From: Psammoneis japonica
Lineage: Eukaryota
Reading direction: 5' to 3'
NCBI GenBank assembly: GCA_008632985.1
Contig: QPGO01000171.1
Location: 62,001 to 126,000, forward strand
Length of the DNA: 64,000 nucleotides
Shown here one piece after another: positions 1 through 64,000 of this stretch; positions within the stretch are counted from its first letter, which is position 1, and every line of letters begins with the position of its first letter. The translations under genes and the position numbers were made by a program. Under the pieces are notes generated by a model, which was not told the origin of the DNA, made no database searches, and saw only the letters and a program-made list of their open reading frames with translations.

Positions 1-1260
1 CATGACAATCCTGGAACCGAGAGTGGGGATTGCGCGTCTGAGTAAACACATCCTGTGGACTCAGACCCACAGATGGGTCTGGCATCACGTTATAAAGCAC
101 AACAGCATGGTCCACAGCCAAAGGCCAAAGAGTAGCGTCTGCAACATCAGGCCAATGAATTGCTGCATGCAACATCACACTTCTCGCGATCGACATTGCA
201 GTGTGTGTTGCTCGTTCACAAACCCCGTTGTGATGGTGAGCTCCCACACTGGCATGCTTTGAAACTTGTGCAAAAGACTCCAAGTGAACTCTGAAATTGG
301 CCGACGTGAATGCCTTTCCAATGTCGCTCAAATGTTCTTGGGGAACAACGCCACAATCACGACAACGGGCCTCAAATGCGTTCTTGGCCTTCAAAGTTTC
401 ATGGGTGTTGAGGTGAGTTTGATGTTGAACGTTGACACAACCAGATGCATGATCCACAAAAATTGCTCCACCTGAACACTGATGTTTTATGTTCTCCTTT
501 CCAAAAGCATGTTTCAGATGACCACGCATGGAACAAACAAAGTGATCAACCGATGCTCATTGACCAGGGAACAGTTGGTTTTTCTTCAAGGCTCCAGCTC
601 GATCCTTGACCACACGAGAACTCTTTCCGGGGCTGGGATGGCGTTTTTGTTTTCCACATTGGCATGCAGCACAAAGGGGCAGACGATCGACACGACAAGA
701 GCGCGTTAATGCAAATGACGGGCACCCTCGGAGTGGGATGGAACTCCCGTGTGCATCAAAAATTGCACCTTTCGAAAGCTTGGATGGCCGAGACGAAAAT
801 GCCAACGTAGTGACTCCTTTTCAGCAGGTGAGACATTGTGATTGTGTTCCATTGTCGTTGACAACATCAAATGAAACTCCTCACAAATTCGTTGACTTGC
901 TTGATTTGCATGGGCCCATCCAACCGGTAAGTTGGTTGAAGGTTCAACCAACACCTCAACACCATGCCTGTGTCCTTGTTCGCAATCCTTGGATCCACTG
1001 AGGCTCGATAGACTCATCCGAGCATGTCTGCAAGAGACTGGTTGTGCTCAAGAGACGAGCCTTGGACTTCGGGATGTAGTGGGCCAGAACCTTCAGGGTC
1101 TGAAGCACCCCAGTGACATCAACAAAAGACCAAGCAACGTGTCCCACACCTGCCACATTGAGTCCCTTAGCAACACCTTGGAGCCGGATGGCGACAGGTG
1201 GTTTCTCAAGAGGTCTGACGAAGTCGTCCTTGCAAGCAAGGTGAGACCGATGCGCTTGCA
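1..1260 (-). pseudogene. Ty1/copia element A: frameshifted protease C-terminus, pre-integrase and integrase core
   Basis: Minus-strand translation gives SPAEKESLRWHFRLGHPSFRKVQ (pre-integrase), then GGAIFVDHASG...GAHHHNGVCERA...LHAAIHWP...LWPLAVDHAV (rve core), with stops and frameshifts. Runs off the window start. Confidence 0.85.
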
Positions 1261-3607
1261 CCTGAGTCCCAAATGACTGGGAAAGTGTGCTCTTGAACCA
1301 CTTCCTCTGTCTCCTTAGGACTCGCAAAAGCCACCTTGAGAGCACCAGCAACAGAAAGCAGGGATGACGGGATGTCAGCATTTGCTAGATGAGCCTTGGC
1401 TGCCAGGGAGCAGATGGCATCAAGCTGGGAGCACATCAAACCGTGCGCAACCTTCGAACTAGCAGGGCGACACGTGGGTGTCTTGAGGTTCCGACCACCT
1501 TGATGATGAACATCGGGACCCCTTTTTAGAGCAGTGCTCTTACAACGTCTGGCACCCTTGGGACAACCTGCCTCTCCCTCTCGACCAAGGAGAGGACGTG
1601 CGCATGAAGGTGAGTGACCACTCGAAGGCCTTGACCTCCCCGCTTGTGTGTCATGCAACTGATCACGCTGCTGCTGCTTGACATTGGGTGCTCCACGGGC
1701 TCGTTGGACGAGAGAGGGATGCCTGGCTGGAGTGTGGCGGCGTCCGGAGCGAGGCTGAAGCTCCCGCAGGCGACGACGCCCCCAACGACCACGACGCTTG
1801 GAGAACTTGGTTCCTTGGCGTGTAGTCCAGCAGGGAGGTGGGGGAGGAGGAGGAGCACGTTGGGCTTTGGCACGAGCATCATGCTCAAACTTAGATGGCA
1901 AGAAGACGGCCGCTAGAAGCATCAGGAACCAGAGAGCAGGTAGAGGGTAGAGATGCCAGTGTGACGAGATGTGCGACGCAACAACCGTCATGAGCCAGAC
2001 CATGGCGTTGACTCCAACAATCCACCAGTTGGCCGGAAGCTGGGAACACCAATGTCCCAAGGTAGCACAGAGCAGCGGAGATGCAAAAGGGTGGATCAAG
2101 GTGAGCACAACTTGAAACAGTCCAAGCAGCACGTCCTTGAAGCCTGACTCAAAGTCGAATTCCGCGTGCCATGCTCCAGGATCCAGGAAGAGGGTGTTGG
2201 CTTGCTGAGTTGGTGCAGGAGGTGATCCATCCTTCTGCCCATGCTCAGCAGTGCCATGAGTGGTCGACCAACGACGGCACTTGGCACACCAGTGCCAAGT
2301 CTTATCCTGCACAACCTTGGACTCAGGTTGTCCGGGATGAGGCGCGACCTTCTTCCAGTTGCGCGCAACGCCACTGCTGCCATTGCTCCCATTGCCACCC
2401 TGGCTGCCGTTGCCACCAGAGCGGGTCTTGCCCCTTCCACCTCGACCTCCACCGCTTTGCCCAGGGTTTGAGCCACCGTGGTTGCTCCCAGTGCCCTCAC
2501 CAGACTTGTCAGGACAGTCACGTGCCCAGTGTCTGAGCTTGCCGCAGTTGTTGCATGGAGAGTTTTCCAGAGTTTTCTTTCCGGTGGCAGCCTTTTGCTG
2601 GAAGAGAGCATTGAACTGTGCCTGAGTGAGTGGAACTCCAACTGTTTGACAAGTGGCAGAGGGATCAAGTGCTGGGTTTCCAAAGGCTCTGGGACCGGCT
2701 TTGGAATCCGTCGCGTGCTTGATCGGGTCCCACTGCAAGTTGTTCTTGAACAAGTGGTGGCGGTCCAGGATCTTTCCAATGACTTGAGTGCAGGTAAGGT
2801 TCTTGGATGCAAGGCATCGTTTTGCATCCGTCTTAGACTTGTACACTGTCTCAACCAGTGCCTCGCTCAAGTTCTCTTTCATGGTTCGAAGGGCATGCTT
2901 GAACTGCTGGCCGTTTTTGCCATCCCCGCCAGCTTCCAGCCATGTGTTGACCAAGGTAAGCGTCAGCTTGTGGTCACACTGACCCGCAACATCTAACTCT
3001 TGGGCCGTAGTCTTGAACTTAGACAGCAGCTCGGAGAGATCCTGACCGGCGAACTGGGAGGGCTTGAGTTCCTCCAGCTGTTTTTCGAGTTGCTTGAAAC
3101 GTTTGATGGACGTGCTTTGGAGGATCACGATGAAAGCCATCCAAACCTTCGGAAAGCAATCCGTCTCCTCCGTCTCCAGATCCAGCTGCATGGCTAGGCT
3201 GGTCTCCAAGGAGTTCTTGAGAAACTCAGTAGCGTCCCTGTCATTGGATTTATCGCAGGAGTCACACTTGGCAAGTTGAGGTGCGACAAGACGGGCGATG
3301 CTCGATTTGGAATACCGAGGATGTCCTTCAACGCAGGACGTCACAGAAGTTGAGTCCTCAGGGTCCTGGAGGTAAGTTACCGCATCCAAACCGCAGTCCT
3401 TAAGATGCTTCATCACGTTCTTCTCAAAGGTTGCAAGGTCTCCCTTCTTGGTGAACTTGGTTGAAAGTCCGGTGACGCGGTAGTCCTTGCTCTTCTGGGT
3501 GGAAGAAATGTGGTGGGAGCGATGCTGATTCAGAGACGTCGGACTAGAGTTGGCAGTTTCCAATCCGGACCAATCAGCCTTGGGTTTCCCACCAGTCCAA
3601 GCAACTT
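1206..3607 (-). pseudogene. Ty1/copia element A: gag body and aspartic protease
   Basis: ORF 1206..3644 has a CCHC knuckle (CNNCGKLRHWARDC), a second WHWCAKCRRWSTTHGTAEH motif and the protease motif VIWDSGAS. The first residues of the listed ORF come from the LTR of inserted element B. Confidence 0.85.
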
Positions 3608-3852
3608 TGACAGAAAATGAAGATGACTGGGTGGAAGAAAACAATGACTCCTTACTGCTGTCTAAATAGCAGATGAGTCTCCGTGCAGAGACCGTTACAG
3701 GAGCCGAAAGACTGGTGTCGTGACATCGGTGCTACTGTCATTATTCTTGTGAGCCGAGTGGCTCGAAAGCAAACTACATCGCGCGATGCGCGCAGAACTA
3801 AGAGCACACATAATTATGTGTGATAAACTAAAATCTTGTTCAAATCCTGTCA
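3608..3852 (-). repeat. 3' LTR of element B
   Basis: 245 bp, direct repeat of 9968-10212, preceded on the minus strand by the PPT-like AAACTGGGGAG. Confidence 0.95.
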
Positions 3853-6800
3853 CTCCCCAGTTTGCTTGAGGGGTCAACAGTGACAGATTCAAAGCCGGAT
3901 TGGTTGAAAGCCTTGGGATCGAAGTTCCAAAACATTAGAAGACTAAGGAGGTTCCAGATTTGGGAGTAACCCCAATGCTTGCTGAGGATGTCAGCTGGGT
4001 TGCGGGAGCCTTCGATAAAATGAAACTCGAGGAAACCGGAGGCAATCGCCTCACGTACACGATGGAACGAGAGGGCGGTGTGTCGCTTGTGTAACTTGGA
4101 GTGCGGGATGGTAGCACTGTCCACAACCGACTTGTTGTCCCCAAACATGTGACATGTTTCACGAATGGGAACGCCAAGGTAACGTAAAGTGATGCGCAGA
4201 TCAATGATCTGCTCAACGCACGTCCTTGCGGCAACAAACTCGGATCCACATGTAGCAGTCTCAACTGTTGCTTGTTTCTTAGAGAACCAATCAGCCGGAA
4301 ACTTGTTGAGGAAATGGAGGATGCCGGTGACAGAGCGTCCAGTGAGCATGCAATGGAACAAGTTCGCATCAAGGTAGTGTGTGGTGGTGACGAACTTGCC
4401 AAGCGGCTCGGGTGCATCTTGCAGGAGCAGCTCTTCTACCTCCCCATACACAGATTGAGCCCAGTCATGCACGGGCTCAGGGAGGTCCGAATAGTCGGGC
4501 TCCTCGGTGCGCACTCGGAGGGTGCCATGACGCATCTTGGAGAGGAATCCGCAGATGCGTTTGGCACGGTCTAGCTGGCCTTGGCGGGGCGCTGCACGGA
4601 AGCTAGACAGGGACATGACAGCCGTAGTAATGTTGATGCGACCTGGAGACACAGCCCATTGCAGGGATCCAATTAAGGTTTGGAATTGGTGGATGCCCTC
4701 CTTTTTGAGTAATTCGGAGGTGTCGAGTTCAGGGTGGTCACCCTTGTCAAGGGGTGAAAGCACATCAGTGCGGGGCTTCTCCCCAAAGAGACGTGCGTAG
4801 TTGTCAACCATGCGCTCAATGCACTTGCGGGGAGCAAGGCACAGGGTGCCATCTGGGTCACCGGTGAAATCGCAGCCAAGATGGAACTCCAGTGGTCCAG
4901 TGCCCTTGAGCTTGAACTTGCATTTCTCCATGAGGGTGTCTGCAAAAGCCTGGGGGTCCTTCATGGTGAAGGCTGGGTCATCCACATACACTGCCACGTG
5001 TTCGTAGTGGTCACCATTCCTGCGCAGCCAGATGTTGGGTTCGGCTTTGCATGGGAAGAAGCCTTCGGCACGCAAGCAATCAGCAAAGTGTTCATGCCAT
5101 CTGAGGCCGGAGCTGCGGAGTCCGTACAAGGCCTTGTGGATGACAAGGATGTGTCCTTCCAGGTTGCCGAACTCGGGGCCTGCTGCGATGTACAGTTTCT
5201 CCTTGGTCGTAGCTTCAAGGTAGGCATCCCCAATGTCAGTGGCCCAGGTCTCTAGTTCATTGAGTTCAGCCAGGAAGATCATCATTTGCAGGCCACGGAG
5301 AGACACTACTCTGGAATAGACACTGTCGACGGGCACGTATGTGAGGTGTCCATCAGCAACAAGCCTTGTGCCGTCCGTCATGTTTGATGTCATAGACGAG
5401 ATGCACCCGGACCTTCTTGTGTCCTGATGGAGCACTGGAATCGTTGTGGTGTCCGCAGTCATGGAAGACCTCGCACTCATCAAACTGAGTCATCTCGAGG
5501 TCCGTTGCGTCTCCCCACTTGCGGTTGCCATTGCGCTCATCAAGGGCCATGGCATGCTTGCAGTCCCGTGGCACTACACCCCCGCACTTGTGTCGTGGCG
5601 CAGTGCGAAAGGAGCGTAACTTGGCTTGGTTGGCCATGTGGAATAGCTTCTTCTGATGAAGGGCTATCTTGCAAAAATGTCTCCATCCTTCGGTTTCTAG
5701 AAGGCCGTGCTCATGCGCGTAGATGGCACAGGTGATGGGATCGTCCTTGGCAATGATGGCAAGGGGTTTGGATGTGACCTCCCCATTCTCCCATTCAAGC
5801 ATGACGTTGTAGCTTGAGCCTTTCCAAGAGGGATCATGGGGTCGCAATGGTCCTTCGTGCGATGCGATGTGTCGGAACTTCCAGAGGGTGGTGTCCTCGT
5901 CTTCTTGCTCAATGTGGTGCATGATGTCATTGCAGGCTAGGACTTCCTCGCACTCATCATTGTTGACGGAGCAAATGAACTTGACCAGTTCAGGATTGCC
6001 TCCGATTTTCCAGTTGTGGTCCTCAATGGCTTTGACCATGCAGGCTCTGTGGCATTGTCCATCCTCTTGTGGCTTCATGAGGAAGGTGCGTCCCATGATG
6101 TCCTCGGGGTCAAAGACCGGCATTTTGGGCATCCTGATTGCCTCCCCATCTGGTGAATCTGGCGAATCCTCAGAGTCGTGGCGGGATTTAATGTCAGGTT
6201 CAGCAGATTTCTTATCAGGAGGATCAAGATGCAGGTTTGGAGCAGATGGATCACAGGCGGAGCGCACGTTGGAACGGCAGAGAATCTTCTGAGTGTCATC
6301 AGAAAGAATCTTGAACGTCATTTGGTGACCAACGTGTTCGGTGATGCCAACGAAGTGACCACATAATTCATGGGATTCAGACGGCCAGTCGGAATCATCC
6401 AGGTGGCAGCACATCAGTTCCCACCATTGAAAGCCGAGGAGCGGGCTGATGTTGGGAGTGGAGCCGGATGGCACCTCAGTGGGGGTACGCCAGTGGAGCT
6501 TGGCGGATGCCGTGTGGTTGAGCACAAAGCACACGTGCATCAGGGTGAGCAGCCAGGTGTAAGCCGGGGACCCAAAGTGATCCATGACAGTGTTGGCCAT
6601 GGTCTTCACAGTTTGGCAGCGGTGTTCAGCAAAATTCTGATGCTGGTGGTGAGGCTCGCTTTGCCAACTAGAGATGAAGAGGGCACGAAGGATGCCAAGA
6701 ACATTGTTGCTGATCTCAACCTGAGCACGGTGGCTGATGAGCTTGGACGGGGCACCACGATTTACGAATGTTGTCTTCGAGGGTGTTGACAAATTCTTTG

Positions 6801-8983
6801 TCAGTTTTCGTGCCACACACATCAGTGAGAAGAGATTCCGTGCCGACAAAGAGCTGGGCGCTGGTGCAACCAGAGTCAATGGCAGGGGTGTCGGAGTGGA
6901 CCGTGTTGGCAGCAACGGGTTCATTATGTCGGTGGACATTGAGAGCCGGGTTGGGCGATTTGTACGCCTTTTTCAGGTGCGTGCTGGCTGGCATGCGGGC
7001 GTGCTGCGTCGTGCAATCAAAAGTGCGGCGGACAGTGTCCTTCGGGAGAAAGCCAAAGCAGGGGTGGAGGGACTCAAAGTTGGGATCCTTGGGGATTGAG
7101 TTCGCCCTCATGGCATTCATAGAAGAAATCAGATGTTGGGAGCAGGTGATCATCAATGACGGAGTCTGCAAGCATGGCGTTGTTGACAACATGGCGGTGA
7201 CGATAGTTGCCGAACTCATCAAAGAGGTTGGCAGTTGGGTCATCTTGGAGGTCAGACACGGCATCACACCAAGTCTCATCATCCGTGAACTGGTGGTCAA
7301 GGACAGATGGATCCCATGTGTCATCACCAGTGAGGATGACATGCAGCAGAGTGTCCCATTCGGTGTCGGTGTACGGGCGCATGGCGATGTGCGGGAGGCC
7401 GGCTTTAATGTCGATGGGAATGACGCATCCATCAACAGTGGTGACACGCTGCAGATCGTTGGGGACCTTGATGGACCGATCGTTGACATTGTGTTTGTGC
7501 CACTTGAGCTGGCCCCAAGAGTGCATTGTCTTCTTCCCCTTTCCAGTGTGGGCGTGCTGGTGAAGGATGGCAATGGCAGGGCCACGTTGCGTGTGGATGA
7601 CACCACCAGCAGTGACAATGGGAATGTCCACCAGTTGATGATCGTCAACACCTTGGACGTCAACCTGGCGACCAGTGCGGGCAATGACATGAACATCATC
7701 ACTGGCGATGCCACCGTTTGCACCACGATCCACGAGAGCACCTTTGCGAGTTGACTTGTGGGTCGCAGCAGCGTAAACGACATTGTGGTTGTTGATGCAA
7801 CGGTGTTTGTGGCCGTTGATCTCAATGTCAGTGTCATTGGGCTTCGCGTCGGAGTGGACAGAAGGTGCAGATCCGGGCGGTTTCTCACCAGAACAGGTGG
7901 AAGGAGGCCGTTCAGGTGCCAGGAGATGTTGCAAGTCGCCGGGTGGCAGGGGCTTGCACCTGGTGAGATGAGCCAGAATGGGGTTAGCATCGGCTGCAGC
8001 GTCGGATTGTGCAAAGGCTGACGCAAGATCGTGAGTGTTGGCGGACAAGTTGACATCGCCATCGCTGCCAATGCAGAGGTCGTGCAGGTTGACCACCGTC
8101 AAGTCATGGCAGTTGCTGGTGTGGGCGGTGTGCGAGCCAAGAATGATGGCCTTGGTGGACTGGGGCAAGGTGTCCCAAATGTGCTGATGGTCCGGCGGAA
8201 TGCGACGCCATTGTTGAGGTACGTGAGAAGGGTTGAGGACTCCAGGGATGCACGAGTGGAAGCAAGGGCGTACTTGGAGATGTTACGATGCACTGCTTGA
8301 GCATCAGAGGAGCCGACATGTTGACGAACAAGTGCCTTGCCTTTGTCATTCTGCAAGATCCGTTCGAATGCTATGAACATGCACTTCTGTTGTTCATCAA
8401 ACAGGGCCTTGTCCTCAGCTGTAGAGGGCTTGTACGTCGGATGGAGAATGCGTGCGACGTCTTGGGAGCGGGCCTGTGCGACAATGGAGGTGTGCCACGT
8501 GTGCCACTGTTTGTCAGACTTGAGAAGCGCAAAGGCAAGTGGGTCACGTTTGATGCCTTGTTTAAAGTCACGCATGGGATCACGTGGTTTGTGTGGCAAC
8601 GAGCCAGGAGTGGGAGCAGATGGTGCTGTACCCATGGAGAGGGACGCCACATGCTCAGGACTAAGACAATAGTTGGTGAACTCCTCTTGTGTGAACAATT
8701 GAGAGTCATTGCTAACATCCGCGCCACCGTGCGCTTTCACCATGTACAGGCTAATCAGCACAGCCATCTGTGCTTTGTAACCATGTGGCAAGGGCATTTG
8801 ATTGGTGCCGTCATTGTACACAAGGGCATCCAATTGCATCGGAGTAAAAGTGAAAAGGTCCTGACACGAATCGGTTCCATCAATGTTGAGGGCAGAGCGC
8901 AATGGACTGCCTGCGGCTTGATTCAGAACAGTGCCTAGAATGTGCTCGAGGCCATCGATTTGTTGTTGCCGGGTGAGAACCAT
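3840..8983 (-). pseudogene. gag-pol of element B (several frameshifts and a gag deletion)
   Basis: ORF pieces 8099..8983 (gag), 7074..8168 (protease LVDRGANGG), 5353..6939 (integrase) and 3840..5483 (RT YVDD, RNase H NPADILSKHW). The segment matching about 18880-19325 of element C is missing near 8215. Confidence 0.92.
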
Positions 8984-9625
8984 GTTGCAACTAGGTGGAT
9001 GTCGGAACTGGCTAGAATCGGAGTGTGGGCTTGAAATAACTTGAAACTTGACTTGAATCTTGACTTGATGTCTTGAACTGTCTTAAGAGTCAGAAACCGC
9101 GGGCTATGACATCCTGTTCGTAGTTAAGTGCCAAGCTTCCTATCCGGTCCATAGAGTTGTGCCGGCACGTCCAAACCCGCAGCTGTTGACGCTTTGGGTT
9201 GCTTGAGAGTGGAGCAACGGGTTAAAAACCCCTGCTGACAAGCTAACTAGAGGTGGACAAGACCTCTGAACCGTTCTTATTTTATGTTGGTTGGATGACC
9301 CGATCAGGCCGGCCAAATTTGGCGCTGTGGAGGGACGAACAAACGTGGGAAATGCACCCTCACCCCAATGCAGGCTGCAATCATGAACTGCTTCCTCTCA
9401 CAGTTGTCCTCGTGGACCTTGCAGGACTGTAGAAGACCAGCAATCCGGTGTAGATACAAGGCGGTAGACTTGGCGTGTGTGGAGCAGAGCCAGAGTCAGG
9501 GGTTTATGTTGTGTGCACGTGGACGCGAGAGGATGGATTGGTGGGATCCGCTACAAGGAATCCGGAATCTTGGATGTCTGAGAATTCGGGAATTCCTGGC
9601 CAAACAAACATCCGTTGAATAAATG

Positions 9626-9966
9626 TGTCCAACGATGGGAGGCATTGGATAAATCAAAACGTGTAGATTTTAATCCAGCATCCAGCAGTGAAGGAGGTAG
9701 ATGCACCCTTCCACCACCAATGGTGCGTGTCATCAAAAATTTCTCGATGACGATGATGAACACTCAACGGACAATAAAGAGCAAGACTGTTAATTTTGTT
9801 CAACGATGGGAGGCACTGGATAAATCCAAACGTGTAGATTTAATCCAGTGTCCAGCAGTGAAGGAGGTAGATATGTGCTTCCACCACCCAACGATGCGCG
9901 TCGTCGAAAAATTTCTCGATGATGATGATGAACGCTCAATGGACAATAAAGAGCAAGACTGTCAAT
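9626..9966 (-). repeat. Diverged tandem duplication (about 171 bp x2) in the leader of element B, including the PBS
   Basis: 9626-9794 and 9797-9966 align. Each ends in AAAGAGCAAGACTGT(T/C)AAT on the plus strand. Confidence 0.85.
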
Positions 9967-9967
9967 C

Positions 9968-10212
9968 TGACAGAAAATGAAGATGACTGGGTGGAAGAAA
10001 ACAACAACTCCTTGGTGCTGTCTAAACAGCAGATGAGTCTCCATGCAGAGACCGTTGCAGGAGCCGAAAGACTGGTGTCGTGATGTCGGTGCTGCTGTTG
10101 TTGTTCTTGTGAGCCGTGTGGCTCAAAAGCAAACTACATCGCGCGATGCGTGCGGAACTAAGAGCACTAACAATCATGTGTGACAAACTAAAATCTTGTT
10201 CAAATCCTGTCA
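9968..10212 (-). repeat. 5' LTR of element B
   Basis: 245-bp copy of 3608-3852, followed on the minus strand by GATTGACAGTCTTGCTC (PBS position, 9951-9967). Confidence 0.95.
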
Positions 10213-10342
10213 CTCCCCAGTTTGCTTGAGGGGTCAACAGCGATAGATTCAAAGTCGGATTGGTTGAAAGCCTTGGGATCGAAGTTACTAAGAGCACACA
10301 CAATTGTGTGTGACAAACTAAAATCTTGTTCAAATCCTGTCA
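10213..10342 (-). repeat. Extra PPT/pol-end fragment (10213-10286) plus 56-bp LTR start (10287-10342)
   Basis: 10213-10286 repeats 3853-3926. 10287-10342 repeats the first 56 nt of the LTR and abuts the TSD. Confidence 0.9.
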
Positions 10343-10717
10343 AACTTTCTCAGTGGAGCCAATGGAGACAACTCCCCCCATCTTAGGAGCCTTGGGTTTG
10401 TAGACTTTCGTCTTCGGAATCGCCACGGCTGCCACAGCAGCCATGGCCTGAAGAGCACAATGTTCGTCATCCGTCATGCCATCGCTTGCGGCGGGCTCGT
10501 CATCGTCCGAGTCATCATCCGAATCATCTGGGTGATGCACCAAGGGCGGAACAGACTCGTTGTCCGAGTTGTTAGGATCCTGAGGTGGTGGATTATCCTC
10601 CGGTGGAGGTTGATCCTCAGGAGGCTGGTCCTCGAACACTTTGGGGTCATCAGCCATGTCCGACAGCATGCTTGAAGCTGTCGAATCGGACCAGTCATCT
10701 GGGACATTCTCAATCAA
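10343..10717 (-). pseudogene. Ty1/copia element A: gag N-terminus, separated from the rest by insertion of element B
   Basis: ORF ends ...GGVVSIGSTEKV and resumes in frame as (KV)AWTGGKPKADW at 3607 across the duplicated target site AACTT. Confidence 0.8.
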
Positions 10718-11572
10718 AGAGTGTGAGCTCGGAGAACTCTCTTGGGTCTCAGGAGGGCCACGGGGTGGAGCAGGGCCTGAGATGGTGCATGTGCAAAATC
10801 AACAATAAACCTTCTGGCAGAACCAGCCATCTAGCTGACGGAGTCAGGCGCAGTGCTTGACATCAAGAGCGCGGAGCGCAGCCAGAGGGGAGCACTGATG
10901 GCATCAGAGCCGCAGATGGTTGCTCTGGTTTGGGCATCCCCAAACGGAAGCGTAGAACATGTCAACTAAGTTGCCCCAATTGGGCAAATTAACCAGTCGA
11001 AGCTCGCGTGTCCACGCAGCTCCGAATGCCTTCCTGACGTGTCGACTGGATGTCCACTCCCAGACCAATGCCTCAGGCAGAACACAAGTGTACAGAATCT
11101 ACCAACAAGCAACAACGAGCATTTGTTCTTTCACAAAAGTGCCAGTGACCAAATTATGAGCTGCCTAGACTGAATCTACTGAATGCACCCAAACAGAGGT
11201 TGATCCGTAGGTTTGTGCCAGAGACTGGCACAAACTTCAGGGTTGAGGCATTCGCACAACGAGCTGATGGATGGCAAGATGATTGGACTTTCTGAATTTT
11301 TTTTGCACTGGAAACTTTGTGCGCGCTGCACGCATCATTGCTGAAAATCGGCGACATGACGGTGGTGTGTTGTCATAACGACAGCGATGACAGCGACGTG
11401 TCCCAGAGTCTTTTGTCATCATGGACGTTTAGTTTGTTAAAAAGTTCATGAATGCATTCAGTCATGAAAGTCCCTGAGAGCAATCTCTGTTCGAAATCAA
11501 AACATCACACCAATGCCGAGCTCTGTTTTCCGACCTGTCACTGTCATGCTTTCATTGTTGAACGATTAAGAG

Positions 11573-11995
11573 TTGACGCGTTCCAGCTCAAGGTGGGACC
11601 TCGCACTGCTGAACTGTGACATCAACAGTTTTTTGGATCGCGTCGCATGCAGCGGACGTACATTTCTACGTGTGATGTTCTACAAAATTGTTTCACACTC
11701 GCTGTTTTGCGAAGCCAAAGGCTTTCTATTTTCAACATTTATGAGAATGAAAACATGCTGGGTATGTTCTTTAATGTCTGAAGAACATGCCCGGGCAAAC
11801 TGTCATTGATGTGCTCCAAGTGTAAAGGAGGAGATGCGTTCGTAAAATTGCCTCTTTTTCTGTTGGTGATCATTTGTATTTTCATTGCAGCACAAATTTA
11901 CTACGGAGCTTGCACGTAGAATTCTACGGGCCCAATGTCACACTGAGTCCCACCTAGGACTGGAACCCCGTCAGTTCATGAGGGGGGACTTTCTT
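11573..11995. repeat. Remnant related to the termini of the DIRS-like element
   Basis: The reverse complement of about 11573-11660 aligns with about 31618-31702 (GCGATCCAAAAAACT..GATGTCACAGTT.AGCAGTGCGAGGTCCCACCT.GAGCTGGAACGC). 11905-11995 has weaker similarity to both ends. Confidence 0.55.
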
Positions 11996-12534
11996 TGCAT
12001 GTTCGTGTCCACAACAGTGCAATCGATCATTGTGACAAGTGCCCACCATTGCAAAGTCGTCCTGCACGAGCTTGAGAAAAATGTCATCATCATCGTCGGC
12101 GTCGACGGCAATTTGTCACGCAAATCGCAAAAAATGCACGACTGTCGTCTGTCTGACATTGCGCTGCTGTGTGCTCGTTGTGCACATGCCTTGACCACAT
12201 TCACAACAATCATCCAAATACTGCTGAACCAATCTATGGTTGGTCCAACATCTGTGCAACACCTATGATCTCCAAAGCACCGCCTATGATCCCCAAAGCG
12301 TTCGGCTTGAGAATCGAGTCGACGTGGCGCGAAAAGAATTTCAATAAGAATTCCGACCGATGGAAGTACAGACACAACAGAGAATCTGGGTCGGTGGACA
12401 GACGACCCACGACTTGTACAGTATTTCGCATGCTCGCTCGTGCCTTTTGCTTGCGAGGTCGTGCGTGCGTTGCCTTTTTGAGAGAGTGATGTGCGTGGGC
12501 GTTCACTGTCATGCACTGACTGTACCGGTAGATT

Positions 12535-14099
12535 ATGGTGTCGGAAGAAGGCGATGCGTTTGAATGCAAAACACCTGATGCTTTTTCCCATGAGGATGTG
12601 TTACTGGGTATAGGAGAGAATTCGGGATCAACACGGTATGGTTCTGGGCAAGAATTAGCGAGGGGTAGTATCCTTCATTTGTACGACGCGTCTTATCTGC
12701 GGGACCGTACTTCTGTAGAGTCGACTGGAAACAGGTCTTGGTGCCAGCAGCTCCGTTCTCTGCTTGGTAACGTAAACGTTTGTGTCTGGTTATTGACACT
12801 GACTTTGAGCTATTCATTGGAACGGGGATCGTTTAAACTCCTTGTCGACCGGACAGGACCGTTTCGTTTGTTTTCTGCATCCTTCATCTCTGCAGCGCAC
12901 GCCATCTTGCTTTTTGCTGCTTTCGCAGCCAAAGCCATTCGTTCTCGCACGGTCGACTTCAAGGCGTGTCTGCCGTTGGGCGATGTTGCTCGTAAGTTGC
13001 TTGCACCGTGGCATAGTTATTCGTTGCGCGAGTTACTCTAACTTACGAAGTTTGTTCGTCCGTACATGTTGCAGTTATATCAGTTCTTGATACAATGCAT
13101 TTACTCTTGTGTGTGGTGACCGGCTCTTATGTTGCCGCGCCGCTCACAGTGATTCTTGTTCAGTTCACTGTTGCTGTAACCGCCGTCTTTTCAAAATTTT
13201 CTCGCTCAGCCTCTTCTTTTCGCGGAAACAATTCTGTGCATGACGTATCTACATCTGCAGATACTGAAAGTCACGACAACAGAGTGTTGTCGAACCGCCG
13301 TGGACTCTTCTTCTGGCCGGAATGCACGAAGCTGTTCCATTTAGATATGTGGGGCGCCATCCTTATTTTTGCCTCCGTTACAGTTGGGTTGCTACCATCC
13401 TTTTTGTCAATCCATGGATGGAACGCTTTTTTCAAAGACGATGAGTTGGCCTTGCGATACTCTTACAATACCATCATCTTCACGCTGAGCTGTGTCCCTG
13501 CGGCTGCATCACAACTTTACAAGGCACATGCGCTGCTTCAATACCAGCAGCCAATAGAGTCAGACTCAATGGATTTGGTTCTTGCCATTTTTAAGTTCTG
13601 CTTCACAATGGTTATGTCTCCGCTTCTTTACCGTTTCCAAGGACTGGGTGCTGGATCGAACTGGATTTATCTATACCCAACGAAAGAATTCCGAAGAAAT
13701 TATGTGGACGCTCTCTCGTGTTTCTTCGCAACGCGCAATGATGAGGAGGCGGAATCTCTCTATCCAGAGCCTGCTCATTGCCGTTGGTCTTTGTCAATAT
13801 GCCTACTGCATGTTTTGTCTATGTTTGTGATAGGACATGCAGTGAACAGAATTGTTCATGCAAACGCTACGAAAGACATGTATAAATGCGTGACCGTTGG
13901 TGTTGTTCTCGCAGTATCGGTGATGTGCGTGTACGAGTACTCAGAATCCCTCTACAACCATGTCGGAGGCATAGAGACTTTGTATTTTTCCTCCGCATTT
14001 CTCGTTGTTGCCGGTCTCGAACTTTTTCACCGTTTTCGTCAGTGTGACCCTACGTATGAAACAGTTTACCCTGATCAAGGAAACTTGTACGAAGAATGA
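12535..14099 (+). CDS. Multi-pass membrane transporter, CRT-like/DMT superfamily; exons 12535-12991 and 13075-14099 (true 5' end may lie further upstream)
   Basis: An 83-nt GTAAGT...GCAG intron (12992-13074) joins two ORFs in frame (DVALISVLDTMHLLL). Many hydrophobic helices; motifs APLTVILVQ and SCVPAAASQLYK resemble CRT-like transporters. Normal TpA and CpG content. Confidence 0.7.
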
Positions 14100-14300
14100 G
14101 TTGCGGAAGTGACTGAGAAGCTATGCCGGTCTCCTGCACACATACTGTTCTTACCTATTGGAGGAAAACTAGGACTCAAACCTTGGAAGAGCAAACCATT
14201 CTAGCATTACTATTTTAATATGGGCTTCTATTATGCTCGTCAGATCACAGGCTCAGCTACTCCCTCTTTGGATAAGCATAAAACGGCGTAAAGTTCCGCT

Positions 14301-16339
14301 CTAACCGTCTGTCTTTTCCATTCTTACGGTCCGCAGCTCTTCGCGACGCAACGACCCTAAGACATCAGCGCAGTATCGAACAATAGTGTGGTGGACACTG
14401 CTGAATCCATCGTTCTCTTCCATATCACGAATGACACTCTCAAAGGCATTGTTATTCAAACTCCTACCCACTGCTTCATCTTCCAATTCTTGTTCAATGA
14501 TGTGCAATACCTCCAACGCCGTCCGCGCCCATTGCAAGAAGTGGTGGAGCACTTCTTTTTCGCCTTTCACCTGTATTTTCGCATGTCTCTTGTTACTGAA
14601 CCGTGGGTAAGACCTGTCATCGTGCAGGTCAACTAAGTCCTGCGAAAGCGTCGTTGGGTAAAGGGCCAGAGAACGGCTTACAACATCTGTCAAAAGCGTC
14701 ATTGCAGCTTTTTCATTATGCAAGCTGATTGGATGCCGGATGTCCCTGCATGTCTTATACAACGAAGACGAGGAAGGAGTCGCGATTGTTCTATTATCTG
14801 GTACACTCAGATATGCGCGGTTCGGGTTCACACAGTCACATGCAACAGCGCCACCCGCAGCAGTTCGTAGCTCCTCCTCGTTCAAGGAGATGGCGCGTAG
14901 GAAGCTGAAAAGAAGACGAGTATTCTCATTGTTGGACACGCATACTCGAACACGCTTGACCGGTGGAACGGGCATCACTAGGTGCCTGCTAGAACAACCA
15001 GTTGTCCTTGATAAGCTGTTACAATGCTCCAAAGCCGACGCAGAGACTACTATACCAGGTGTGGCACTAGGTTTGTGTGAAGCTATCTTCCCCCCAGCGA
15101 AGGAACAACCGGAGGCAGCACCGCCATCCCCTCGAGTCCAGAATTCCATCTTCTTCTCATGCAAAGGATCATCGTGAGCGATTCCCAGCTCAAGAGGTAC
15201 CTCATTCGGACAGAAACCATCTAGCTCCCTATTATCTTCGACTGCAAACCCGTAATTGAGCAAGAAGCGATGATTGCATTTCTGCCCATAGGAATCGTAA
15301 ACCTCAGCCCCGGGAGGGATTGCTTGGAGACTGAGGACAAAAAGAGAAATACAAAACAAAATAAGTCATGATAAGATCAATGAATTTAGGTCAAATGGCA
15401 TCGTTTCAAATCTCCACGCGGCAAAGGAACACGTACGTCGTGATGGTAAACGCTTGGCGGTCATCATCAAAAGTCCACTTCGTTTCACGCGGTCGGTAGT
15501 GATTCAACATATCTGCATGAGGCACCAAGGCTGAAGTCCGGTGCCCGTCAATTTGCAAGCCAAAATTACGACTGCAGACACACATGCGGGCCCACTTGAA
15601 CTCCTCAAGCGTGCATATGCTTTCTAGTTCAGGTGCTATCTGACAAATCGTCTTGTAGTCATCCGCGATGGCCACGTTCCGGTCGTTGATCTGCACAAGC
15701 AAATGAGATCCCTGAAGAAAGGAGAGTTCCTCTGGCGACCAAAATATGGGCATATTCTTAAGCGTCCGCGGCAAAATGTCGTAGTATGGATAGAAGAACG
15801 ACGATGTCCCGTTAACTTTGCGATCCCACAATAGATATATCATGAGGAAGATATGTTTAGGAGCATCAAGATCCAAATCAGAACTCAGGATAGCTTGACC
15901 AATCGGTGTCGCCTGCCCCATTTCAACCGTAATCAGGCATTTACGCGGAATTACCATGCACACGGAATTGGGGGGGATGTGAACTCGTGCGTGAACGCCT
16001 CGCATCTCGCTTTCCTCCCGCAGGTCACAAACTTCCTTCGGCTCTTTCTTCTCTTCCTCATCCATTTCAGAAAGTGAGCGCTTCACTGGGTCATATTCCC
16101 TTAGCTCCAACTGTTATGGACGCAAATTTCAATGTTCGAAATGATAACGTGAAGAGGACGTGTAAGCCGAGTCACAGCGGCAGGGACATGATTTGGGTTC
16201 AGCACTGGTGCTTGAAACTCACCGAGTCGAACTGAGCACCATTCTCTTTTAGCCAGGCTTCGAACCTATCGAACTTATCTCGGAGGGGCATGGAATGACT
16301 GGCGGGGTGAGTGCCCGACTTAACATGCATCGTCATCAT
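14301..16339 (-). CDS. SET-domain methyltransferase (SETD3/Rubisco-LSMT-like); exons 16339-16223, 16110-15437, 15330-14301
   Basis: Motifs FEAWLKENG, RGVHA, CSRNF, ALVPHADMLNHY, EVYDSYG..NHRFLLNYGF. Two GT-AG introns (16222-16111 and 15436-15331) keep the frame. The start could alternatively be the ATG at 16291. Confidence 0.88.
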
Positions 16340-16509
16340 CCACCCACGCACTCTATTCAAAGAACATCAACATGCAACCCTGCAAACCTGCCCACTCCGA
16401 ACTCCACACCGCTACTCTAGTAGCTACTAGAGCTATGTACCGTACAGTACCGTAGAAGTAGGGGCCTACAGTAGAGCCTACGCGATCATACCGTATCTAT
16501 CGTATCCTG

Positions 16510-16913
16510 CACCAGCGCAAATTCTGTGCGTCAGTGCGTCCCCTTTGCAGCAGGTGGGTCAGGAACAATTCTACATGATGATGAATGATGATGGAGATCT
16601 CCCAATCCGAAATTCCAGTGATGACAAAGAGAAACACATTGTCTGACAACAACCCAGGTGTGCTGTGTGTTTTTGTTGGTGAGAGATTGGCTTGACAACA
16701 ACCACAACCCAAAACATGAGGCAGCAGAGAAAAGAACAGCAGCAGAGGGCAGTGCAACACAGCTCCTTTTTTTGATGACAGAATGAAAGGTGAGGTGAAC
16801 AATCAGCATCTGTGGGGTTTGGCTTCTTTCATCCAGACTTGTTGCAATTGCTTTGACAGTGAGTGCAGCACAGCTGTGCTTTGTGCCCAACTTGCCGTGC
16901 TCTTGTGCATTTG
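16510..16913. repeat. Unclassified degenerate repeat, left part (target of element C)
   Basis: Abrupt switch to almost TpA-free, CpG-poor, TG/CA-rich sequence; continues at 24007 across the ATTTG TSD. Confidence 0.55.
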
Positions 16914-17189
16914 TGACAGGATTTGAACAGGATTTGGATGCGCGCGAAGCATCGCGCGCTGTTTAGTTTACCGCGCACAGTTTTGTGTGCTTTAGTTCCG
17001 CGCGTTCACGCGCGATGTAGTTTGCTTTCGAGCCACAAGGCTCACAAGAATAACAACAGTAGCCCGATTATACCGACTTACACGTCTTTCGGCTCCTGTG
17101 ACGGTCTCTGAGCGGAGACTCATCTGCTATTTAGACAGCAGTAAGGAGTTATTGTTTGAATTCTTGCCATTTGCCTTCATTTTCTGTCA
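16914..17189 (+). repeat. 5' LTR of element C
   Basis: TGACAGGATT...TTTTCTGTCA, direct repeat of 23731-24006. Confidence 0.97.
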
Positions 17190-17206
17190 GATTAACAGTC
17201 TTGCTC
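17190..17206 (+). promoter_or_regulatory. Putative primer-binding site complementary to a tRNA anticodon arm (Asn-GUU-like)
   Basis: GATTAACAGTCTTGCTC directly follows the LTR and is conserved in element B. Its reverse complement contains GA-CTGTTAA-TC, an anticodon stem-loop with GTT. Confidence 0.55.
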
Positions 17207-18112
17207 ATTGTCAACCCATTGAGCAACCGCCATCGTCGTCGTTGATTTACCAACGACGCTATTTCAATTCTACGTGGACCTCCGTATATATTCTACATAC
17301 ATCGGCAAGTCTACGCGCATCCAATACCAGGGCATCGGCAGGAAGTTAACGTCACCGTCAAGTCTCCTTACCGCTGGATATCTGGTTTGATTATACTACC
17401 TTTGATCGCTGAAGACATACATTCAACGGTCATATCCAAGTCTATCCTTGATCCTCATCCCTTGATATACCTGTTCATCGGTTAACGGTCAAGAACCCCA
17501 CATATTCAAGGATCTTCGTCGCTGAAGACATATATATATATACATATCTTCACGGCCAAGAACCTGTACCCACTCTTCGGACTACGGTTTTGCTGCCACT
17601 CTACAAGCACACCGAGTCCATTGTACCTGATCTACCCCGGACTGCTGGTGCTCTACAGTTCTACTAGGTCCACGAGGACGACTGTGAGAGCAAGCAGCCG
17701 TGATTACAGCCTACGTTGGGGCGAGGGTGCTTTCCCGCGTTTGTTCGTTCGTCCACAGTGCCTAACGCCTACGTCAACTGGCCAGCCTGATCGGGAAATC
17801 CAACCGATATAAAATAAGAACGGTTCGGGGGTCTTGTCCACCTCTGGCCAGCTTACCTGCAGGGGTTTACAACCCGCTACTCCGCTCGTAAGCAACCCAA
17901 AGTGCCACTGGCTGCGGGTTCGGACGTGCCGGCACAACTCTGCGGACCGGATAGGAAGTTTAGCACTTAACAACGAACGGGGTAACAAAGCCCGGCAACT
18001 TCTGATTTTAAGATAGTTCAAGATTTCAAGTCAAGTCCATTCTCACCCAAGTTTCGAGTCTACCTTCGCTTCCCAACCAGAATTGATTGTCCTGACACCA
18101 CTTTTGTCTACC

Positions 18113-21100
18113 ATGGTTCTCACTCGTCAGCAACAAACCGATGGTTTCGAGCACGTTGTTGGAACCGTGCTTGCCCAAGGTGCTGGGAGTCCTCTTCGTT
18201 TGGCTTTGGCCCAAGACGGCACGGACTCGCATCAGGAACTATTCACGTTCATGCCGTCCCAAATCGACTCGCTTGAGCACGACAACGGCACTGATGTGAT
18301 CCCTTTGCCCCGTGGTTATAAGAACATGTTAGCAGCACTGGTTAGCCTGTACATTGTCAAAGCACACAAAGGTCTTGACGTTGCCAACGACTCCTCTTTG
18401 TTCACGCATGACGAGTTCCTTGCCTGCCGCCTCAGCCCGGACTGCATGTCCTCTCTGTCCATCGGCAGCTCACCCCTTGCACCTCCACATGTCACCAACC
18501 CGACCAAGGCACGCGACCCGGTGCGAGACTTCAAGCGAGGCATCAAGCGTGATCCCACCGCTTTCACGGCTCTCAAATCCGACAAGCAGTGGCACACTTG
18601 GCACACCTCACTTGTGGCACAAGCCCGTGCCCAAGACGTCGAGTGCATTCTAGACTCGTCGTACAAACCGACCAGCCCCGAAGACAAACTGCTCTTTGCT
18701 GAACAGCAAAAGCACATGTTCGCCGTCTTCGAACGCATCCTTCTCACCGACAAGGGCAAGGCTCTCATTCGCGAAAATGTGGGGTCCTCTGACGCACAGA
18801 CCGTCTGCCGCTCCTTGTCTGAACACGCGCTTGCCTCCACCCGTGCATCCATTGAGTCCTCCACCCTGCTCACGTACCTCACCACCGCACGTCTTGGTGA
18901 TGGCACTTGGAAAGGTCCGACCCACAGGTTCATCCTTCATTGGCAAGATCAGTTGCGCAAGTGCGAGGCACTCATCCCCGCCAGCGACCACTTCTCTGAA
19001 GGACAGAAGCGCGTCATGCTCGAGAATGCCGTGCACCCTGTCGAGGAACTCCGTGCTGTCAAGAACCAAGCTGATCAGCATCGTACGCAGAGTGGCAAGA
19101 GCCTCACATACGATCAACACTGTGGCTTGCTCCTCTCCGCGGCAGCTCAGTGCGACAGCACGTTTCAACCCAAGACGACACCTCGAGCTCCCCGACGCGC
19201 CACATGCGCACACGACGTCCACTCCGAGGAACCGTCCGACGATGTGTTCTACGACATTGACAGCGACGTTGACGTCCTTCAAGCCAATGCTGCCTGCACC
19301 CGTGGTCCCAGCCTCACCGGTGTCCAATGGAGACGTCTCCCTCCCGACCACCAACGGCTCTGGGATTCGTTGCCCGATTCCTCCAAGGCGATCATCCTTG
19401 AGCACTCTCGTCCGCCTCCCCGCAACCCGCGAGCCAGCAACTACCATGAGTCTGTTACGGCCAACCTTCACGACCAACACCTTGGGAGTGACGGTGATGT
19501 CAACTTGTCCAACACGACTCCTGCTGACTGTGGTGACTCCGCTGCACATGTGGACGCCATTTCGGATGATCCTATCCTGGCGCACCTCACCAAGCGCAAG
19601 CCACTGCCACCCGGTGATCTGCAACGTCTGTTGTCTCCTAACCAAGCCCCCAATGCCAGTCGACCGGGGCCATCCGCCGCTTCCTCTACCCCGCCAGCTT
19701 CTGCAGATGACACAGAACTTAACGGCCGCACTTGCCGCCGCGTTAACAACCACAATGTCATTCACTCTGCCTCTGCTCATCGCTCCACACGCACTGGCGC
19801 TCTAGTCGATCGTGGGGCCAACGGCGGCATTGCTGGCGATGACGTCCGCGTCATCGCACGCACCTCTCGCCAAGTCGACGTTCAGGGCATTGACGATCAT
19901 CAATTGGTGGACATCCCCATTGTCACCGCTGGTGCCGTCATTGAGACCCAGCGTGGTCCCATCATCGCCATCCTCCATCAGTGCGCATGCACGGGAAAGG
20001 GCAAGACCATCCATTCCTGCGGCCAGCTCGAATGGTACAAACAGGATGTCAACGATCGCTCTGTCAAGGTGCCCAACGGCTTGCAACGCATTGCCACTCC
20101 TGATGGCTATGTCATCCCCATTGACATCAAGGCTGGCCTGCCTTATGTTGCCATGCGACCTTACACTGACGCCGAATGGGACACCCTGCCCCACGTCATC
20201 CTCACCGGTGATGACACATGGGACCCTTCCGTCCTCGATCACTCTGTCACTGACGATGACCAGTGGTACGACGCGATCTCTGACCTGCAGGACGATCCCA
20301 CTGCCAACCTATTTGACGAGTACGGCAACTACCGTCACCGTGTCGTTGTCAACGAGACCATCTTGTCCGCTTCCTTGTCTGCCGATCACGCGTCCGCCCT
20401 CGATGATCACCTCATTCCGAACGACGACGTGTTCTACGAGTGTCATCTGCATGCGATTGACCCCAAGGGCGATGACGTTCCACCTCCGGAGCGCACTGTA
20501 CAGCCCAAGGACCCCCCCTTCGAGTCTCTTCGGCCTTGCTTTGGCTTCCTGCCTGCCGATACGGTCCGTCGTACTTTTGACTGCACCACGCAGTACGCCC
20601 GCATGCCCGCCGGCACACACCTTCGCAAGGCCTACAAATCACCCAACCCCGCCCTTAATGTGCACCGCCGCAACGAGCCCATCGCCACTGACACCGTTTA
20701 TGCCGACACCCCGGCCGTCGACTCTGGTTGCACCAGCGCCCAACTGTTTGTTGGCACCGAGTCTACCGTCACTGACGTCTACGGCACTAAGACGGACAAA
20801 GAGTTTGTCAACACACTCGAGGATCAGATCCGTGAACGTGGTGCCCCATCCAAACTCATTAGCGACCGTGCTCAAGTTGAGATCAGCAACAAAGTGCTCG
20901 GGATCCTACGCGCCCTCTTCATCTCCAGCTGGCAAAGTGAGCCTCACCAGCAACACCAAAACTTTGCCGAGCGTCGACACCAGACTGTGAAGCGCATGGC
21001 GAACACTGTCATGGACCGTTTTGGTTCGCCCGCCCACACATGGCTGCTGGCGCTCATGTACGTGTGCTTCATGCTCAACCATACAGCGTCCCCACGTCTC

Positions 21101-23783
21101 CACTGGCGCACGCCCCTCGAGACTCTCACTGGATCCACCCCGGACATCAGCCCATTGCTTCGCTTTCACTGGTGGGAACCAGTGCACTTCCACCTCGATG
21201 ACTCCGATTGGCCGTCCGAATCTCGTGAGTTGCGTGGACGCTTCGTTGGCATTGCTGAGCACGTCGGCCACCAGATGACCTTCAAGATTCTATCTGACGA
21301 GACTCAGAAGATCCTCTACCGGTCCAACGTTCGCTCCGCCACCCCCGATCCTGCCGTTCGAAACCTGCGTCTTGATCCTCCTGATGGGGAGCCACCTGAA
21401 CCCATCATCAAATCTCGCCATGACGACAACCCCGTCGATTCTCCTGATGGGGAGATCAGGACACCCAAGATGCCAGTTTTCGATCCGCAAGACATCATTG
21501 GACGTACCTTCCTCATGCAGCCACAAGAGGACGGACAACGCCACAGAGCTCGCATCGTCAAGGCCATCGAAGACCACGAATGGAAAGTGAACGGCAATCC
21601 CGAGCTCACTAAGTTCGTCTGCTCTGTCAACAATGACGAATACGAGGAAGTCCTTGCCTACAATGACATCATGAATCACATTGAGCAAGAAGACGAAGAC
21701 ACCACTATTTGGAAATTTCGACGCATCGTGTCACACGAAGGCCCTCTGAAGCCTCACGACCCAACCTGGAAAGGCTCAAGCTACAACATCATGCTTGAAT
21801 GGGAAAGTGGGGAGATCACGTCCGAGCCTCTTGCCATCATCGCCAAGGACGACCCCGTCACCTGTGCCATCTATGCACGAGAGAACGGACTCCTCGACAC
21901 GGATGGATGGAAGCAGTTCCGCACCATCGCGAGGCGCCAAAAGAAGCTATTTCGCATGGCCAACCAAGCCAAGCTTCGCTCCTTCCGCACTGCACCTCGC
22001 TACAAGTACGGATACGAAGTTCCCCGGAACTACAAACACGCCATGTCACTAGACGAACGCAACGGCAACCGCAAGTGGGGAGACGCAACTAATCTCGAGA
22101 TGGACCAACTCGACGAATACGAAGTCTTCCATGACTGCGGGCCCTTCAAGTCTTCCACTCCTCCTGCGGGACACAAGAAGATCCGAGTGCACCTGGTGTA
22201 CGACGTGAAACACGACGGTCGCCACAAGGCACGACTCGTAGCCGACGGGCACCTCACGGACGTACCTGTCGACAGTGTCTACTCCGGAGTAGTCTCCCTT
22301 CGTGGCCTTCGGCTGATGATTTTCCTGGCCGAACTCAACGAGCTGGAGACATGGGCCACCGACATTGGCAATGCCTGCCTTGAAGCCACCACCAAGGAGA
22401 AGCTTTACATTGTAGCTGGACCCGAATTTGGCAAACTCGAAGGACACATCCTTGTCATCCACAAGGCACTGTATGGACTCCGCAGCTCCGGTCTCCGCTG
22501 GCACGAGCGCTTCGCCGACTGCCTGCGAGCTGAAGGCTTCTTCCCCTGCCGCGCCGAACCCGACATTTGGATGCGCAGGAACGGCGACCACTATGAATAC
22601 ATTGCCGTTTATGTGGATGACCTCGCCATTGCCATGAAGGACCCTCAATCTTTTTGTCGACACTCTCACGGAAAAGTGCAAGTTCAAGCTCAAGGGTACG
22701 GGACCCATTGAGTTCCATCTGGGTTGCGACTTTTCCCGGGACCCTGACGGAACCTTGTGCCTGTCTCCGCGCAAGTACATCGAGCGCATGGTCGACAGCT
22801 GCGCCCGACTGTTTGGGGAGAAACCTGCCACCAACGCCCTGTCACCTCTAGAGAAGGGTGACCACCCCGAACTGGACACTTCCGAACTGCTGGGACCCGA
22901 TGGCATTCACAAGTTCCAGTCTCTTGTTGGTTCACTCCAATGGGCAGTGTCCCTTGGTCGAATTGACATTGCCACGGCCATCATGTCACTCTCTAGCTTC
23001 CGAGCTGCGCCCCGTCAAGGCCACTTGGATCGTGCCAAACGCGTCTGTGGGCACCTCTCCAAGATGCGACACGGTGCTCTCCGCGTTCGCACGGAAGAGC
23101 CCGACTATTCGGATCTCCCTGCTCCGGCCTACGAATGGATGCATTCCGTGTATGGTGAAGCAGAAGAGATGATCCCGAAGGACGCTCCACCGCCCCTTGG
23201 CAAGTTCGTCACTACCACCCACTACGTCGATGCAAACTTGCACCATTGCATGCTCACCGGACGCTCTGTCATGGGAATGCTCCACTTCCTCAACAAATTC
23301 CCGGCTGATTGGTTCTCCAAGAAACAAGCCACCATGGAGACTGCAACCTACGGATCTGAATTTGTTGCCGCAAGGAATTGTGTTGAGCAGATTATCGACC
23401 TGCGCATCACCCTGCGCCACCTTGGCGTCCCGATCCGTAATGTCAGTTACATGTTCGGTGACAACAAGTCGGTTGTAGACAGTGCCACCATCCCGCACTC
23501 CAAGTTACACAAGCGACACACCGCACTATCGTTCCACCGTGTGCGTGAGGCAGTTGCCTCTGGTTACCTTGAGTTCCACTTCATCGAAGGCTCCCGCAAC
23601 CCTGCTGACATTCTCAGCAAGCATTGGGGTTGCTCCCAAATCTGGGACCTTCTCCGACCCCTCATGTTCTGGAACTTCATTCCATCCGAAGTCGAATCTG
23701 TTTCTGTGGCTCCTCAAGCAAACTGGGGAGTGACAGGATTTGAACAGGATTTGGATGCGCGCGAAGCATCGCGCGCTGTTTAG
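18113..23783 (+). CDS. gag-pol polyprotein of element C (gag, protease, integrase, RT, RNase H) with one +1 frameshift at 22651-22655
   Basis: ORFs 18083..22711 and 22755..23783. Motifs LVDRGANGG, SEPHQQHQNFAER, KARLVADG, KALYGLRSSG, YVDD, NPADILSKHW. Removing one T from the T5 run restores PQSFVDTLTEKCKFKLKG as in element B. Confidence 0.93.
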
Positions 23784-24006
23784 TTTACCGCGCACAGTTT
23801 TGTGTGCTTTAGTTCCGCGCGTTCACGCGCGATGTAGTTTGCTTTCGAGCCACAAGGCTCACAAGAATAATAACAGCAGCCCGATTGTGCCGACTTACAC
23901 GTCTTTCGGCTCCTGCAACGGTCTCTGAGCGGAGACTCATCTGCTATTTAGACAGCAGTGAGGAGCCATTGTTTGAATTCTTGCCATTTGCCTTCATTTT
24001 CTGTCA
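23731..24006 (+). repeat. 3' LTR of element C
   Basis: Follows the PPT AACTGGGGAG; direct repeat of 16914-17189. Confidence 0.97.
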
Positions 24007-26069
24007 ATTTGCACAAAAAGCACAGAGAGAGAACAAAGCTTTCTCATCTTTTAACATGAACCACCATGTGTTCTGAAAACATCTCACAGAGCTGCAAGAG
24101 AATGGGGGTTACTTGTAAAGAAGAGTGGGGTCAAAAGGGAAAGCAGAAAGCTGACAAAGCTTGTTTGGGCAGCAGTTGACACAGCACCTTGCTGTGCAGA
24201 AGCACCAAGAAGTTCAAAGAAACAAATCACAGAGTGCATTTGCACTGTGTGGAGAGAAAAATCACCAAAAGAGCACACATTGTGCAAACAAAACAAGTGT
24301 GACAAGTGGAGACACAGACACACTTTTTCTCATTCTGACCCAAAGCTGCTGTTCTGGAAGCTCAACCGCACTTTTTTGGGCACACACAGCAAACAAGCTG
24401 TGTGAGAGCTGAGGGCATGAACGCCATTCTCCAGCATGTTTCTCTGGTCCATCATCATCATGCAACCAGAGATGGGGACATGGCTTGCCAACACACCACT
24501 CATTGCCAATGTTGTGCTCTCCAATCTTGTTTGTTCTGGACTCTCACACAGAATTGCACAGAACCAAGCTGTGCACTGTGCATTGTGGGAGGATGCAAAA
24601 ACACCCAAACACTCATTTTTCTGTGTTGTTGTTTTTTCAGGAGAGTTGCACAATGCCATTTCCAAATGATTGCTGTTGTGCAGCAGTGCATCTGTGTAAG
24701 TGCCACGTGGAACACTTCCAAAAGTGCATCATCTCTGCACACCCCATTTGAGAGCAGCGTGCACAGACCTTTCTTCCTGTTGTTGTCCCCTGGTCCTGTG
24801 GAAAGATCAACCTTGGTGGACAAAAAAAGGAAAAAGCATGCTCATGGAACAAGTGGCAGGTGCACTCTGGATGAGAATGCACACGACTGACGTGGTGGAC
24901 AAGAAGGTGTCCAAACTTTTGCTGTGTGTTTCTTGGACTGCTCAGCAGTGGCAGTGGTGTCAAATCCTCGTTGAAAATCAGCTGCAGTCATCCAGCGCAA
25001 ATTGTGAGACACACCATTTTGCTTTGTCATGATGCAAAGTTGCATGCCAGCCCTGCATCTTCCAATTTAAAATGTGCCATTTCATTTTGCCGTGATGCTG
25101 CATCATGGCCCACTGGATTTTTGGCAACTGCCAAGTCAAAAAGCCAGCAAAAATGCAAAGATCAGCAGATGCAAAATGAAAACAGCATTGTTGTGAGCAA
25201 GTGCAGGTGCAAGAGGTTGGTTTGACATCAACTGAAAGAAAGATGTGGAGAGAGCCACTGTGTGGGATGACCTGTTTCCAAAAGAAAGCAAAGGATGCTG
25301 TTCCAAGATTTTCTCACACACAAAGCAATCACTTGGATCCAAGGAACAATTTGACCCATGAGAAAGTGACCACAATGGCTCCACCCTGATGTCTTCAATT
25401 TAGAGCAAGTTGGGTTGGAGTGAAAATTGCATGGAGAATGAAGTTTGTTCACAAACTCTTTTTGCGAAAACAAGCAGCGAAACAACATTGACAAAATCAC
25501 ATTGATGCTGCTGTCCTCTGGAAAAACAAGATTGTTCAGCAAAGCAAACTTCTGCCTTCCTTTTGTCTGCTCCATGCCAATTGCAGAGATGTGAAATGTC
25601 AAATCTTAAAAAAGAAAAAAAGTGTGGCTTCTGCAGTGGTGAGTTTTCATGGAGATCGCATGGCACATTTTCAGCACAGAAAAGGCAAAACACAGTTGTC
25701 GCGAGGTCAATGATGAATGGTAAAATGGAACATTGCCACAAAATGGGTTTTGTGTTGATGTTGTCATCTGTCTTGAGATGAGGTCAACTCCCCTTCCCCT
25801 CACTCTGGTCAAGCCAGGAGGCTTGAATCCCCATGACATGCTGGATTCAAATTTTGTGGAAGTTGGGTTGGCTGAACTTTGACCCCCCACTCTTAGAAAT
25901 GCCCAACATGAGAGCATTGTTGGCCTTCCCACTCCATAATTCAATGTCTTGCGAGAATGTCACAGGCATGTGTTGTTCATGGTGTCAGGCATTTCAAATT
26001 GGAAACAACTTTTCCAGGAGCACCTTCATCGCACTGGAAAGTGCAAGGAACGAATTGTGGTGATAGAAC
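24007..26069. repeat. Unclassified degenerate repeat, right part
   Basis: TpA- and CpG-depleted, with Cys/His-rich junk ORFs in all frames. No domain recognised. Confidence 0.5.
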
Positions 26070-26168
26070 TGTAACTAACGCGACAACTTTGCATTAGCAT
26101 GACATTGGTCGGTTGATGTGCGCGTTTTGTTGAAAACGTGGGCTTTATAATTACAAGTGGCATCAGAG
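26070..26168 (+). mobile_element. Short LTR-like remnant with tRNA-iMet-type PBS
   Basis: TGTAA...TTACA (26070-26155) followed by AG-TGGCATCAGAG, the canonical TGGTATCAGAG PBS with TA changed to CA. Confidence 0.45.
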
Positions 26169-26434
26169 GTTGGGCAGCAAAACAGCACTGAACTCACAGT
26201 TAAAAAATGCGTCCACTAGTGTGGTCAGCGTCCAAGAAGCATTCTGAAGTGGAGACTGTGACAATGTCTAACAACGTGATTGAGGAAGAAGAGGAAGAGT
26301 CCTCTTTCGCAACAAACAATCTTAAGCTGGGTAGCAGGGCGTGCCAAGAGGAGCACAAAAACGTAAAAAAAGGCTGGCCGGTTTAGGATTCAGCATAAGA
26401 CAAGCCACGTTGATCGCACAATTCGTCTGTGCTT

Positions 26435-29400
26435 TCAATGCAGCTTCTTGTCAGCCAGTGACCGCCCTCGTTCTTCATCACCCAACCCTCCCTCCTGTCT
26501 GTGACAAGCTGATACCTGCGGAAAGCAATCTGTGTTCCGCATCTCATTTTCTTCAGAGAGAAGCAGGATATGGGCGTTGCTACTGAACACAACATCAGTT
26601 TCAACCGACTTCAAGGGTTGGGAAACCTCAGCTCCCTTCCCGGGAACGCCACTGTTACAATCGCTCAATGACTCATCATGCGAAGCCGACTCGGAAAATG
26701 CATCATCAAAATTCGCAAAATTGTTCCATTCGCTATTGTCCGTTTCCGCCTCTGCATGCTGCACTGTATCAACGCACGCATTTCCGGCAAACAAGTTCAT
26801 CACGGGGACATCACCATCCTCGCTTCTTTCATCGCAATATCGTACATCGACACAAGTGGCAGCTTCCTCGGAAGTGGCCGGCTCTCCAAAGCCATTCTGA
26901 GACGCTTCAACCTGCCCATCTCTAAAAGGAATCTGACTGCTCCCTAAAGGGTCGTCAAAAACGTATGATCGTGTGGAGCCACCGGACGTCCCATAACTGT
27001 CGTCAGCAGACGGGTCTCTTTCCATGGGAACTCGATCTTCGCCCTTTCTATCATCCGTTCTCCTCGACGGTAAGCTAAGCGCTTCCATCATGCTTGCAGC
27101 GACATCAAGATCGTTTTCGTCCATGTCAATAACTTCCCCTCCAACAAGCACTCCTCGGGTAGTCGATAGTTCCTTGGTATCGCTAACCGTGTACTCGCCA
27201 TTTCTTATCGTCGAGGGACGATGAGGGTGAAGCGGATCACTGTAACCACCTAGAGGCGCCGATTGGAAAGCCGTTTCCGAAGCGAGTGTCGTGTTGACAA
27301 ATTTTTGCCAATCTGAACATAAAGAGTGTGCCTGGATGAGTTTTGGAATGACTAAAGATCTCGGAGGAAGCGACACCACCGGTCCATGGTCATCATTATC
27401 TCCATCCGGCAGCGGAGAATCCACTGGTGATGCCAATGGGGCTTGTGGGGTACAATCGTTCCCAGATGCTTTTACGTTCACGTTCACCGGCTGCGTGGAG
27501 GAAACTTCCCCATACTTGCTGGAGTCATTCAGATCGCTCACATTGGCACCAGCATGTACAAGCGCTTGGCAGATAATAATTATGTGTCCCATGTAGCCTA
27601 CGCGACATGGTTCCGACAAACCGCTGACAACCTCGTCCTTCACATTCCTCTTACTACTCCCAGTTTGACGCAAGATATGCACATCATCGTCACACGTCAA
27701 AGGTATCGTGTCACAACAGTTCGACGTACTTTTGCAAACCTTCCATGCGGCCGCTTTTTGCTTCGTGTCTTCCTTCTTGATGATAGATTCGGAAGAGGCA
27801 CCACCGGCGCCAACCCCATTCTCAACTTTAACTACTGATACGACGCCAGATTCAGCATCATCCGTCTCAACATCCTGAAAACAGGCCATCAGCCGCGTCA
27901 ACAAATCACATTTAGCCAAAAAGTACGTCTGAAGCTCGGATCGCGAGTCTGCACCTTCGAAGACATGTACGAGTAAGTTTGCCACAGACTGGTGCAGCAT
28001 TGAGCACCATTCAAATTGCCAAAAGAGATCAAGACAGGTTTCTAGACAGTCACTTTGACACAGGCGGATGTCGATTTCACGATCCTTTAGAAGCACAAGA
28101 GCTTCCAGAAGACGGACGATGCGGAGACGAGATGTACCAAGTAACGGCTGGGGCGTCGACTGCGAATATTGCATGGATGAACACCACCTAAGAGCGCCGG
28201 GGTGATGAAGAAGGCCTGACAATGAATTCAGTAGCTGGGGAAGATGGAGCACTAGGGCTTTAACGCTCGCCGAAGATGCATCATCCCGAGTCTCGAAGGC
28301 TAGGCCGCCCTGTGTAGGCCGCCCTGTGGGTCTCTCGAGACTCACCATCTCCTTTCCGAGGGTGTTTCCGACGGAACCATAACCACCAAGCTGAAGTACC
28401 AAGCTCTCCAATACGTTCAACGCGCACGTGAGGCGGCTTTCGTGGTTTGTAAACTCGGTTCCATGGACGACCGCAGTTGCACTCGCCACGATACGCTGAA
28501 GGATGGGATCGGTCGTAAGCCGTGTCAAAGTTGCAGAAGCAACAGGTGAGTTCTGAATGACAGTTATGAGAACTTCGGAGGCATTCTGCGATTCATAGAG
28601 CCGCCTCTCTAACAATTCTTCCGTGTCTGAAGCGGACGCCTCGGACCAAACCAGGCAATCGAGAAGCAAGTCAATTGCTTCCGGGGATTTTGACCAGTTG
28701 CATCTAAGAAGCAATCCGTCATCTTTAGAAATACTCCCATCATTTTCTAGATAACGCCCTTCACTATCTCTGTCCTCTACTTGCTCGTTGCCTGTTTGCA
28801 TCGTGGTCTGCTGGGATGGCAAAAAAAACCTCTGTACAATCTGCATGATGGAATGTGAATAAAGGTGCGAAAAAAACGCCTTCATCAGCGTAAACCTTCC
28901 TTTCCCCCCCCCTTCTTCCATGTACGCGCTCATGGCTGCAGGTCGCATGCGGAAAAGCACACCAAGAATCTTTTCAAAGTATCCGGCTCGGTGGTCGTCC
29001 AGCGTACCCGAAGGGGTGCAATACAGAACGGAAAACATTTCATCGAGAATAGGCCTGGGAGGAATCCCCGAGCGACAGTCGACAAGTGTGTCGACTATCC
29101 CATCAATTTCACAACATATCACTTCACATGCCATGTAAGGGAACCGAATGCGATTGACGCTGTCCCCTCTCGGGGACGTGTTAGTTTCCAGCTGAAAATT
29201 GTTCGAAGTGATTTTTGATGTCGGGTCCAGTATCGTCTGTGGGTGGCAAGTAGCTGGCGGCGGCGAGCATAACACGTGCTTTATTAAATCCACCACAGTT
29301 TCTTCTCTCGAAAAAAAGGCAATTAATTCCGGATGCATCCCTCGCAGTTCTTGTAGGAGCTCATCTTCGCAGAGCAGTTGTTCCAAGGAAAAGCTGCCGC

Positions 29401-29494
29401 TGTCCAGGAGTTCCTTCAGCGGAGAGTCGAAGGAAAAGGCGCCTGTGGACCAAATATCTCCCGTGGGTACCGCTCCACGTTCTAACAGCGCCAT
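26435..29494 (-). CDS. SIT4 phosphatase-associated (SAPS) / PP6 regulatory subunit-like protein
   Basis: 1019-aa ORF with EDELLQELR, RFPYMACEVICCE, GYFEKIL, LGTSRLRIVRLL, LDLFWQFEWCSMLH, RVGYMGH and an acidic tail. A possible terminal intron at 26515-26427 would alter the C-terminus. Confidence 0.88.
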   Translation of the reverse strand: MALLERGAVPTGDIWSTGAFSFDSPLKELLDSGSFSLEQLLCEDELLQELRGMHPELIAFFSREETVVDLIKHVLCSPPPATCHPQTILDPTSKITSNNFQLETNTSPRGDSVNRIRFPYMACEVICCEIDGIVDTLVDCRSGIPPRPILDEMFSVLYCTPSGTLDDHRAGYFEKILGVLFRMRPAAMSAYMEEGGGKGRFTLMKAFFSHLYSHSIMQIVQRFFLPSQQTTMQTGNEQVEDRDSEGRYLENDGSISKDDGLLLRCNWSKSPEAIDLLLDCLVWSEASASDTEELLERRLYESQNASEVLITVIQNSPVASATLTRLTTDPILQRIVASATAVVHGTEFTNHESRLTCALNVLESLVLQLGGYGSVGNTLGKEMVSLERPTGRPTQGGLAFETRDDASSASVKALVLHLPQLLNSLSGLLHHPGALRWCSSMQYSQSTPQPLLGTSRLRIVRLLEALVLLKDREIDIRLCQSDCLETCLDLFWQFEWCSMLHQSVANLLVHVFEGADSRSELQTYFLAKCDLLTRLMACFQDVETDDAESGVVSVVKVENGVGAGGASSESIIKKEDTKQKAAAWKVCKSTSNCCDTIPLTCDDDVHILRQTGSSKRNVKDEVVSGLSEPCRVGYMGHIIIICQALVHAGANVSDLNDSSKYGEVSSTQPVNVNVKASGNDCTPQAPLASPVDSPLPDGDNDDHGPVVSLPPRSLVIPKLIQAHSLCSDWQKFVNTTLASETAFQSAPLGGYSDPLHPHRPSTIRNGEYTVSDTKELSTTRGVLVGGEVIDMDENDLDVAASMMEALSLPSRRTDDRKGEDRVPMERDPSADDSYGTSGGSTRSYVFDDPLGSSQIPFRDGQVEASQNGFGEPATSEEAATCVDVRYCDERSEDGDVPVMNLFAGNACVDTVQHAEAETDNSEWNNFANFDDAFSESASHDESLSDCNSGVPGKGAEVSQPLKSVETDVVFSSNAHILLLSEENEMRNTDCFPQVSACHRQEGGLGDEERGRSLADKKLH

Positions 29495-29829
29495 GTTAAG
29501 GAACTGGACACGACGACGGAAGTGTGCTATCGTTACCGGTACAGTACTATCGTGTCATTGCATTTACGTAGATTTCATAAAACAGGTCTCGTAGGATGAG
29601 GCAGGTCATCAAATAATAGTGTGGGTAAACGCACATAACGACAGCGCTGACGTGGAAGGTCACCCTTTAAGTAATTGCACCTTATGTGCGGTACATTTCA
29701 AGGTTATAACGCACATAAAGGCGAATTTGTCACTTGTTAAACAGGGCAATTTTAAGAGTCATCACACATTGCCCCTTTGTCATTTTAAAATCAAGTTAGT
29801 CAAACACAGCTTTAAACCGCCATTGTGAA

Positions 29830-31597
29830 GCGCGCACGGAATGACGATCTTGTGGCACAAATGTCACCAGTCTAACGCAAGTAACCAGGGCAGTGAACAC
29901 AGAAAATGTGAAGTGAAGGCATTCTGAGCACAAAGAATTGATGTTGTCAGCTGTTGCTTGCCCCACTGTCTCAGCTTGTCTCCTCGCCCACCCCAAGCAG
30001 CTTGTCTTCTTTTGCCCACTTCCTTCCTGCCACCATGCTGCACACATTGATCAAAGCATTTTGATTTTCAACTCTGCCATGCAAGAGACCAAGGTCTTGC
30101 AGATGGGAGCTGGCCAGCACTGCTGCTGCTCTTCTTGGTGCCTTGCAAGAGCAGCGGCCGTGGATGATGAGCGCTGTTGAGCCACCGCCTGGCACCAAAG
30201 CTGCAAGGCTGCACAAATTTGGCTTCTTGCTTCTCTGTGTGTGGCTTCTTGACCATGCTCCTCATGCCATCCTCACAAAAGCAAGCCTTTGTTTTCTCTC
30301 CCTGCTTCTGAAGCTGCCTGTCTTGTGCTCCGTGGCACGCACTGGAGATCATTTCTGGTCACCTCAGAGGATGCTGCTTGCCTGCTGTGAACTTCTGCTC
30401 TTTTCATCTTTTCTTTTTTTTTGTTGCTCTGGCTGCTTGCTGCTGCTCCAACACACAGAGCTGATTTCTGCTGCTGCTGCTGCTGCTTGCTGCTGCTCTT
30501 GTTCATGATCTTGGTGCCTCTCCGAAAAGCATTGTGCTGGGAGCTCTGTGCCAAAGCTGCAAATCATGCTTGCACTCTCTCAATGGCATCTTTGGCAAAC
30601 TTCAGTGCTTTCATGTGCTTGGAGATTCAGTGACAAGCACTGAAGCAGTTTTTTGTGAGGCAGCTCTCAACAACAACCTGGGCCACACCCCCCAAAGCAG
30701 GGCTGAAAACACTTTGCAGGGTGCTGCTTGGTCATGGACAACACACACTTGGCTGGCCTGTTGGGGTGGCAACAAGCTCTTGCTGAGTTGCACTGCAGAG
30801 CATCTCAACTTCTTGCTTTTGGCACCCAAAGCAGCCTCTCAATTTTCCCTTTTGGCACCTTGTTCATCCCTTCTGCTGCCTGTTTCTTCAAAAGACACAG
30901 GGGGCTCTCTCTGTGGGAGCTGGTGCACAGTGCCACCCTGGCTTCTTTTGCTCTGCCTCTTGCAGCCATCAGCACAGCAGCTGGACACACTGCTTCTGCA
31001 CAAACTTCTTTTATCTGCACACCACACTTTGCCCCACAAATTGTTCCTTGTCCTTGAGCACAGCTGGCCTTTGGTGATGGCCACGCTTGTGAAAAATCAT
31101 CAGCTTGCCCCACTTTCAAATCCAAGTTGCTTTTCTGCATCACTTGGCACCTTGCAGGTGACTGCATGCACATTGTTGAGCCGCCACCCTGGTCAAGGCT
31201 GTGCCAAGTTGACTTGCTTCTTTTTGTCTGTGTGCATGGCTTCTTGACTTCTCTCATGGTGTGTCATCCACTGTGCATTGAAACAGTTCTTTGTGAGGCA
31301 GATCTCAGCTTCACCAAAGCAGTCTCACAATTTCCCCCTTCTGGCATTTTCTTTGCCTCTTCCACCAGGTTCTTCAAGGCAAAGCACACACCACCACTCT
31401 CCTCTCTGTGTGTGGCTCTTGCCCCCCTCTGGCTTCTTCTTCTTGCTCTGTGCCTCTTGCAGCCACTGGTGAAGTGGCCACACACTCTGTTTCTGCACAA
31501 GCCCTTGTCTGCATGTTGCACTTTGTCTCACATGTTGTTCCTTGTCCTTGTGTGCAGCTGCCTTGCCTTTGGTGATGGGTGTTTTTGTGCAGAGTGT
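29830..31597. repeat. Unclassified degenerate repeat with internal diverged duplication
   Basis: Almost TpA-free; about 30937-31090 resembles about 31427-31590. Similar composition resumes after 38350. Confidence 0.45.
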
Positions 31598-34500
31598 CAG
31601 GTCTCGTACAATTCTACGTACACAACATATGGTGCGATCCAAAAAACTATCGATGTCACAGTTGAGCAGTGCGAGGTCCCACCTGGAGCTGGAACGCATC
31701 GCCAAAGCCTTGGAAAAGCTGTCTTTTTGCTCTCTCTCCCCTGCTCATCATGTCTGGTTGCTTTGCCTCTGGCCTCGATGATGAAGCCTTTATGAATCTG
31801 GCTCACAATCTTAAGTCCAACATGATTTCACCATTCTTGTCCTGCTCTCCTTTGTCGCTCGCATCTCCGGCACGCGCCCCGCCCTCTGGGGTGGGTCATC
31901 AGGGGGGGGGCGAGGGCTTAAATCCTTCTCTTGGAGGCTTGAGTCTTGGTGGTGGAGTGTCCGGCAACTGTCCCCAATTGGACATTGAACATGCAGAACT
32001 TGAGGAAATCAATTCCCCAAACCCAGATGCCGCATTTGAAATGCTTCTTTCTTTGGGAGGAGGCGATCAGGGTCGCGCTCCACCTGTTAACTTCTTCGCT
32101 GCGGGAGATGGGGGAGTGGCGCAAGGTGTGCCAGAATCGAAGGAGGAAGGTGCATCTCCTTGGTCTGATGCACCTTGCTTTTTTGTTGTTTGGACAGAAA
32201 GCACTGATTCATCTTGTTGCCTTGGCATTGTTGGTGGTGGAGCTGCCTTCTGTTTCAAGAAAGCATGGGAATGCAAGGTCAAGTGCAAGGGACCCAAGAA
32301 GCAGCTTTCTGCAAATGGCATGGTGTCGATTCTGAAGTCTCCAGACAAGGCATTTTGCCAGCCCATTTTGGATGGATCATTTGTTTTGGCAGATGTTTTG
32401 GTCAAGTGGGAAGCAATTGCGGATGCTCTGGCCAGGTGGCATCAGAAGTTTTCAGTGTTGGGCAACAGCGACTCACGACGCCCCACCGAGGATGAGCACA
32501 GAGCATCCCTCAAGCAGTGCAAGGAAGCTGCTGCCTTCAAGACCCTAGCAAGGACCAGGATTCCAAAAGTCCCAACTTTCCAGGAAATCTCTTTGGGCAG
32601 TTTTAGGGCTGCAAATAAAAGCCCTTCAGCTTTGGCCTGCGTGGTTCAGTCTGCTGCTGTGGAGATGAGCTTGGCAGAGACTGGCAATGTGCCAGTTGAT
32701 TCAGGGAACGGGACCCACACCAGGTTCAAGGATTTGGACACATTGATCCACATGCTCAGCTGTAAGCTGGAGCAGCTCCGTGCATCCTTGGGGATGCCTC
32801 TGCCTGGATTTGACCAGCACATGGAAGCCCCTGCCATTTGGGGAACCCTGGCCAACATGCAGGCAAGCAACCTGAGTCCGGGCGTGGGACTGGGTGGCAT
32901 GGACCTGTCCAGAGAATTGTCCTGGGACAAAAACAACCTGCACAATGGCTCCAATGGGTTGGCCTCTGTGGCACAGGCTGGCACACAAGGTGTTCAGAAC
33001 CAGATCGGTGGTTTTGCTGCTGAATCAGACCTTGATTCTCTTAGGTCGGGGGTGCTTCGGGTCTGTGACCAGCTGCTTTCTAGAGTGCAGCATCTCGAAA
33101 ATGCTGGAGCATCATCTGGGTCTGGGGGAGCACACCTTTGGGAACTTGGCTGGAGGTGTGTTCACCAGTGGAAACCCATTCGTCGAGCAACACTTGCTTT
33201 GCCTCAACCAATCTGTGAGCAAACTCAAGTCAAAATCGGACAAGTTGGCAGTCAAGTTCTTGGGTGCAGGGGTGGCCTCCTTTGCGGAGTGCCAAGCTTG
33301 GATGGTCCAGCACTTTTCCTCTCAAGCCTGTGGATGCCTCACTGATGCAAATGTTTTGTCAGAGCACATTGTGGGCACTGAGCCAGTGGCATTGCATCAT
33401 TTCTTGGCAGGCCTGGCAAAGCCGATGGATTTAAAGATGAGTGAGGAGGAGGATGCACAAATGCTGGCAAGCTTCCAGCACAGCATGCCAAGGATCTTGG
33501 ATTCTGGGTTTGCAAAAGCAGCCCAGTCCCCTGGGCTGCACCCCTCGTTCTTGGACAAAGTTCTGACACATGACCATTGGGCAACGGGCACTGCGGGTGC
33601 CCAACATTTCATTCAGGACAAGATTGGTGCAATTGAGACCAACATTCAGAAGGACATCTCCCAGCGGATCCTGGTTGGGTTGTTTGAAAGCCAGGTGGTC
33701 CAAGACGCTTTGTCAAAATCTGCCGCGTTTGTGTGTGCCTTGATCCAGTTTATGGACAAGACCTCATCGACAATCTTGTGAAGCTGAGCAAGTTTTCAGA
33801 AAAACAAGCTTGGTTGTTAACCACTGGCCTGGTCCACCGCACATTTGATGACATTGACAAGGTGCAGTCCAGCATCTTCACATCCACAGCGGGTGCCAAC
33901 CTAGATGTGGTGTGCAGTCAGATCCTGTGGGCAGTGTTTCAAGTGCAGGAGGATGTGATGGCCAAATGCATGGCTCTCGGGTTCAAGGACCATCCTTTGA
34001 TGGCGTCCGAATGCATCAAGTTTCTGGCAACCAACTCTGGCTTCAAGATGGCAAGGCTGGCTGAGAATGCAGGCACCAAGGCCAAATCGGCCCAAGCTTG
34101 AGCAGATGCAGCTCATCAAGAGGTCAACAAGCTCAAGGCCAAACTGAAGGAGGTGAATCGGAGGCCAAAGGCATTGGAGTCCAAGAAGTGAAGCCAGGCT
34201 GGGTTGGATGATGATGCGGGTGGATTTTCAGGACATGCAACATGTGGTCACAAAGACTTTTCTTTCAAAGGCTCCTGTCTGATTGTCTCATCTGCCCCCC
34301 TGATCTGGTTGCTGGCTCTCAGAACCACTGAGTGGCCCCATGTCATTGATCAGCCAGGTTCTTCTCTCCAATGCACTCCACTGTCTGGCACGGCACTCAG
34401 CACGTGTGGTGGAGTCAGTTGACTCTTGGTTCTTGCATCTGGTCTACCTGCATTTTTGGAGCATGTGTCTCATGTCGATCACACCCACCCCAGGCATGTG

Positions 34501-37500
34501 ATCCCTGTCAAACCCTTTTCACGTTGCTGTTTGAAACAGTTGCAGCACTTGGCCCATGCTGTGACTTCATTCTGCACTTCACTGTTTTGTGTGCACGCTC
34601 CCCCCCTGACTTCCGGCAGGGCCTCAGATGCTCCATTGGTCACATTGCATGCAGAGGTGGTGGAGGACATTCAGATGGTCTACAATGGCACCTCATTGGG
34701 GTTGAATGAAACACCATGGGCCCCTTCCTTTTTCCTGCCAACTGTGGCTTTGGTGCTGGGCCACATGATGGCCAGTGCATTCTCTGTGGACCTCAACTTG
34801 GGCAACATGTTTTTGAATTTCTTTGTGGATCCGAAGATTCAACCATGCACTGGGATTGACCTGATGCCATTGAGGCAACATTTGTCTCCTTTGTCAAAGG
34901 AGGACACCCTGCCAGGTTTGGAACAGTGGAGCCACCTCTTTGTGGGAATGAGGCCTGGCCCTCACTTGGCAGTTGGGGTTGCTGTTGGGCTGACAAGGTG
35001 GCAAGTGGTGACCCAAGGTGCCCGGACAATGTGATGGGGTTTGACCAGGTGTCATTCAACCTCCCGACAACCCCACTCATCAAGCCTTTGTTGTCAAGTG
35101 GAACTCTGTTTTGCAAATCACAGTGGGAGATGTCAAGACGTTTGTTGATGATCTCCGAGGCATGGGAGCGAGGAATGTGCTTGGCAAATGGCTCATCAGA
35201 TTGCCTCTTGGCTGCAGCACCCAGGGCTTCAGAACTCAGATTGCAAGGTTTGCCCCCCATCACAGCGGGAAACTGGAGCTTGGGCCTGAGCTTTTTTTCA
35301 TGTCATTGATGAGGATGTCACCCAATCCCTTTCCCAAGTCAAATGGGACAAAGAGAAGGGGATGATTTGGGCCCTTCTGGACCACTGCGTGGGTCTCCAG
35401 GATTCAGACCATCCCTGTTTTGATTGTAAAGACCTCAAGCACAAGCAGAGGTTCTTAGTTCACAAAGCCATGACCCACCCCTTCATCACCCCTTTTTTGA
35501 AGGGCATCCATTTGATGTTGGATGGTTGGGGGCCAAATCACAAGGCCCACGGTTGGGCCATGTCTGGCAAAGAACATGCCAGAGTTGGGTCCACCATGAT
35601 GCAGACAAGCTTGGAGCAGACCCTTTTGATTTTGCCCAGGACCTGCGTGGCCTCGAACACCCATCCAAAGTTCAGGTGGTCCTGCATTTGCTGTCTGACT
35701 TAAGAGCCTTAGAACGCATTGTGGAGCCGGAAAAACCCACAGAGCAGGGGTCATGTGGTCTTCTGAGGTTGTTGCAGTTCTGCATGGGTTTGCTGATGCT
35801 TTGGGAAAAGGCCTTGGTTCATTGGTGGAGGCTAAAGACAGATCCATCATTTTTTGGATGGGAGTTTGGGGTGAGGATGACCAGCCCAATTCCTCTAACT
35901 GGAAGGAGCCATCCAATGCTGTTGATGCCATCCAGCAGCTTGCCGAGGCCAGAGAGTTGGAAGGAGCCTTGTTGCACTTCTTCATGGATGACTTAGTGTC
36001 AGAGATTGCCACCCACAAGGGCTTGTTGTCCAACCCAAAATTGTTGGAACAGGTCACATGCCTGAGGGTGTTGGAAGCCAAGTGTGGCTTCATTTTCCAT
36101 TTGGCACATGTCTCCAGCGGGAAACGCATGACAGCACAGGACACGGATGGCGTCTCCCAAGATGTTGACGTTCATCCCTCTCCATTTGGGCACTGTAGAA
36201 CGAGCACCCCCCTCACTGGACTGGATTTGCTTCTGGGCTGGTGCCCCTGCTCCTGAGCTCCTGTCTCCATTTGATTGGTTCCAAAAGGGACATGACATCT
36301 CTGGGTGGGTCAGACCCAAGTGCAAAGTGATCAAGATGCCGACTTTTTGCTCCGGCACTTGGCTGTGGGCCCCTCCCCCTGCTGCAGCAAGAGTTGCCCT
36401 AGAAGAACTTTGGATTGCCCGCTTGAAGCTGCAAAACTCTTTCCACATTTTTGTTTGCCCCCGATTGATGACCCAGGAGTGGCAAAAGCAATTGCACAAG
36501 GGCGCGGATCTGGTCTTTTCTGTTCCACCCAGGGCTGGACCATTCTGTGGCCCAATGACATGCTTGAGCCATTTCTCATGGGCCTTGTTTTTCCTTTTAT
36601 CCCTCACAATCTGTGGCAACTCCAAGGAACCCCCAAAATGCACTCTATGGACTGGGTGCTGCGCCGTGTGTGGGAGAATGCTGAAGAGGACAAAAGGGAT
36701 CTTTTGCACATGTTTTGTTCACAGTGTCAGGGGCTGGCCCAGGGCTGGCCCGCATGTCACAAGGTGTGGTGTCCCAGGTGCTGTGCTTTGAAAAAACCTG
36801 ACCTTCCACTTGGGAGGGATCTTGCCAGACAACCAACAAAATAACAGTGAGACTCCTTTGGGTGAAGAGGTTGCTTGGATTGAAGACAATGCTTGGTGCC
36901 GAAAGCCCCAAGACAATGACAAGTTCATCTGGGCATGCACTGGAGATCACCTGATGGCAGCATTTGAGTTTGACACCTGTGCATTTCACAAACTGCACAA
37001 GCGGGAGCCCATGCCAACTTCCCCGCCCGACAAAGCAGCTCTGGTGGCATGCATGCGTCCTGTCATCTTGGACACCTTTTGGAGCAGGGAAACAACAATG
37101 GTGGAGAACAATGCCTTGAAAGTGGCTCAAGGTCTTGTGTTGTCCAACCGATTGGACCTGCTGGGCCGTCACCTTGAGCCAGGCCCTCTTCCGGCCCACA
37201 ATCATTGCGGGTGTGAAGTTGCTGTGCAGATTGTGTTAGCCGCTGCATCCCCGGGGTGCTGTTCCAACTCACACACCCAGTTCAACATGGTGCAAAAGTT
37301 GTGCACATTGTGTTCTAATCAGGTGAGAGCTTCCACATCGGCTAACTCTCGTGCCCCAGCACTGGCAGACCACAAAGGGAAGCAATGCCTCTGAGTGTGT
37401 GATGACCCCTGTGCATCACTGTGGTTCCAAAGGTTTGTGACTGGATGCAAGAGGTGCACGGGCCAGGATTGGCAGCCTGACAGAGCCATTTTGGTGCAAG

Positions 37501-38348
37501 TCATGCAACACCTGCTTCCAAGGGTTGAAGAAAAGTTCATTCAGGCCTCTGCACCTGGTGAGCAGTTGGGCATTTGTCAGGTGGCTGGCAATTTGCAGCA
37601 AGAGTTTTGTGCTTTTCTTGCTTTGTGGGCCTGAGGGGCTGCTTGTTGACCCAGGTGCCATGCACAAACAATTGCCACGGCACCAATTGCATGTGGCAAA
37701 TCCTTTGCTTAGAAGAGTTGAGGGAGAACACAGGGAGTGCCAACACCGCCTCCAGAGTGTGAACACAAGGGGCTCGGGAATCCGTCTCTGCCAGTGGGCA
37801 CAAGCAATGGTTTCCTTGCAAGCCGCCAGCAGGCAAACTTGTGGCCCAGCTGTGTCAGATGCAGATGGTCAAGTGGTGCCTGCAGAAGAGCTCAACTCAG
37901 TCCTGCACCTTGTTTTGTGTGAGTTGTTTGACAATCATCCTTCTTTGTTTGCTGCAGATGTTTTGTTGCATTCAGACATCAAGGACAAGCATGATGTGAG
38001 CTGATCTTTTCATGGGGGTTCTGACTCCAGAGCCATCAAACAGAAGGTCTCCAAAGATGACATCAATGTTGTCAATGGGTGGAAGAAAAAGGAACAAGCT
38101 GGCGTGGCCAGGCTGGGACACAACATGCGCCAGCACTGTGTGGACATTTCTTTGCTTCTCCCTTCTTTCCTCCATTACACTGAGGAGATGTGAGGTGAGT
38201 TGCTTGCTCTCCTGGGTGTTCCTCAAGACTCAAGTTCTTCACATCAGGTGGGCACAGCCCAGGAGTTCTCATGATCAGGGGGGAATTTGTGCTCACCTCT
38301 GTCGGTTGGACAGCGGGAGTCAGCCGACTGAGGTCCAGAATTGACCTG
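31598..38348 (+). mobile_element. Degenerate DIRS/Ngaro-like tyrosine-recombinase retrotransposon
   Basis: Domain order gag-like (31.8-34.2 kb), RT (DIQMVYNGT..WAPSFFLPT..DLNLGNMFLNF; FVDDLR near 35140), RNase H (GFADALGKGLG..SSNWKE), WAPPPAAA region, then YR-like ORF ending S*SFHGGS...MRQHC. Boundaries are approximate. Confidence 0.75.
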
Positions 38349-39583
38349 CCGTGTTTTGCTTTGTGCAATGCCTGTCTCCAGTGTCAAGGGGAGCATCTGG
38401 TGTTGCCATCAATTCTGAGTTTCAGATCAAGCCAGTGAGAGGCTCCGACATTGCACAATGCCAAAGGAACCTCCCACCAGTCTCATCCCAGAAGTGCCCC
38501 AAGCAACACTCATCCGGTCCTTTTCCCAGAGCCCCCATGCTGCACACAGGATCCTGTGGAGGGTTTGGGTTTTACCCAACCCCCCTTGCACAGAGCAGAG
38601 CTGCACCAAGAGCTCCACTCTGTGAGACTCCCAAGCATGTTGAAATTGAGTTGCTTCTCAGTGGTTCTTGGTTAAAGCACTCCAAGGTTCAGAGCGAGTT
38701 GTCAGCTTGGTGCTTGCACAATCGAATCTGCTGGCCCCAACAAACTCTTTCTTGGACATGACAATTTGCATCCCCACACATGAAGTCCCCCTTGATTGGC
38801 ATGATGGGTGCACCCTGCCCAACCACCTCACCAACTCACCCCCACTGTCCTCTGACGAAATCTCTTGCATTTCCCATCAGTTTCGGTTAGTTTGAATCAA
38901 AACGCTCTTCTGCATTGCACCTTTTGTCAATGGGGATCATTTGAATATCTGCCTCTTGCCTCTGAACCTGCACATGCTGTGGCACAACCATCAACCATGG
39001 ATGAGTGGTGCGGCATCATGTCGACAAGCTCTGTTTTGTCCCGCCTTTTGCCAGAATGCAACACGTGTCTTCTCACCTGCTGTTGATGCTTTGCAGTGGT
39101 TGTCGCTGTTGTTGATGTTTGTTTCACCATTGAATTTCATTTGTCTCATTCTTTTAAATGTGATCTTAAAACTTGAACGGTGTTTCCACAATGCAAGATG
39201 TTTGTAAGTTTCACAAGGAATTGGGTCATCCATTTACATTGACTGTTTTGTGATTGAACATTTCAGTTGTGGCAATTGATCCTTTTTGCTGTTGACACTT
39301 TAGATTTCAACTTGGTTCACTTTTTACACCCCTTTCGTGCATCACCATGTGTGCTGGTGTTGTGTCTGCACCCCAGTCATCCCCATGTGCACACTTCCTC
39401 TTTGCATCTCACCATCTTTTACTGGAAATCTGTGCACATTTCTCTACCACACTTTTAGCACTTTTTCTACATGAGCCATTTTCTGCGCATTTCATGACAG
39501 TGCACCCTCTCCCCAAAATCAATTTGACCAGAGCGTGTGCTGTTGTGATTCACGTGCTTTCTGTGTGAACCATGAACTGACAA

Positions 39584-42500
39584 ATGGCCATGGCAGTCAA
39601 CAACTTTACCCCATCAGCAGATGAGGTTGACCCCAATCCCTCATTTGTCTTTGCAGATGATGTCAATTTTGACAACTTAGAATGTTTCACCAACAGTTTT
39701 GGAATGGAGCTTTTTGGGCCCAAGCTCAAGAGCATGATTGCCATGCATGCATCCAAAAAGCAGTCAATGGAGAAAACAAATTGGTTTCCCTCTCCAGAAT
39801 TCCTCACACTTGTCTTCCTTTGCCATGAGCCCAAGCTTTGTTGTGTTCCCTGCATTGCTGAAGTCAACCATGCAAACAACATTGTCAGGAAAACTCTTGG
39901 ACATCCCGATGTTTGGTCCCACATCATGACTCATGGTTGGGCGATGAAGCAATCCCGCCGGAACAAAGGTGAATGCATTCTTTGGCATCAAAATTTGGAG
40001 GATGCTCTTCATTTCTACACCCTGCCAGGAGAGACAGAAAAAGAAGAGGAGCACCATCGTGACCACCACAACACAAAGGCGATGGTGGAGTTTGTGTGCC
40101 AGATCATTGCCTGTGAGGACCTCAATGATCCTGTGTCAGACAAACCTTGTTTCCATTTTTTTATGGTGCAAAAGTCTCCAAAAACTGATTGACGACCAAG
40201 CACATGACCTTCATGGTGCATGCTTTGTTGTCACAATGGTCATGTGTCATGTCCAACACAAACCCAAGGACAGGAGCTGTTGGTTCATGCAGATCTTTTG
40301 TGATGTTAACACCCAAAAGGAGTGGCACATTTTTTTGTCAACAGCTTTCTTGTCACATGCCAGTTGAATGAAGTTGGTTCTGAGGAGGAAAAATTCAAGG
40401 GCTTTCTCAGAGACAAACTGTGCGACATCAAGGACATGGTGACAATGGAAGGTGATGCCGTTGCCACCCAGGAGGCACACAAAGCAAAAATCAATGCCAT
40501 GTCACAGTGTGAATTTGGGAAGCGTTGTCCAAAGGAGCAACCCGGCACACGACCCAGGCACTCCAAACAGCTGACAATGCTGTGTTGCTGAATGTGCACA
40601 ATCAGAGGGCTGACTGCTTGGATGACGATAAAAAATGGGAGCATAATTTGAAAACCAAGCACAAAATTAGAAGGATTTGCAAAGATGAAACCTGCTTGCA
40701 TGATGCAGGCAAGTGCTTCCTTCTGCCTGCAATTCTGTTGTGCATTGGTTTTTTCATGGATCTCTTCTGTCCTCCATTTCTTCTCTCCACAAAAGCCCTC
40801 TTTGACCACCCCTTGCAAGAAGAACACCAAGACCATTTCATGTGCAAACCAAGCACCTCCCTCAGTTTCTGGCAATGTGTCATCATCCAGGGAGGCACAC
40901 CGCTCCCTCACCGCCAACATTCCCCCCCTTGTTGGAATTCATGGATCAAGCCAAACCCTCTCCCCCCTCCCAAGGTTCTCTCTCAAATGGATGCCTCTCC
41001 AACATGAGAGTTTCTGCAAATGGACCATTTCTTGCCTCTCCTACAAATGACCCTAGTGACATGTCATGGCTGGACAAGTTCACGCTCTGTCAATGCTTTG
41101 ACCCATCTAAGTGTCACGCTGATGCCTCAGAGGAAGTTGTTGCACATGTCTCATGGCTTCACATCCTTGACCATGCCACAGATGTTGAGCGTGTGCTTCA
41201 CCACTCTGCTGCCAACTTTTACCTCACAGATAATTTGAGGCAAAACTGGCACAAGTTTGCCAACAAAACCACCCTGGGTGATCCCATGACAGGCTCCCGT
41301 GTGTGTGTTGAATGCTCTCCTTACTTGGATCACTGCTCGGAGAAACTGTCCATTGCCAGACAAGCAAATGCTTTATGCAAAGCTCACTTTGGTGGTCTTT
41401 GCATCTGCATTCCAACTCTCCTGCTGTTCATTTTGTTGAAGGGAGAGTCCAATCTGAAGCACAATGGATTGGTTGCTGTCAAGTCTGGAGACAAACATGG
41501 GATCAAGTTTGGTTGCACAGGATGGAAGTGTCATCCAAAGGAGCCTGGTTCTGCCAAATCTGCCAAACCCGTTGCCACATGTGGTCTGGATGTTTTCAAG
41601 TTGGATGACAATGTTGACGAACACAAAATGGCCAAAGTGAAGGCCATGGTCACGGATGTTCTCAACTTGATTCAGCTGTGCGAAAATGAGACAGAGCTTA
41701 AAAACTCAAAAACCTGCCACCCTTCAACTGTTTGCTTCATTGCCAGGAGCATTCAAAAGTGTTGGGTGATGCAATTGGTTGTCTCTGCTGCCGATGGGAG
41801 GACTGCACCATGAAGGGATTATGTGTGTCTTGGGGTCAGTTCTGCAATGGTCATTTTGACAGCAACAATTGTTCCTGGCATCAACACAGGAAGACATCCG
41901 CCAGTTGTTTCTTTGTCATGGATGCATTTGGTGACCTTTGGTCCTTCAAGGTAATGTGCAATGGCAAGAATGCCACTGGTCAACACTGTGATGACAAGCA
42001 CAAGATGAAGCCACAAGATGAAGCCAATGCTTGCTTGGATGCATCGCAATCGGGCTCAGCTGGATTTCCAACTGCAAGACTTTGACCTTCAACACAATGG
42101 TCACTCCCACCCAGAGGTTTCCCTCACCACTAAAAAATTCAAGCATTTCTTGCTGGATGACAACAGGCCTTGGGACAACATGGTGACAGGTGATGGCAGA
42201 AGCACAGGACTCCTCAAAGTGCACATGGACCATTTAAAAATCCCATCATTCCTGGCAAGAGACTTTCATCTGTCAGCTCCAGCAACAATTCTCTGCCAAT
42301 TCAAGAACATTGTGTGTGAGTCCAGGCCTGACCCAAAACAAGTCATGTGCCTGGTGACACTTGCCCATTGTCTAACCGGATGCCATCACTTCTGCTGTGT
42401 GGGGGACAAGTGTTTGCCAAATCTTTGTTGTGAAGGCAGCAACCCATTTGTGCTCTTCTGCACATTTCTGATGAATGAGTTCGGTGTGTTGTTTGGTGGT

Positions 42501-43206
42501 CCCCAGGTTGGGTGAATTGGCCCCACCAACTTGATTCATGAGAAGTTTTCCAAGGTTTTTTTGGACCCAAACTCTAGCAGATCTCATCGTCGATGAGATC
42601 TGTGCAACCCGACTGTGGACAAACGACAATGTGATCAACAACAGCTTCTGTGCTCACCTGATGGAACAACTGTGCAAGGATGCCTGTGAAGTTTGGGCAC
42701 AATGCAGAGCTGATTTAGTGAAATTGGTCTGATGTTGGTCCTGCAATGTCTGGCACTGGCATGGGTGGTTGTCAAGAACCATTTGCATCTGAATGACATG
42801 GTGCATCCCGTCTTCAATTCCAGAGCAGCTGGACAACTGAAGCACATCAAGCTGGAAGAATGCCCTCTTGTGCACAAATGCACAACTTCAGAGACTGGGA
42901 CAGAAGACCTTGGGTGGAATAGAATGGAGCACCAGCTGTGTGAATCCAAGTGCAATCATTGACAATCTGTCTGCCCAATTCTCCCAGAAGGGTGGTGCTG
43001 ACCCGCCCGACGCAGCCCAGATCATGAACATGGAGAAACTTCAACCTGATGTGAGCCTTTCTCATGATGTCGAATCATCCACTTGCCTGAATTCTGATCA
43101 TGATGTAGAATCCAGCATGTCATGGGGGGATCCAGTCCTTTGTCCAATTCTTGCACACCCAGACAATTTTGACATTGACAATTACGCAGACACAATGCTG
43201 TGGTGA
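39584..43206 (+). pseudogene. Long degenerate coding remnant of unknown function (probably transposon cargo)
   Basis: Chain of overlapping plus-strand ORFs with protein-like composition but depleted of Tyr. Contains an HFDSNN motif at 41852-41869. Confidence 0.4.
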
Positions 43207-44628
43207 GTTGTGATTGTTTGGCAAATTGACGGAGGTAACCTCGCCAATTTACTCATCTGATCAAAGGCTTGTGCCCTCCCCACTTGACAATCTGAAGGGA
43301 TGATGGTGGTGCCAAGTCCTTTGGCTGGGCATGACAAGGCCTGTCAATGCAGGTGAGCTTTCTTTGGAAGAACTTTGTTCAGACTATGGCATCAAGCAAG
43401 TGTCTTCCATGCAGCATCAAAGAGATGAGGCCAGGTGCACTGTGATCAAGGATCTTTTCAGTGATGTGCCAGTGGAGGCATGAACCGTTTCTCTTCAGGA
43501 TGGAAGCACCACTCACCACCTTAATTGCAATGTGTGTGCATGGGATTTTGTACAGGGCATGCCATCGTGATTTGGAGATGACATTGATTTTAGGAAAAGT
43601 GGCTTCATTCAAATTTGCATGGACCACTGCTGGATGCAATGAGGGGAGTGGCAGCAAATGACATTCGGAGAATGCTTTTTCTGCAAGAACCTGAAAGAAA
43701 TGATGTTTTCTTTGTTTCATCCAAAGCTGCAAATGTGCCGCATCACAGTCACGCACAACCTTTGGTCCCTGACCCAAGTTGTCTGAAACTTGGAGCACGT
43801 GGAAGAGTTTTCCTTGGTGCTTGGTGTCAACAAAGAGATGGCGTGCAATGAAGTGATGGTTTGCCAGGCATCCCTCAAAATTGGAGAGCAGGACAGGGCG
43901 GATTGGCTGGGAAAACCATCCAATCAGGAAGACCTTCATTTGGGAGTGATGCAGAACAGGAAATCCAGGAATCCCTTCCCAAGACAGAAAAGGACACAGT
44001 CCTGAAGTTTGTCAAGGAGCTGCCTTTGGTTGATCCAACACAGCCAACGAAGTTCTTTTCCTTCAAGAGAAGAATGCCAAATTGGGAGGTGGGCAAATGG
44101 CCTTCCTGTTTTTTGATCCACTAGAGTCCCTGCAGTCTGCAGGAAGAGCAGGTCCCTGCCATTGAGTTAGGTGAGCATCATGACAGGGCTTCAGTCCCAA
44201 CGAAACAATGTCATCACTGACAATTGCAACTCCTGTGCATGATGACACAACAGTTAATGACAGACATCCGAGATGGGGAGCACACTCCCTTGTGTCGGAC
44301 AGACTGGCATAGACAGCATGGAGAGATCCGATGATCTCTCCTTTGCTCACTTTCTTTCTCATCTAGCACACGATTATCATCTGCCCTAGATGTCCATTAG
44401 ATTGTCCCGACACCGCTAGTCCACAAGGTTATGAGCAGCAGTGCGCTGTTCCTCTCCCTCTGTGCTCCTCTGTTGCAATGCCTGTTGTGTGATTTGGCGA
44501 CCTTTTCTTCGTTGAAATCGTCATCATTGTCACAGCTGTTTTTTCACCTCTCGATTTGTGATCAAACGACCACCGTAGAACACACACCAGAGCTCTACAC
44601 AGGAATTTGATTTTTTTCCTGCGCAACC

Positions 44629-45246
44629 ATGGTGAACAAAAATCAAAACGCAGTCGATTTGACCAAGATCAAGATGATGCGGGTTGAATTCAGCCCACAT
44701 AATTGCTCACCCGATGCCCATGTTTTCCTGAATGCCCTTTGTTCGGACAAGATTCCTGCTTCTGAAGATCTTTTGGATGGATTTACCCCTCAAGGCCTCA
44801 AGAGTGACGCTGTCACTGTCCTCCGACATGAGATCGTTCATGATCTTATCATCCCTGAAGCCATCTTGACTAAAGATCTTACACGAATCGGACCAATCAT
44901 TGAGAAGGCTCCTCTCTTTGTGGCCACCCCTCAAGGCCCCCCAGTTTGTCTGAACCTCAGCACTCTTCAGAAGACCATGATCAAGGTGATCTCAGAGAAC
45001 GACGACACCATGCATGCACATGTTGGGACTCTACGTTTCCACTTCAGCCCTCGTTTTCGGCATTGTGATTGCTGGGATGACATCTCCGATGATCCGCATC
45101 CAGACCCACCGGCTGCTTCAAGTTCTGCATCCCCACCGGTTGCTGCCACAGGTCCTGCTCCTGAAGACTTTGCCAAGGCCTTGGCTGCTCATTTGCCTGG
45201 TCCAAAACAGTTTGAGCAAGCCCGACACTGCTGGCCCGCAAGTTAA
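44629..45246 (+). pseudogene. Possible truncated gag of another LTR element
   Basis: 205-aa ORF about 200 nt downstream of CA-AGGTTATGAGC (44424-44436), which resembles a half-tRNA-Met PBS. No diagnostic domain. Confidence 0.3.
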
Positions 45247-45339
45247 AACAAATTTATCATCAAGCGCTTCTATGAAACTTGTCTGCCCATGTTTTTCTCT
45301 TTTCTTGAGTTACCCAAATGTGCTTTGTCTTGTTGTGTG

Positions 45340-47100
45340 ACTCAGCAATCCCGGTTGCTCTTCACAAACCAACACCTTGTCTCCAACTGCATCAATGGGA
45401 ACCAACAAAAAGAAGCTTGGGAAAATGCAAAGCTTTTTCCGATGTGGAAAACTCGTGGTTTTTCAGTCGGTGTGTTGCATGCTTTCTGCCATGGAATGTG
45501 TTTGTCTGCCTGGTGAGTGCAAGGATGAGAAATTGCAAACAACTCTCCATTGCTTTCTCTTTGAAAGAAACAATGAATCCATGAAGGGAAGAACAAAAAT
45601 CCCAGCACTGAGGTCCCAAAGTTGACATTCACCCAGTTGTGAAGAGGGCCTTCACTGTTGTGGTTGGGGTGTGTGCAGCAAGCATCAATTCCATTTTTGT
45701 TGCAATGCTCAGTTTTGCACATGAGCATGTTGGAGGCATTCTCTAAGTCACCGACACAGTCCTTCCACTTCTTCCCTGCAAACTTGAGAAGCACCAGGTG
45801 CACATGACATTGTTTTTGCTCTCCCAGCTACAGGAACAAAATGGCATTGTTTGGGGCACTGTGCTTCAGTGTGTTCGAGCTCCCACCCAGTTGGTGTTGT
45901 GCCATCTCTCCCACAATGTGAATTCCTCTTTCTGCCTTGGATGAAATCCATGGGTTTGCAGAGATTGCACGGTGAACCCTCATTTGGTCTTCCATGTGAG
46001 ATGCCACCTGACTTGGGAAGACATCAAAGCTGCACTGTTGGGCTGTTGCGGATGGCAATTTGAAAAATCCTTCAACAATGATTCACCCAGCCCCACATCA
46101 CAGTTCATGGCATGCCAGAAGAAACACAGGAATGTTGGCAAGTGAAGCAGTTTGTGCAGTTTTTGGAGTTTCCACCCAGCGGAGAAATGGACCACACAAG
46201 AAATGAGCAATCGATCTATTTTGGCAAGGTCACTGTCATGGGTTTGCCACAAGAAGATCCAATGGAAGCTGTTTGTCCCATCTTGTCCACAAACTGTCAA
46301 ACATTCCAGGAACTGTGTCAGTGGATCCTTGACTCCAGCCAAGTGCATGCTCCCGTGCCACTCTCCGGCCAAGACACATCTGTCATCGATTCCCTTAGTG
46401 ACATGCATGCCAAAAGGATGGTTTGGGTCCACAAGATTGCTTTTGTCTGTCTGTGTGTAAGTGTCCAACATGTGTGATTGCCACACATCTTCAAAGTTCC
46501 ATCATGGTGCCATCACCGTTTTCTCACCACATTCCCCTCTGGCATTTTCTGGGCTGACCAGGACCATCTCTTGTGCCGGACCAGGAAACGATTTAGAAAG
46601 AGCATCCATTGGTTTGCTGCAATGAGACATTTTTGTGCCCAGCTTGAATGTGCTGCCGCAATGCCTTTTGACAAATCCAACAATGTCATCGTGCAAGTGC
46701 AGTGGCACTTTGCAGTCATCTGTCAGCTTGCACAGCTCTGCACAGGCACAGTTCAGGTTGCTCAGCAATGGCAAACTGGCAAAGGCAACCTCAGCAGGGT
46801 GTTGGCACACCTTGCCCAATCTGCTGTCATCCCCAAGGGAGGACATGTCCCCCTTGAAATGACATTGATTTGTCCCGCTTTTTGTCAGCAGAAAATTCCA
46901 CAGTCATGTCCAGCAGCATGATGAAAGAGTTGGCTTTTGATTTGCTGCTTTCTTCCTGCAGCATCTCCAGTGACATGAAATTGTTCTCCTTTTTGCCACA
47001 AATGGAAAGAGGGGAAATGTTGTCTTGGAACACTGGTGACCACGGTGTGTTGCTTTTTTGGTCTGCTGCCCCAGTGGAAGACCCCAGATGTACGTTGGTG
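45340..47100 (-). mobile_element. Plavaka-like transposase remnant (internally deleted)
   Basis: Minus-strand pieces NLVDPNHPFGMH..LAGEWH, GWKLQKLHKLLHLP..MNCDVGLGESLLKDF and CTHPNHNSEGPLHNWVNVNF resemble Plavaka-family motifs after reverting C/H to Y. Recognised from memory, not searched. Confidence 0.5.
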
Positions 47101-49768
47101 ACAGAGGCTCCTTGTCACAATCGCCTCAATCCAGGTGTGGAAGATTCATTTGATGATGATGACAAATCAAATTACCTGGAATCTCTGTGCCGAACAGATG
47201 CATTCCCAGATGTGCTGCTGTGACCAACCACTTTCACACAATCATCAGGAAACAAGGAAGGGCCCATCACATCTTGACGTGACAAGTTTGCCATTTCCTG
47301 AGTGACAAAAAGGCATTGTGGATTGCGATTTTTAAGTGGATGAGCATGCACTTGAATGACCGTTTGCAACAAGGACAGGCAATTGCCTCTTGCTCAACAT
47401 TGTTGGACTGAAGAACATCCATTTTGCGGTTAGAACGAGTTTTGGATTGCCAAAAACAAAGGCAGAATCCATTCCTTGTTAAGTTTGGTCATGTGCAGGG
47501 TGTGTGTGGTGAAGGGAAACAGAGAAACAAGACACAAAAATGGCACAAAAACATGGTGCATTGGTTTCTTTGCATTGATGAACTCTTTTTTGGTTGCCTT
47601 TCAAATGCATAAATTGGGATCATTGAACAACTCCAGAACAAATAATTGATGACAAAGTTAAAATCATCAACACAAAGGAAAAAACAAGTTTCAAATGGAT
47701 GTTCAGCAAGCGATCTCTGGTGGCCACTTGCTGTCAATTTGATTCCATGCTGAACAGTGGTGGGCTTGGTAAATCAACATTTGCTCATCCACTTCTGTTG
47801 GAGCAATGGGTTCAATGCATCAACAACAACAGCCATGGTGCAACAAATCAATGAGCAACCTGAAGTGAACCATGAAGTTGTTTGTTCCAAATGACATGTG
47901 TTGCTTGTGCACTGGCCCAATGACCACTGGGAGATGTTTGAAAAGCCGGCAAGTTTGACCCAAGAGAGAAGAGAAGAAATGACAGAGGTGGACTGCCATG
48001 TGGCAGAAGAAGAGCTGCATTGCTGGTTGGGCATGGAGGGGATTTGTCACTCAGGTGACCTGCACCTGCAATGCAATGGTGGGCTCATTTTGACATGTGG
48101 AGTTCACAAGTTGGACTTGAACTTGAAGGTTCCTGATGGAAGCCGCCATTTTGGCTGTCTGGGTTTGCATCTGTTCTGGGTCATCTGGAGTTAAGGTGGA
48201 AGCGCTCTGCATTGATTGGGGCTCTGGTTAATTAAGTTGAAGAGGCCTGGTTCTAATGGTCATTTTGAGCCCATTGACATTCACGGATTTGTTGTCGACG
48301 TCCACAATTCTGTGTGCATCAGCACTGAACCTGCCCACGCATTTTCAACACCAGGATCTCTGTGGAACAGCCAACCACCATGGGGTCTTTTTCTGTCCTT
48401 GATGGCAGCCATGCCCCTGCTCCTCCCAATGATTCCGCCATGGCAGATGATGTTGCTGTGGACCAATCATCCCCAAAGCCTTTTTCCAAGCCAAAAGAGC
48501 AACATTTTGAAGAGATCACTCTACATTTTGTGACATTTGTGGCCATGAAGCATCTTGCAAGCCCATGACCCTTGTTGCCGCTCACTTGCAAGTCCTGTGG
48601 CAGATTCTCTTCACTTGCCGCAAGGATGTGAAGATCCTTGACAACCATGACAACCAAATCACAAATGTCAACGTGGCCAAATGGGTGTTGTCTCTACAGC
48701 ACGAATGTTGCTTTGTGATTTCTGCCAGTTGCTTGTGCCACCGCATCCTTGCAAAAGTTCCACTTCATGAAATCTGCTCTCATCCTCACATCCAAAGTGT
48801 TTTGGATTTGAACAACACGGGCATGAAATGCCACTTCTGGAATGAATCTGCAACTGATGCGGCAAATCTGGCCTGTTGCATTGCTGCTGCAACAAAACAC
48901 ACCCCAATTGATGAAGCTGCCAAAATGTTTGTTAGCAATCTTGGTGTTTTCAGGACCAAGATGCTAAAGTTTTGTTTGGTGCCCTCTTCCATTTGTGCAG
49001 ACAACAACCAATTTCTGCCCCCCCCCCTTCGTACAGCAACTTTTGCAATTGAAGTTCAACAGGGCAATTGCCGTGCAGCCGGGAAAGCCTTGCTTCATGT
49101 GCACCCACCAAGCTTCCAACCTGCACATGGTCATGGCCAAGACACGTCATCTTTCTCCTCTTGCTTTTTACAATGCACAATTAAAATCAAGTAAAATCCA
49201 GGCTCATTGCAATGACAACACCTTTGTTGTTCCACTCTTGTGCACTTCTCTGGACACAATGTTTTGCTTCAAAAATGATCTCAAGGCTTTGAAAGGAGTG
49301 CAAGCTGTTTTCCCTTCTAGCTCTGTCAACAGCCAATGCAACATCCTGGTCAATCATGCAGATTTCAAATCAGTGAGGGCCGCAATCTCAATGTGTGTCA
49401 TGAATTTAATCCCAGACATCCCGGATGAATCTTGCCCTTCTCCTCCATTCCCGGATCATCTTCAGATCTCTGGAGTCCTGGAGGAACAGTCAGACACAAG
49501 CAAATCCACAGTGTTGGCCAGCATCTGCAGTCTCGAATCCCTGATGTTCTTGGATGTTTCTCCCCTGACAGACACTCAAGCCTCCAGTGCCCACCATTCT
49601 CCTCTGCCGCCACCTCACCCTGGCAGAGGCTACAAAGGAAGAGGCCTTGGTCATGGCACTGCTCAAGGCTCTTTGGTTCCTCCTCAGACATTTGCTCACC
49701 TTTCCTCATGTGCACCATCAAAGTTTGGTCAAACAGGACACCCCGGCTTCACATCTCCCCAACATTCC

Positions 49769-50272
49769 TGTGCTTGAGCCACCCAGTCTACCTCAAGCTC
49801 CTCTCTCACCTTGACACAGATGGCAGAAGTGCAGCAGACTTTGTCAAGGATGCAAGAGAAAAATGACAAGGCTTTAGAGGAGCTCTGCCAACAGCATTCC
49901 CAGGACATGGAGGCCTTGAACTCCACATTTGCCAAACAACACACCCAAGACATGGCCACCTTGCAGTCTCAATGTTCCCAACAACTGGCAGGCATGCAGG
50001 AACAAATGAATCTCAAATCATGTGCTTGAGCCACCCAGTCTACCTCAAGCTCCTCTCTCACCTTGACACAGATGGCAGAAGTGCAGCAGACTTTGTCAAG
50101 GATGCAAGAGAAAAATGACAAGGCTTTAGAGGAGCTCTGCCAACAGCATTCCCAGGACATGGAGGCCTTGAACTCCACATTTGCCAAACAACACACCCAT
50201 GACATGGCCACCTTGCAGTCTCAATGTTCCCAACAACTGGCAGGCATGCAGGAACAAATGAATCTCAAATCA
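49769..50272 (+). repeat. 252-bp tandem duplication in LINE ORF1
   Basis: 49769-50020 and 50021-50272 differ at one position (CAA vs CAT). Confidence 0.95.
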
Positions 50273-53258
50273 TTCAATTACTTCAGGGCAGTCAACCCAC
50301 ACAGAGCTCCACCAGAAAATGAGCCAACCACATGGAGACACCAGATCATTCCAGTGATCATAGAGACAAGGAGAAGGATTTTTAGAAAAGGGCTGGACTT
50401 CACCACCTCCACCCCCACAAACAATCAGGCATCCTCCAGTTCTCTCTGCATGACAAGTCTTCCCTTGCTCTCACCCATGTATTCTGTTGCACTTCCCAGT
50501 GCTGACAATTTGTCTTCTGACCTGCACTCAACTCTGTGCATTGCTCCAAGCCTCAGCAGTCTTCTTCTTGGATGAGCATGGCCCAATCGTGAGCAATGAA
50601 GTTCACTGCAACACTTCCATGCAAGCCTGGCAGTCCATTCTAGATGGCAGAAGTTTCAGCCCTCCTGCAGAATGCTGCATTGATTTTTCTCGCCTGCAAA
50701 ACAATGAATCAATCAGTGACAACTTCCAGCAGAAGCTTCCTCATCACACCAGACTGTGTGCTTTCAATGCCAATGGGTGCAATTTTGACAAAAGAGGTGG
50801 AGACATTCTTGACTGCTGCCAGATTGCTGAAAAGATTCAAGCTGATGTCATCAGAATTTTGGAAGTGTGCTTGGACACCACTCAGCATGATGCATTGTCA
50901 GTTTGCTGGTCAGCCATCCAAAACTTGATCAGTCGCAGTCCCAGCACATTCTCATGTGGCTCTGCCACACCCCAAACTTGGCACAAGCCAGGCTGCACTG
51001 CTCTTTTGTCTGGGAACTCCATCTCTGCCAGATGTCAGAGTCAGGAATCTGACCCACTGGGTTGCTGGTCCACTCAAGTTTCCGATGGATGAAACCCATT
51101 GTAAGTCATGTTCGTGTTGTGTTGTTGAGTTTGCTCCAAGAATCAGAAGGCTCCTAGAAGGACCACTGCATGTGCCCAGCAGGCAACATTGTTGCACCAA
51201 CAATGTTGCCAAACCATCGACCATCGTAAAGCATTCTGCTTGGATTTATCTTGGTTACTTCAAGATTTCCTCGCGGACTTGAATGGCAAGGTTATCCTCT
51301 TTGGAGATTTCAACACTGACTTTATGGTGGACAATGAATCACTCTCTCCACTTGCACCGTTCAACTTGTTGGATGTCCTTTTCAACCTGATGGGTGACAC
51401 AGAATTTTTGACACACACTCAAGGTTCAAAGCAATTAGACCATGTTCTTGCCACCCCAGGGGCCCTCGATGCCACTCATTTAGGAGGTTGCAAGGCTTTC
51501 GGATGTCGCATTCCTTCTGATCACCATGCACATTACGTTGATTTTGACACAATGGCTCTGTTTGGAAACCCCACTGTTGATCTCCCAAAAGCCAGTGATT
51601 GTGACACACAGTCCTCCTCAAAACCTCAGGTGATGACATGCGCCTTGATGCCGTGGTGGCCCAATGCTTGCAAGCCATGACATTCTATCCAGATCAAGAA
51701 GACTTCTCAAACTCAACACACCCAATCACAAGTTGGCTGAGAGATTGGACAGAGACCTTTTACCATTTTCTTTGGCCACAGCAAAGACCTGCCAAGCACA
51801 CCGCAAACCAGAATGGTGTGTGGAACTTGCTCAGCTTCGACACCGTGTGTGCATCTTGAGCAGAGTTATGTCCATGATGTGCACTCACATCGACCATGTC
51901 AGCCATGTCCAAAACATTTGGAACAAGATTGAAGGTTCATTCATTGTTCCTAAGACCTTTGTGGAATGTCAGGCAGCCCTTCGCGTGGCCCAATCTGAGT
52001 GTCAGAAGGTGGCGGCAGCCAGTGTTGTCCACAGCAAACGGGGCACATCAGAGAAGACAGCAGCCCAGGAATTGGAAGGTACAAAGGCATCCAAGAGGAA
52101 AGCCACTGTCTTGCACAACACAAGGAAAGCCAAAGAAATCAAGAAGTTATTCCATAAGATCAAGTTTTGTAAGGCCGATCAAGACATGGGAATTAACAGT
52201 GTTTGAGTGCCCTGCAATCCTTCAGTGAACCCCAAAGAGTGCAAAGAGTGGGTTGCTGTTGATGCCCCCATCAATGTTGCCACTGCTCTTAGACTTTGCA
52301 ATCAAAGACACTTTGGACAGGCCCAAGGCACCCCCCTGCAGTTCCTCCCTTGTTGGTGGATCTGGGACATGTTGGCGATGCAATTTCAGCAGACCTCATT
52401 CTCCATGAAGACTGTGACACTGCCCAGCTTGATGAAGCAACTTCCCGGTTTACACTTCACCTCAAGCATCATTTTCCAGTGTCTGTTCCTTCCTTCCTTG
52501 CAGCAGCAGACTTAGAGGGAAAGATTAAAACCTGGACAGAGTCTGTGTCTACCTCCATCAAGTCGGGTCTACACTTGGGCCATTGGAAACACTCTTGAAA
52601 GACGTTTGGAAATTGGAACGGCCCCACACATGCTGGCCCACATAAAACAACAACAGTCATTGCTGATGGCACAATGCAGCTGATGTGGAGACATTGTTGA
52701 CACTGTCAATGTCCATTGAACAATTCCACTTGCCGTAAAGAATGACTCTAATGTGCAATCAGGGAGGCGAATGCAGCATGCGACTGTTGTGTGCATGTCC
52801 ATTGTGTGTCATTTGTGTGTCAATCGCACCACAGTCGTGGATGCGTACGAAGGACAGAGCCATCACACAGTGTTGATTGGAAGTCAAAAATTGCAAATAC
52901 GATTGATTGATGATGTTGACATCTTACGTGTCAACAGCAATCGTATCTGGACAATCTGTTGTCACGATTATATTCTCCGAAAGGCCTTTTGTCTGTAGAA
53001 GCAGTGCAGAAGCTTTAGGCCATTGAGAACTGGTTCAGAGAAACCAAAAATCACAGAGCACAATTTAATCTCACAATTTCCACTTTTTGCACTTTGTTCT
53101 ACTTTCATTTGTGCTCGTACTTTGAGCACAGTGCATTGTGTGTGGGCCATGCATGCAGCGCATTGGTCCAACATGCCCTCACTCAAGTGCAACTGAACCT
53201 TTTAAACTGTGCTGTCCGGTGGAGACACTCATGTGACCAATGGAAAGATGTTGTCAAC

Positions 53259-56200
53259 TGCAGCAGGTGTCCCCACCACAGCCGCCATTGATGCTACTTT
53301 CCTGCATCTGCAAGCTGTCCGCAGTGATGCTGATCCCGCAGAAGCATGTGGCAGCAAACGCGACTCCCAGCATGAGACCTGCGATGGGCCACAGGAGTTC
53401 TGTGCAACTGAGACCGGCACACTGGCCATTGTGCAAGTGACTCACCTTGCATGAAGGGTTTGCGTAGGATGTGCACAGTGCTGAGTGTGATTGGTTCCAC
53501 AGAAGGACTGAAGCTCCATGTGTCCCACTGTCATGCATGCATGCACTCTAGGTAAAATGTGGTCTTGCTCACAATTTACGCAACACACGAATTATCAACC
53601 TCTTGACGACCAAGTGCTTAGACCCTGTTTTTGCACAGGGCATGGCAACATTGCTCCCAGCAAGTGCAAGAGTGCCCTTTCTTTAACTGACCATGATTGT
53701 CAGCCGCTCTACAGAGAAGAGTGGGATGCAACAGAATGTCATTTGCCTGTTCTCTATGACTGTTTCCTCAGAAGAGCAGCAGAAAGCAAAAAATTGCCAA
53801 AATGGTGATCGTGTGGCAAGAACGCGTGCAAGTGTTTTTCAGAACTTTCAGCAATTGACAATGGCGGTGATGCACCACATGCACTGCCAAACAATGAGAA
53901 AATTGATCTCATCCAATGACAGACAGTGGGAGAAGAGAACTCCAAGATTCAACATGCTTGACACGAAAACCGCAGATGTCACCTTTGGTGAGCGATTTGA
54001 GAATCTTGTTCTAAATTTCATTCATTGCCGGTGAGAAAGACACTGACACCGATGACTGCCAAGAAGGCAGCACTGCAAACTATGCAAAAATGGCAGTTTA
54101 GATGTGCCAAACTGCCCAAGACAAAGTGTCATCAGAAAACGACTTGTGACAATGCCTGTTTCATGTTTTCAACGAGTGTGGGACACATGATGGACACAAT
54201 TTTTCTGCAAGGCTATGAATGGCCTAGAGCCAATGCTCACACACAATCCCATGTGCAGCATCATGCACATGTCATTTGTTGACACTTAAATGTGAGAATG
54301 ACTGCACAGTGGCAAAGATGCGAGGTGCCACATAAAAAGAAAAAGGCCGAATGGTGCGTCAGACGGCCTGCACAATTGATGACACGCAGCAAGAATGACT
54401 GCATGTGCTGATTTTGGATGCGAGACATCAACTGATGTGCCATTCGCTCCGGTGAAAGAATTTTTTACATTGTCAATTGCTGAATGTTTTTAATCCATTT
54501 TAGTGATGAAGCACATGATCAAATCACGGGATGTCCCGTTTTCAAAAATGCTTGTCTCCCTCACCAGATTTGCAGTGTTGTTTGTTGATGTGCACAGAGG
54601 AACACTGCAAAACCAGCAAGCGAGATAACTGTTTTTAAGCAAAAGGATGTCACGGTGAGAACACTGGACAAGTTTAGTTGAGTTAGTTGCACTCCGAACA
54701 GCTAAATAATTTTTTTGCAGCAGCCAATGGTGATGCTCAAAGGGTTGAATGGAAAAACCCACTGTGCAAGAAAACCACACACACAGGAGCACACAACACA
54801 TGCTCTCCTCTGCCATCACCTTCATGTAAAAAAGTGCTGAACAAGACGTCATGTGATGAAATGCTCGAAGGGTGAAACGGAACATCCCAACATGTGACAA
54901 ATCACATGCAAAAAGTCAATGTGCTCAAAAAAACAGAGCACTTGACCGCTCATGGGCTGGAGACCATTCGGTTTAACTGACTTCAACGAACTCAACAAAC
55001 GGACAAAAAGAATGCCATTTTGAAGGGCCGAACATAAGGACATGACACTTCAGCTATAAAAACTGTAAAAATTACGAAAATGCCCGGAAAAAGGCACAGA
55101 AGTGCCCAAAAAAGGCATGCAAACTTCAAAAAACAACCTGAACTGGCGTGAAAAGAGCTTTGTGATGAAAAGCCCACCATTCAAATAAAAATTTGATGTG
55201 TTCTTTCCATGAAGGTGAAAGAATGTGACATGAGCAAAAAATTTTTGCTTTGTCTGTTGCCTGTCAAAGACAGAAGGGGTGTTGACGTAACAGAAAGTGG
55301 AGCCTGATCAACTCTGCACATGTGTTGATGCGCTGCCTTTTTTCTGTTTTTTTAACCCAGGGCAAACTCCACAGTGGAACTCACACATCAGACATTTCAA
55401 AACTTGATGCGTTACATTCTTGATGCGCATGCTGGCACAGCACTCCAAGTGCAAGACATGGAGTTAGACAAAGAAGATGACCCTTAGACTGAAACTTTCT
55501 GCCGTGACCTTTGCTGTGTGTGCAACTGTGCACACCACTGCTGAGGCAACTCCAACGCAGTTAGTCTTTGGATGTGACACAAGATTGTCCATTGCCTTTA
55601 GAACTGAGTGGAGGCATGTCTTGGACAGAGATCAGAAAATGTCCCGCTTAAATGACAAGCGTGAGAACTTTAAGAGAAGACAGTGCTGACATGCAAAGGG
55701 ACAACTTGTGCCCATCAAGCAAGAACAATGGACAAATGGTGGCACCAACATTTATGCAGGGCCAGCTGCAGTTGTTCAAGTCAATGAAAATGTCATCCTT
55801 CATGCATGAGAAGGTGCGCTGGTGGACATGCAAAATGCATGTCAAAAATGTCCCTTGCCAGCAGCAGGACCTTCTGTCACTTGTACGACCTTGTCACAGG
55901 GGCAAGTGCAGCAGGCATCCCTGCCGCAGCTGCTGTTGATGCTGCTTTCCTGCATCTGCAGGCTGTCCGTGGTGATGCTGATCCTGCAGAAGTGCGCAGC
56001 AGCAAATGTGACTCCCAGTGCAAGACCTGCGACAGGCCACAGGAGTTCCACATGACTGAGACCGGCATGACTGGCCATCGTGCAAGTGACTCACCTTGCA
56101 CGAAGGGTCTGCGTAGGATGCATGCAGCACCAAGGGTGATTGGTTCCACTGAAGGACTGAAGCTCCACATGTCCTGCTGTCGCACATGCACGCACTCCAC

Positions 56201-56286
56201 GTGAAACAGTCTTGTAATTTGCGCAAGACACAAATTATCAACCTCTTTATGACCCAAGCACTTGGACCCTGTTTTTGCACAGGGCA
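53259..56286 (+). mobile_element. Internally deleted Ty3/gypsy-like LTR element inserted in the LINE RT
   Basis: Diverged LTRs 53259-53642 and 55907-56286 (TG...CA), 4-bp TSD CAAC (53255-53258, 56287-56290), TGG-initiated PBS at 53643, purine tract before 55907, and an integrase C-terminal fragment ATVHTTAEATPTQLVFG.D at 55.5 kb. Confidence 0.8.
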
Positions 56287-56786
56287 CAACCTTGTGATTT
56301 TCAAAGAAGCTAGAAACAACAAGATCCACTGATTGCACGTCATTCACATTTATGAAGCAGATTTTCAGTTGATCTCCAGTGTCATGTGGCGATCTCTTGC
56401 CCAAAATGTGGAGCATCACAAGCTGTGCAATCCCGGGATGTGCGGCACCCACCCATTTTTAAACACAAATGCTCCAGTGTGTCTCAAGGAATTGATGCTT
56501 GAAATCAGCAGGGCTTCTGGGAAAACCACCATTCACAGCAATGACAACTGCACCTCTTGCTGCAATTGCAATGTCCCGGCTCAGGCAGCTCTCAAGAGTC
56601 ACAGCAACAGCATGCCTAAAGAGGTTACCCAGACAGTGAATTGCACCCTGTAGCAGGCACAATGTTGGTTGAAAACTGCAATTGGATTGTCCCAATCATC
56701 ATGTTCTCATGCCACCACATCTCCTGTTTGTGGCACTGGCCAGGGCAGTGGCAACTCCCCCTTTTGTTGGAACTAAATCTGCAATG

Positions 56787-56873
56787 GCCTTTTCGAGACA
56801 TTTGATCAACATGCCCATGGAGCCTTCTTTGCCTTTTCGAGACATTTGATCAACATGCCCATGGAGCCTTCTT
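56787..56873 (+). repeat. 44-bp tandem duplication in LINE RT
   Basis: GCCTTTTCGAGACATTTGATCAACATGCCCATGGAGCCTTCTT occurs twice, at 56787 and 56831. Confidence 0.9.
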
Positions 56874-59819
56874 CAAGTCACCGAACCATGCAGTGTCTAT
56901 GAAAGTCTACAACCATGGACATGTTGATGACACTTTGAAGCAAGTTAACAATTTTACCGTGTCCACTCAACCCTCGGCATTAGAATTGGCCTTCGAAATG
57001 CAGGAGGACAATCAGTTGTGGTGTGATCTTCTGAACCCTGCAGGTCATGAACTTGAACTCCCCAAGTGCTCGTTTCACATTGTTCAATGGCATTTTACCA
57101 AGGATGGCAAACCACATCTTTGTGCATGCAATGACAACGTCAGCATTGACATCTCTTCAGCCGATCAGTCACATGCAAGGTCCAGTGTTCAGTTGTCAGC
57201 CTGTGCTTCCCACAAGACCCTTGGTCATTGTGAGGCTCCTGCTGGCACCCAGAAAACTCTCTGTAAGGTGCTCAAGAAAAGAGCAACGACATTGCCCCAT
57301 TTCTGAGGTCTTGCCCTCTTGACAGGCATGCATGAAGCATGGACTCACCATTTCACCTGTCATTTATCCTGCATGATGTGCACTCTTCCAAACACCCATT
57401 CTGCTCTGAAAGAGCTCCTGGAAATTCAACAAAAAGCAATGAGAGTGGTCTTTGCTAAATGTGGACACAACTGAAACACCAGACACGATGTTCTCTTTGG
57501 TCCTCACTCCCTTGGTGGTGGTTTGTGCAGGTCCCCAGATGTTGAACAGGGTGTTGGTCAGGTCCTGCAATTTCTTTCTCATTGGCACGGCATTGGTCAG
57601 CCTTCTACACTGTCTTGCATCACAGTTTCATGAACTTAGCATCACCTGGGAACTGGCATTGGTTTTCTGAAGGATGTTCATTCCAAGCTCCCTCACTCAG
57701 AGTCGAAGTGGTTCATGTCTCTCTGAGCATTCTTGTCCCAGGTTGATGCATGCTTTGACTTGGATGAAACTGGTGCACTTCCTCTTCACCGGGACAAAGA
57801 TCAACACATGATGGATGTGGCTTTGGACTCCAGAATTTTCTCTGATCAGGAGATTCATTGGGTGAATCATTGTTGCTTGTGCCTCAACATTCTCACCATC
57901 TCTGACATGTCTTCACCAGATGCTGGCCATTTTCTTGACAGACAAAAGTTTCTCGGACAACATTCTATCCTCAGCAGCACATCAACATTGAACCCAGTAG
58001 AACAGGCCCTTCCATCTCCTTGAGCATGGAAACAATGGAAGCAATTCTGCAGTTTGTTGTGCAGGGGCGATGATCTGGAGTTGCATGGCCCTTTGGGCTG
58101 TTGGGTGATCTCATCTGCGGAGATGTGAATGCAGTTCCCCACACATTGTGAAACATTTGAAGAACACCTGTGTGTGTGTTCTTCAGATAGATTTCAAGTG
58201 TTTCCTCTCATTCAAGGCATCGCTGGCAAAATCTGTCCCCTCAAAGTTGTCCCAGACTTATCTTTTCTAGCATCACCACTTGTGGTTGAAACCATTGAAG
58301 ATGGCAGATGGTGGGTTCTATCTCTGGGAACCCAATTTGACCTTTCTGCTGCACTTCCTGTTCCCTCAGATCTCCAGGACTGGTTGAAGTCTCTCCCCCC
58401 TTGGGAATTGTCCTTGTTTGCAGAGGTCTCTCTTCATGTCTCAATTTTTGAATTAGCAGAGTGTTTGCACTTTCATCGTGCAACAGCAGCAAGCAACGGA
58501 TCTGTCATTGGCTTTGACACCACCTTTGGGTGGACGCTCAATGTCAATGGCTTCATGTTGGTTGATTGTGCTGGTTCAGTTTTTGGCTTCCACCCTTCTT
58601 CCTGTCATGCTGAAGCATGCAGAGTGCTCTCCTTTCTTTGATTTGTTCTCAGAGTTGTGGAACATTGCCAAACAGCCTTCTCCTTGGGCATGGACTTACA
58701 CTGTGATGACTCTGCCATTGTTCGGAATGTTGCAAATTTACATCCGTGCTCCTGAAGCAGACGACCTTTCTAAAGCTCATCTTGATTGCCGCTGCCATTT
58801 TCACATTGCCAACACTGTGTTGGCTGACTGGGATGTTGTGAACAAAATCTTTCACTTGGCAGTGGGTCTCTCTGCAGAGTCAACACACACTCAAGTTGAT
58901 GTAAAATGGATCAAGGGCTATCAGGACGACAGCACCCATTGTGATTCCTTGTCTCTTCCAGCACAGATGAACATCCGTGCTGATCGGATTGCAGGCCAAC
59001 GTGAAGAATTTACCATGTGGTAAATTTAAATTAGTTCAGTGTGCTTTGTCATTGGCGATTGGGCACAGAGCGGTTCCTCAGGTTAGATCTCACTTCTAGA
59101 AAAGTGGCACAATGTTGCAAGCCTTTCTTTTAGTCTTGTCCCCAGTTCACGTGACTGAAGGGTAATTTGTTCACTTTGTCAGAGCCATTGCTGTACAAGA
59201 CAACAATTCTGAGCATCATCTTTGCTTGCAAATGACTTGCAACACACAGAACATTCCACACAAGTCAGGGATGATGAGTGAACATCTACGAATGCAAGAG
59301 GCATTTGTGCTTGACGAGTTTTACACTCCCAGAATCAGTGTGAGTTAGAACACTTGTTGACAACTGTGGCATCGTCTGTTGTGATGTGTTTCACAGCATG
59401 CATGTGTGAGCACAGAGTGCAATCCATGGATTTGGGACACCATTTCCATTCTGAAGTTATCTTGGAGGCAAACACATGAGCGATTTGAAATCACTGGGTG
59501 ATGATGTCTTGTGTAGATTTTAAAACAACACAACATCCGTTGGTTGCTAAACTCATGTGTCATGTCCAGACACACAAATGTGATCACGCTGCACAATTCA
59601 CAACATTGTACTTTGCATTCACCACCAGTGTGTTCAGGAAGATCATTGGAATGTAAATGGTCCACACAGACACACAAGTCTCATTGTAGACACATTGTAC
59701 AAATGAACTAACGGATTCATGTGCAACAATGAAAATGCGATTTGAACTTCGCGCAACTCGCTCACTTTTCAAGTGAGAACCACACAACTTGTGTGAAAGA
59801 GTTCTCTTGTCATCAACAA

Positions 59820-62800
59820 TGAACCACCAAGCCATTCACCATGGCAGCCCACGCTGCAGCCATGCATGCTGCATTCCACTGACTGGGCTTCACGAATGAA
59901 GCATTGGTGGCTCTCACCACTGACCAGGGAATCGACACAGTCAAGGAACTGTGTCATCTCAACAACCATGAGGTCAAGACCTTGTGCAAGGTTGTGCAAC
60001 AACCCAGGAGGTGCAGGAGGAGGTGGGGCAAACCAACAACCCAACCTGGGGACAACCACATTGCTGTGGGCTGAGATGAATCTCAAGCTCGTGTCTTTTG
60101 CTGCTCGTCACTGTGAGCATGTCTTGCATGCATTGCGTGCCACCAACACTGCTCTCAACTGGGTGAGGGGGTGCCACCATCTTTGTGCAGCAGAGACATC
60201 CCACAAGAACCCTGAGACCCCACCCACTGTCATCAAGAATGACTGGCCAAAGATGATGGAAGCAATCCATGAGCATCTTTGTGCTTGTTGCAGGGAGACC
60301 AACATTCCCCTGGCCTGTGTGGTCCGAGAGACTCAGATGGTGATGCCGGAGGTGGACGCAGCCACCAACAACTGTGCTGATGCCCATGAAAAGATGATTG
60401 CCCATGCTCCCCACTTCACCACCGGGGCTAACCCACAGCCCACCAAAATGTTTGCTGCTGACAATTTCAAGGTTTGGGAGATCATTGCTGGGATTGTGCG
60501 GGAACATTCCTGTTGGGCATGCGTCAATGAGGCACAGCACAACCAGGATGGCAGGATGGCCCACCTGAACTTGCACAACCATTTCTTGGGCCCAAATGAC
60601 ATGGATGACATGGCCAATGCTGCTGCAAAGTGCTTGGCAGGTCTGTCCTGCCATGGCAAGCACCAAAATTGGAACTTCGAGTGCTTGGTGCATGTTCATG
60701 TCAAACAGCACTCTGTCCTTGAAGGTCTCAAGGAGTGCAGCTGTGCCGGGATTAATGAGCGCTCTAAGGTGTGCCACCTCATGGACAGTGTCAAGGATGC
60801 ATCCCTTGACTCTGTCAAAGTGCAAATTGTGCAGTGACTTTGACGGATGTGTTGTCTTGTGCAAAGACTTCATCAAGCAGTGTCCAAGCCGGACAGTGAG
60901 ACCAAGAAGCTCCGCATTGCTGCCTTAAAGTCTGCCAAGCACCAATGCAAAGATGTCAAGGACAAGTGCTGTCCTGACGAGGAGTGCGAGCAAATGTCCC
61001 CAAAGGTGTGCAAGAAACTCAAGTCACTTTGCGACACTTGCAGTGGCCAGGACACAACATCTGTGGCCAAGAACACAAAGCAAATCAAGGTCCTCACCAG
61101 TGCGGTTGCAGCACTGTTTTGCTGCTCACATTGAGGACGAGCAGGATGATGCTGCCAGCAAGTCCAAGGACACCACTAAGACGCCTGCCATCAAGCAGAA
61201 GTGCAACAGCTCCAACTTCCAGTTGTTGAAGGACACCGCAGCCAATCACCAACATGACAGGAATGGCAACCTCAAATCAGGTCAGAAGGAAAAGGAATGA
61301 TCCTCTCCGGTCCTGTGCCTCAGTCTGCTGCGGACTCTGTGGGTGACTCAAACTGCCAGGAATGGCAACATCAAATCAGGTCGGAAGGAAAAGGAATGAT
61401 CCTCTCCGGTCCTGTGCCTCAATCTGCTCCGGACTCTGTGGGTGACTCAAACTGCCATGCAGGAAGCCACACGCATCAAAGCTCCCACTGAGTTAGACAG
61501 TCATGCAGACATGAGTGCACCAGGCAAGCATGCTTTAAAACTTTGCTTGACCATGGTCATCCAGCAGATGTCACAGGTTGCAACCCGGAACAAGGCACCA
61601 GCAAGAGCCTGCACACCACAAGTGGAGCAGTCACTCACACAGACCCTGCCTTGAGCCAACAACAAATCCTGGCAGTCCACTGGGCAATCCACATCCCACA
61701 CCTTGAACACAACCTTTTGTGTCCCATGCAGTCATGGCTGAATGATGTGGGAGTGAACCCACAATAAAAATTCCCACTGAAAAAGCCTGACAGCAAGTCA
61801 CATGCGGTGACAACAACAGATGCAAACAGGGACAACCTCCTGATTCCATTGGAGCTAAAAGGGGTCATGAGTTGCTTCCCCACTTCCAAACCCACTGCTT
61901 CAGAGCATGAAGCAGCCATCCAAGATGGCACAGCAGCAGAACTCACTTGCGAGTCCCCAGAATGGGACCCACAAACTGCTGATTTTGAAACCCGGGAGGA
62001 TTCCATGATGGACTCTCTTGGTCATGTGCCTGAGACTGGGTGTGATGCGCATCCTCAGATCGATTGTGAGCACAAAGCTCTCATGCACCGCGGCACAAGA
62101 GACCTCAGACTGTCTGGGGAATTGGCTGCTTTGAGACATCTTGCATGCATGCAATGACCGCATGCTGGTGGCCTTGAACAGTCTCTCTTTGCTCAAGACA
62201 ATGAAGCAGGGACTGCATGTTGATGCAGAACATTTGGCCAAGAATTGGTCTGTCAGTGTCAAGGACGCTGAGAACACTCTCAAAGTCACAATGCAGGGTG
62301 GCATGCAAATGGTCCTCCATCCGATGCCATTGCGGAGGCTCCGGACCAATGACCGACAGCTGCGATGCAGGCGTGTTGCAAAGGAGATGTGCTCCGATGC
62401 CTCAATCTCCTTGACCAAGTCAAGAAGGGGCAACACCTGTGCTCAGATCTTTGGCATGTCCAGTGGTTGGGCACGGGCTTGTCCCCTCAGATCTAAAGGA
62501 CTGGCAGATGAAGCACTGTCCTTGCTCTTTGGGCAAGATGGCATGCCCCACACGACGATTGCAGATGGGGCAAAGGAGCAGGCACTGGGTCAGTTCAGCA
62601 AGAAATCCAGGGAGGCTGACTGCCATGTCAAGCAGCCTGAACCCTGTGCTCCATGGTCCAACTTCATTGAGGGAACTGTTCATGAACTCAAGTGGGGTGC
62701 AGGATGCAAGATGATGAAGACTCAAGTCCCAAAATGCCTTTGGGATGATTGTCTTGAGCTTGAAGCTCTCATCCGATCCAACACCATCCATGACATTTGT

Positions 62801-63560
62801 GAGTTAGAGGGAGAGGTCCCAGAAACCACTTGTCTGGACAGACAGCCAACATTTTGCACACATGTGAGTTCAGTTGGTGTGACTGGGTCATGTTCAGGGA
62901 CACAGCAGTCTCCTCATTCCCTGAGGACAAGAAAGTCTTAGGGCATTGCCTTGGTCTGAACCATGACACTGGTCCGGCTGTGATGGCAAAGACACTGAAG
63001 AACAATGGACAGAAGTCATCCATCGTTCATCCCATTGACCCTTGAACCCTGAAGAACAGTGCCACGAGATTCACTTGGCATTGTGCAAGAAATTTGATGG
63101 GCCAATGGAGGCCAAGCTAGGTGACGACGGTTGAGGACATTAATGAACCTGGTGCTGTGACCCTCACTTTTGATCCATGTGAGGACAATGCCAACCAGGA
63201 GGCTCCTGCAAGTGTGCCTGACAAGGACGATGTTCTTGATGCTGCTTTTGATGTTTGTGTGAACTCAGAAGTGTTGCTGCCTCACGGGGACACCCAACAA
63301 ACTGGGACAGTCAAACAGTGCAAGCTTGATTCGGATGGAGCACCAATGGGCAGAGCCAATGCCAATCCCATCCTAGATGCTCGTGCACATGAGGTCAAAT
63401 TTCCTGATGACCAGGAAGCTGAGTTTGTGGCTGATGTCATGGATGAGAACATGTTTGCACAATGTGACAATGAGGGCAACCAGTGCTTGCTCCTGGATGC
63501 TGTTGTCAATCACAAGACCAATGGGCATGCAGTCCAGAAGGATGCCCACCTGTTTTTTTT
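59820..63560 (+). mobile_element. Degenerate, 3'-truncated Ty1/copia element D (gag, protease, integrase)
   Basis: gag motifs NDWPKMME..IPLACVVR, HFLGPN, CHGKHQNWNFE; protease ELDSHAD; integrase IADGAKEQ..EPCAPWSNFIE..LWDDCLELE; GRANANPILD. No RT is seen. Confidence 0.82.
61258..61457 (+). repeat. 99-bp tandem duplication in element D
   Basis: CAGGAATGGCAAC...ACTCAAACTGC repeated with a few mismatches at period 99. Confidence 0.9.
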
Positions 63561-64000
63561 TTGCCAAACGTCCATCACACCATGGCGACTCTACGGTCAC
63601 CGTTTCCTCAACGGCATCACCTTCAAGAGCCACAACAATCAACAACATTTTGTATCTCATGAACTTGTGTGCGGTAGAATTGACACATGTGAGTGTAACG
63701 GGCTCATTGTTGACTTATGCGGTCAAAAAGCGACGGGCAAAAAATTGAACATTTCAGCTGTTTTGGCTACGATCAATCAATGGCAAGGCACAGCAAGGCA
63801 CACACATGTGAAATGAATTACGTGACATCGACACATGCCAGTGTTATGGTGAGTTTATGGCTGTTGATGGGGCACATTGCGTTTGCGGTCGCCATTGTCA
63901 TCGTGGTTCGACAAGTTGTGGAAAATTTGAAATCTAAAACATTTGTGCACACAGATGCATTGTCACTCACAGGATCTACATGTCATGTGTTGCTCGACAT

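Follow-up and report, generated by a model that had tools for sequence, protein, structure and literature searches.

Evidence for TpA-specific hypermutation of integrated mobile DNA in the diatom Psammoneis japonica

A 64,000-nucleotide stretch of the Psammoneis japonica assembly (GCA_008632985.1, QPGO01000171.1:62001-126000; hereafter the window) places host genes beside repeat DNA that has lost nearly all of its TpA dinucleotides, and it raises the question of what removed them and at which stage in the life of an inserted element. An original prediction held that a host process acting on genomic DNA depletes TpA in every transposable element (TE) class, spares genes, and stops at sharp boundaries. 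We propose that the locus records post-integration, DNA-level, TpA-specific A:T>G:C hypermutation of mobile DNA, a reading to which we assign a probability of roughly 0.75.

The features of the window are collected in Table 1. Pooled over the erased blocks at 24-26 kb and 29.9-64 kb, the observed/expected ratio (O/E) is 0.13 for TpA, 0.26 for CpG, and 1.71 for TpG/CpA, with local TpA minima of 0.00-0.03, whereas the three host genes are spared as predicted, at 0.61, 0.99, and 1.16, respectively. TpA O/E is 0.65-0.68 and CpG O/E 0.94-1.09 in the CRT-like transporter gene; the corresponding values are ≈0.4-0.7 and ≈1.0 in the SAPS gene, which has diatom homologs down to E 2e-211. The counts on which the contrast was originally based, 10 TpA in the 1560 bp of 32401-33960 (O/E 0.12) and 10 in only 240 bp of the transporter gene at 13501-13740 (O/E 0.57), were exact on recount. 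The loss of TpA is mirrored by a gain of CpA and TpG. GC content is nearly the same in relics (0.48) and genes (0.49), and AA is not depleted (O/E 1.18). TpA O/E falls with element age, from 0.47 in copia B to 0.33 in copia A and 0.13 in the relics.

Three compositional features lie beyond the original prediction. The old blocks are co-depleted in CpG, their TpG/CpA is raised to 1.7, and pyrimidine-purine steps are equally dense overall in genes and relics, at ≈0.24 per bp.

Table 1. Features along the 64,000-nucleotide window
Feature	Position	Strand	Evidence and composition
Third copia-like relic (gag/pre-integrase part), strongly TA-depleted	1..3731	-	TpA O/E 0.09-0.35, CpG 0.5-0.77
gag_pre-integrs in third copia-like relic	709-1047	-	Pfam, E 1.4e-7
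zf-CCHC in third copia-like relic	within 1209-3731	-	Pfam
Copia element A, older	3608..10286	-	LTRs 3608-3926 and 9968-10286, 92% identical
Copia A RVT_2	3843-5489	-	Pfam; element TpA O/E 0.33, CpG 0.69
Partly erased repeat DNA, no class label	10287..12500	.	TpA O/E 0.26-0.43
Host gene, CRT-like transporter, spared	12532..14099	+	CRT-like in ORF 13017-14096, E 1.3e-6
Host gene, SET/Rubisco-LSMT-like, spared	14301..16113	-	Rubis-subs-bind, E 4.5e-11; TpA O/E 0.63-0.74
Intact TA-rich stretch upstream of SET gene, adjoining erased block	16410..16505	.	18 TA in 96 bp
Old erased relic, left half, split by copia B insertion	16546..16913	.	HMM segment 16546-16939
Copia element B, young, high-copy family	16914..24006	+	LTRs 16914-17189 and 23731-24006, 276 bp each
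Copia B RVT_2	1564-aa ORF 18017-22708	+	Pfam; element TpA O/E 0.47, CpG 0.96
Old erased relic, right half	24012..26044	.	HMM segment 23953-26044: 10 TA and 16 CG in 494 steps
Host gene SAPS (SIT4/PP6 phosphatase-associated), spared	26438..29554	-	Single 1039-aa ORF; SAPS domain
34-kb block of erased repeat relics, mostly without class label	29886..64000	.	HMM composition
Little-mutated island within erased block	31605..31919	.	Host-like composition: 8 TA and 15 CG in 72 steps
Possible LINE-type endonuclease remnant	51129..51677	+	Exo_endo_phos, E 5.5e-5, 23.5 bits

The claim that every TE class is depleted could not be confirmed. A Pfam search of 54 ORFs of at least 150 aa in the window and 175 ORFs of at least 90 aa from the depleted parts yielded copia domains and one weak LINE match, and nothing else. 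The copia part of the claim is confirmed. The LINE assignment is weak, since the Exo_endo_phos match at 51129-51677 falls below its curated cut-off (23.5 versus 24.5 bits) and a search for an RT beside it found none. The DIRS, gypsy, and DNA-transposon labels found no support in Pfam, homologs, or terminal inverted repeats: the ORF labeled a DIRS-like gag (31666-33342) has no Pfam match, no atlas match, and no homolog, and no terminal inverted repeats were found when they were looked for. Among TE classes, targeting is proven for copia only. Five ORFs of at least 90 aa in 10287..12500 gave no Pfam match either; the summed depth of contigs over 12001-12667 reaches 1430, versus ≈30 for unique DNA. 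For the 34-kb erased block, repeat depth and context suggest mobile DNA. The island within it probably represents a young high-copy insertion, with a summed depth of ≈24,900 in the bin 31344-32000 and an 83% match to 11575-11670.

The edges of the erased DNA were mapped with a two-state HMM on pyrimidine-purine steps and in 50-bp bins. The HMM switches state at 16537/16546, 26044/26051, and 29882/29886, and also at the LTR edges of the nested copia element (16939/16941 and 23949/23953). The change between erased and host DNA takes from less than 10 to 50 bp, and host sequence 10-50 bp away from erased blocks retains its TA. Both of the sharp switches originally described are borne out: the stretch upstream of the SET gene (O/E 2.8) gives way to a single TA in 296 bp, and beyond the SAPS gene, near 29.8 kb, the count drops from 24 TA in 29500-29800 to 3 in 29800-30300. 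On the erased side, the segment 16546-16939, which extends 26 bp into the copia B LTR, holds 1 TA and 2 CG among 97 steps; 29886-31598 holds 1 TA among 398 steps, and 31932-63998 holds 303 TA, 506 CG, and 6822 TG+CA. Together with the gene composition and the retention of Tyr in 10 of the 14 homolog-majority Tyr columns of SAPS, these maps confine the mutation to inserted DNA and leave host genes normal.

The direction and timing of the change can be read from the LTRs, because an element inserts with two identical copies. Copia B is flanked by a 5-bp target-site duplication (ATTTG at 16909-16913 and 24007-24011), and its 276-bp LTRs differ at nine positions, eight of them ancestral TA sites and one other. 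The pair has 15 ancestral TA sites, and mutations affect 8 of the 30 TA copies versus 0 of 42 CpG copies (Fisher p = 0.0005); in the older copia A, the figures are 14 of 30 TA copies versus 4 of 26 CpG copies (p = 0.02). In the four-way LTR alignment there are sites with TA in one copy and TG or CA in the remaining copies, and at three LTR sites both outgroup copies have TA. The copies that still have TA at such sites set the direction as TA>TG/CA. In both LTR pairs and in the asymmetry relative to outgroups, the changes are almost exclusively A>G/T>C at TpA. Both products are present, meaning that either strand is mutated, and they are balanced, with TG:CA ratios of 34:39 in copia A and 21:29 in copia B and no strand runs; strand skew in the relic blocks stays within ±0.13.

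Not all sites are affected evenly. The TA changes in copia A are concentrated in one LTR (11/15 versus 3/15, p = 0.009). Those in copia B are divided 6 to 2, which is not significant; their density along the element is patchy, and depletion is only partial, the 17.0-18.0 kb portion having a TpA O/E of 0.9-1.1. Flanking-base preference at changed TA sites is weak in young copies, and in old relics it may partly reflect back-mutation.

These observations bear directly on whether the editing could have preceded integration, through A-to-I editing of TE RNA or editing of cDNA as it is reverse-transcribed, with retrotransposition then fixing the changes. Every element of proven class in the window is a retroelement, and RNA deaminases favor a 5' U, as noted in the Discussion of a preprint by Mettrop et al. 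(bioRxiv 10.64898/2026.01.13.699255); both points would suit such a route. The LTRs of one insertion, however, differ at TA sites, editing of RNA or single-stranded cDNA predicts one product instead of balanced TG and CA, and depletion is strongest in relics with no detectable coding capacity. Single-strand editing before integration is contradicted by the LTR divergence and the strand symmetry, and we regard this origin as scarcely credible. The original view of a host process on integrated genomic DNA, as opposed to errors of RT or the editing of RNA from a single family, holds in light of LTR divergence, the polarity of the changes, strand balance, and sharp edges.

Metagenome contigs provided outgroups, and 46 related environmental copia loci were compared over the homologous pol region. 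Relative to four outgroups, environmental relatives that are themselves unmutated, copia B carries TG/CA where the relative has TA far more often than the reverse (73:6 for L001, then 66:6, 59:9, and 46:10), whereas CpG changes are symmetric (78:57, 43:47, 25:63, and 45:80). TpA O/E is above copia B's pol value of 0.41 in 43 of the 46 relatives, most lying at 0.55-1.0, and below 0.4 in only 3. Five of the 46 combine a CpG O/E below 0.3 with a TpA O/E of at least 0.48. Since copia B has lost TA without CpG, CpG decay fails as the sole cause. The TpA process is separate from CpG decay and faster; in the copia A LTRs, all four CpG differences are polarized CG>TG/CA by outgroups.

The same data weigh on a passive origin, in which error-prone repair or replication in silent, methylated chromatin would mutate TpA with no dedicated mutator or defense. 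TpA and CpG depletion do share boundaries, and the deepening of depletion with element age is as this account would expect. It sits poorly with the strict specificity of the young LTR pair, in which eight of nine differences are at TA sites and none at CpG, with the five CpG-decayed relatives of normal TpA, and with the undepleted AA; we also know of no repair polymerase with a TA-only signature. We therefore consider a passive by-product unlikely.

An artefact is a further concern, either as miscalls caused by base modification or in the form of elements that were TA-poor on arrival through codon usage or RNA selection. Contigs were built from a public run of one study, which may be the source sample of the assembly and for which the library type is not on record. 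They match 12376-16940, 23981-29644, and 31672-32000 with 0 differences, although this run may not be independent of the assembly, which leaves some room for miscalls; the GC-rich coding part of copia B (0.55-0.60) likewise leaves some for intrinsic composition. Because the read-derived contigs are identical to the assembly, an assembly artefact is unlikely, and contigs at a depth of ≈30 are identical to the erased relic. Copia family variants alternate between TA and TG/CA at 20 among the 40 places listed. The signature recurs in metagenome contigs belonging to other records, where 66 of the 93 differences between L039 and L042 are TA-type, and the higher TpA of nearly all relatives speaks against a TA-poor arrival. 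Coding positions tell the same story: of the 43 Tyr codons in copia B, copia A retains 19 as Tyr and has Cys in place of 12 and His in place of 9, so conserved Tyr has turned into Cys or His, whereas Phe survives at 58 of 62 positions and Trp at 30 of 30. An artefactual or compositional origin is very improbable. The systematic rewriting of Tyr, Arg, and other codons explains why domain searches miss diatom repeat relics, and TA-site hypermutation biases both TE annotation and LTR-divergence dating in genomes of this kind.

How does this hypermutation compare with known systems? Our literature search, which included diatoms, returned no report of a TpA signature in any diatom, and so far the signature has one prior description, in an unrelated alga (Mettrop et al., 2026 preprint). 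That preprint (10.64898/2026.01.13.699255) followed mutation-accumulation lines of Bigelowiella natans. Of 231 new mutations that arose in two integrated viral regions, 230 were reported as A>G/T>C, all of the latter falling on TpA, at an episodic rate of ≈6e-7 per site per generation, ≈1000-fold above background; TpA-poor CDS there show an enrichment of RT and DDE domains. The diatom footprint resembles this NCLDV/virophage hypermutation in consisting only of A>G/T>C at TpA, which yields TpG and CpA, and in long-term TpA depletion with a gain of CpA+TpG. B. natans is a rhizarian, whereas Psammoneis is a stramenopile diatom; the rate was measured in lines there and is inferred here from LTR pairs and outgroups alone. 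Erasure is far more complete in the diatom (TpA O/E 0.13 versus a Rho of 0.45 in the NCLDV region) and is overlaid with CpG decay, and the main target, single-copy viral DNA in the preprint's account, is here a set of high-copy LTR elements together with unclassified relics. The occurrence of the footprint in a second lineage fits an origin predating both, although the two may also have arisen independently. The diatom footprint extends a TpA mutator to one of the ocean's main primary-producer groups, where LTR divergence offers a means of dating it and the decay of methylated CpG can be told apart from it.

RIP changes C to T, mainly CpA to TpA, which makes DNA AT-rich and TpA-rich; it depends on repeats and RID/DIM-2 and is premeiotic. 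Like RIP in Neurospora and other ascomycetes (PMC7296669, abstract), the diatom process disables repeats by DNA-level, dinucleotide-specific transitions on both strands with sharp element edges, but in the opposite direction, removing TpA and adding G:C. RIP-type CpA>TpA mutation is rejected by the loss of TpA and the gene-like GC content of the relics. Diatom DNMT4 is described as related to RID and of unknown function (PMC9998398). The methylation-driven CpG decay known from silenced transposons is present in the erased blocks, as their CpG O/E shows, but it fails to account for the TpA loss, given the TA changes of the young copia element without CpG changes and the TpA kept by CpG-decayed relatives. 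APOBEC enzymes alter C, not A. Hypermutation of selfish elements by deamination is shared with APOBEC on cDNA, ADAR/ADAT on RNA, and amphioxus ADAT2/3 on DNA (PMC10354150), in contrast to which the diatom process is post-integration and affects both strands. BjADAT2 acting on DNA prefers GAA (adenine) and TCG, not TA (PMC10354150).

We propose that the A:T pair in 5'-TpA-3' is changed in a targeted manner to G:C on either strand, giving TG or CA, with onset soon after insertion and a per-site rate at TA that LTR pairs and outgroups place, as a relative estimate, approximately two orders of magnitude above other positions. The process runs on until TA is nearly exhausted and ends within tens of bases of the element edge, and a second, slower, separate process, the usual loss of methylated CpG to TpG/CpA, strips CpG from the same DNA. 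The data show directly that the changes are specific to TpA, run from TA to TG or CA, follow integration, affect both strands alike, are restricted to inserted DNA, and are independent of CpG decay. The chemistry could be adenine deamination by a candidate enzyme preferring a 5' T, yielding hypoxanthine, a base that is read as G. We favor this DNA adenine deaminase as the most likely route, at slightly less than even odds; a 5' U/T preference is described as typical of adenosine deaminases in the Discussion of the preprint (10.64898/2026.01.13.699255). It presents a concrete target in the search for a natural DNA adenine-editing enzyme.

The same targeted process could instead modify thymine, with a TET/JBP-type oxygenase producing 5-hydroxymethyl- or 5-formyl-uracil at TpA that mispairs with G and gives T>C. 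Oxidized thymine does mispair with G, dinoflagellates carry 5hmU preferentially at TpA, and, because TA is self-complementary, T>C and A>G are inseparable from sequence. Mettrop et al. argue for adenine deamination, likewise without proof, and we judge the thymine route distinctly unlikely.

We also infer a role in genome defense, and the targets may be marked by silent chromatin, methylation, small RNA, or repeat homology. One broader reading, which we hold only tentatively and would sooner bet against, is an old enzyme-driven defense common to diatoms and chlorarachniophytes that would mark newly integrated or silenced DNA and deaminate adenine at TpA. It would mirror RIP but carry a targeting signal of its own, and it would act before an element has diverged by more than a few percent, with no dependence on cytosine methylation. 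If true, major marine algae would possess a context-specific, locus-targeted DNA adenine deaminase that shapes their repeat landscape.

Counting against a defense role, copia B belongs to a family that remains very abundant, and the copy in the window retains its 1564-aa ORF with YVDD intact. With respect to duplication as a trigger, the young target belongs to a very high-copy family, and the erased relics at 24.0-25.3 kb now have a nearly single-copy depth of 34-62 versus ≈30 for unique DNA.

Inserted DNA in the window has undergone a post-integration, DNA-level, TpA-specific A:T>G:C transition process that is confined to it, and the TA erasure is real and strong. At a GC content of 0.50, the observed/expected frequencies (O/E) across the 64-kb window are 0.26 for TpA, 0.53 for CpG, 1.55 for TpG, and 1.53 for CpA. 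The original prediction described TpA depletion in transposable elements with genes spared, and its TA counts all proved exact on recount, including 10 TA in 32401-33960 (O/E 0.12) against 10 in 13501-13740 (O/E 0.57). Two features absent from it are the depletion of CpG alongside TpA and the rise in TG and CA that mirrors the loss. Genes and relics (old TpA-depleted repeat DNA) have the same density of pyrimidine-purine steps, ≈0.24 per bp, as is predicted for transitions inside that step class.

Features of the window and their coordinates
Feature	Position	Strand	Basis or description
Third copia-like relic	1-3731		Pfam
Copia A (older)	3608-10286	-	LTR repeats 92% identical
CRT-like transporter, host gene	13017-14096	+	Pfam
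SET/Rubisco-LSMT-like host gene	14304-15365	-	Pfam
Copia B (young)	16914-24006	+	276-bp LTRs 97% identical
Older, fully erased relic around copia B	16546-16913 and 24012-26044		
SAPS host gene	26438-29554	-	Pfam; 1039-aa ORF
Island in fully erased block	31605-31919		315 bp; host-like TA and CpG
ORF without Pfam domain in tested homologs	40806-41810	+	335 aa
LINE-type endonuclease match	51129-51677		Pfam, sub-threshold
Tandem duplication	49766-50273		252-bp units, 99% identical
Tandem duplication	61250-61447		99-bp units, 93-95% identical

Strand-symmetrised dinucleotide O/E by sequence category
Category	TpA	CpG	TpG
Genes	0.61	0.99	1.16
Young copia B	0.47	0.96	1.26
Older copia A	0.33	0.69	1.47
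Old relics, 24.0-26.0 and 29.85-64 kb (36 kb)	0.13	0.26	1.71

The copia elements were found by self-comparison of the window; A and B share 71-75% identity across ≈6 kb. Copia B is flanked by a perfect 5-bp target-site duplication, ATTTG, and is nested in the older relic. Although ≈40% of the TA sites in this copy are already gone, it retains a 1564-aa ORF with YVDD intact. Copia A departs from a plain LTR-internal-LTR layout: a 175-bp internal segment (9620-9966 region) is duplicated in tandem at 87% identity, and the sequence outside one of its LTRs (10287-10340) corresponds to the internal 3' end, suggestive of a recombinant or tandem arrangement.

Both LTRs of one insertion are identical at integration. 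The copia B LTRs now differ at nine positions, eight of which lie within seven ancestral TA sites; counted over LTR copies, mutations affect 8 of 30 TA and 0 of 42 CpG, along with one other position (Fisher p=0.0005). In copia A, 14 of 30 TA copies are mutated compared with 4 of 26 CpG copies (p=0.02). The four-way LTR alignment contains several sites at which one copy keeps TA and others carry TG and CA (at one site, the four copies read TA, TG, CA, and CA), and at three sites, TA is present in both outgroup copies. TG and CA can both be reached by single steps only from an ancestral TA. Hits, that is, TA changed to TG or CA, fall unevenly on the LTR pair of an element (3 versus 11 of 15 sites in copia A, p=0.009; 2 versus 6 in copia B, not significant), a possible sign of bursts or patches. 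In both elements, the LTR with more hits lies at the higher window coordinate.

Comparison with environmental relatives gives the same direction. We took 50 metagenome loci encoding relatives of the copia B pol, of which 46 match over 500 nt or more. Compared with the four closest unmutated relatives, copia B has TG or CA where the relative has TA at 73, 66, 59, and 46 positions, with 6, 6, 9, and 10 in reverse; its CpG changes against the same four are symmetric (78:57, 43:47, 25:63, and 45:80). Copia A has lost TA (72:17, 61:9, 71:8, and 48:8) and CpG (e.g., 118:36) alike. The erasure can be read in codons as well. Opposite the 43 Tyr codons of copia B, copia A has 19 Tyr, 12 Cys, and 9 His, and opposite the 29 Tyr of A, B has 5 His and 4 Cys; between B and A, Phe is kept at 58 of 62 positions and Trp at 30 of 30. 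Of 114 Arg positions in B, 28 are occupied in A by His, Cys, or Gln, the reverse occurring at 2. The SAPS protein, serving as a host control, retains Tyr in 10 of the 14 columns that are mostly Tyr among its homologs. Scoring of 8000 candidates gave that ORF 248 homologs with E ≤0.001; within the best 120 of these 248, those with a name belong to pennate diatoms (Nitzschia, Cylindrotheca, Fistulifera, Seminavis, and Fragilaria), with identities of 36-48% in the matches listed. This places the window in a pennate diatom to which nothing in that database is closely related.

The loss of TA is strand-symmetric. Polarized hits divide TG:CA as 34:39 in copia A and 21:29 in copia B, a search of both elements for strand-coordinated runs of hits found none, and TG/CA skew stays within ±0.13 in the relic blocks. 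RNA or cDNA editing, in which the changes would precede integration, is contradicted by this symmetry and by the divergence of the LTRs of one insertion. The same two observations support the core of the original prediction, a host process acting on genomic DNA rather than reverse transcriptase error or RNA editing.

The loss of TA also outpaces CpG decay and is separable from it, since copia B carries TA hits without CpG hits in its LTRs and 5 of the 46 environmental loci have CpG O/E <0.3 yet TpA O/E ≥0.48. Depletion of TA grows with age, from copia B to copia A to the relics. Flank preference is weak in the young copies, the hit fraction lying at 0.24-0.26 whichever base precedes the T and at 0.17-0.31 depending on the base after the A; in the old relics, ATA/TAT are most depleted (0.06) and TTA/TAA least (0.22). 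A passive bias of chromatin or repair is less likely as an explanation, because the specificity is strict and the CpG-decayed relatives retain their TA. We favor enzymatic deamination of adenine, tentatively and with a probability of roughly 0.45: a deaminase preferring a 5'-T would convert A to I, which would be read as G. The main alternative is oxidation of thymine at TpA, and because TA is self-complementary, adenine and thymine chemistry are indistinguishable by sequence.

The sharpness of the boundaries, also part of the original prediction, is borne out: TA falls from 8-9 per 50-bp bin to 0-1 within one bin. There are 24 TA in 29500-29800 versus 3 in 29800-30300, and 18 in 16410-16505 followed by 1 in the next 296 bp. 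A two-state HMM on pyrimidine-purine steps places switch points at 16537/16546, 26044/26051, and 29882/29886, and further switches coincide with the LTR edges of the nested copia. Guidance of the process by homology or RNA fits such edges of 10-50 bp better than spreading chromatin does. The TA-rich stretch at 16410-16505, upstream of the SET gene, has an O/E of 2.8 with GTAC/CTAG/GTAG-like words and stops ≈40 bp short of the erased relic.

The original prediction extended the depletion to every class of transposable element. This is proven for copia; the other classes have no verified support in the window. A Pfam search of 175 ORFs of at least 90 aa from the depleted parts returned copia domains and the one sub-threshold endonuclease match, which has no adjoining reverse transcriptase; a homolog search of 51649-52203 against longer proteins was blank. 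An inverted-repeat search of the window gave no convincing transposon termini. The ORF at 31666-33342, proposed as a DIRS-like gag, was unsupported by Pfam, by the protein atlas (no usable match), or by a homolog search (blank). The 335-aa ORF has 37 homologs in a library of 1.84 billion proteins (best E 1.3e-28), and all 13 homologs tested lack a Pfam domain; the ORF appears to represent an uncharacterized protein family, which presumably belongs to a mobile element. Its Tyr test gave Cys in 2 of 3 columns, too few to count.

Reads and contigs from one study (one sample, four runs) served as an artefact check. Contigs built from run X1 at a depth of ≈30 show 0 differences from the window over 12376-16940, 23981-29644 (erased relic included), and 31672-32000, the last being part of a 6916-nt contig. 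The check is good but not independent, as X1 may be the sample of the assembly itself, with library type not on record. Listed variant places between copies of the copia B family comprise 106 A>G, 78 T>C, 52 C>T, 33 G>A, and 43 transversions; a subset of 40 places consists of 20 TA<>TG/CA, 11 CG<>TG/CA, and 9 others.

A TpA O/E <0.4 occurs in 3 of the 46 environmental loci (L027, L039, and L042), and the footprint is lacking in the other 43, which predicts a lineage-restricted distribution of TA erasure. The elements at these three loci are ≈64% identical in DNA to copia B. In L042, TpA O/E is 0.08 and CpG O/E 0.69. L039 and L042 are 94.5% identical, and their 93 mismatches are mostly TA-type (66, with 8 CG-type and 19 other), so the footprint is present in environmental DNA from other records too. 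A look-up in the other genomes of the same survey returned no look-alike of the window.

A similar process was described very recently in Bigelowiella natans, where 231 of 302 nuclear mutations in mutation-accumulation lines fell in two integrated viral regions (bioRxiv 10.64898/2026.01.13.699255). According to the authors, 230 of the 231 were A>G or T>C, all on TpA (Mettrop et al., bioRxiv 10.64898/2026.01.13.699255). The rate was ≈6e-7 per site per generation, in some lines only. An ADAT2 homolog was proposed as the enzyme, and RT and DDE domains were enriched among TpA-poor coding sequences (bioRxiv 10.64898/2026.01.13.699255). That preprint does not mention diatoms (bioRxiv 10.64898/2026.01.13.699255), and searches of the literature on diatom hypermutation, RIP, and dinucleotide depletion turned up no account of diatom TpA erasure. 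Psammoneis japonica is a second lineage with this kind of hypermutation; new relative to B. natans are the direct evidence from LTR pairs and outgroups and the separation of the process from CpG decay. The main target in B. natans is single-copy, which runs counter to a homology cue for the process in the window. Amphioxus ADAT2/3 naturally deaminates A to I on DNA, but it prefers GAA (PMC10354150), unlike the TpA preference found here. DNMT4 of diatoms, whose function is described as unknown, is a relative of fungal RID (PMC9998398).

Within the erased DNA, the little-mutated island behaves as a later insertion. It is high-copy by contig depth, 96 bp of it are 83% identical, reversed, to 11575-11670, and its probable identity is a young short repeat or a solo LTR. 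Differences between the units of the young tandem duplications are few and mostly not TA-type (both differences in the 252-bp pair are transversions), which fits almost no TA remaining to mutate. The mutator has evidently not halted the expansion of the copia B family, whose summed contig depth is 67,000-158,000 compared with ≈30 for unique DNA.

Follow-up and report, generated by a model that had tools for sequence, protein, structure and literature searches.

The window, by which we mean the whole stretch of 64,000 nucleotides analysed here, contains a Ty1/copia LTR retrotransposon (element C), as is evident from its LTR ends, a 5-bp duplication, a polypurine tract, the gag-IN-RT order and an RVT_2 domain. 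Its two LTRs (16914..17189, with TG...CA ends, and 23731..24006, both + strand) measure 276 bp each and lie between two copies of the target-site duplication ATTTG, at 16909..16913 (+, read directly from the letters) and 24007..24011 (+), so that the duplication is intact, as the initial annotation had it. A leader (17190..18016, +) runs from the 5' LTR to an open frame of 1564 amino acids (18017..22711, +), which extends from gag to the N-terminal part of the RVT_2 reverse transcriptase, contains no stop codon and has lost Tyr to His or Cys at conserved columns. The remaining polyprotein, i.e. the C-terminal part of the reverse transcriptase and RNase H, is read in a different frame (22638..23372, +); element C has a 1-base frame shift near 22651, where one base is missing from other copies. 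The purine tract GGGGAG lies 5' of the 3' LTR. With Pfam, integrase and gag of element C were both below threshold, and 98% of the open frame could be aligned to full-length copia polyproteins.

Element A (3608..10267, − strand) is an older, broken copia of a related subfamily, ∼75% identical to element C, with an LTR pair at 92% identity (21 transitions, 4 transversions), and element B (1206..3731, −) is the gag/pre-integrase frame of a third copia-like element. A tblastn search with 6 polyproteins for copia relics in the 24–64 kb region found, among the matches listed for three of them, none beyond elements A and C and a piece at 80–394. An old duplicate pair is located at 53255..53557 (+) and 55903–56206. 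Host genes provide a contrast: a SAPS-domain frame of 1039 amino acids (26435..29554, −; rho(TA) 0.54, rho(CG) 1.00), and a CRT-like (+) and a SET/LSMT-like (−) gene within 13017..15365, in bins with rho(TA) 0.64–0.71 and rho(CG) ∼1.

Transitions between the LTRs of element C

Re-alignment of 16914–17189 with 23731–24006 gave nine mismatches, all of them transitions (0 transversions), which confirms what the initial annotation had observed on this LTR pair. Given as 5' LTR/3' LTR, they are C/T at 17054, T/C at 17060, A/G at 17070, A/G at 17072, T/C at 17099, G/A at 17100, A/G at 17143, T/C at 17149 and T/C at 17150. Eight of the nine set TpA against TpG or CpA, as had been claimed, with 17149 as the sole exception; this count takes in the adjacent TG-versus-CA pair 17099/17100. 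Transitions between TA and TG/CA are possible at 64 of 276 sites in the 5' LTR and 60 of 276 in the 3' LTR, and the chance of at least eight such differences in nine is a binomial P = 6e-5 or 4e-5, respectively. Read as TpA losses they amount to 8 per ∼30 TpA (∼27%), 2 in one LTR and 6 in the other, so that both LTRs are affected (13 TpA are present in the 5' LTR and 9 in the 3' LTR), and the strands are balanced, with 4–5 T-to-C and 4 A-to-G changes. The CpGs had been described as unchanged, and indeed 21 of 21 are kept in either LTR, i.e. 0 of 42 were lost.

All nine differences fall inside 97 of the 276 bp. This confinement, the great abundance of the family (14,210 contigs of run X1 match element C) and the fact that at four of the nine sites the LTRs of element A differ by the same alleles would agree with an import of the differences from other family copies, through recombination or ectopic gene conversion, instead of point mutation in place. 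However, the 97-bp span largely tracks the positions of TpA, retained and lost TpAs being interleaved within it, and conversion could merely move variants already made by TpA loss. It would also leave unexplained the erased flanks of element C, which are single-copy in run X1, and the pair at 53.3/55.9 kb, which differs by 54 transitions and 4 transversions and sets TG against CA between its copies at 19 dinucleotide sites. We regard such an import as improbable, and mutation in place as the preferred reading.

Two LTRs alone leave the direction of change unpolarised. The initial annotation had derived the direction TA to TG/CA from a single outgroup, the paralogous LTR near 3608; this LTR does carry TA at the reciprocal site (it reads CCTGTAACGG), but one such site is too weak an argument to settle the direction. 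As an outgroup for the nine sites the LTRs of element A were ambiguous, several of these sites being split between the same alleles within that pair, too. Of the nine, 17054 alone is among the 40 rows (out of 460) listed for the family, and C is the family majority there (83%) in the Logan contigs of run X1.

TpA erasure across the window and its borders

In the 64-kb window rho(TA) is 0.26, and for 24.1–64 kb it is 0.17. Element C has inserted into an old block erased of TpA and CpG, the left part of which (16600..16913) has 0 TpA and 1 CpG at 16600–16799, and the right part (24012..26000) rho(TA) 0.06–0.07 and rho(CG) 0.15. From 29900..64000 there follows a complex, non-repetitive block of 34 kb with TpA and CpG nearly erased (TpA count 0 in the bin 30001–31000) and an excess of TpG and CpA (rho about 1.4–1.9), with 3652 TG and 3601 CA on the + strand. 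Simple repeats were considered as the source of the TG/CA excess and rejected, just 7 short tandem arrays being present in 40 kb. The old blocks have rho(TA) 0.0–0.2 and rho(CG) 0.05–0.5, and their protein similarity is wholly gone; 66 frames of at least 130 amino acids from depleted DNA gave a single weak Pfam match, Exo_endo_phos at 23.5 bits (cut-off 24.5). Forty of the 64 1-kb bins, counted from our table at the cut-offs of the Bigelowiella natans preprint discussed below, combine rho(TA) ≤0.43 with rho(TG/CA) ≥1.52, although our rho, being strand-symmetrised, may deviate a little from that of the preprint.

Within the 64-kb window the borders between erased DNA and genes are sharp to within 200 bp, and CpG depletion has the same borders as TpA depletion. 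A mutation bias against TpA on all DNA of the genome, with genes apparently spared through selection alone, would account for the depletion of every long non-genic stretch of the window, and rho(TA) is merely 0.5–0.7 in host frames. However, non-coding gene flanks hold 13–19 TpA per 200 bp beside bins that contain none (13–15 in the flank 29400–29799 of the SAPS-domain gene). Moreover, host genes hold 0.6–0.8 of the expected TpA at codon positions 2-3 and 3-1, as opposed to 0.28–0.29 at synonymous positions of the element C frame, and the young leader of element C is still undepleted (rho(TA) = 1.01 in the 1-kb bin 17001–18000). The shared borders of CpG and TpA depletion, in turn, fit a chromatin domain. 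A bias on all DNA thus appears unlikely. Targeting is confounded with selection, in that genes would keep TpA in any case; the gene flanks and the synonymous sites speak for it, short of proof. Since the depleted flanks of element C are single-copy in run X1, what is targeted may be silenced or foreign chromatin, and repetition, which the label 'RIP-like' of the initial annotation implies, need not be the trigger.

Polarisation at conserved codons

The direction of change was polarised independently at conserved columns, defined by at least 80% agreement among 45 distant copia polyproteins; this amino-acid test sees non-synonymous changes at such columns only, essentially in Tyr codons, and leaves synonymous and non-coding changes unpolarised. 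In element C, 26 of 43 Tyr columns are kept and 12 (28%) are lost, 6 to Cys and 6 to His, and in element A 18 of 40 are kept and 17 (42%) lost, 10 to Cys and 7 to His. For both elements 29 of 83 conserved Tyr codons (TAY) are now His (CAY) or Cys (TGY), whereas the reverse change to Tyr is found at 0 of 63 conserved His/Cys codons (Fisher p = 6e-9). All 28 conserved His columns of element C and 25 of the 27 of element A still read His, with no change to Tyr, and all 4 conserved Cys columns are intact in either element; stops are absent from the conserved Gln and Trp columns of both. The products of Tyr are Cys in 16 and His in 13 cases, which, with the TG and CA counts given above, bears out the proposed action on both strands. 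Of the 16 A:T-to-G:C transitions among single-base changes polarised by the sister element, 15 lay in TpA, and none of the 45 polarised changes went from CpA or TpG to TpA. In element B, Cys or His occupies 3 of 4 conserved Tyr columns, and Tyr makes up 0.7% of residues versus 2.0–3.9% in four homologues. The loss of Tyr rises with age from 28% in element C to 42% in element A and is near total in the relics, in step with the loss of CpG.

Results from the family should be interpreted with some caution, its depth being drawn from the Logan contigs of one sample (run X1). Majority-rule polarisation from these contigs first pointed to the classical C-to-T direction, and a family consensus had been suggested in the initial annotation as a check on the ancestral state. 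TG/CA is indeed the majority at many sites, and element C has TpA at e.g. 17771, 17969, 18110 and 19443, with TpG or CpA in 82–100% of the family depth; of these, 19443 may be a true G-to-A change, since TGC is present in element A, too, and the homologues lack Tyr there. At six Tyr columns, however, 47–95% of the family depth is CAC or TGC, and at 18278/9, 18875, 19110, 19118/9 and 19205/6 most of the family is in the derived state, with Tyr in the homologues. The majority rule was dropped because the family majority is derived at Tyr columns conserved in 36–45 of the 45 homologues. At one and the same site TAC, CAC and TGC are all present in different copies, in graded proportions. The independent polarisation thus supports TpA as the ancestral state, converted to TpG or CpA, and with it the direction that had been proposed.

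Editing before integration, either as ADAR-like A-to-I changes in the element RNA or by deamination of cDNA, would produce copies that are born mutated. ADAR favors a 5' U, as the preprint's Discussion states (bioRxiv 10.64898/2026.01.13.699255). Many lost TpAs are common to family copies, and the element C frame is poorer in TpA than the 27% loss after insertion explains, so that part of its depletion is older than the insertion. Yet RNA editing is sense-strand A-to-G only, and here T-to-C is as common (13 versus 16 Tyr codons, 4–5 versus 4 in the LTRs); single-copy DNA that is not transposon-like and the old duplicate pair are erased as well, and the loss increases with age in place. We consider it very unlikely that editing before integration is the source.

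A sequencing or assembly artefact, in which modified bases of silenced DNA would be miscalled (5mC as T, modified A as G), could draw on the palindromic nature of the affected dinucleotides, which methylation sites share. It is scarcely credible, however, given that the erased flanks 16700–16940 and 23981–24200 are reproduced with 0 differences by run X1 contigs whose depth (29.6 and 32.6) is that of single-copy DNA, that the copies differ at one site in graded proportions, and that protein similarity is lost in the old blocks, too. Just as hard to believe is the classical direction, i.e. that C-to-T deamination, RIP-like at CpA or linked to 5mC, made the TpA alleles from ancestral TG/CA: RIP uses the same dinucleotide class, C-to-T has a high prior probability, and in the family TG/CA prevails at many TA sites of element C, as does C at 17054, but the one-sided change at Tyr codons, the absence of stops at Gln and Trp columns, the derived majorities at the five Tyr sites listed above, the near absence of TpA from old DNA and a frame of 1564 codons without a stop all speak against it. 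What remains the preferred reading is loss of TpA in integrated DNA.

Related elements of other organisms lack the signature. Of 1975 conserved Tyr columns in 59 such elements from metagenomes, 46 are His or Cys, and the highest value for a single locus is 0.118; in the same comparison the window's elements have 10 of 40 (p = 5e-8) and 15 of 37 (p = 2e-14). Eighteen repeat pairs of the metagenomic elements differ by 246 transitions and 137 transversions, with 49 differences of the TA class plus 16 double ones, and rho(TA) in these elements is 0.40–1.02.

Known systems and the proposed process

In ascomycete fungi, RIP changes CpA to TpA and thereby creates stop codons and AT-rich DNA. It is premeiotic and triggered by duplication, mutates both copies, and depends on cytosine methyltransferases of the RID/DIM-2 type. 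The process described here is similar in that it consists of transitions only, uses one dinucleotide class, acts on both strands of integrated repeats, appears to spare genes and leaves compositionally odd blocks. The direction, however, is the opposite: TpA is destroyed and TAA/TAG are removed, frames stay open, and G+C is near 50%. The host, moreover, is fungal in RIP, whereas the named relatives of the host protein are all diatoms here. A dinoflagellate host was considered and dropped, since a spliced-leader motif matched once, with 2 mismatches, a result equalled by 34 of 100 shuffles. The claim that the pattern is unlike RIP therefore stands, TpA being depleted and not enriched, with no CpA/TpG-to-TpA among the 45 polarised changes. 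Decay of methylated CpG turns CpG into TpG or CpA and is unable to remove TpA; it shares the end products and a self-complementary dinucleotide target with the process in question. It is seen in the old blocks (rho(CG) 0.05–0.5) and in element A, where 10 of 52 Arg columns are now His, but has barely begun in the young element C (0 of 42 LTR CpGs, 1 of 56 Arg columns changed), in which 27–28% of TpA is gone. As had been argued, the pattern is thus unlike 5mC decay, and CpG decay is a separate, slower process that co-occurs with TpA loss.

ADAR acts on RNA, and its changes are heritable via reverse transcription alone and in the sense strand alone. Hyper-editing of repeat-derived double-stranded RNA by ADAR, as summarized in the preprint's Discussion, is A-to-G with a 5' U preference (bioRxiv 10.64898/2026.01.13.699255). 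The preference for 5' U/T and the repeats as targets are likenesses; in contrast, both strands (Tyr-to-His 13 versus Tyr-to-Cys 16) and non-transposon DNA are changed here. To our knowledge, 5-hydroxymethyluracil is not known in diatoms. In dinoflagellates, older work is cited as having reported a TA and TC context preference for this base that was not recovered in Breviolum (PMC11071213), and a role in the silencing of transposons is ascribed to it (PMC11572971). As a thymine modification linked to such silencing and reported to prefer TpA, it resembles the present case and could in principle yield T-to-C on either strand, if it were mutagenic.

The closest likeness is with integrated viral DNA of the rhizarian Bigelowiella natans, for which TpA hypermutation is described in a 2026 preprint (Mettrop et al., bioRxiv 10.64898/2026.01.13.699255). 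There, mutation-accumulation lines revealed almost only A-to-G and T-to-C changes, all at TpA and giving TpG or CpA by strand, confined to foreign DNA, at a rate ∼1000 times background and with activity in just part of the lines; the authors propose an adenine deaminase (bioRxiv 10.64898/2026.01.13.699255). Giant-virus and virophage inserts are the targets and are still TpA-rich (rho 0.45; 3.3% TpA), and affected 1-kb windows are delimited by rho(TpA) ≤0.43 combined with rho(CpA+TpG) ≥1.52 (same preprint). Shared features are the A:T-to-G:C transitions (9 of 9 LTR differences are transitions; Tyr 29/83 versus 0/63 in reverse), the restriction to TpA (8 of 9 in the LTRs, 15 of 16 polarised) with both products at one site in different copies, and clusters of 1-kb windows that pass the cut-offs (40 of 64 here). 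Mutations were measured directly in B. natans, whereas we deduce the process from sequence; the host here is most likely a diatom; and our targets are LTR retrotransposons together with tens of kb of DNA near zero TpA from which CpG is lost, too. The initial annotation had called the system possibly undescribed, which is no longer quite true since the preprint measured the same TpA-to-TpG/CpA hypermutation. Our literature search found no report of TpA-erasing hypermutation in diatoms or retrotransposons, and in this respect the claim stands; the word 'diatom' occurs 0 times in the accessible text of the preprint (bioRxiv 10.64898/2026.01.13.699255).

The interpretation of the initial annotation as a whole is supported. 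A TpA-specific A:T-to-G:C process in integrated transposable elements and the surrounding silent, non-genic DNA is, with high probability, the best overall explanation of the signature demonstrated here, of its direction and strand symmetry, its rise with element age and its sharp borders at genes. According to this hypothesis, chromosomal DNA would be attacked after integration and on both strands, either at the A (TpA to TpG) or at the opposite-strand A (read as TpA to CpA). A changed site would no longer be a target, so that TG and CA would be end states and no CpG would be made. The rate per TpA site would be ∼100 times that of other changes and would also exceed that of CpG decay; with the ordinary loss of methylated CpG added, old elements would end as TG/CA-rich DNA almost without TpA or CpG. 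Since the process would be unable to create stop codons, long open frames would persist in dead copies. The most likely cause is that adenine is deaminated enzymatically at 5'-TA of silenced DNA, and the candidate enzyme would be a DNA adenine deaminase with a 5'-T preference, converting A to inosine that is read as G. Such a deaminase may be directed to silenced or foreign chromatin, and the process may serve as a genome defence analogous to RIP.

A broader conjecture, for and against which we see the balance as even, is that diatoms, and perhaps several SAR lineages (proposed because of the chlorarachniophyte case), carry a chromatin-directed TpA editing defence that acts in newly silenced transposons and viral inserts by adenine deamination or mutagenic thymine modification. 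It would kill them within ∼1% background divergence and without stops, and with CpG methylation would leave much of the non-genic genome with a lasting TG/CA-only scar; transposons may respond by purging their own coding TpA.

If genome-wide, the process would give a second eukaryotic lineage with a mutational genome defence, one that runs counter both to the usual G:C-to-A:T bias and to RIP and that would be far more advanced here than in B. natans, the single organism where it was measured. If true, the hypothesis would offer an adenine editor of DNA that occurs in nature and follows a 5'-T rule, of interest to the base-editing field, and a second, ecologically dominant algal group in which to hunt for the enzyme. 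Dating by LTR divergence would be biased, TpA sites being ∼100 times fast; gene finders would be misled, since erased DNA is almost without TAA/TAG and thus rich in long empty frames; and protein searches would miss old transposons, their Tyr having turned into His or Cys. Odd genome composition and the scarcity of TpA would then have an explanation.

LTR differences in element C and its family

Element C (16914-24006, forward strand) is identified as a Ty1/copia LTR retrotransposon by its LTRs, target duplication and RVT_2 domain. Its two LTRs are 276 bp each with TG...CA termini, the 3' LTR is preceded by a purine tract, and a 5-bp target duplication, ATTTG, flanks the element at both ends. 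The open frame of 1564 codons carries the RVT_2 domain, and the rest of the frame continues in a different frame past a 1-base shift near 22651. Between the LTRs there are exactly nine differences. Each is a transition, and eight of the nine set TpA against TpG or CpA, including an adjacent TG-versus-CA pair at 17099/17100. This class makes up approximately 23% of the possible transitions in the LTRs (P ~6e-5 for eight of nine), and all 21 CpGs are intact in each LTR. Hence the initial annotation, which described nine transitions, eight of them fitting TpA loss, with unchanged CpGs and an intact target duplication, was correct as written, and the observation of TpA versus TpG/CpA differences is confirmed.

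The closest full-length relatives of element C are polyproteins from metagenome contigs (44-58% identical). In run X1, from the one sample containing the window, 14,210 contigs match element C at a likeness of at least 80%, and summed depth, which is not a copy number, reaches tens of thousands on the element against ∼30 on its flanks. The family is clearly very abundant in this run. Variants present in at least 5% of the depth over 16700-24200 comprised 414 transitions versus 46 transversions; relative to element C, 285 were A-to-G or T-to-C and 129 were the reverse.

Direction of the change

Two LTRs alone cannot be polarised, and differences between TA and TG/CA are also the class left by fungal RIP, read backwards. 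The first test took the family majority in run X1 contigs, covering 40 of 460 variant rows. Among the 37 transition rows of these 40, 24 were TA versus TG/CA, nine CG versus TG/CA and four other, and at many of the 40 rows element C had TA while the family majority had TG/CA. This suggested the classical C-to-T direction, a reading that was overturned by the second test, in which the element C protein was aligned with 45 distant polyproteins and columns with at least 80% agreement were scored. At conserved Tyr columns element C has 26 Tyr, six Cys and six His of 43, and element A, an older broken copia element (3608-10267, reverse strand), has 18 Tyr, ten Cys and seven His of 40. Conserved His was kept at 28 of 28 columns in element C and at 25 of 27 in element A, with none changed to Tyr; conserved Cys was kept at four of four columns in each, and no conserved Gln or Trp column became a stop in either. 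Overall, Tyr was replaced by His or Cys at 29 of 83 columns and the reverse occurred at 0 of 63 (p = 6e-9). None of the conserved Tyr columns reads Arg, so that TG and CA act as end states and CpG is not made.

The family majority is not the ancestral state. At sites 18278/9, 18875, 19110, 19118/9 and 19205/6, Tyr is found in 26-45 of the 45 homologues, but CAC or TGC makes up 47-95% of the run X1 family depth, which means that these TpAs have been lost in most copies: TG/CA, although in the majority at many rows, is derived at conserved Tyr sites. A genuine G-to-A change may have occurred at one site, 19443. A sister element was also used to polarise 45 single-base changes. TpA holds 15 of the 16 A:T-to-G:C transitions, CpG holds 14 of the 15 G:C-to-A:T transitions, and none of the 45 changes creates a TpA. 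The direction claimed in the initial annotation, from TpA to TpG/CpA, accordingly has independent support from the Tyr losses and from the sister-polarised changes.

As controls we took 80 related elements from metagenome contigs. Their observed/expected TpA ratio, rho(TA), was 0.40-1.02, and the TpA-loss signature was absent from the 80 relatives examined. Their 18 terminal repeat pairs contained 137 transversions and 246 transitions (49 TA-class, 16 double, 67 CpG-class and 114 other). Conserved Tyr was scored at the 59 loci with at least 300 conserved columns (21 were dropped); 46 of 1975 columns read His or Cys, with a single-locus maximum of 0.118, and the identical pipeline scored 10 of 40 columns as His or Cys in element C (p = 5e-8) and 15 of 37 in element A (p = 2e-14), a comparison slightly biased toward the controls insofar as some control loci may have supplied conservation-defining proteins. 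Where CpG decay is strong in a control (L034, for example), Arg has been lost but Tyr has not, and the method therefore detects classical decay where it is present. In the window, a third copia-like element, element B (1206-3731, reverse strand; gag/pre-integrase frame with a zinc knuckle), has Cys or His at three of four conserved Tyr columns defined by 12 homologues, and its Tyr content is 0.7% versus 2.0-3.9% in four homologues. A short integrase-like piece lies upstream (80-394, reverse strand), and the element is heavily depleted in TpA (rho 0.12-0.28).

Extent and progress of the loss in the window

The signal is not confined to element C. Symmetrised rho(TA) is 0.26 in the whole window and 0.17 in 24.1-64 kb, a stretch with rho(CG) at 0.33 and rho(TG/CA) at 1.66; bin 30001-31000 contains no TpA at a G+C content of 52%. 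By our own count, 40 of the 64 1-kb bins fall within the cut-offs of the Bigelowiella preprint. The depleted DNA is complex and does not consist of simple repeats. Host-gene bins show rho(TA) of 0.4-0.7 and rho(CG) of ∼1. One host frame, at 26435-29554 (1039 aa), has a SAPS domain, and its named relatives are diatoms only (37-46% identity; Nitzschia, Cylindrotheca, Pseudo-nitzschia, Fistulifera, Seminavis, Fragilaria and Bacillariaceae bins), which makes a diatom the most likely host. The borders of erased DNA are sharp: 19 TpAs in 16400-16599 give way to none in 16600-16799, and 13-15 per 200 bp in 29400-29799 give way to none in 30000-30999. Element C lies within an erased block, as a young insertion in old DNA that was already scarred. 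The stretch separating element A from the host genes (10268-12000) has lowered TpA (rho 0.31-0.34) with CpG near normal (0.67-0.81), which may represent an intermediate stage or another type of sequence.

Stop trinucleotides in the main erased block (29900-64000) number 110 TAA, 82 TAG and 830 TGA, and the scarcity of TAA and TAG leaves many long open frames. Depleted DNA yielded 66 frames of at least 130 aa, 57 of them in this block, with a weak family match in one of the 66; gene-prediction programs would probably report false genes in the block. A weak Exo_endo_phos match at 51129-51677 (forward strand; 23.5 bits versus a cut-off of 24.5) may represent the endonuclease from a non-LTR retrotransposon that has decayed.

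Three lines of evidence show that the change occurs after integration and in place. First, the LTRs of a single insertion differ. Secondly, the erased flanks of element C are single-copy in run X1, with no differences. Thirdly, there is an old duplicate pair. Its copies (53255-53557 and 55903-56206; spacing 2648 bp) are 80-82% identical, with 54 transitions and four transversions, and at 19 dinucleotide sites one copy has TG where the other has CA. This is half of the ∼38 TA and CG sites expected in 303 bp, as anticipated from independent saturation of both copies, and fits separate erasure after duplication. Also inside erased DNA, a 252-bp unit at 49766-50269 is tandemly duplicated with 99% identity (two transversions, no transitions), and this duplication apparently arose once TpA and CpG had gone; further short tandem duplications are found at 61258-61457 (99 bp x2, 96%) and 56787-56873 (44 bp x2, 100%).

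Both strands are hit, as had been proposed: Tyr-to-Cys changes number 16 versus 13 Tyr-to-His, and the erased block holds 3652 TG versus 3601 CA. The loss is progressive. The leader (17190-18016), unlike the coding part, has normal TpA (rho 1.01 in bin 17001-18000); many of its run X1 variants are TA versus TG/CA. In element C, ∼27% of the LTR TpAs (8 of about 30) have gone, along with 28% of conserved Tyr; the loss of conserved Tyr reaches 42% in element A, and the relics have lost nearly all. TpA loss outpaces CpG decay in element C, where 0 of 42 LTR CpGs have been lost and conserved Arg has gone at 1 of 56 columns (Fisher p = 1e-4). TpA at synonymous positions in the element C frame (18017-22711), scored across codon positions 2-3 and 3-1, is 0.28-0.29 of expectation, compared with 0.6-0.8 in host genes. 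This deficit exceeds the ∼27% post-insertion loss, and so reflects either inherited ancestral damage or a lineage that avoids TpA. The majority of TpAs surviving in 29900-64000 are TTAN (151) and NTAA (110); ATAN (25) and NTAT (48) are rare, with one ATAC, three ATAT and three GTAT, which hints that TAT is the preferred target within a wider context.

A TpA-directed process and its counterpart in Bigelowiella

Taken together, the data show a TpA-specific, strand-symmetric process that turns A:T into G:C in chromosomal DNA and, within the window, appears confined to certain regions. We infer that an enzyme drives it and that silenced or foreign DNA is its target. The simplest chemistry would be adenine-to-inosine deamination at 5'-TA, on whichever strand. 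Alternatively, a mutagenic modification of thymine at TpA could be responsible, and would leave a sequence indistinguishable from that left by adenine deamination. Adenine deamination is also what the Bigelowiella authors propose, naming an ADAT2-like candidate (10.64898/2026.01.13.699255).

The initial annotation suggested an undescribed genome-defence system. That has to be qualified, since the kind of process is known from one preprint on B. natans; for diatoms, no report of TpA hypermutation was found in the literature searched, which took in few subscription journals, and term finds in a 2025 diatom TE preprint and the 2009 CoDi paper returned no mention of TpA, hypermutation or dinucleotides. 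In B. natans, according to the preprint, 231 of 302 new mutations fell in two integrated viral regions, where nearly all were A-to-G or T-to-C and all were on TpA, at a rate ∼1000x background and in only some lines (10.64898/2026.01.13.699255). Here the lineage is another and the targets are retrotransposons rather than integrated viral regions. In conclusion, the interpretation as a TpA-to-TpG/CpA mutator is supported on independent grounds, with the window, compared with B. natans, at an extreme, near-saturated stage of the process, alongside CpG loss.
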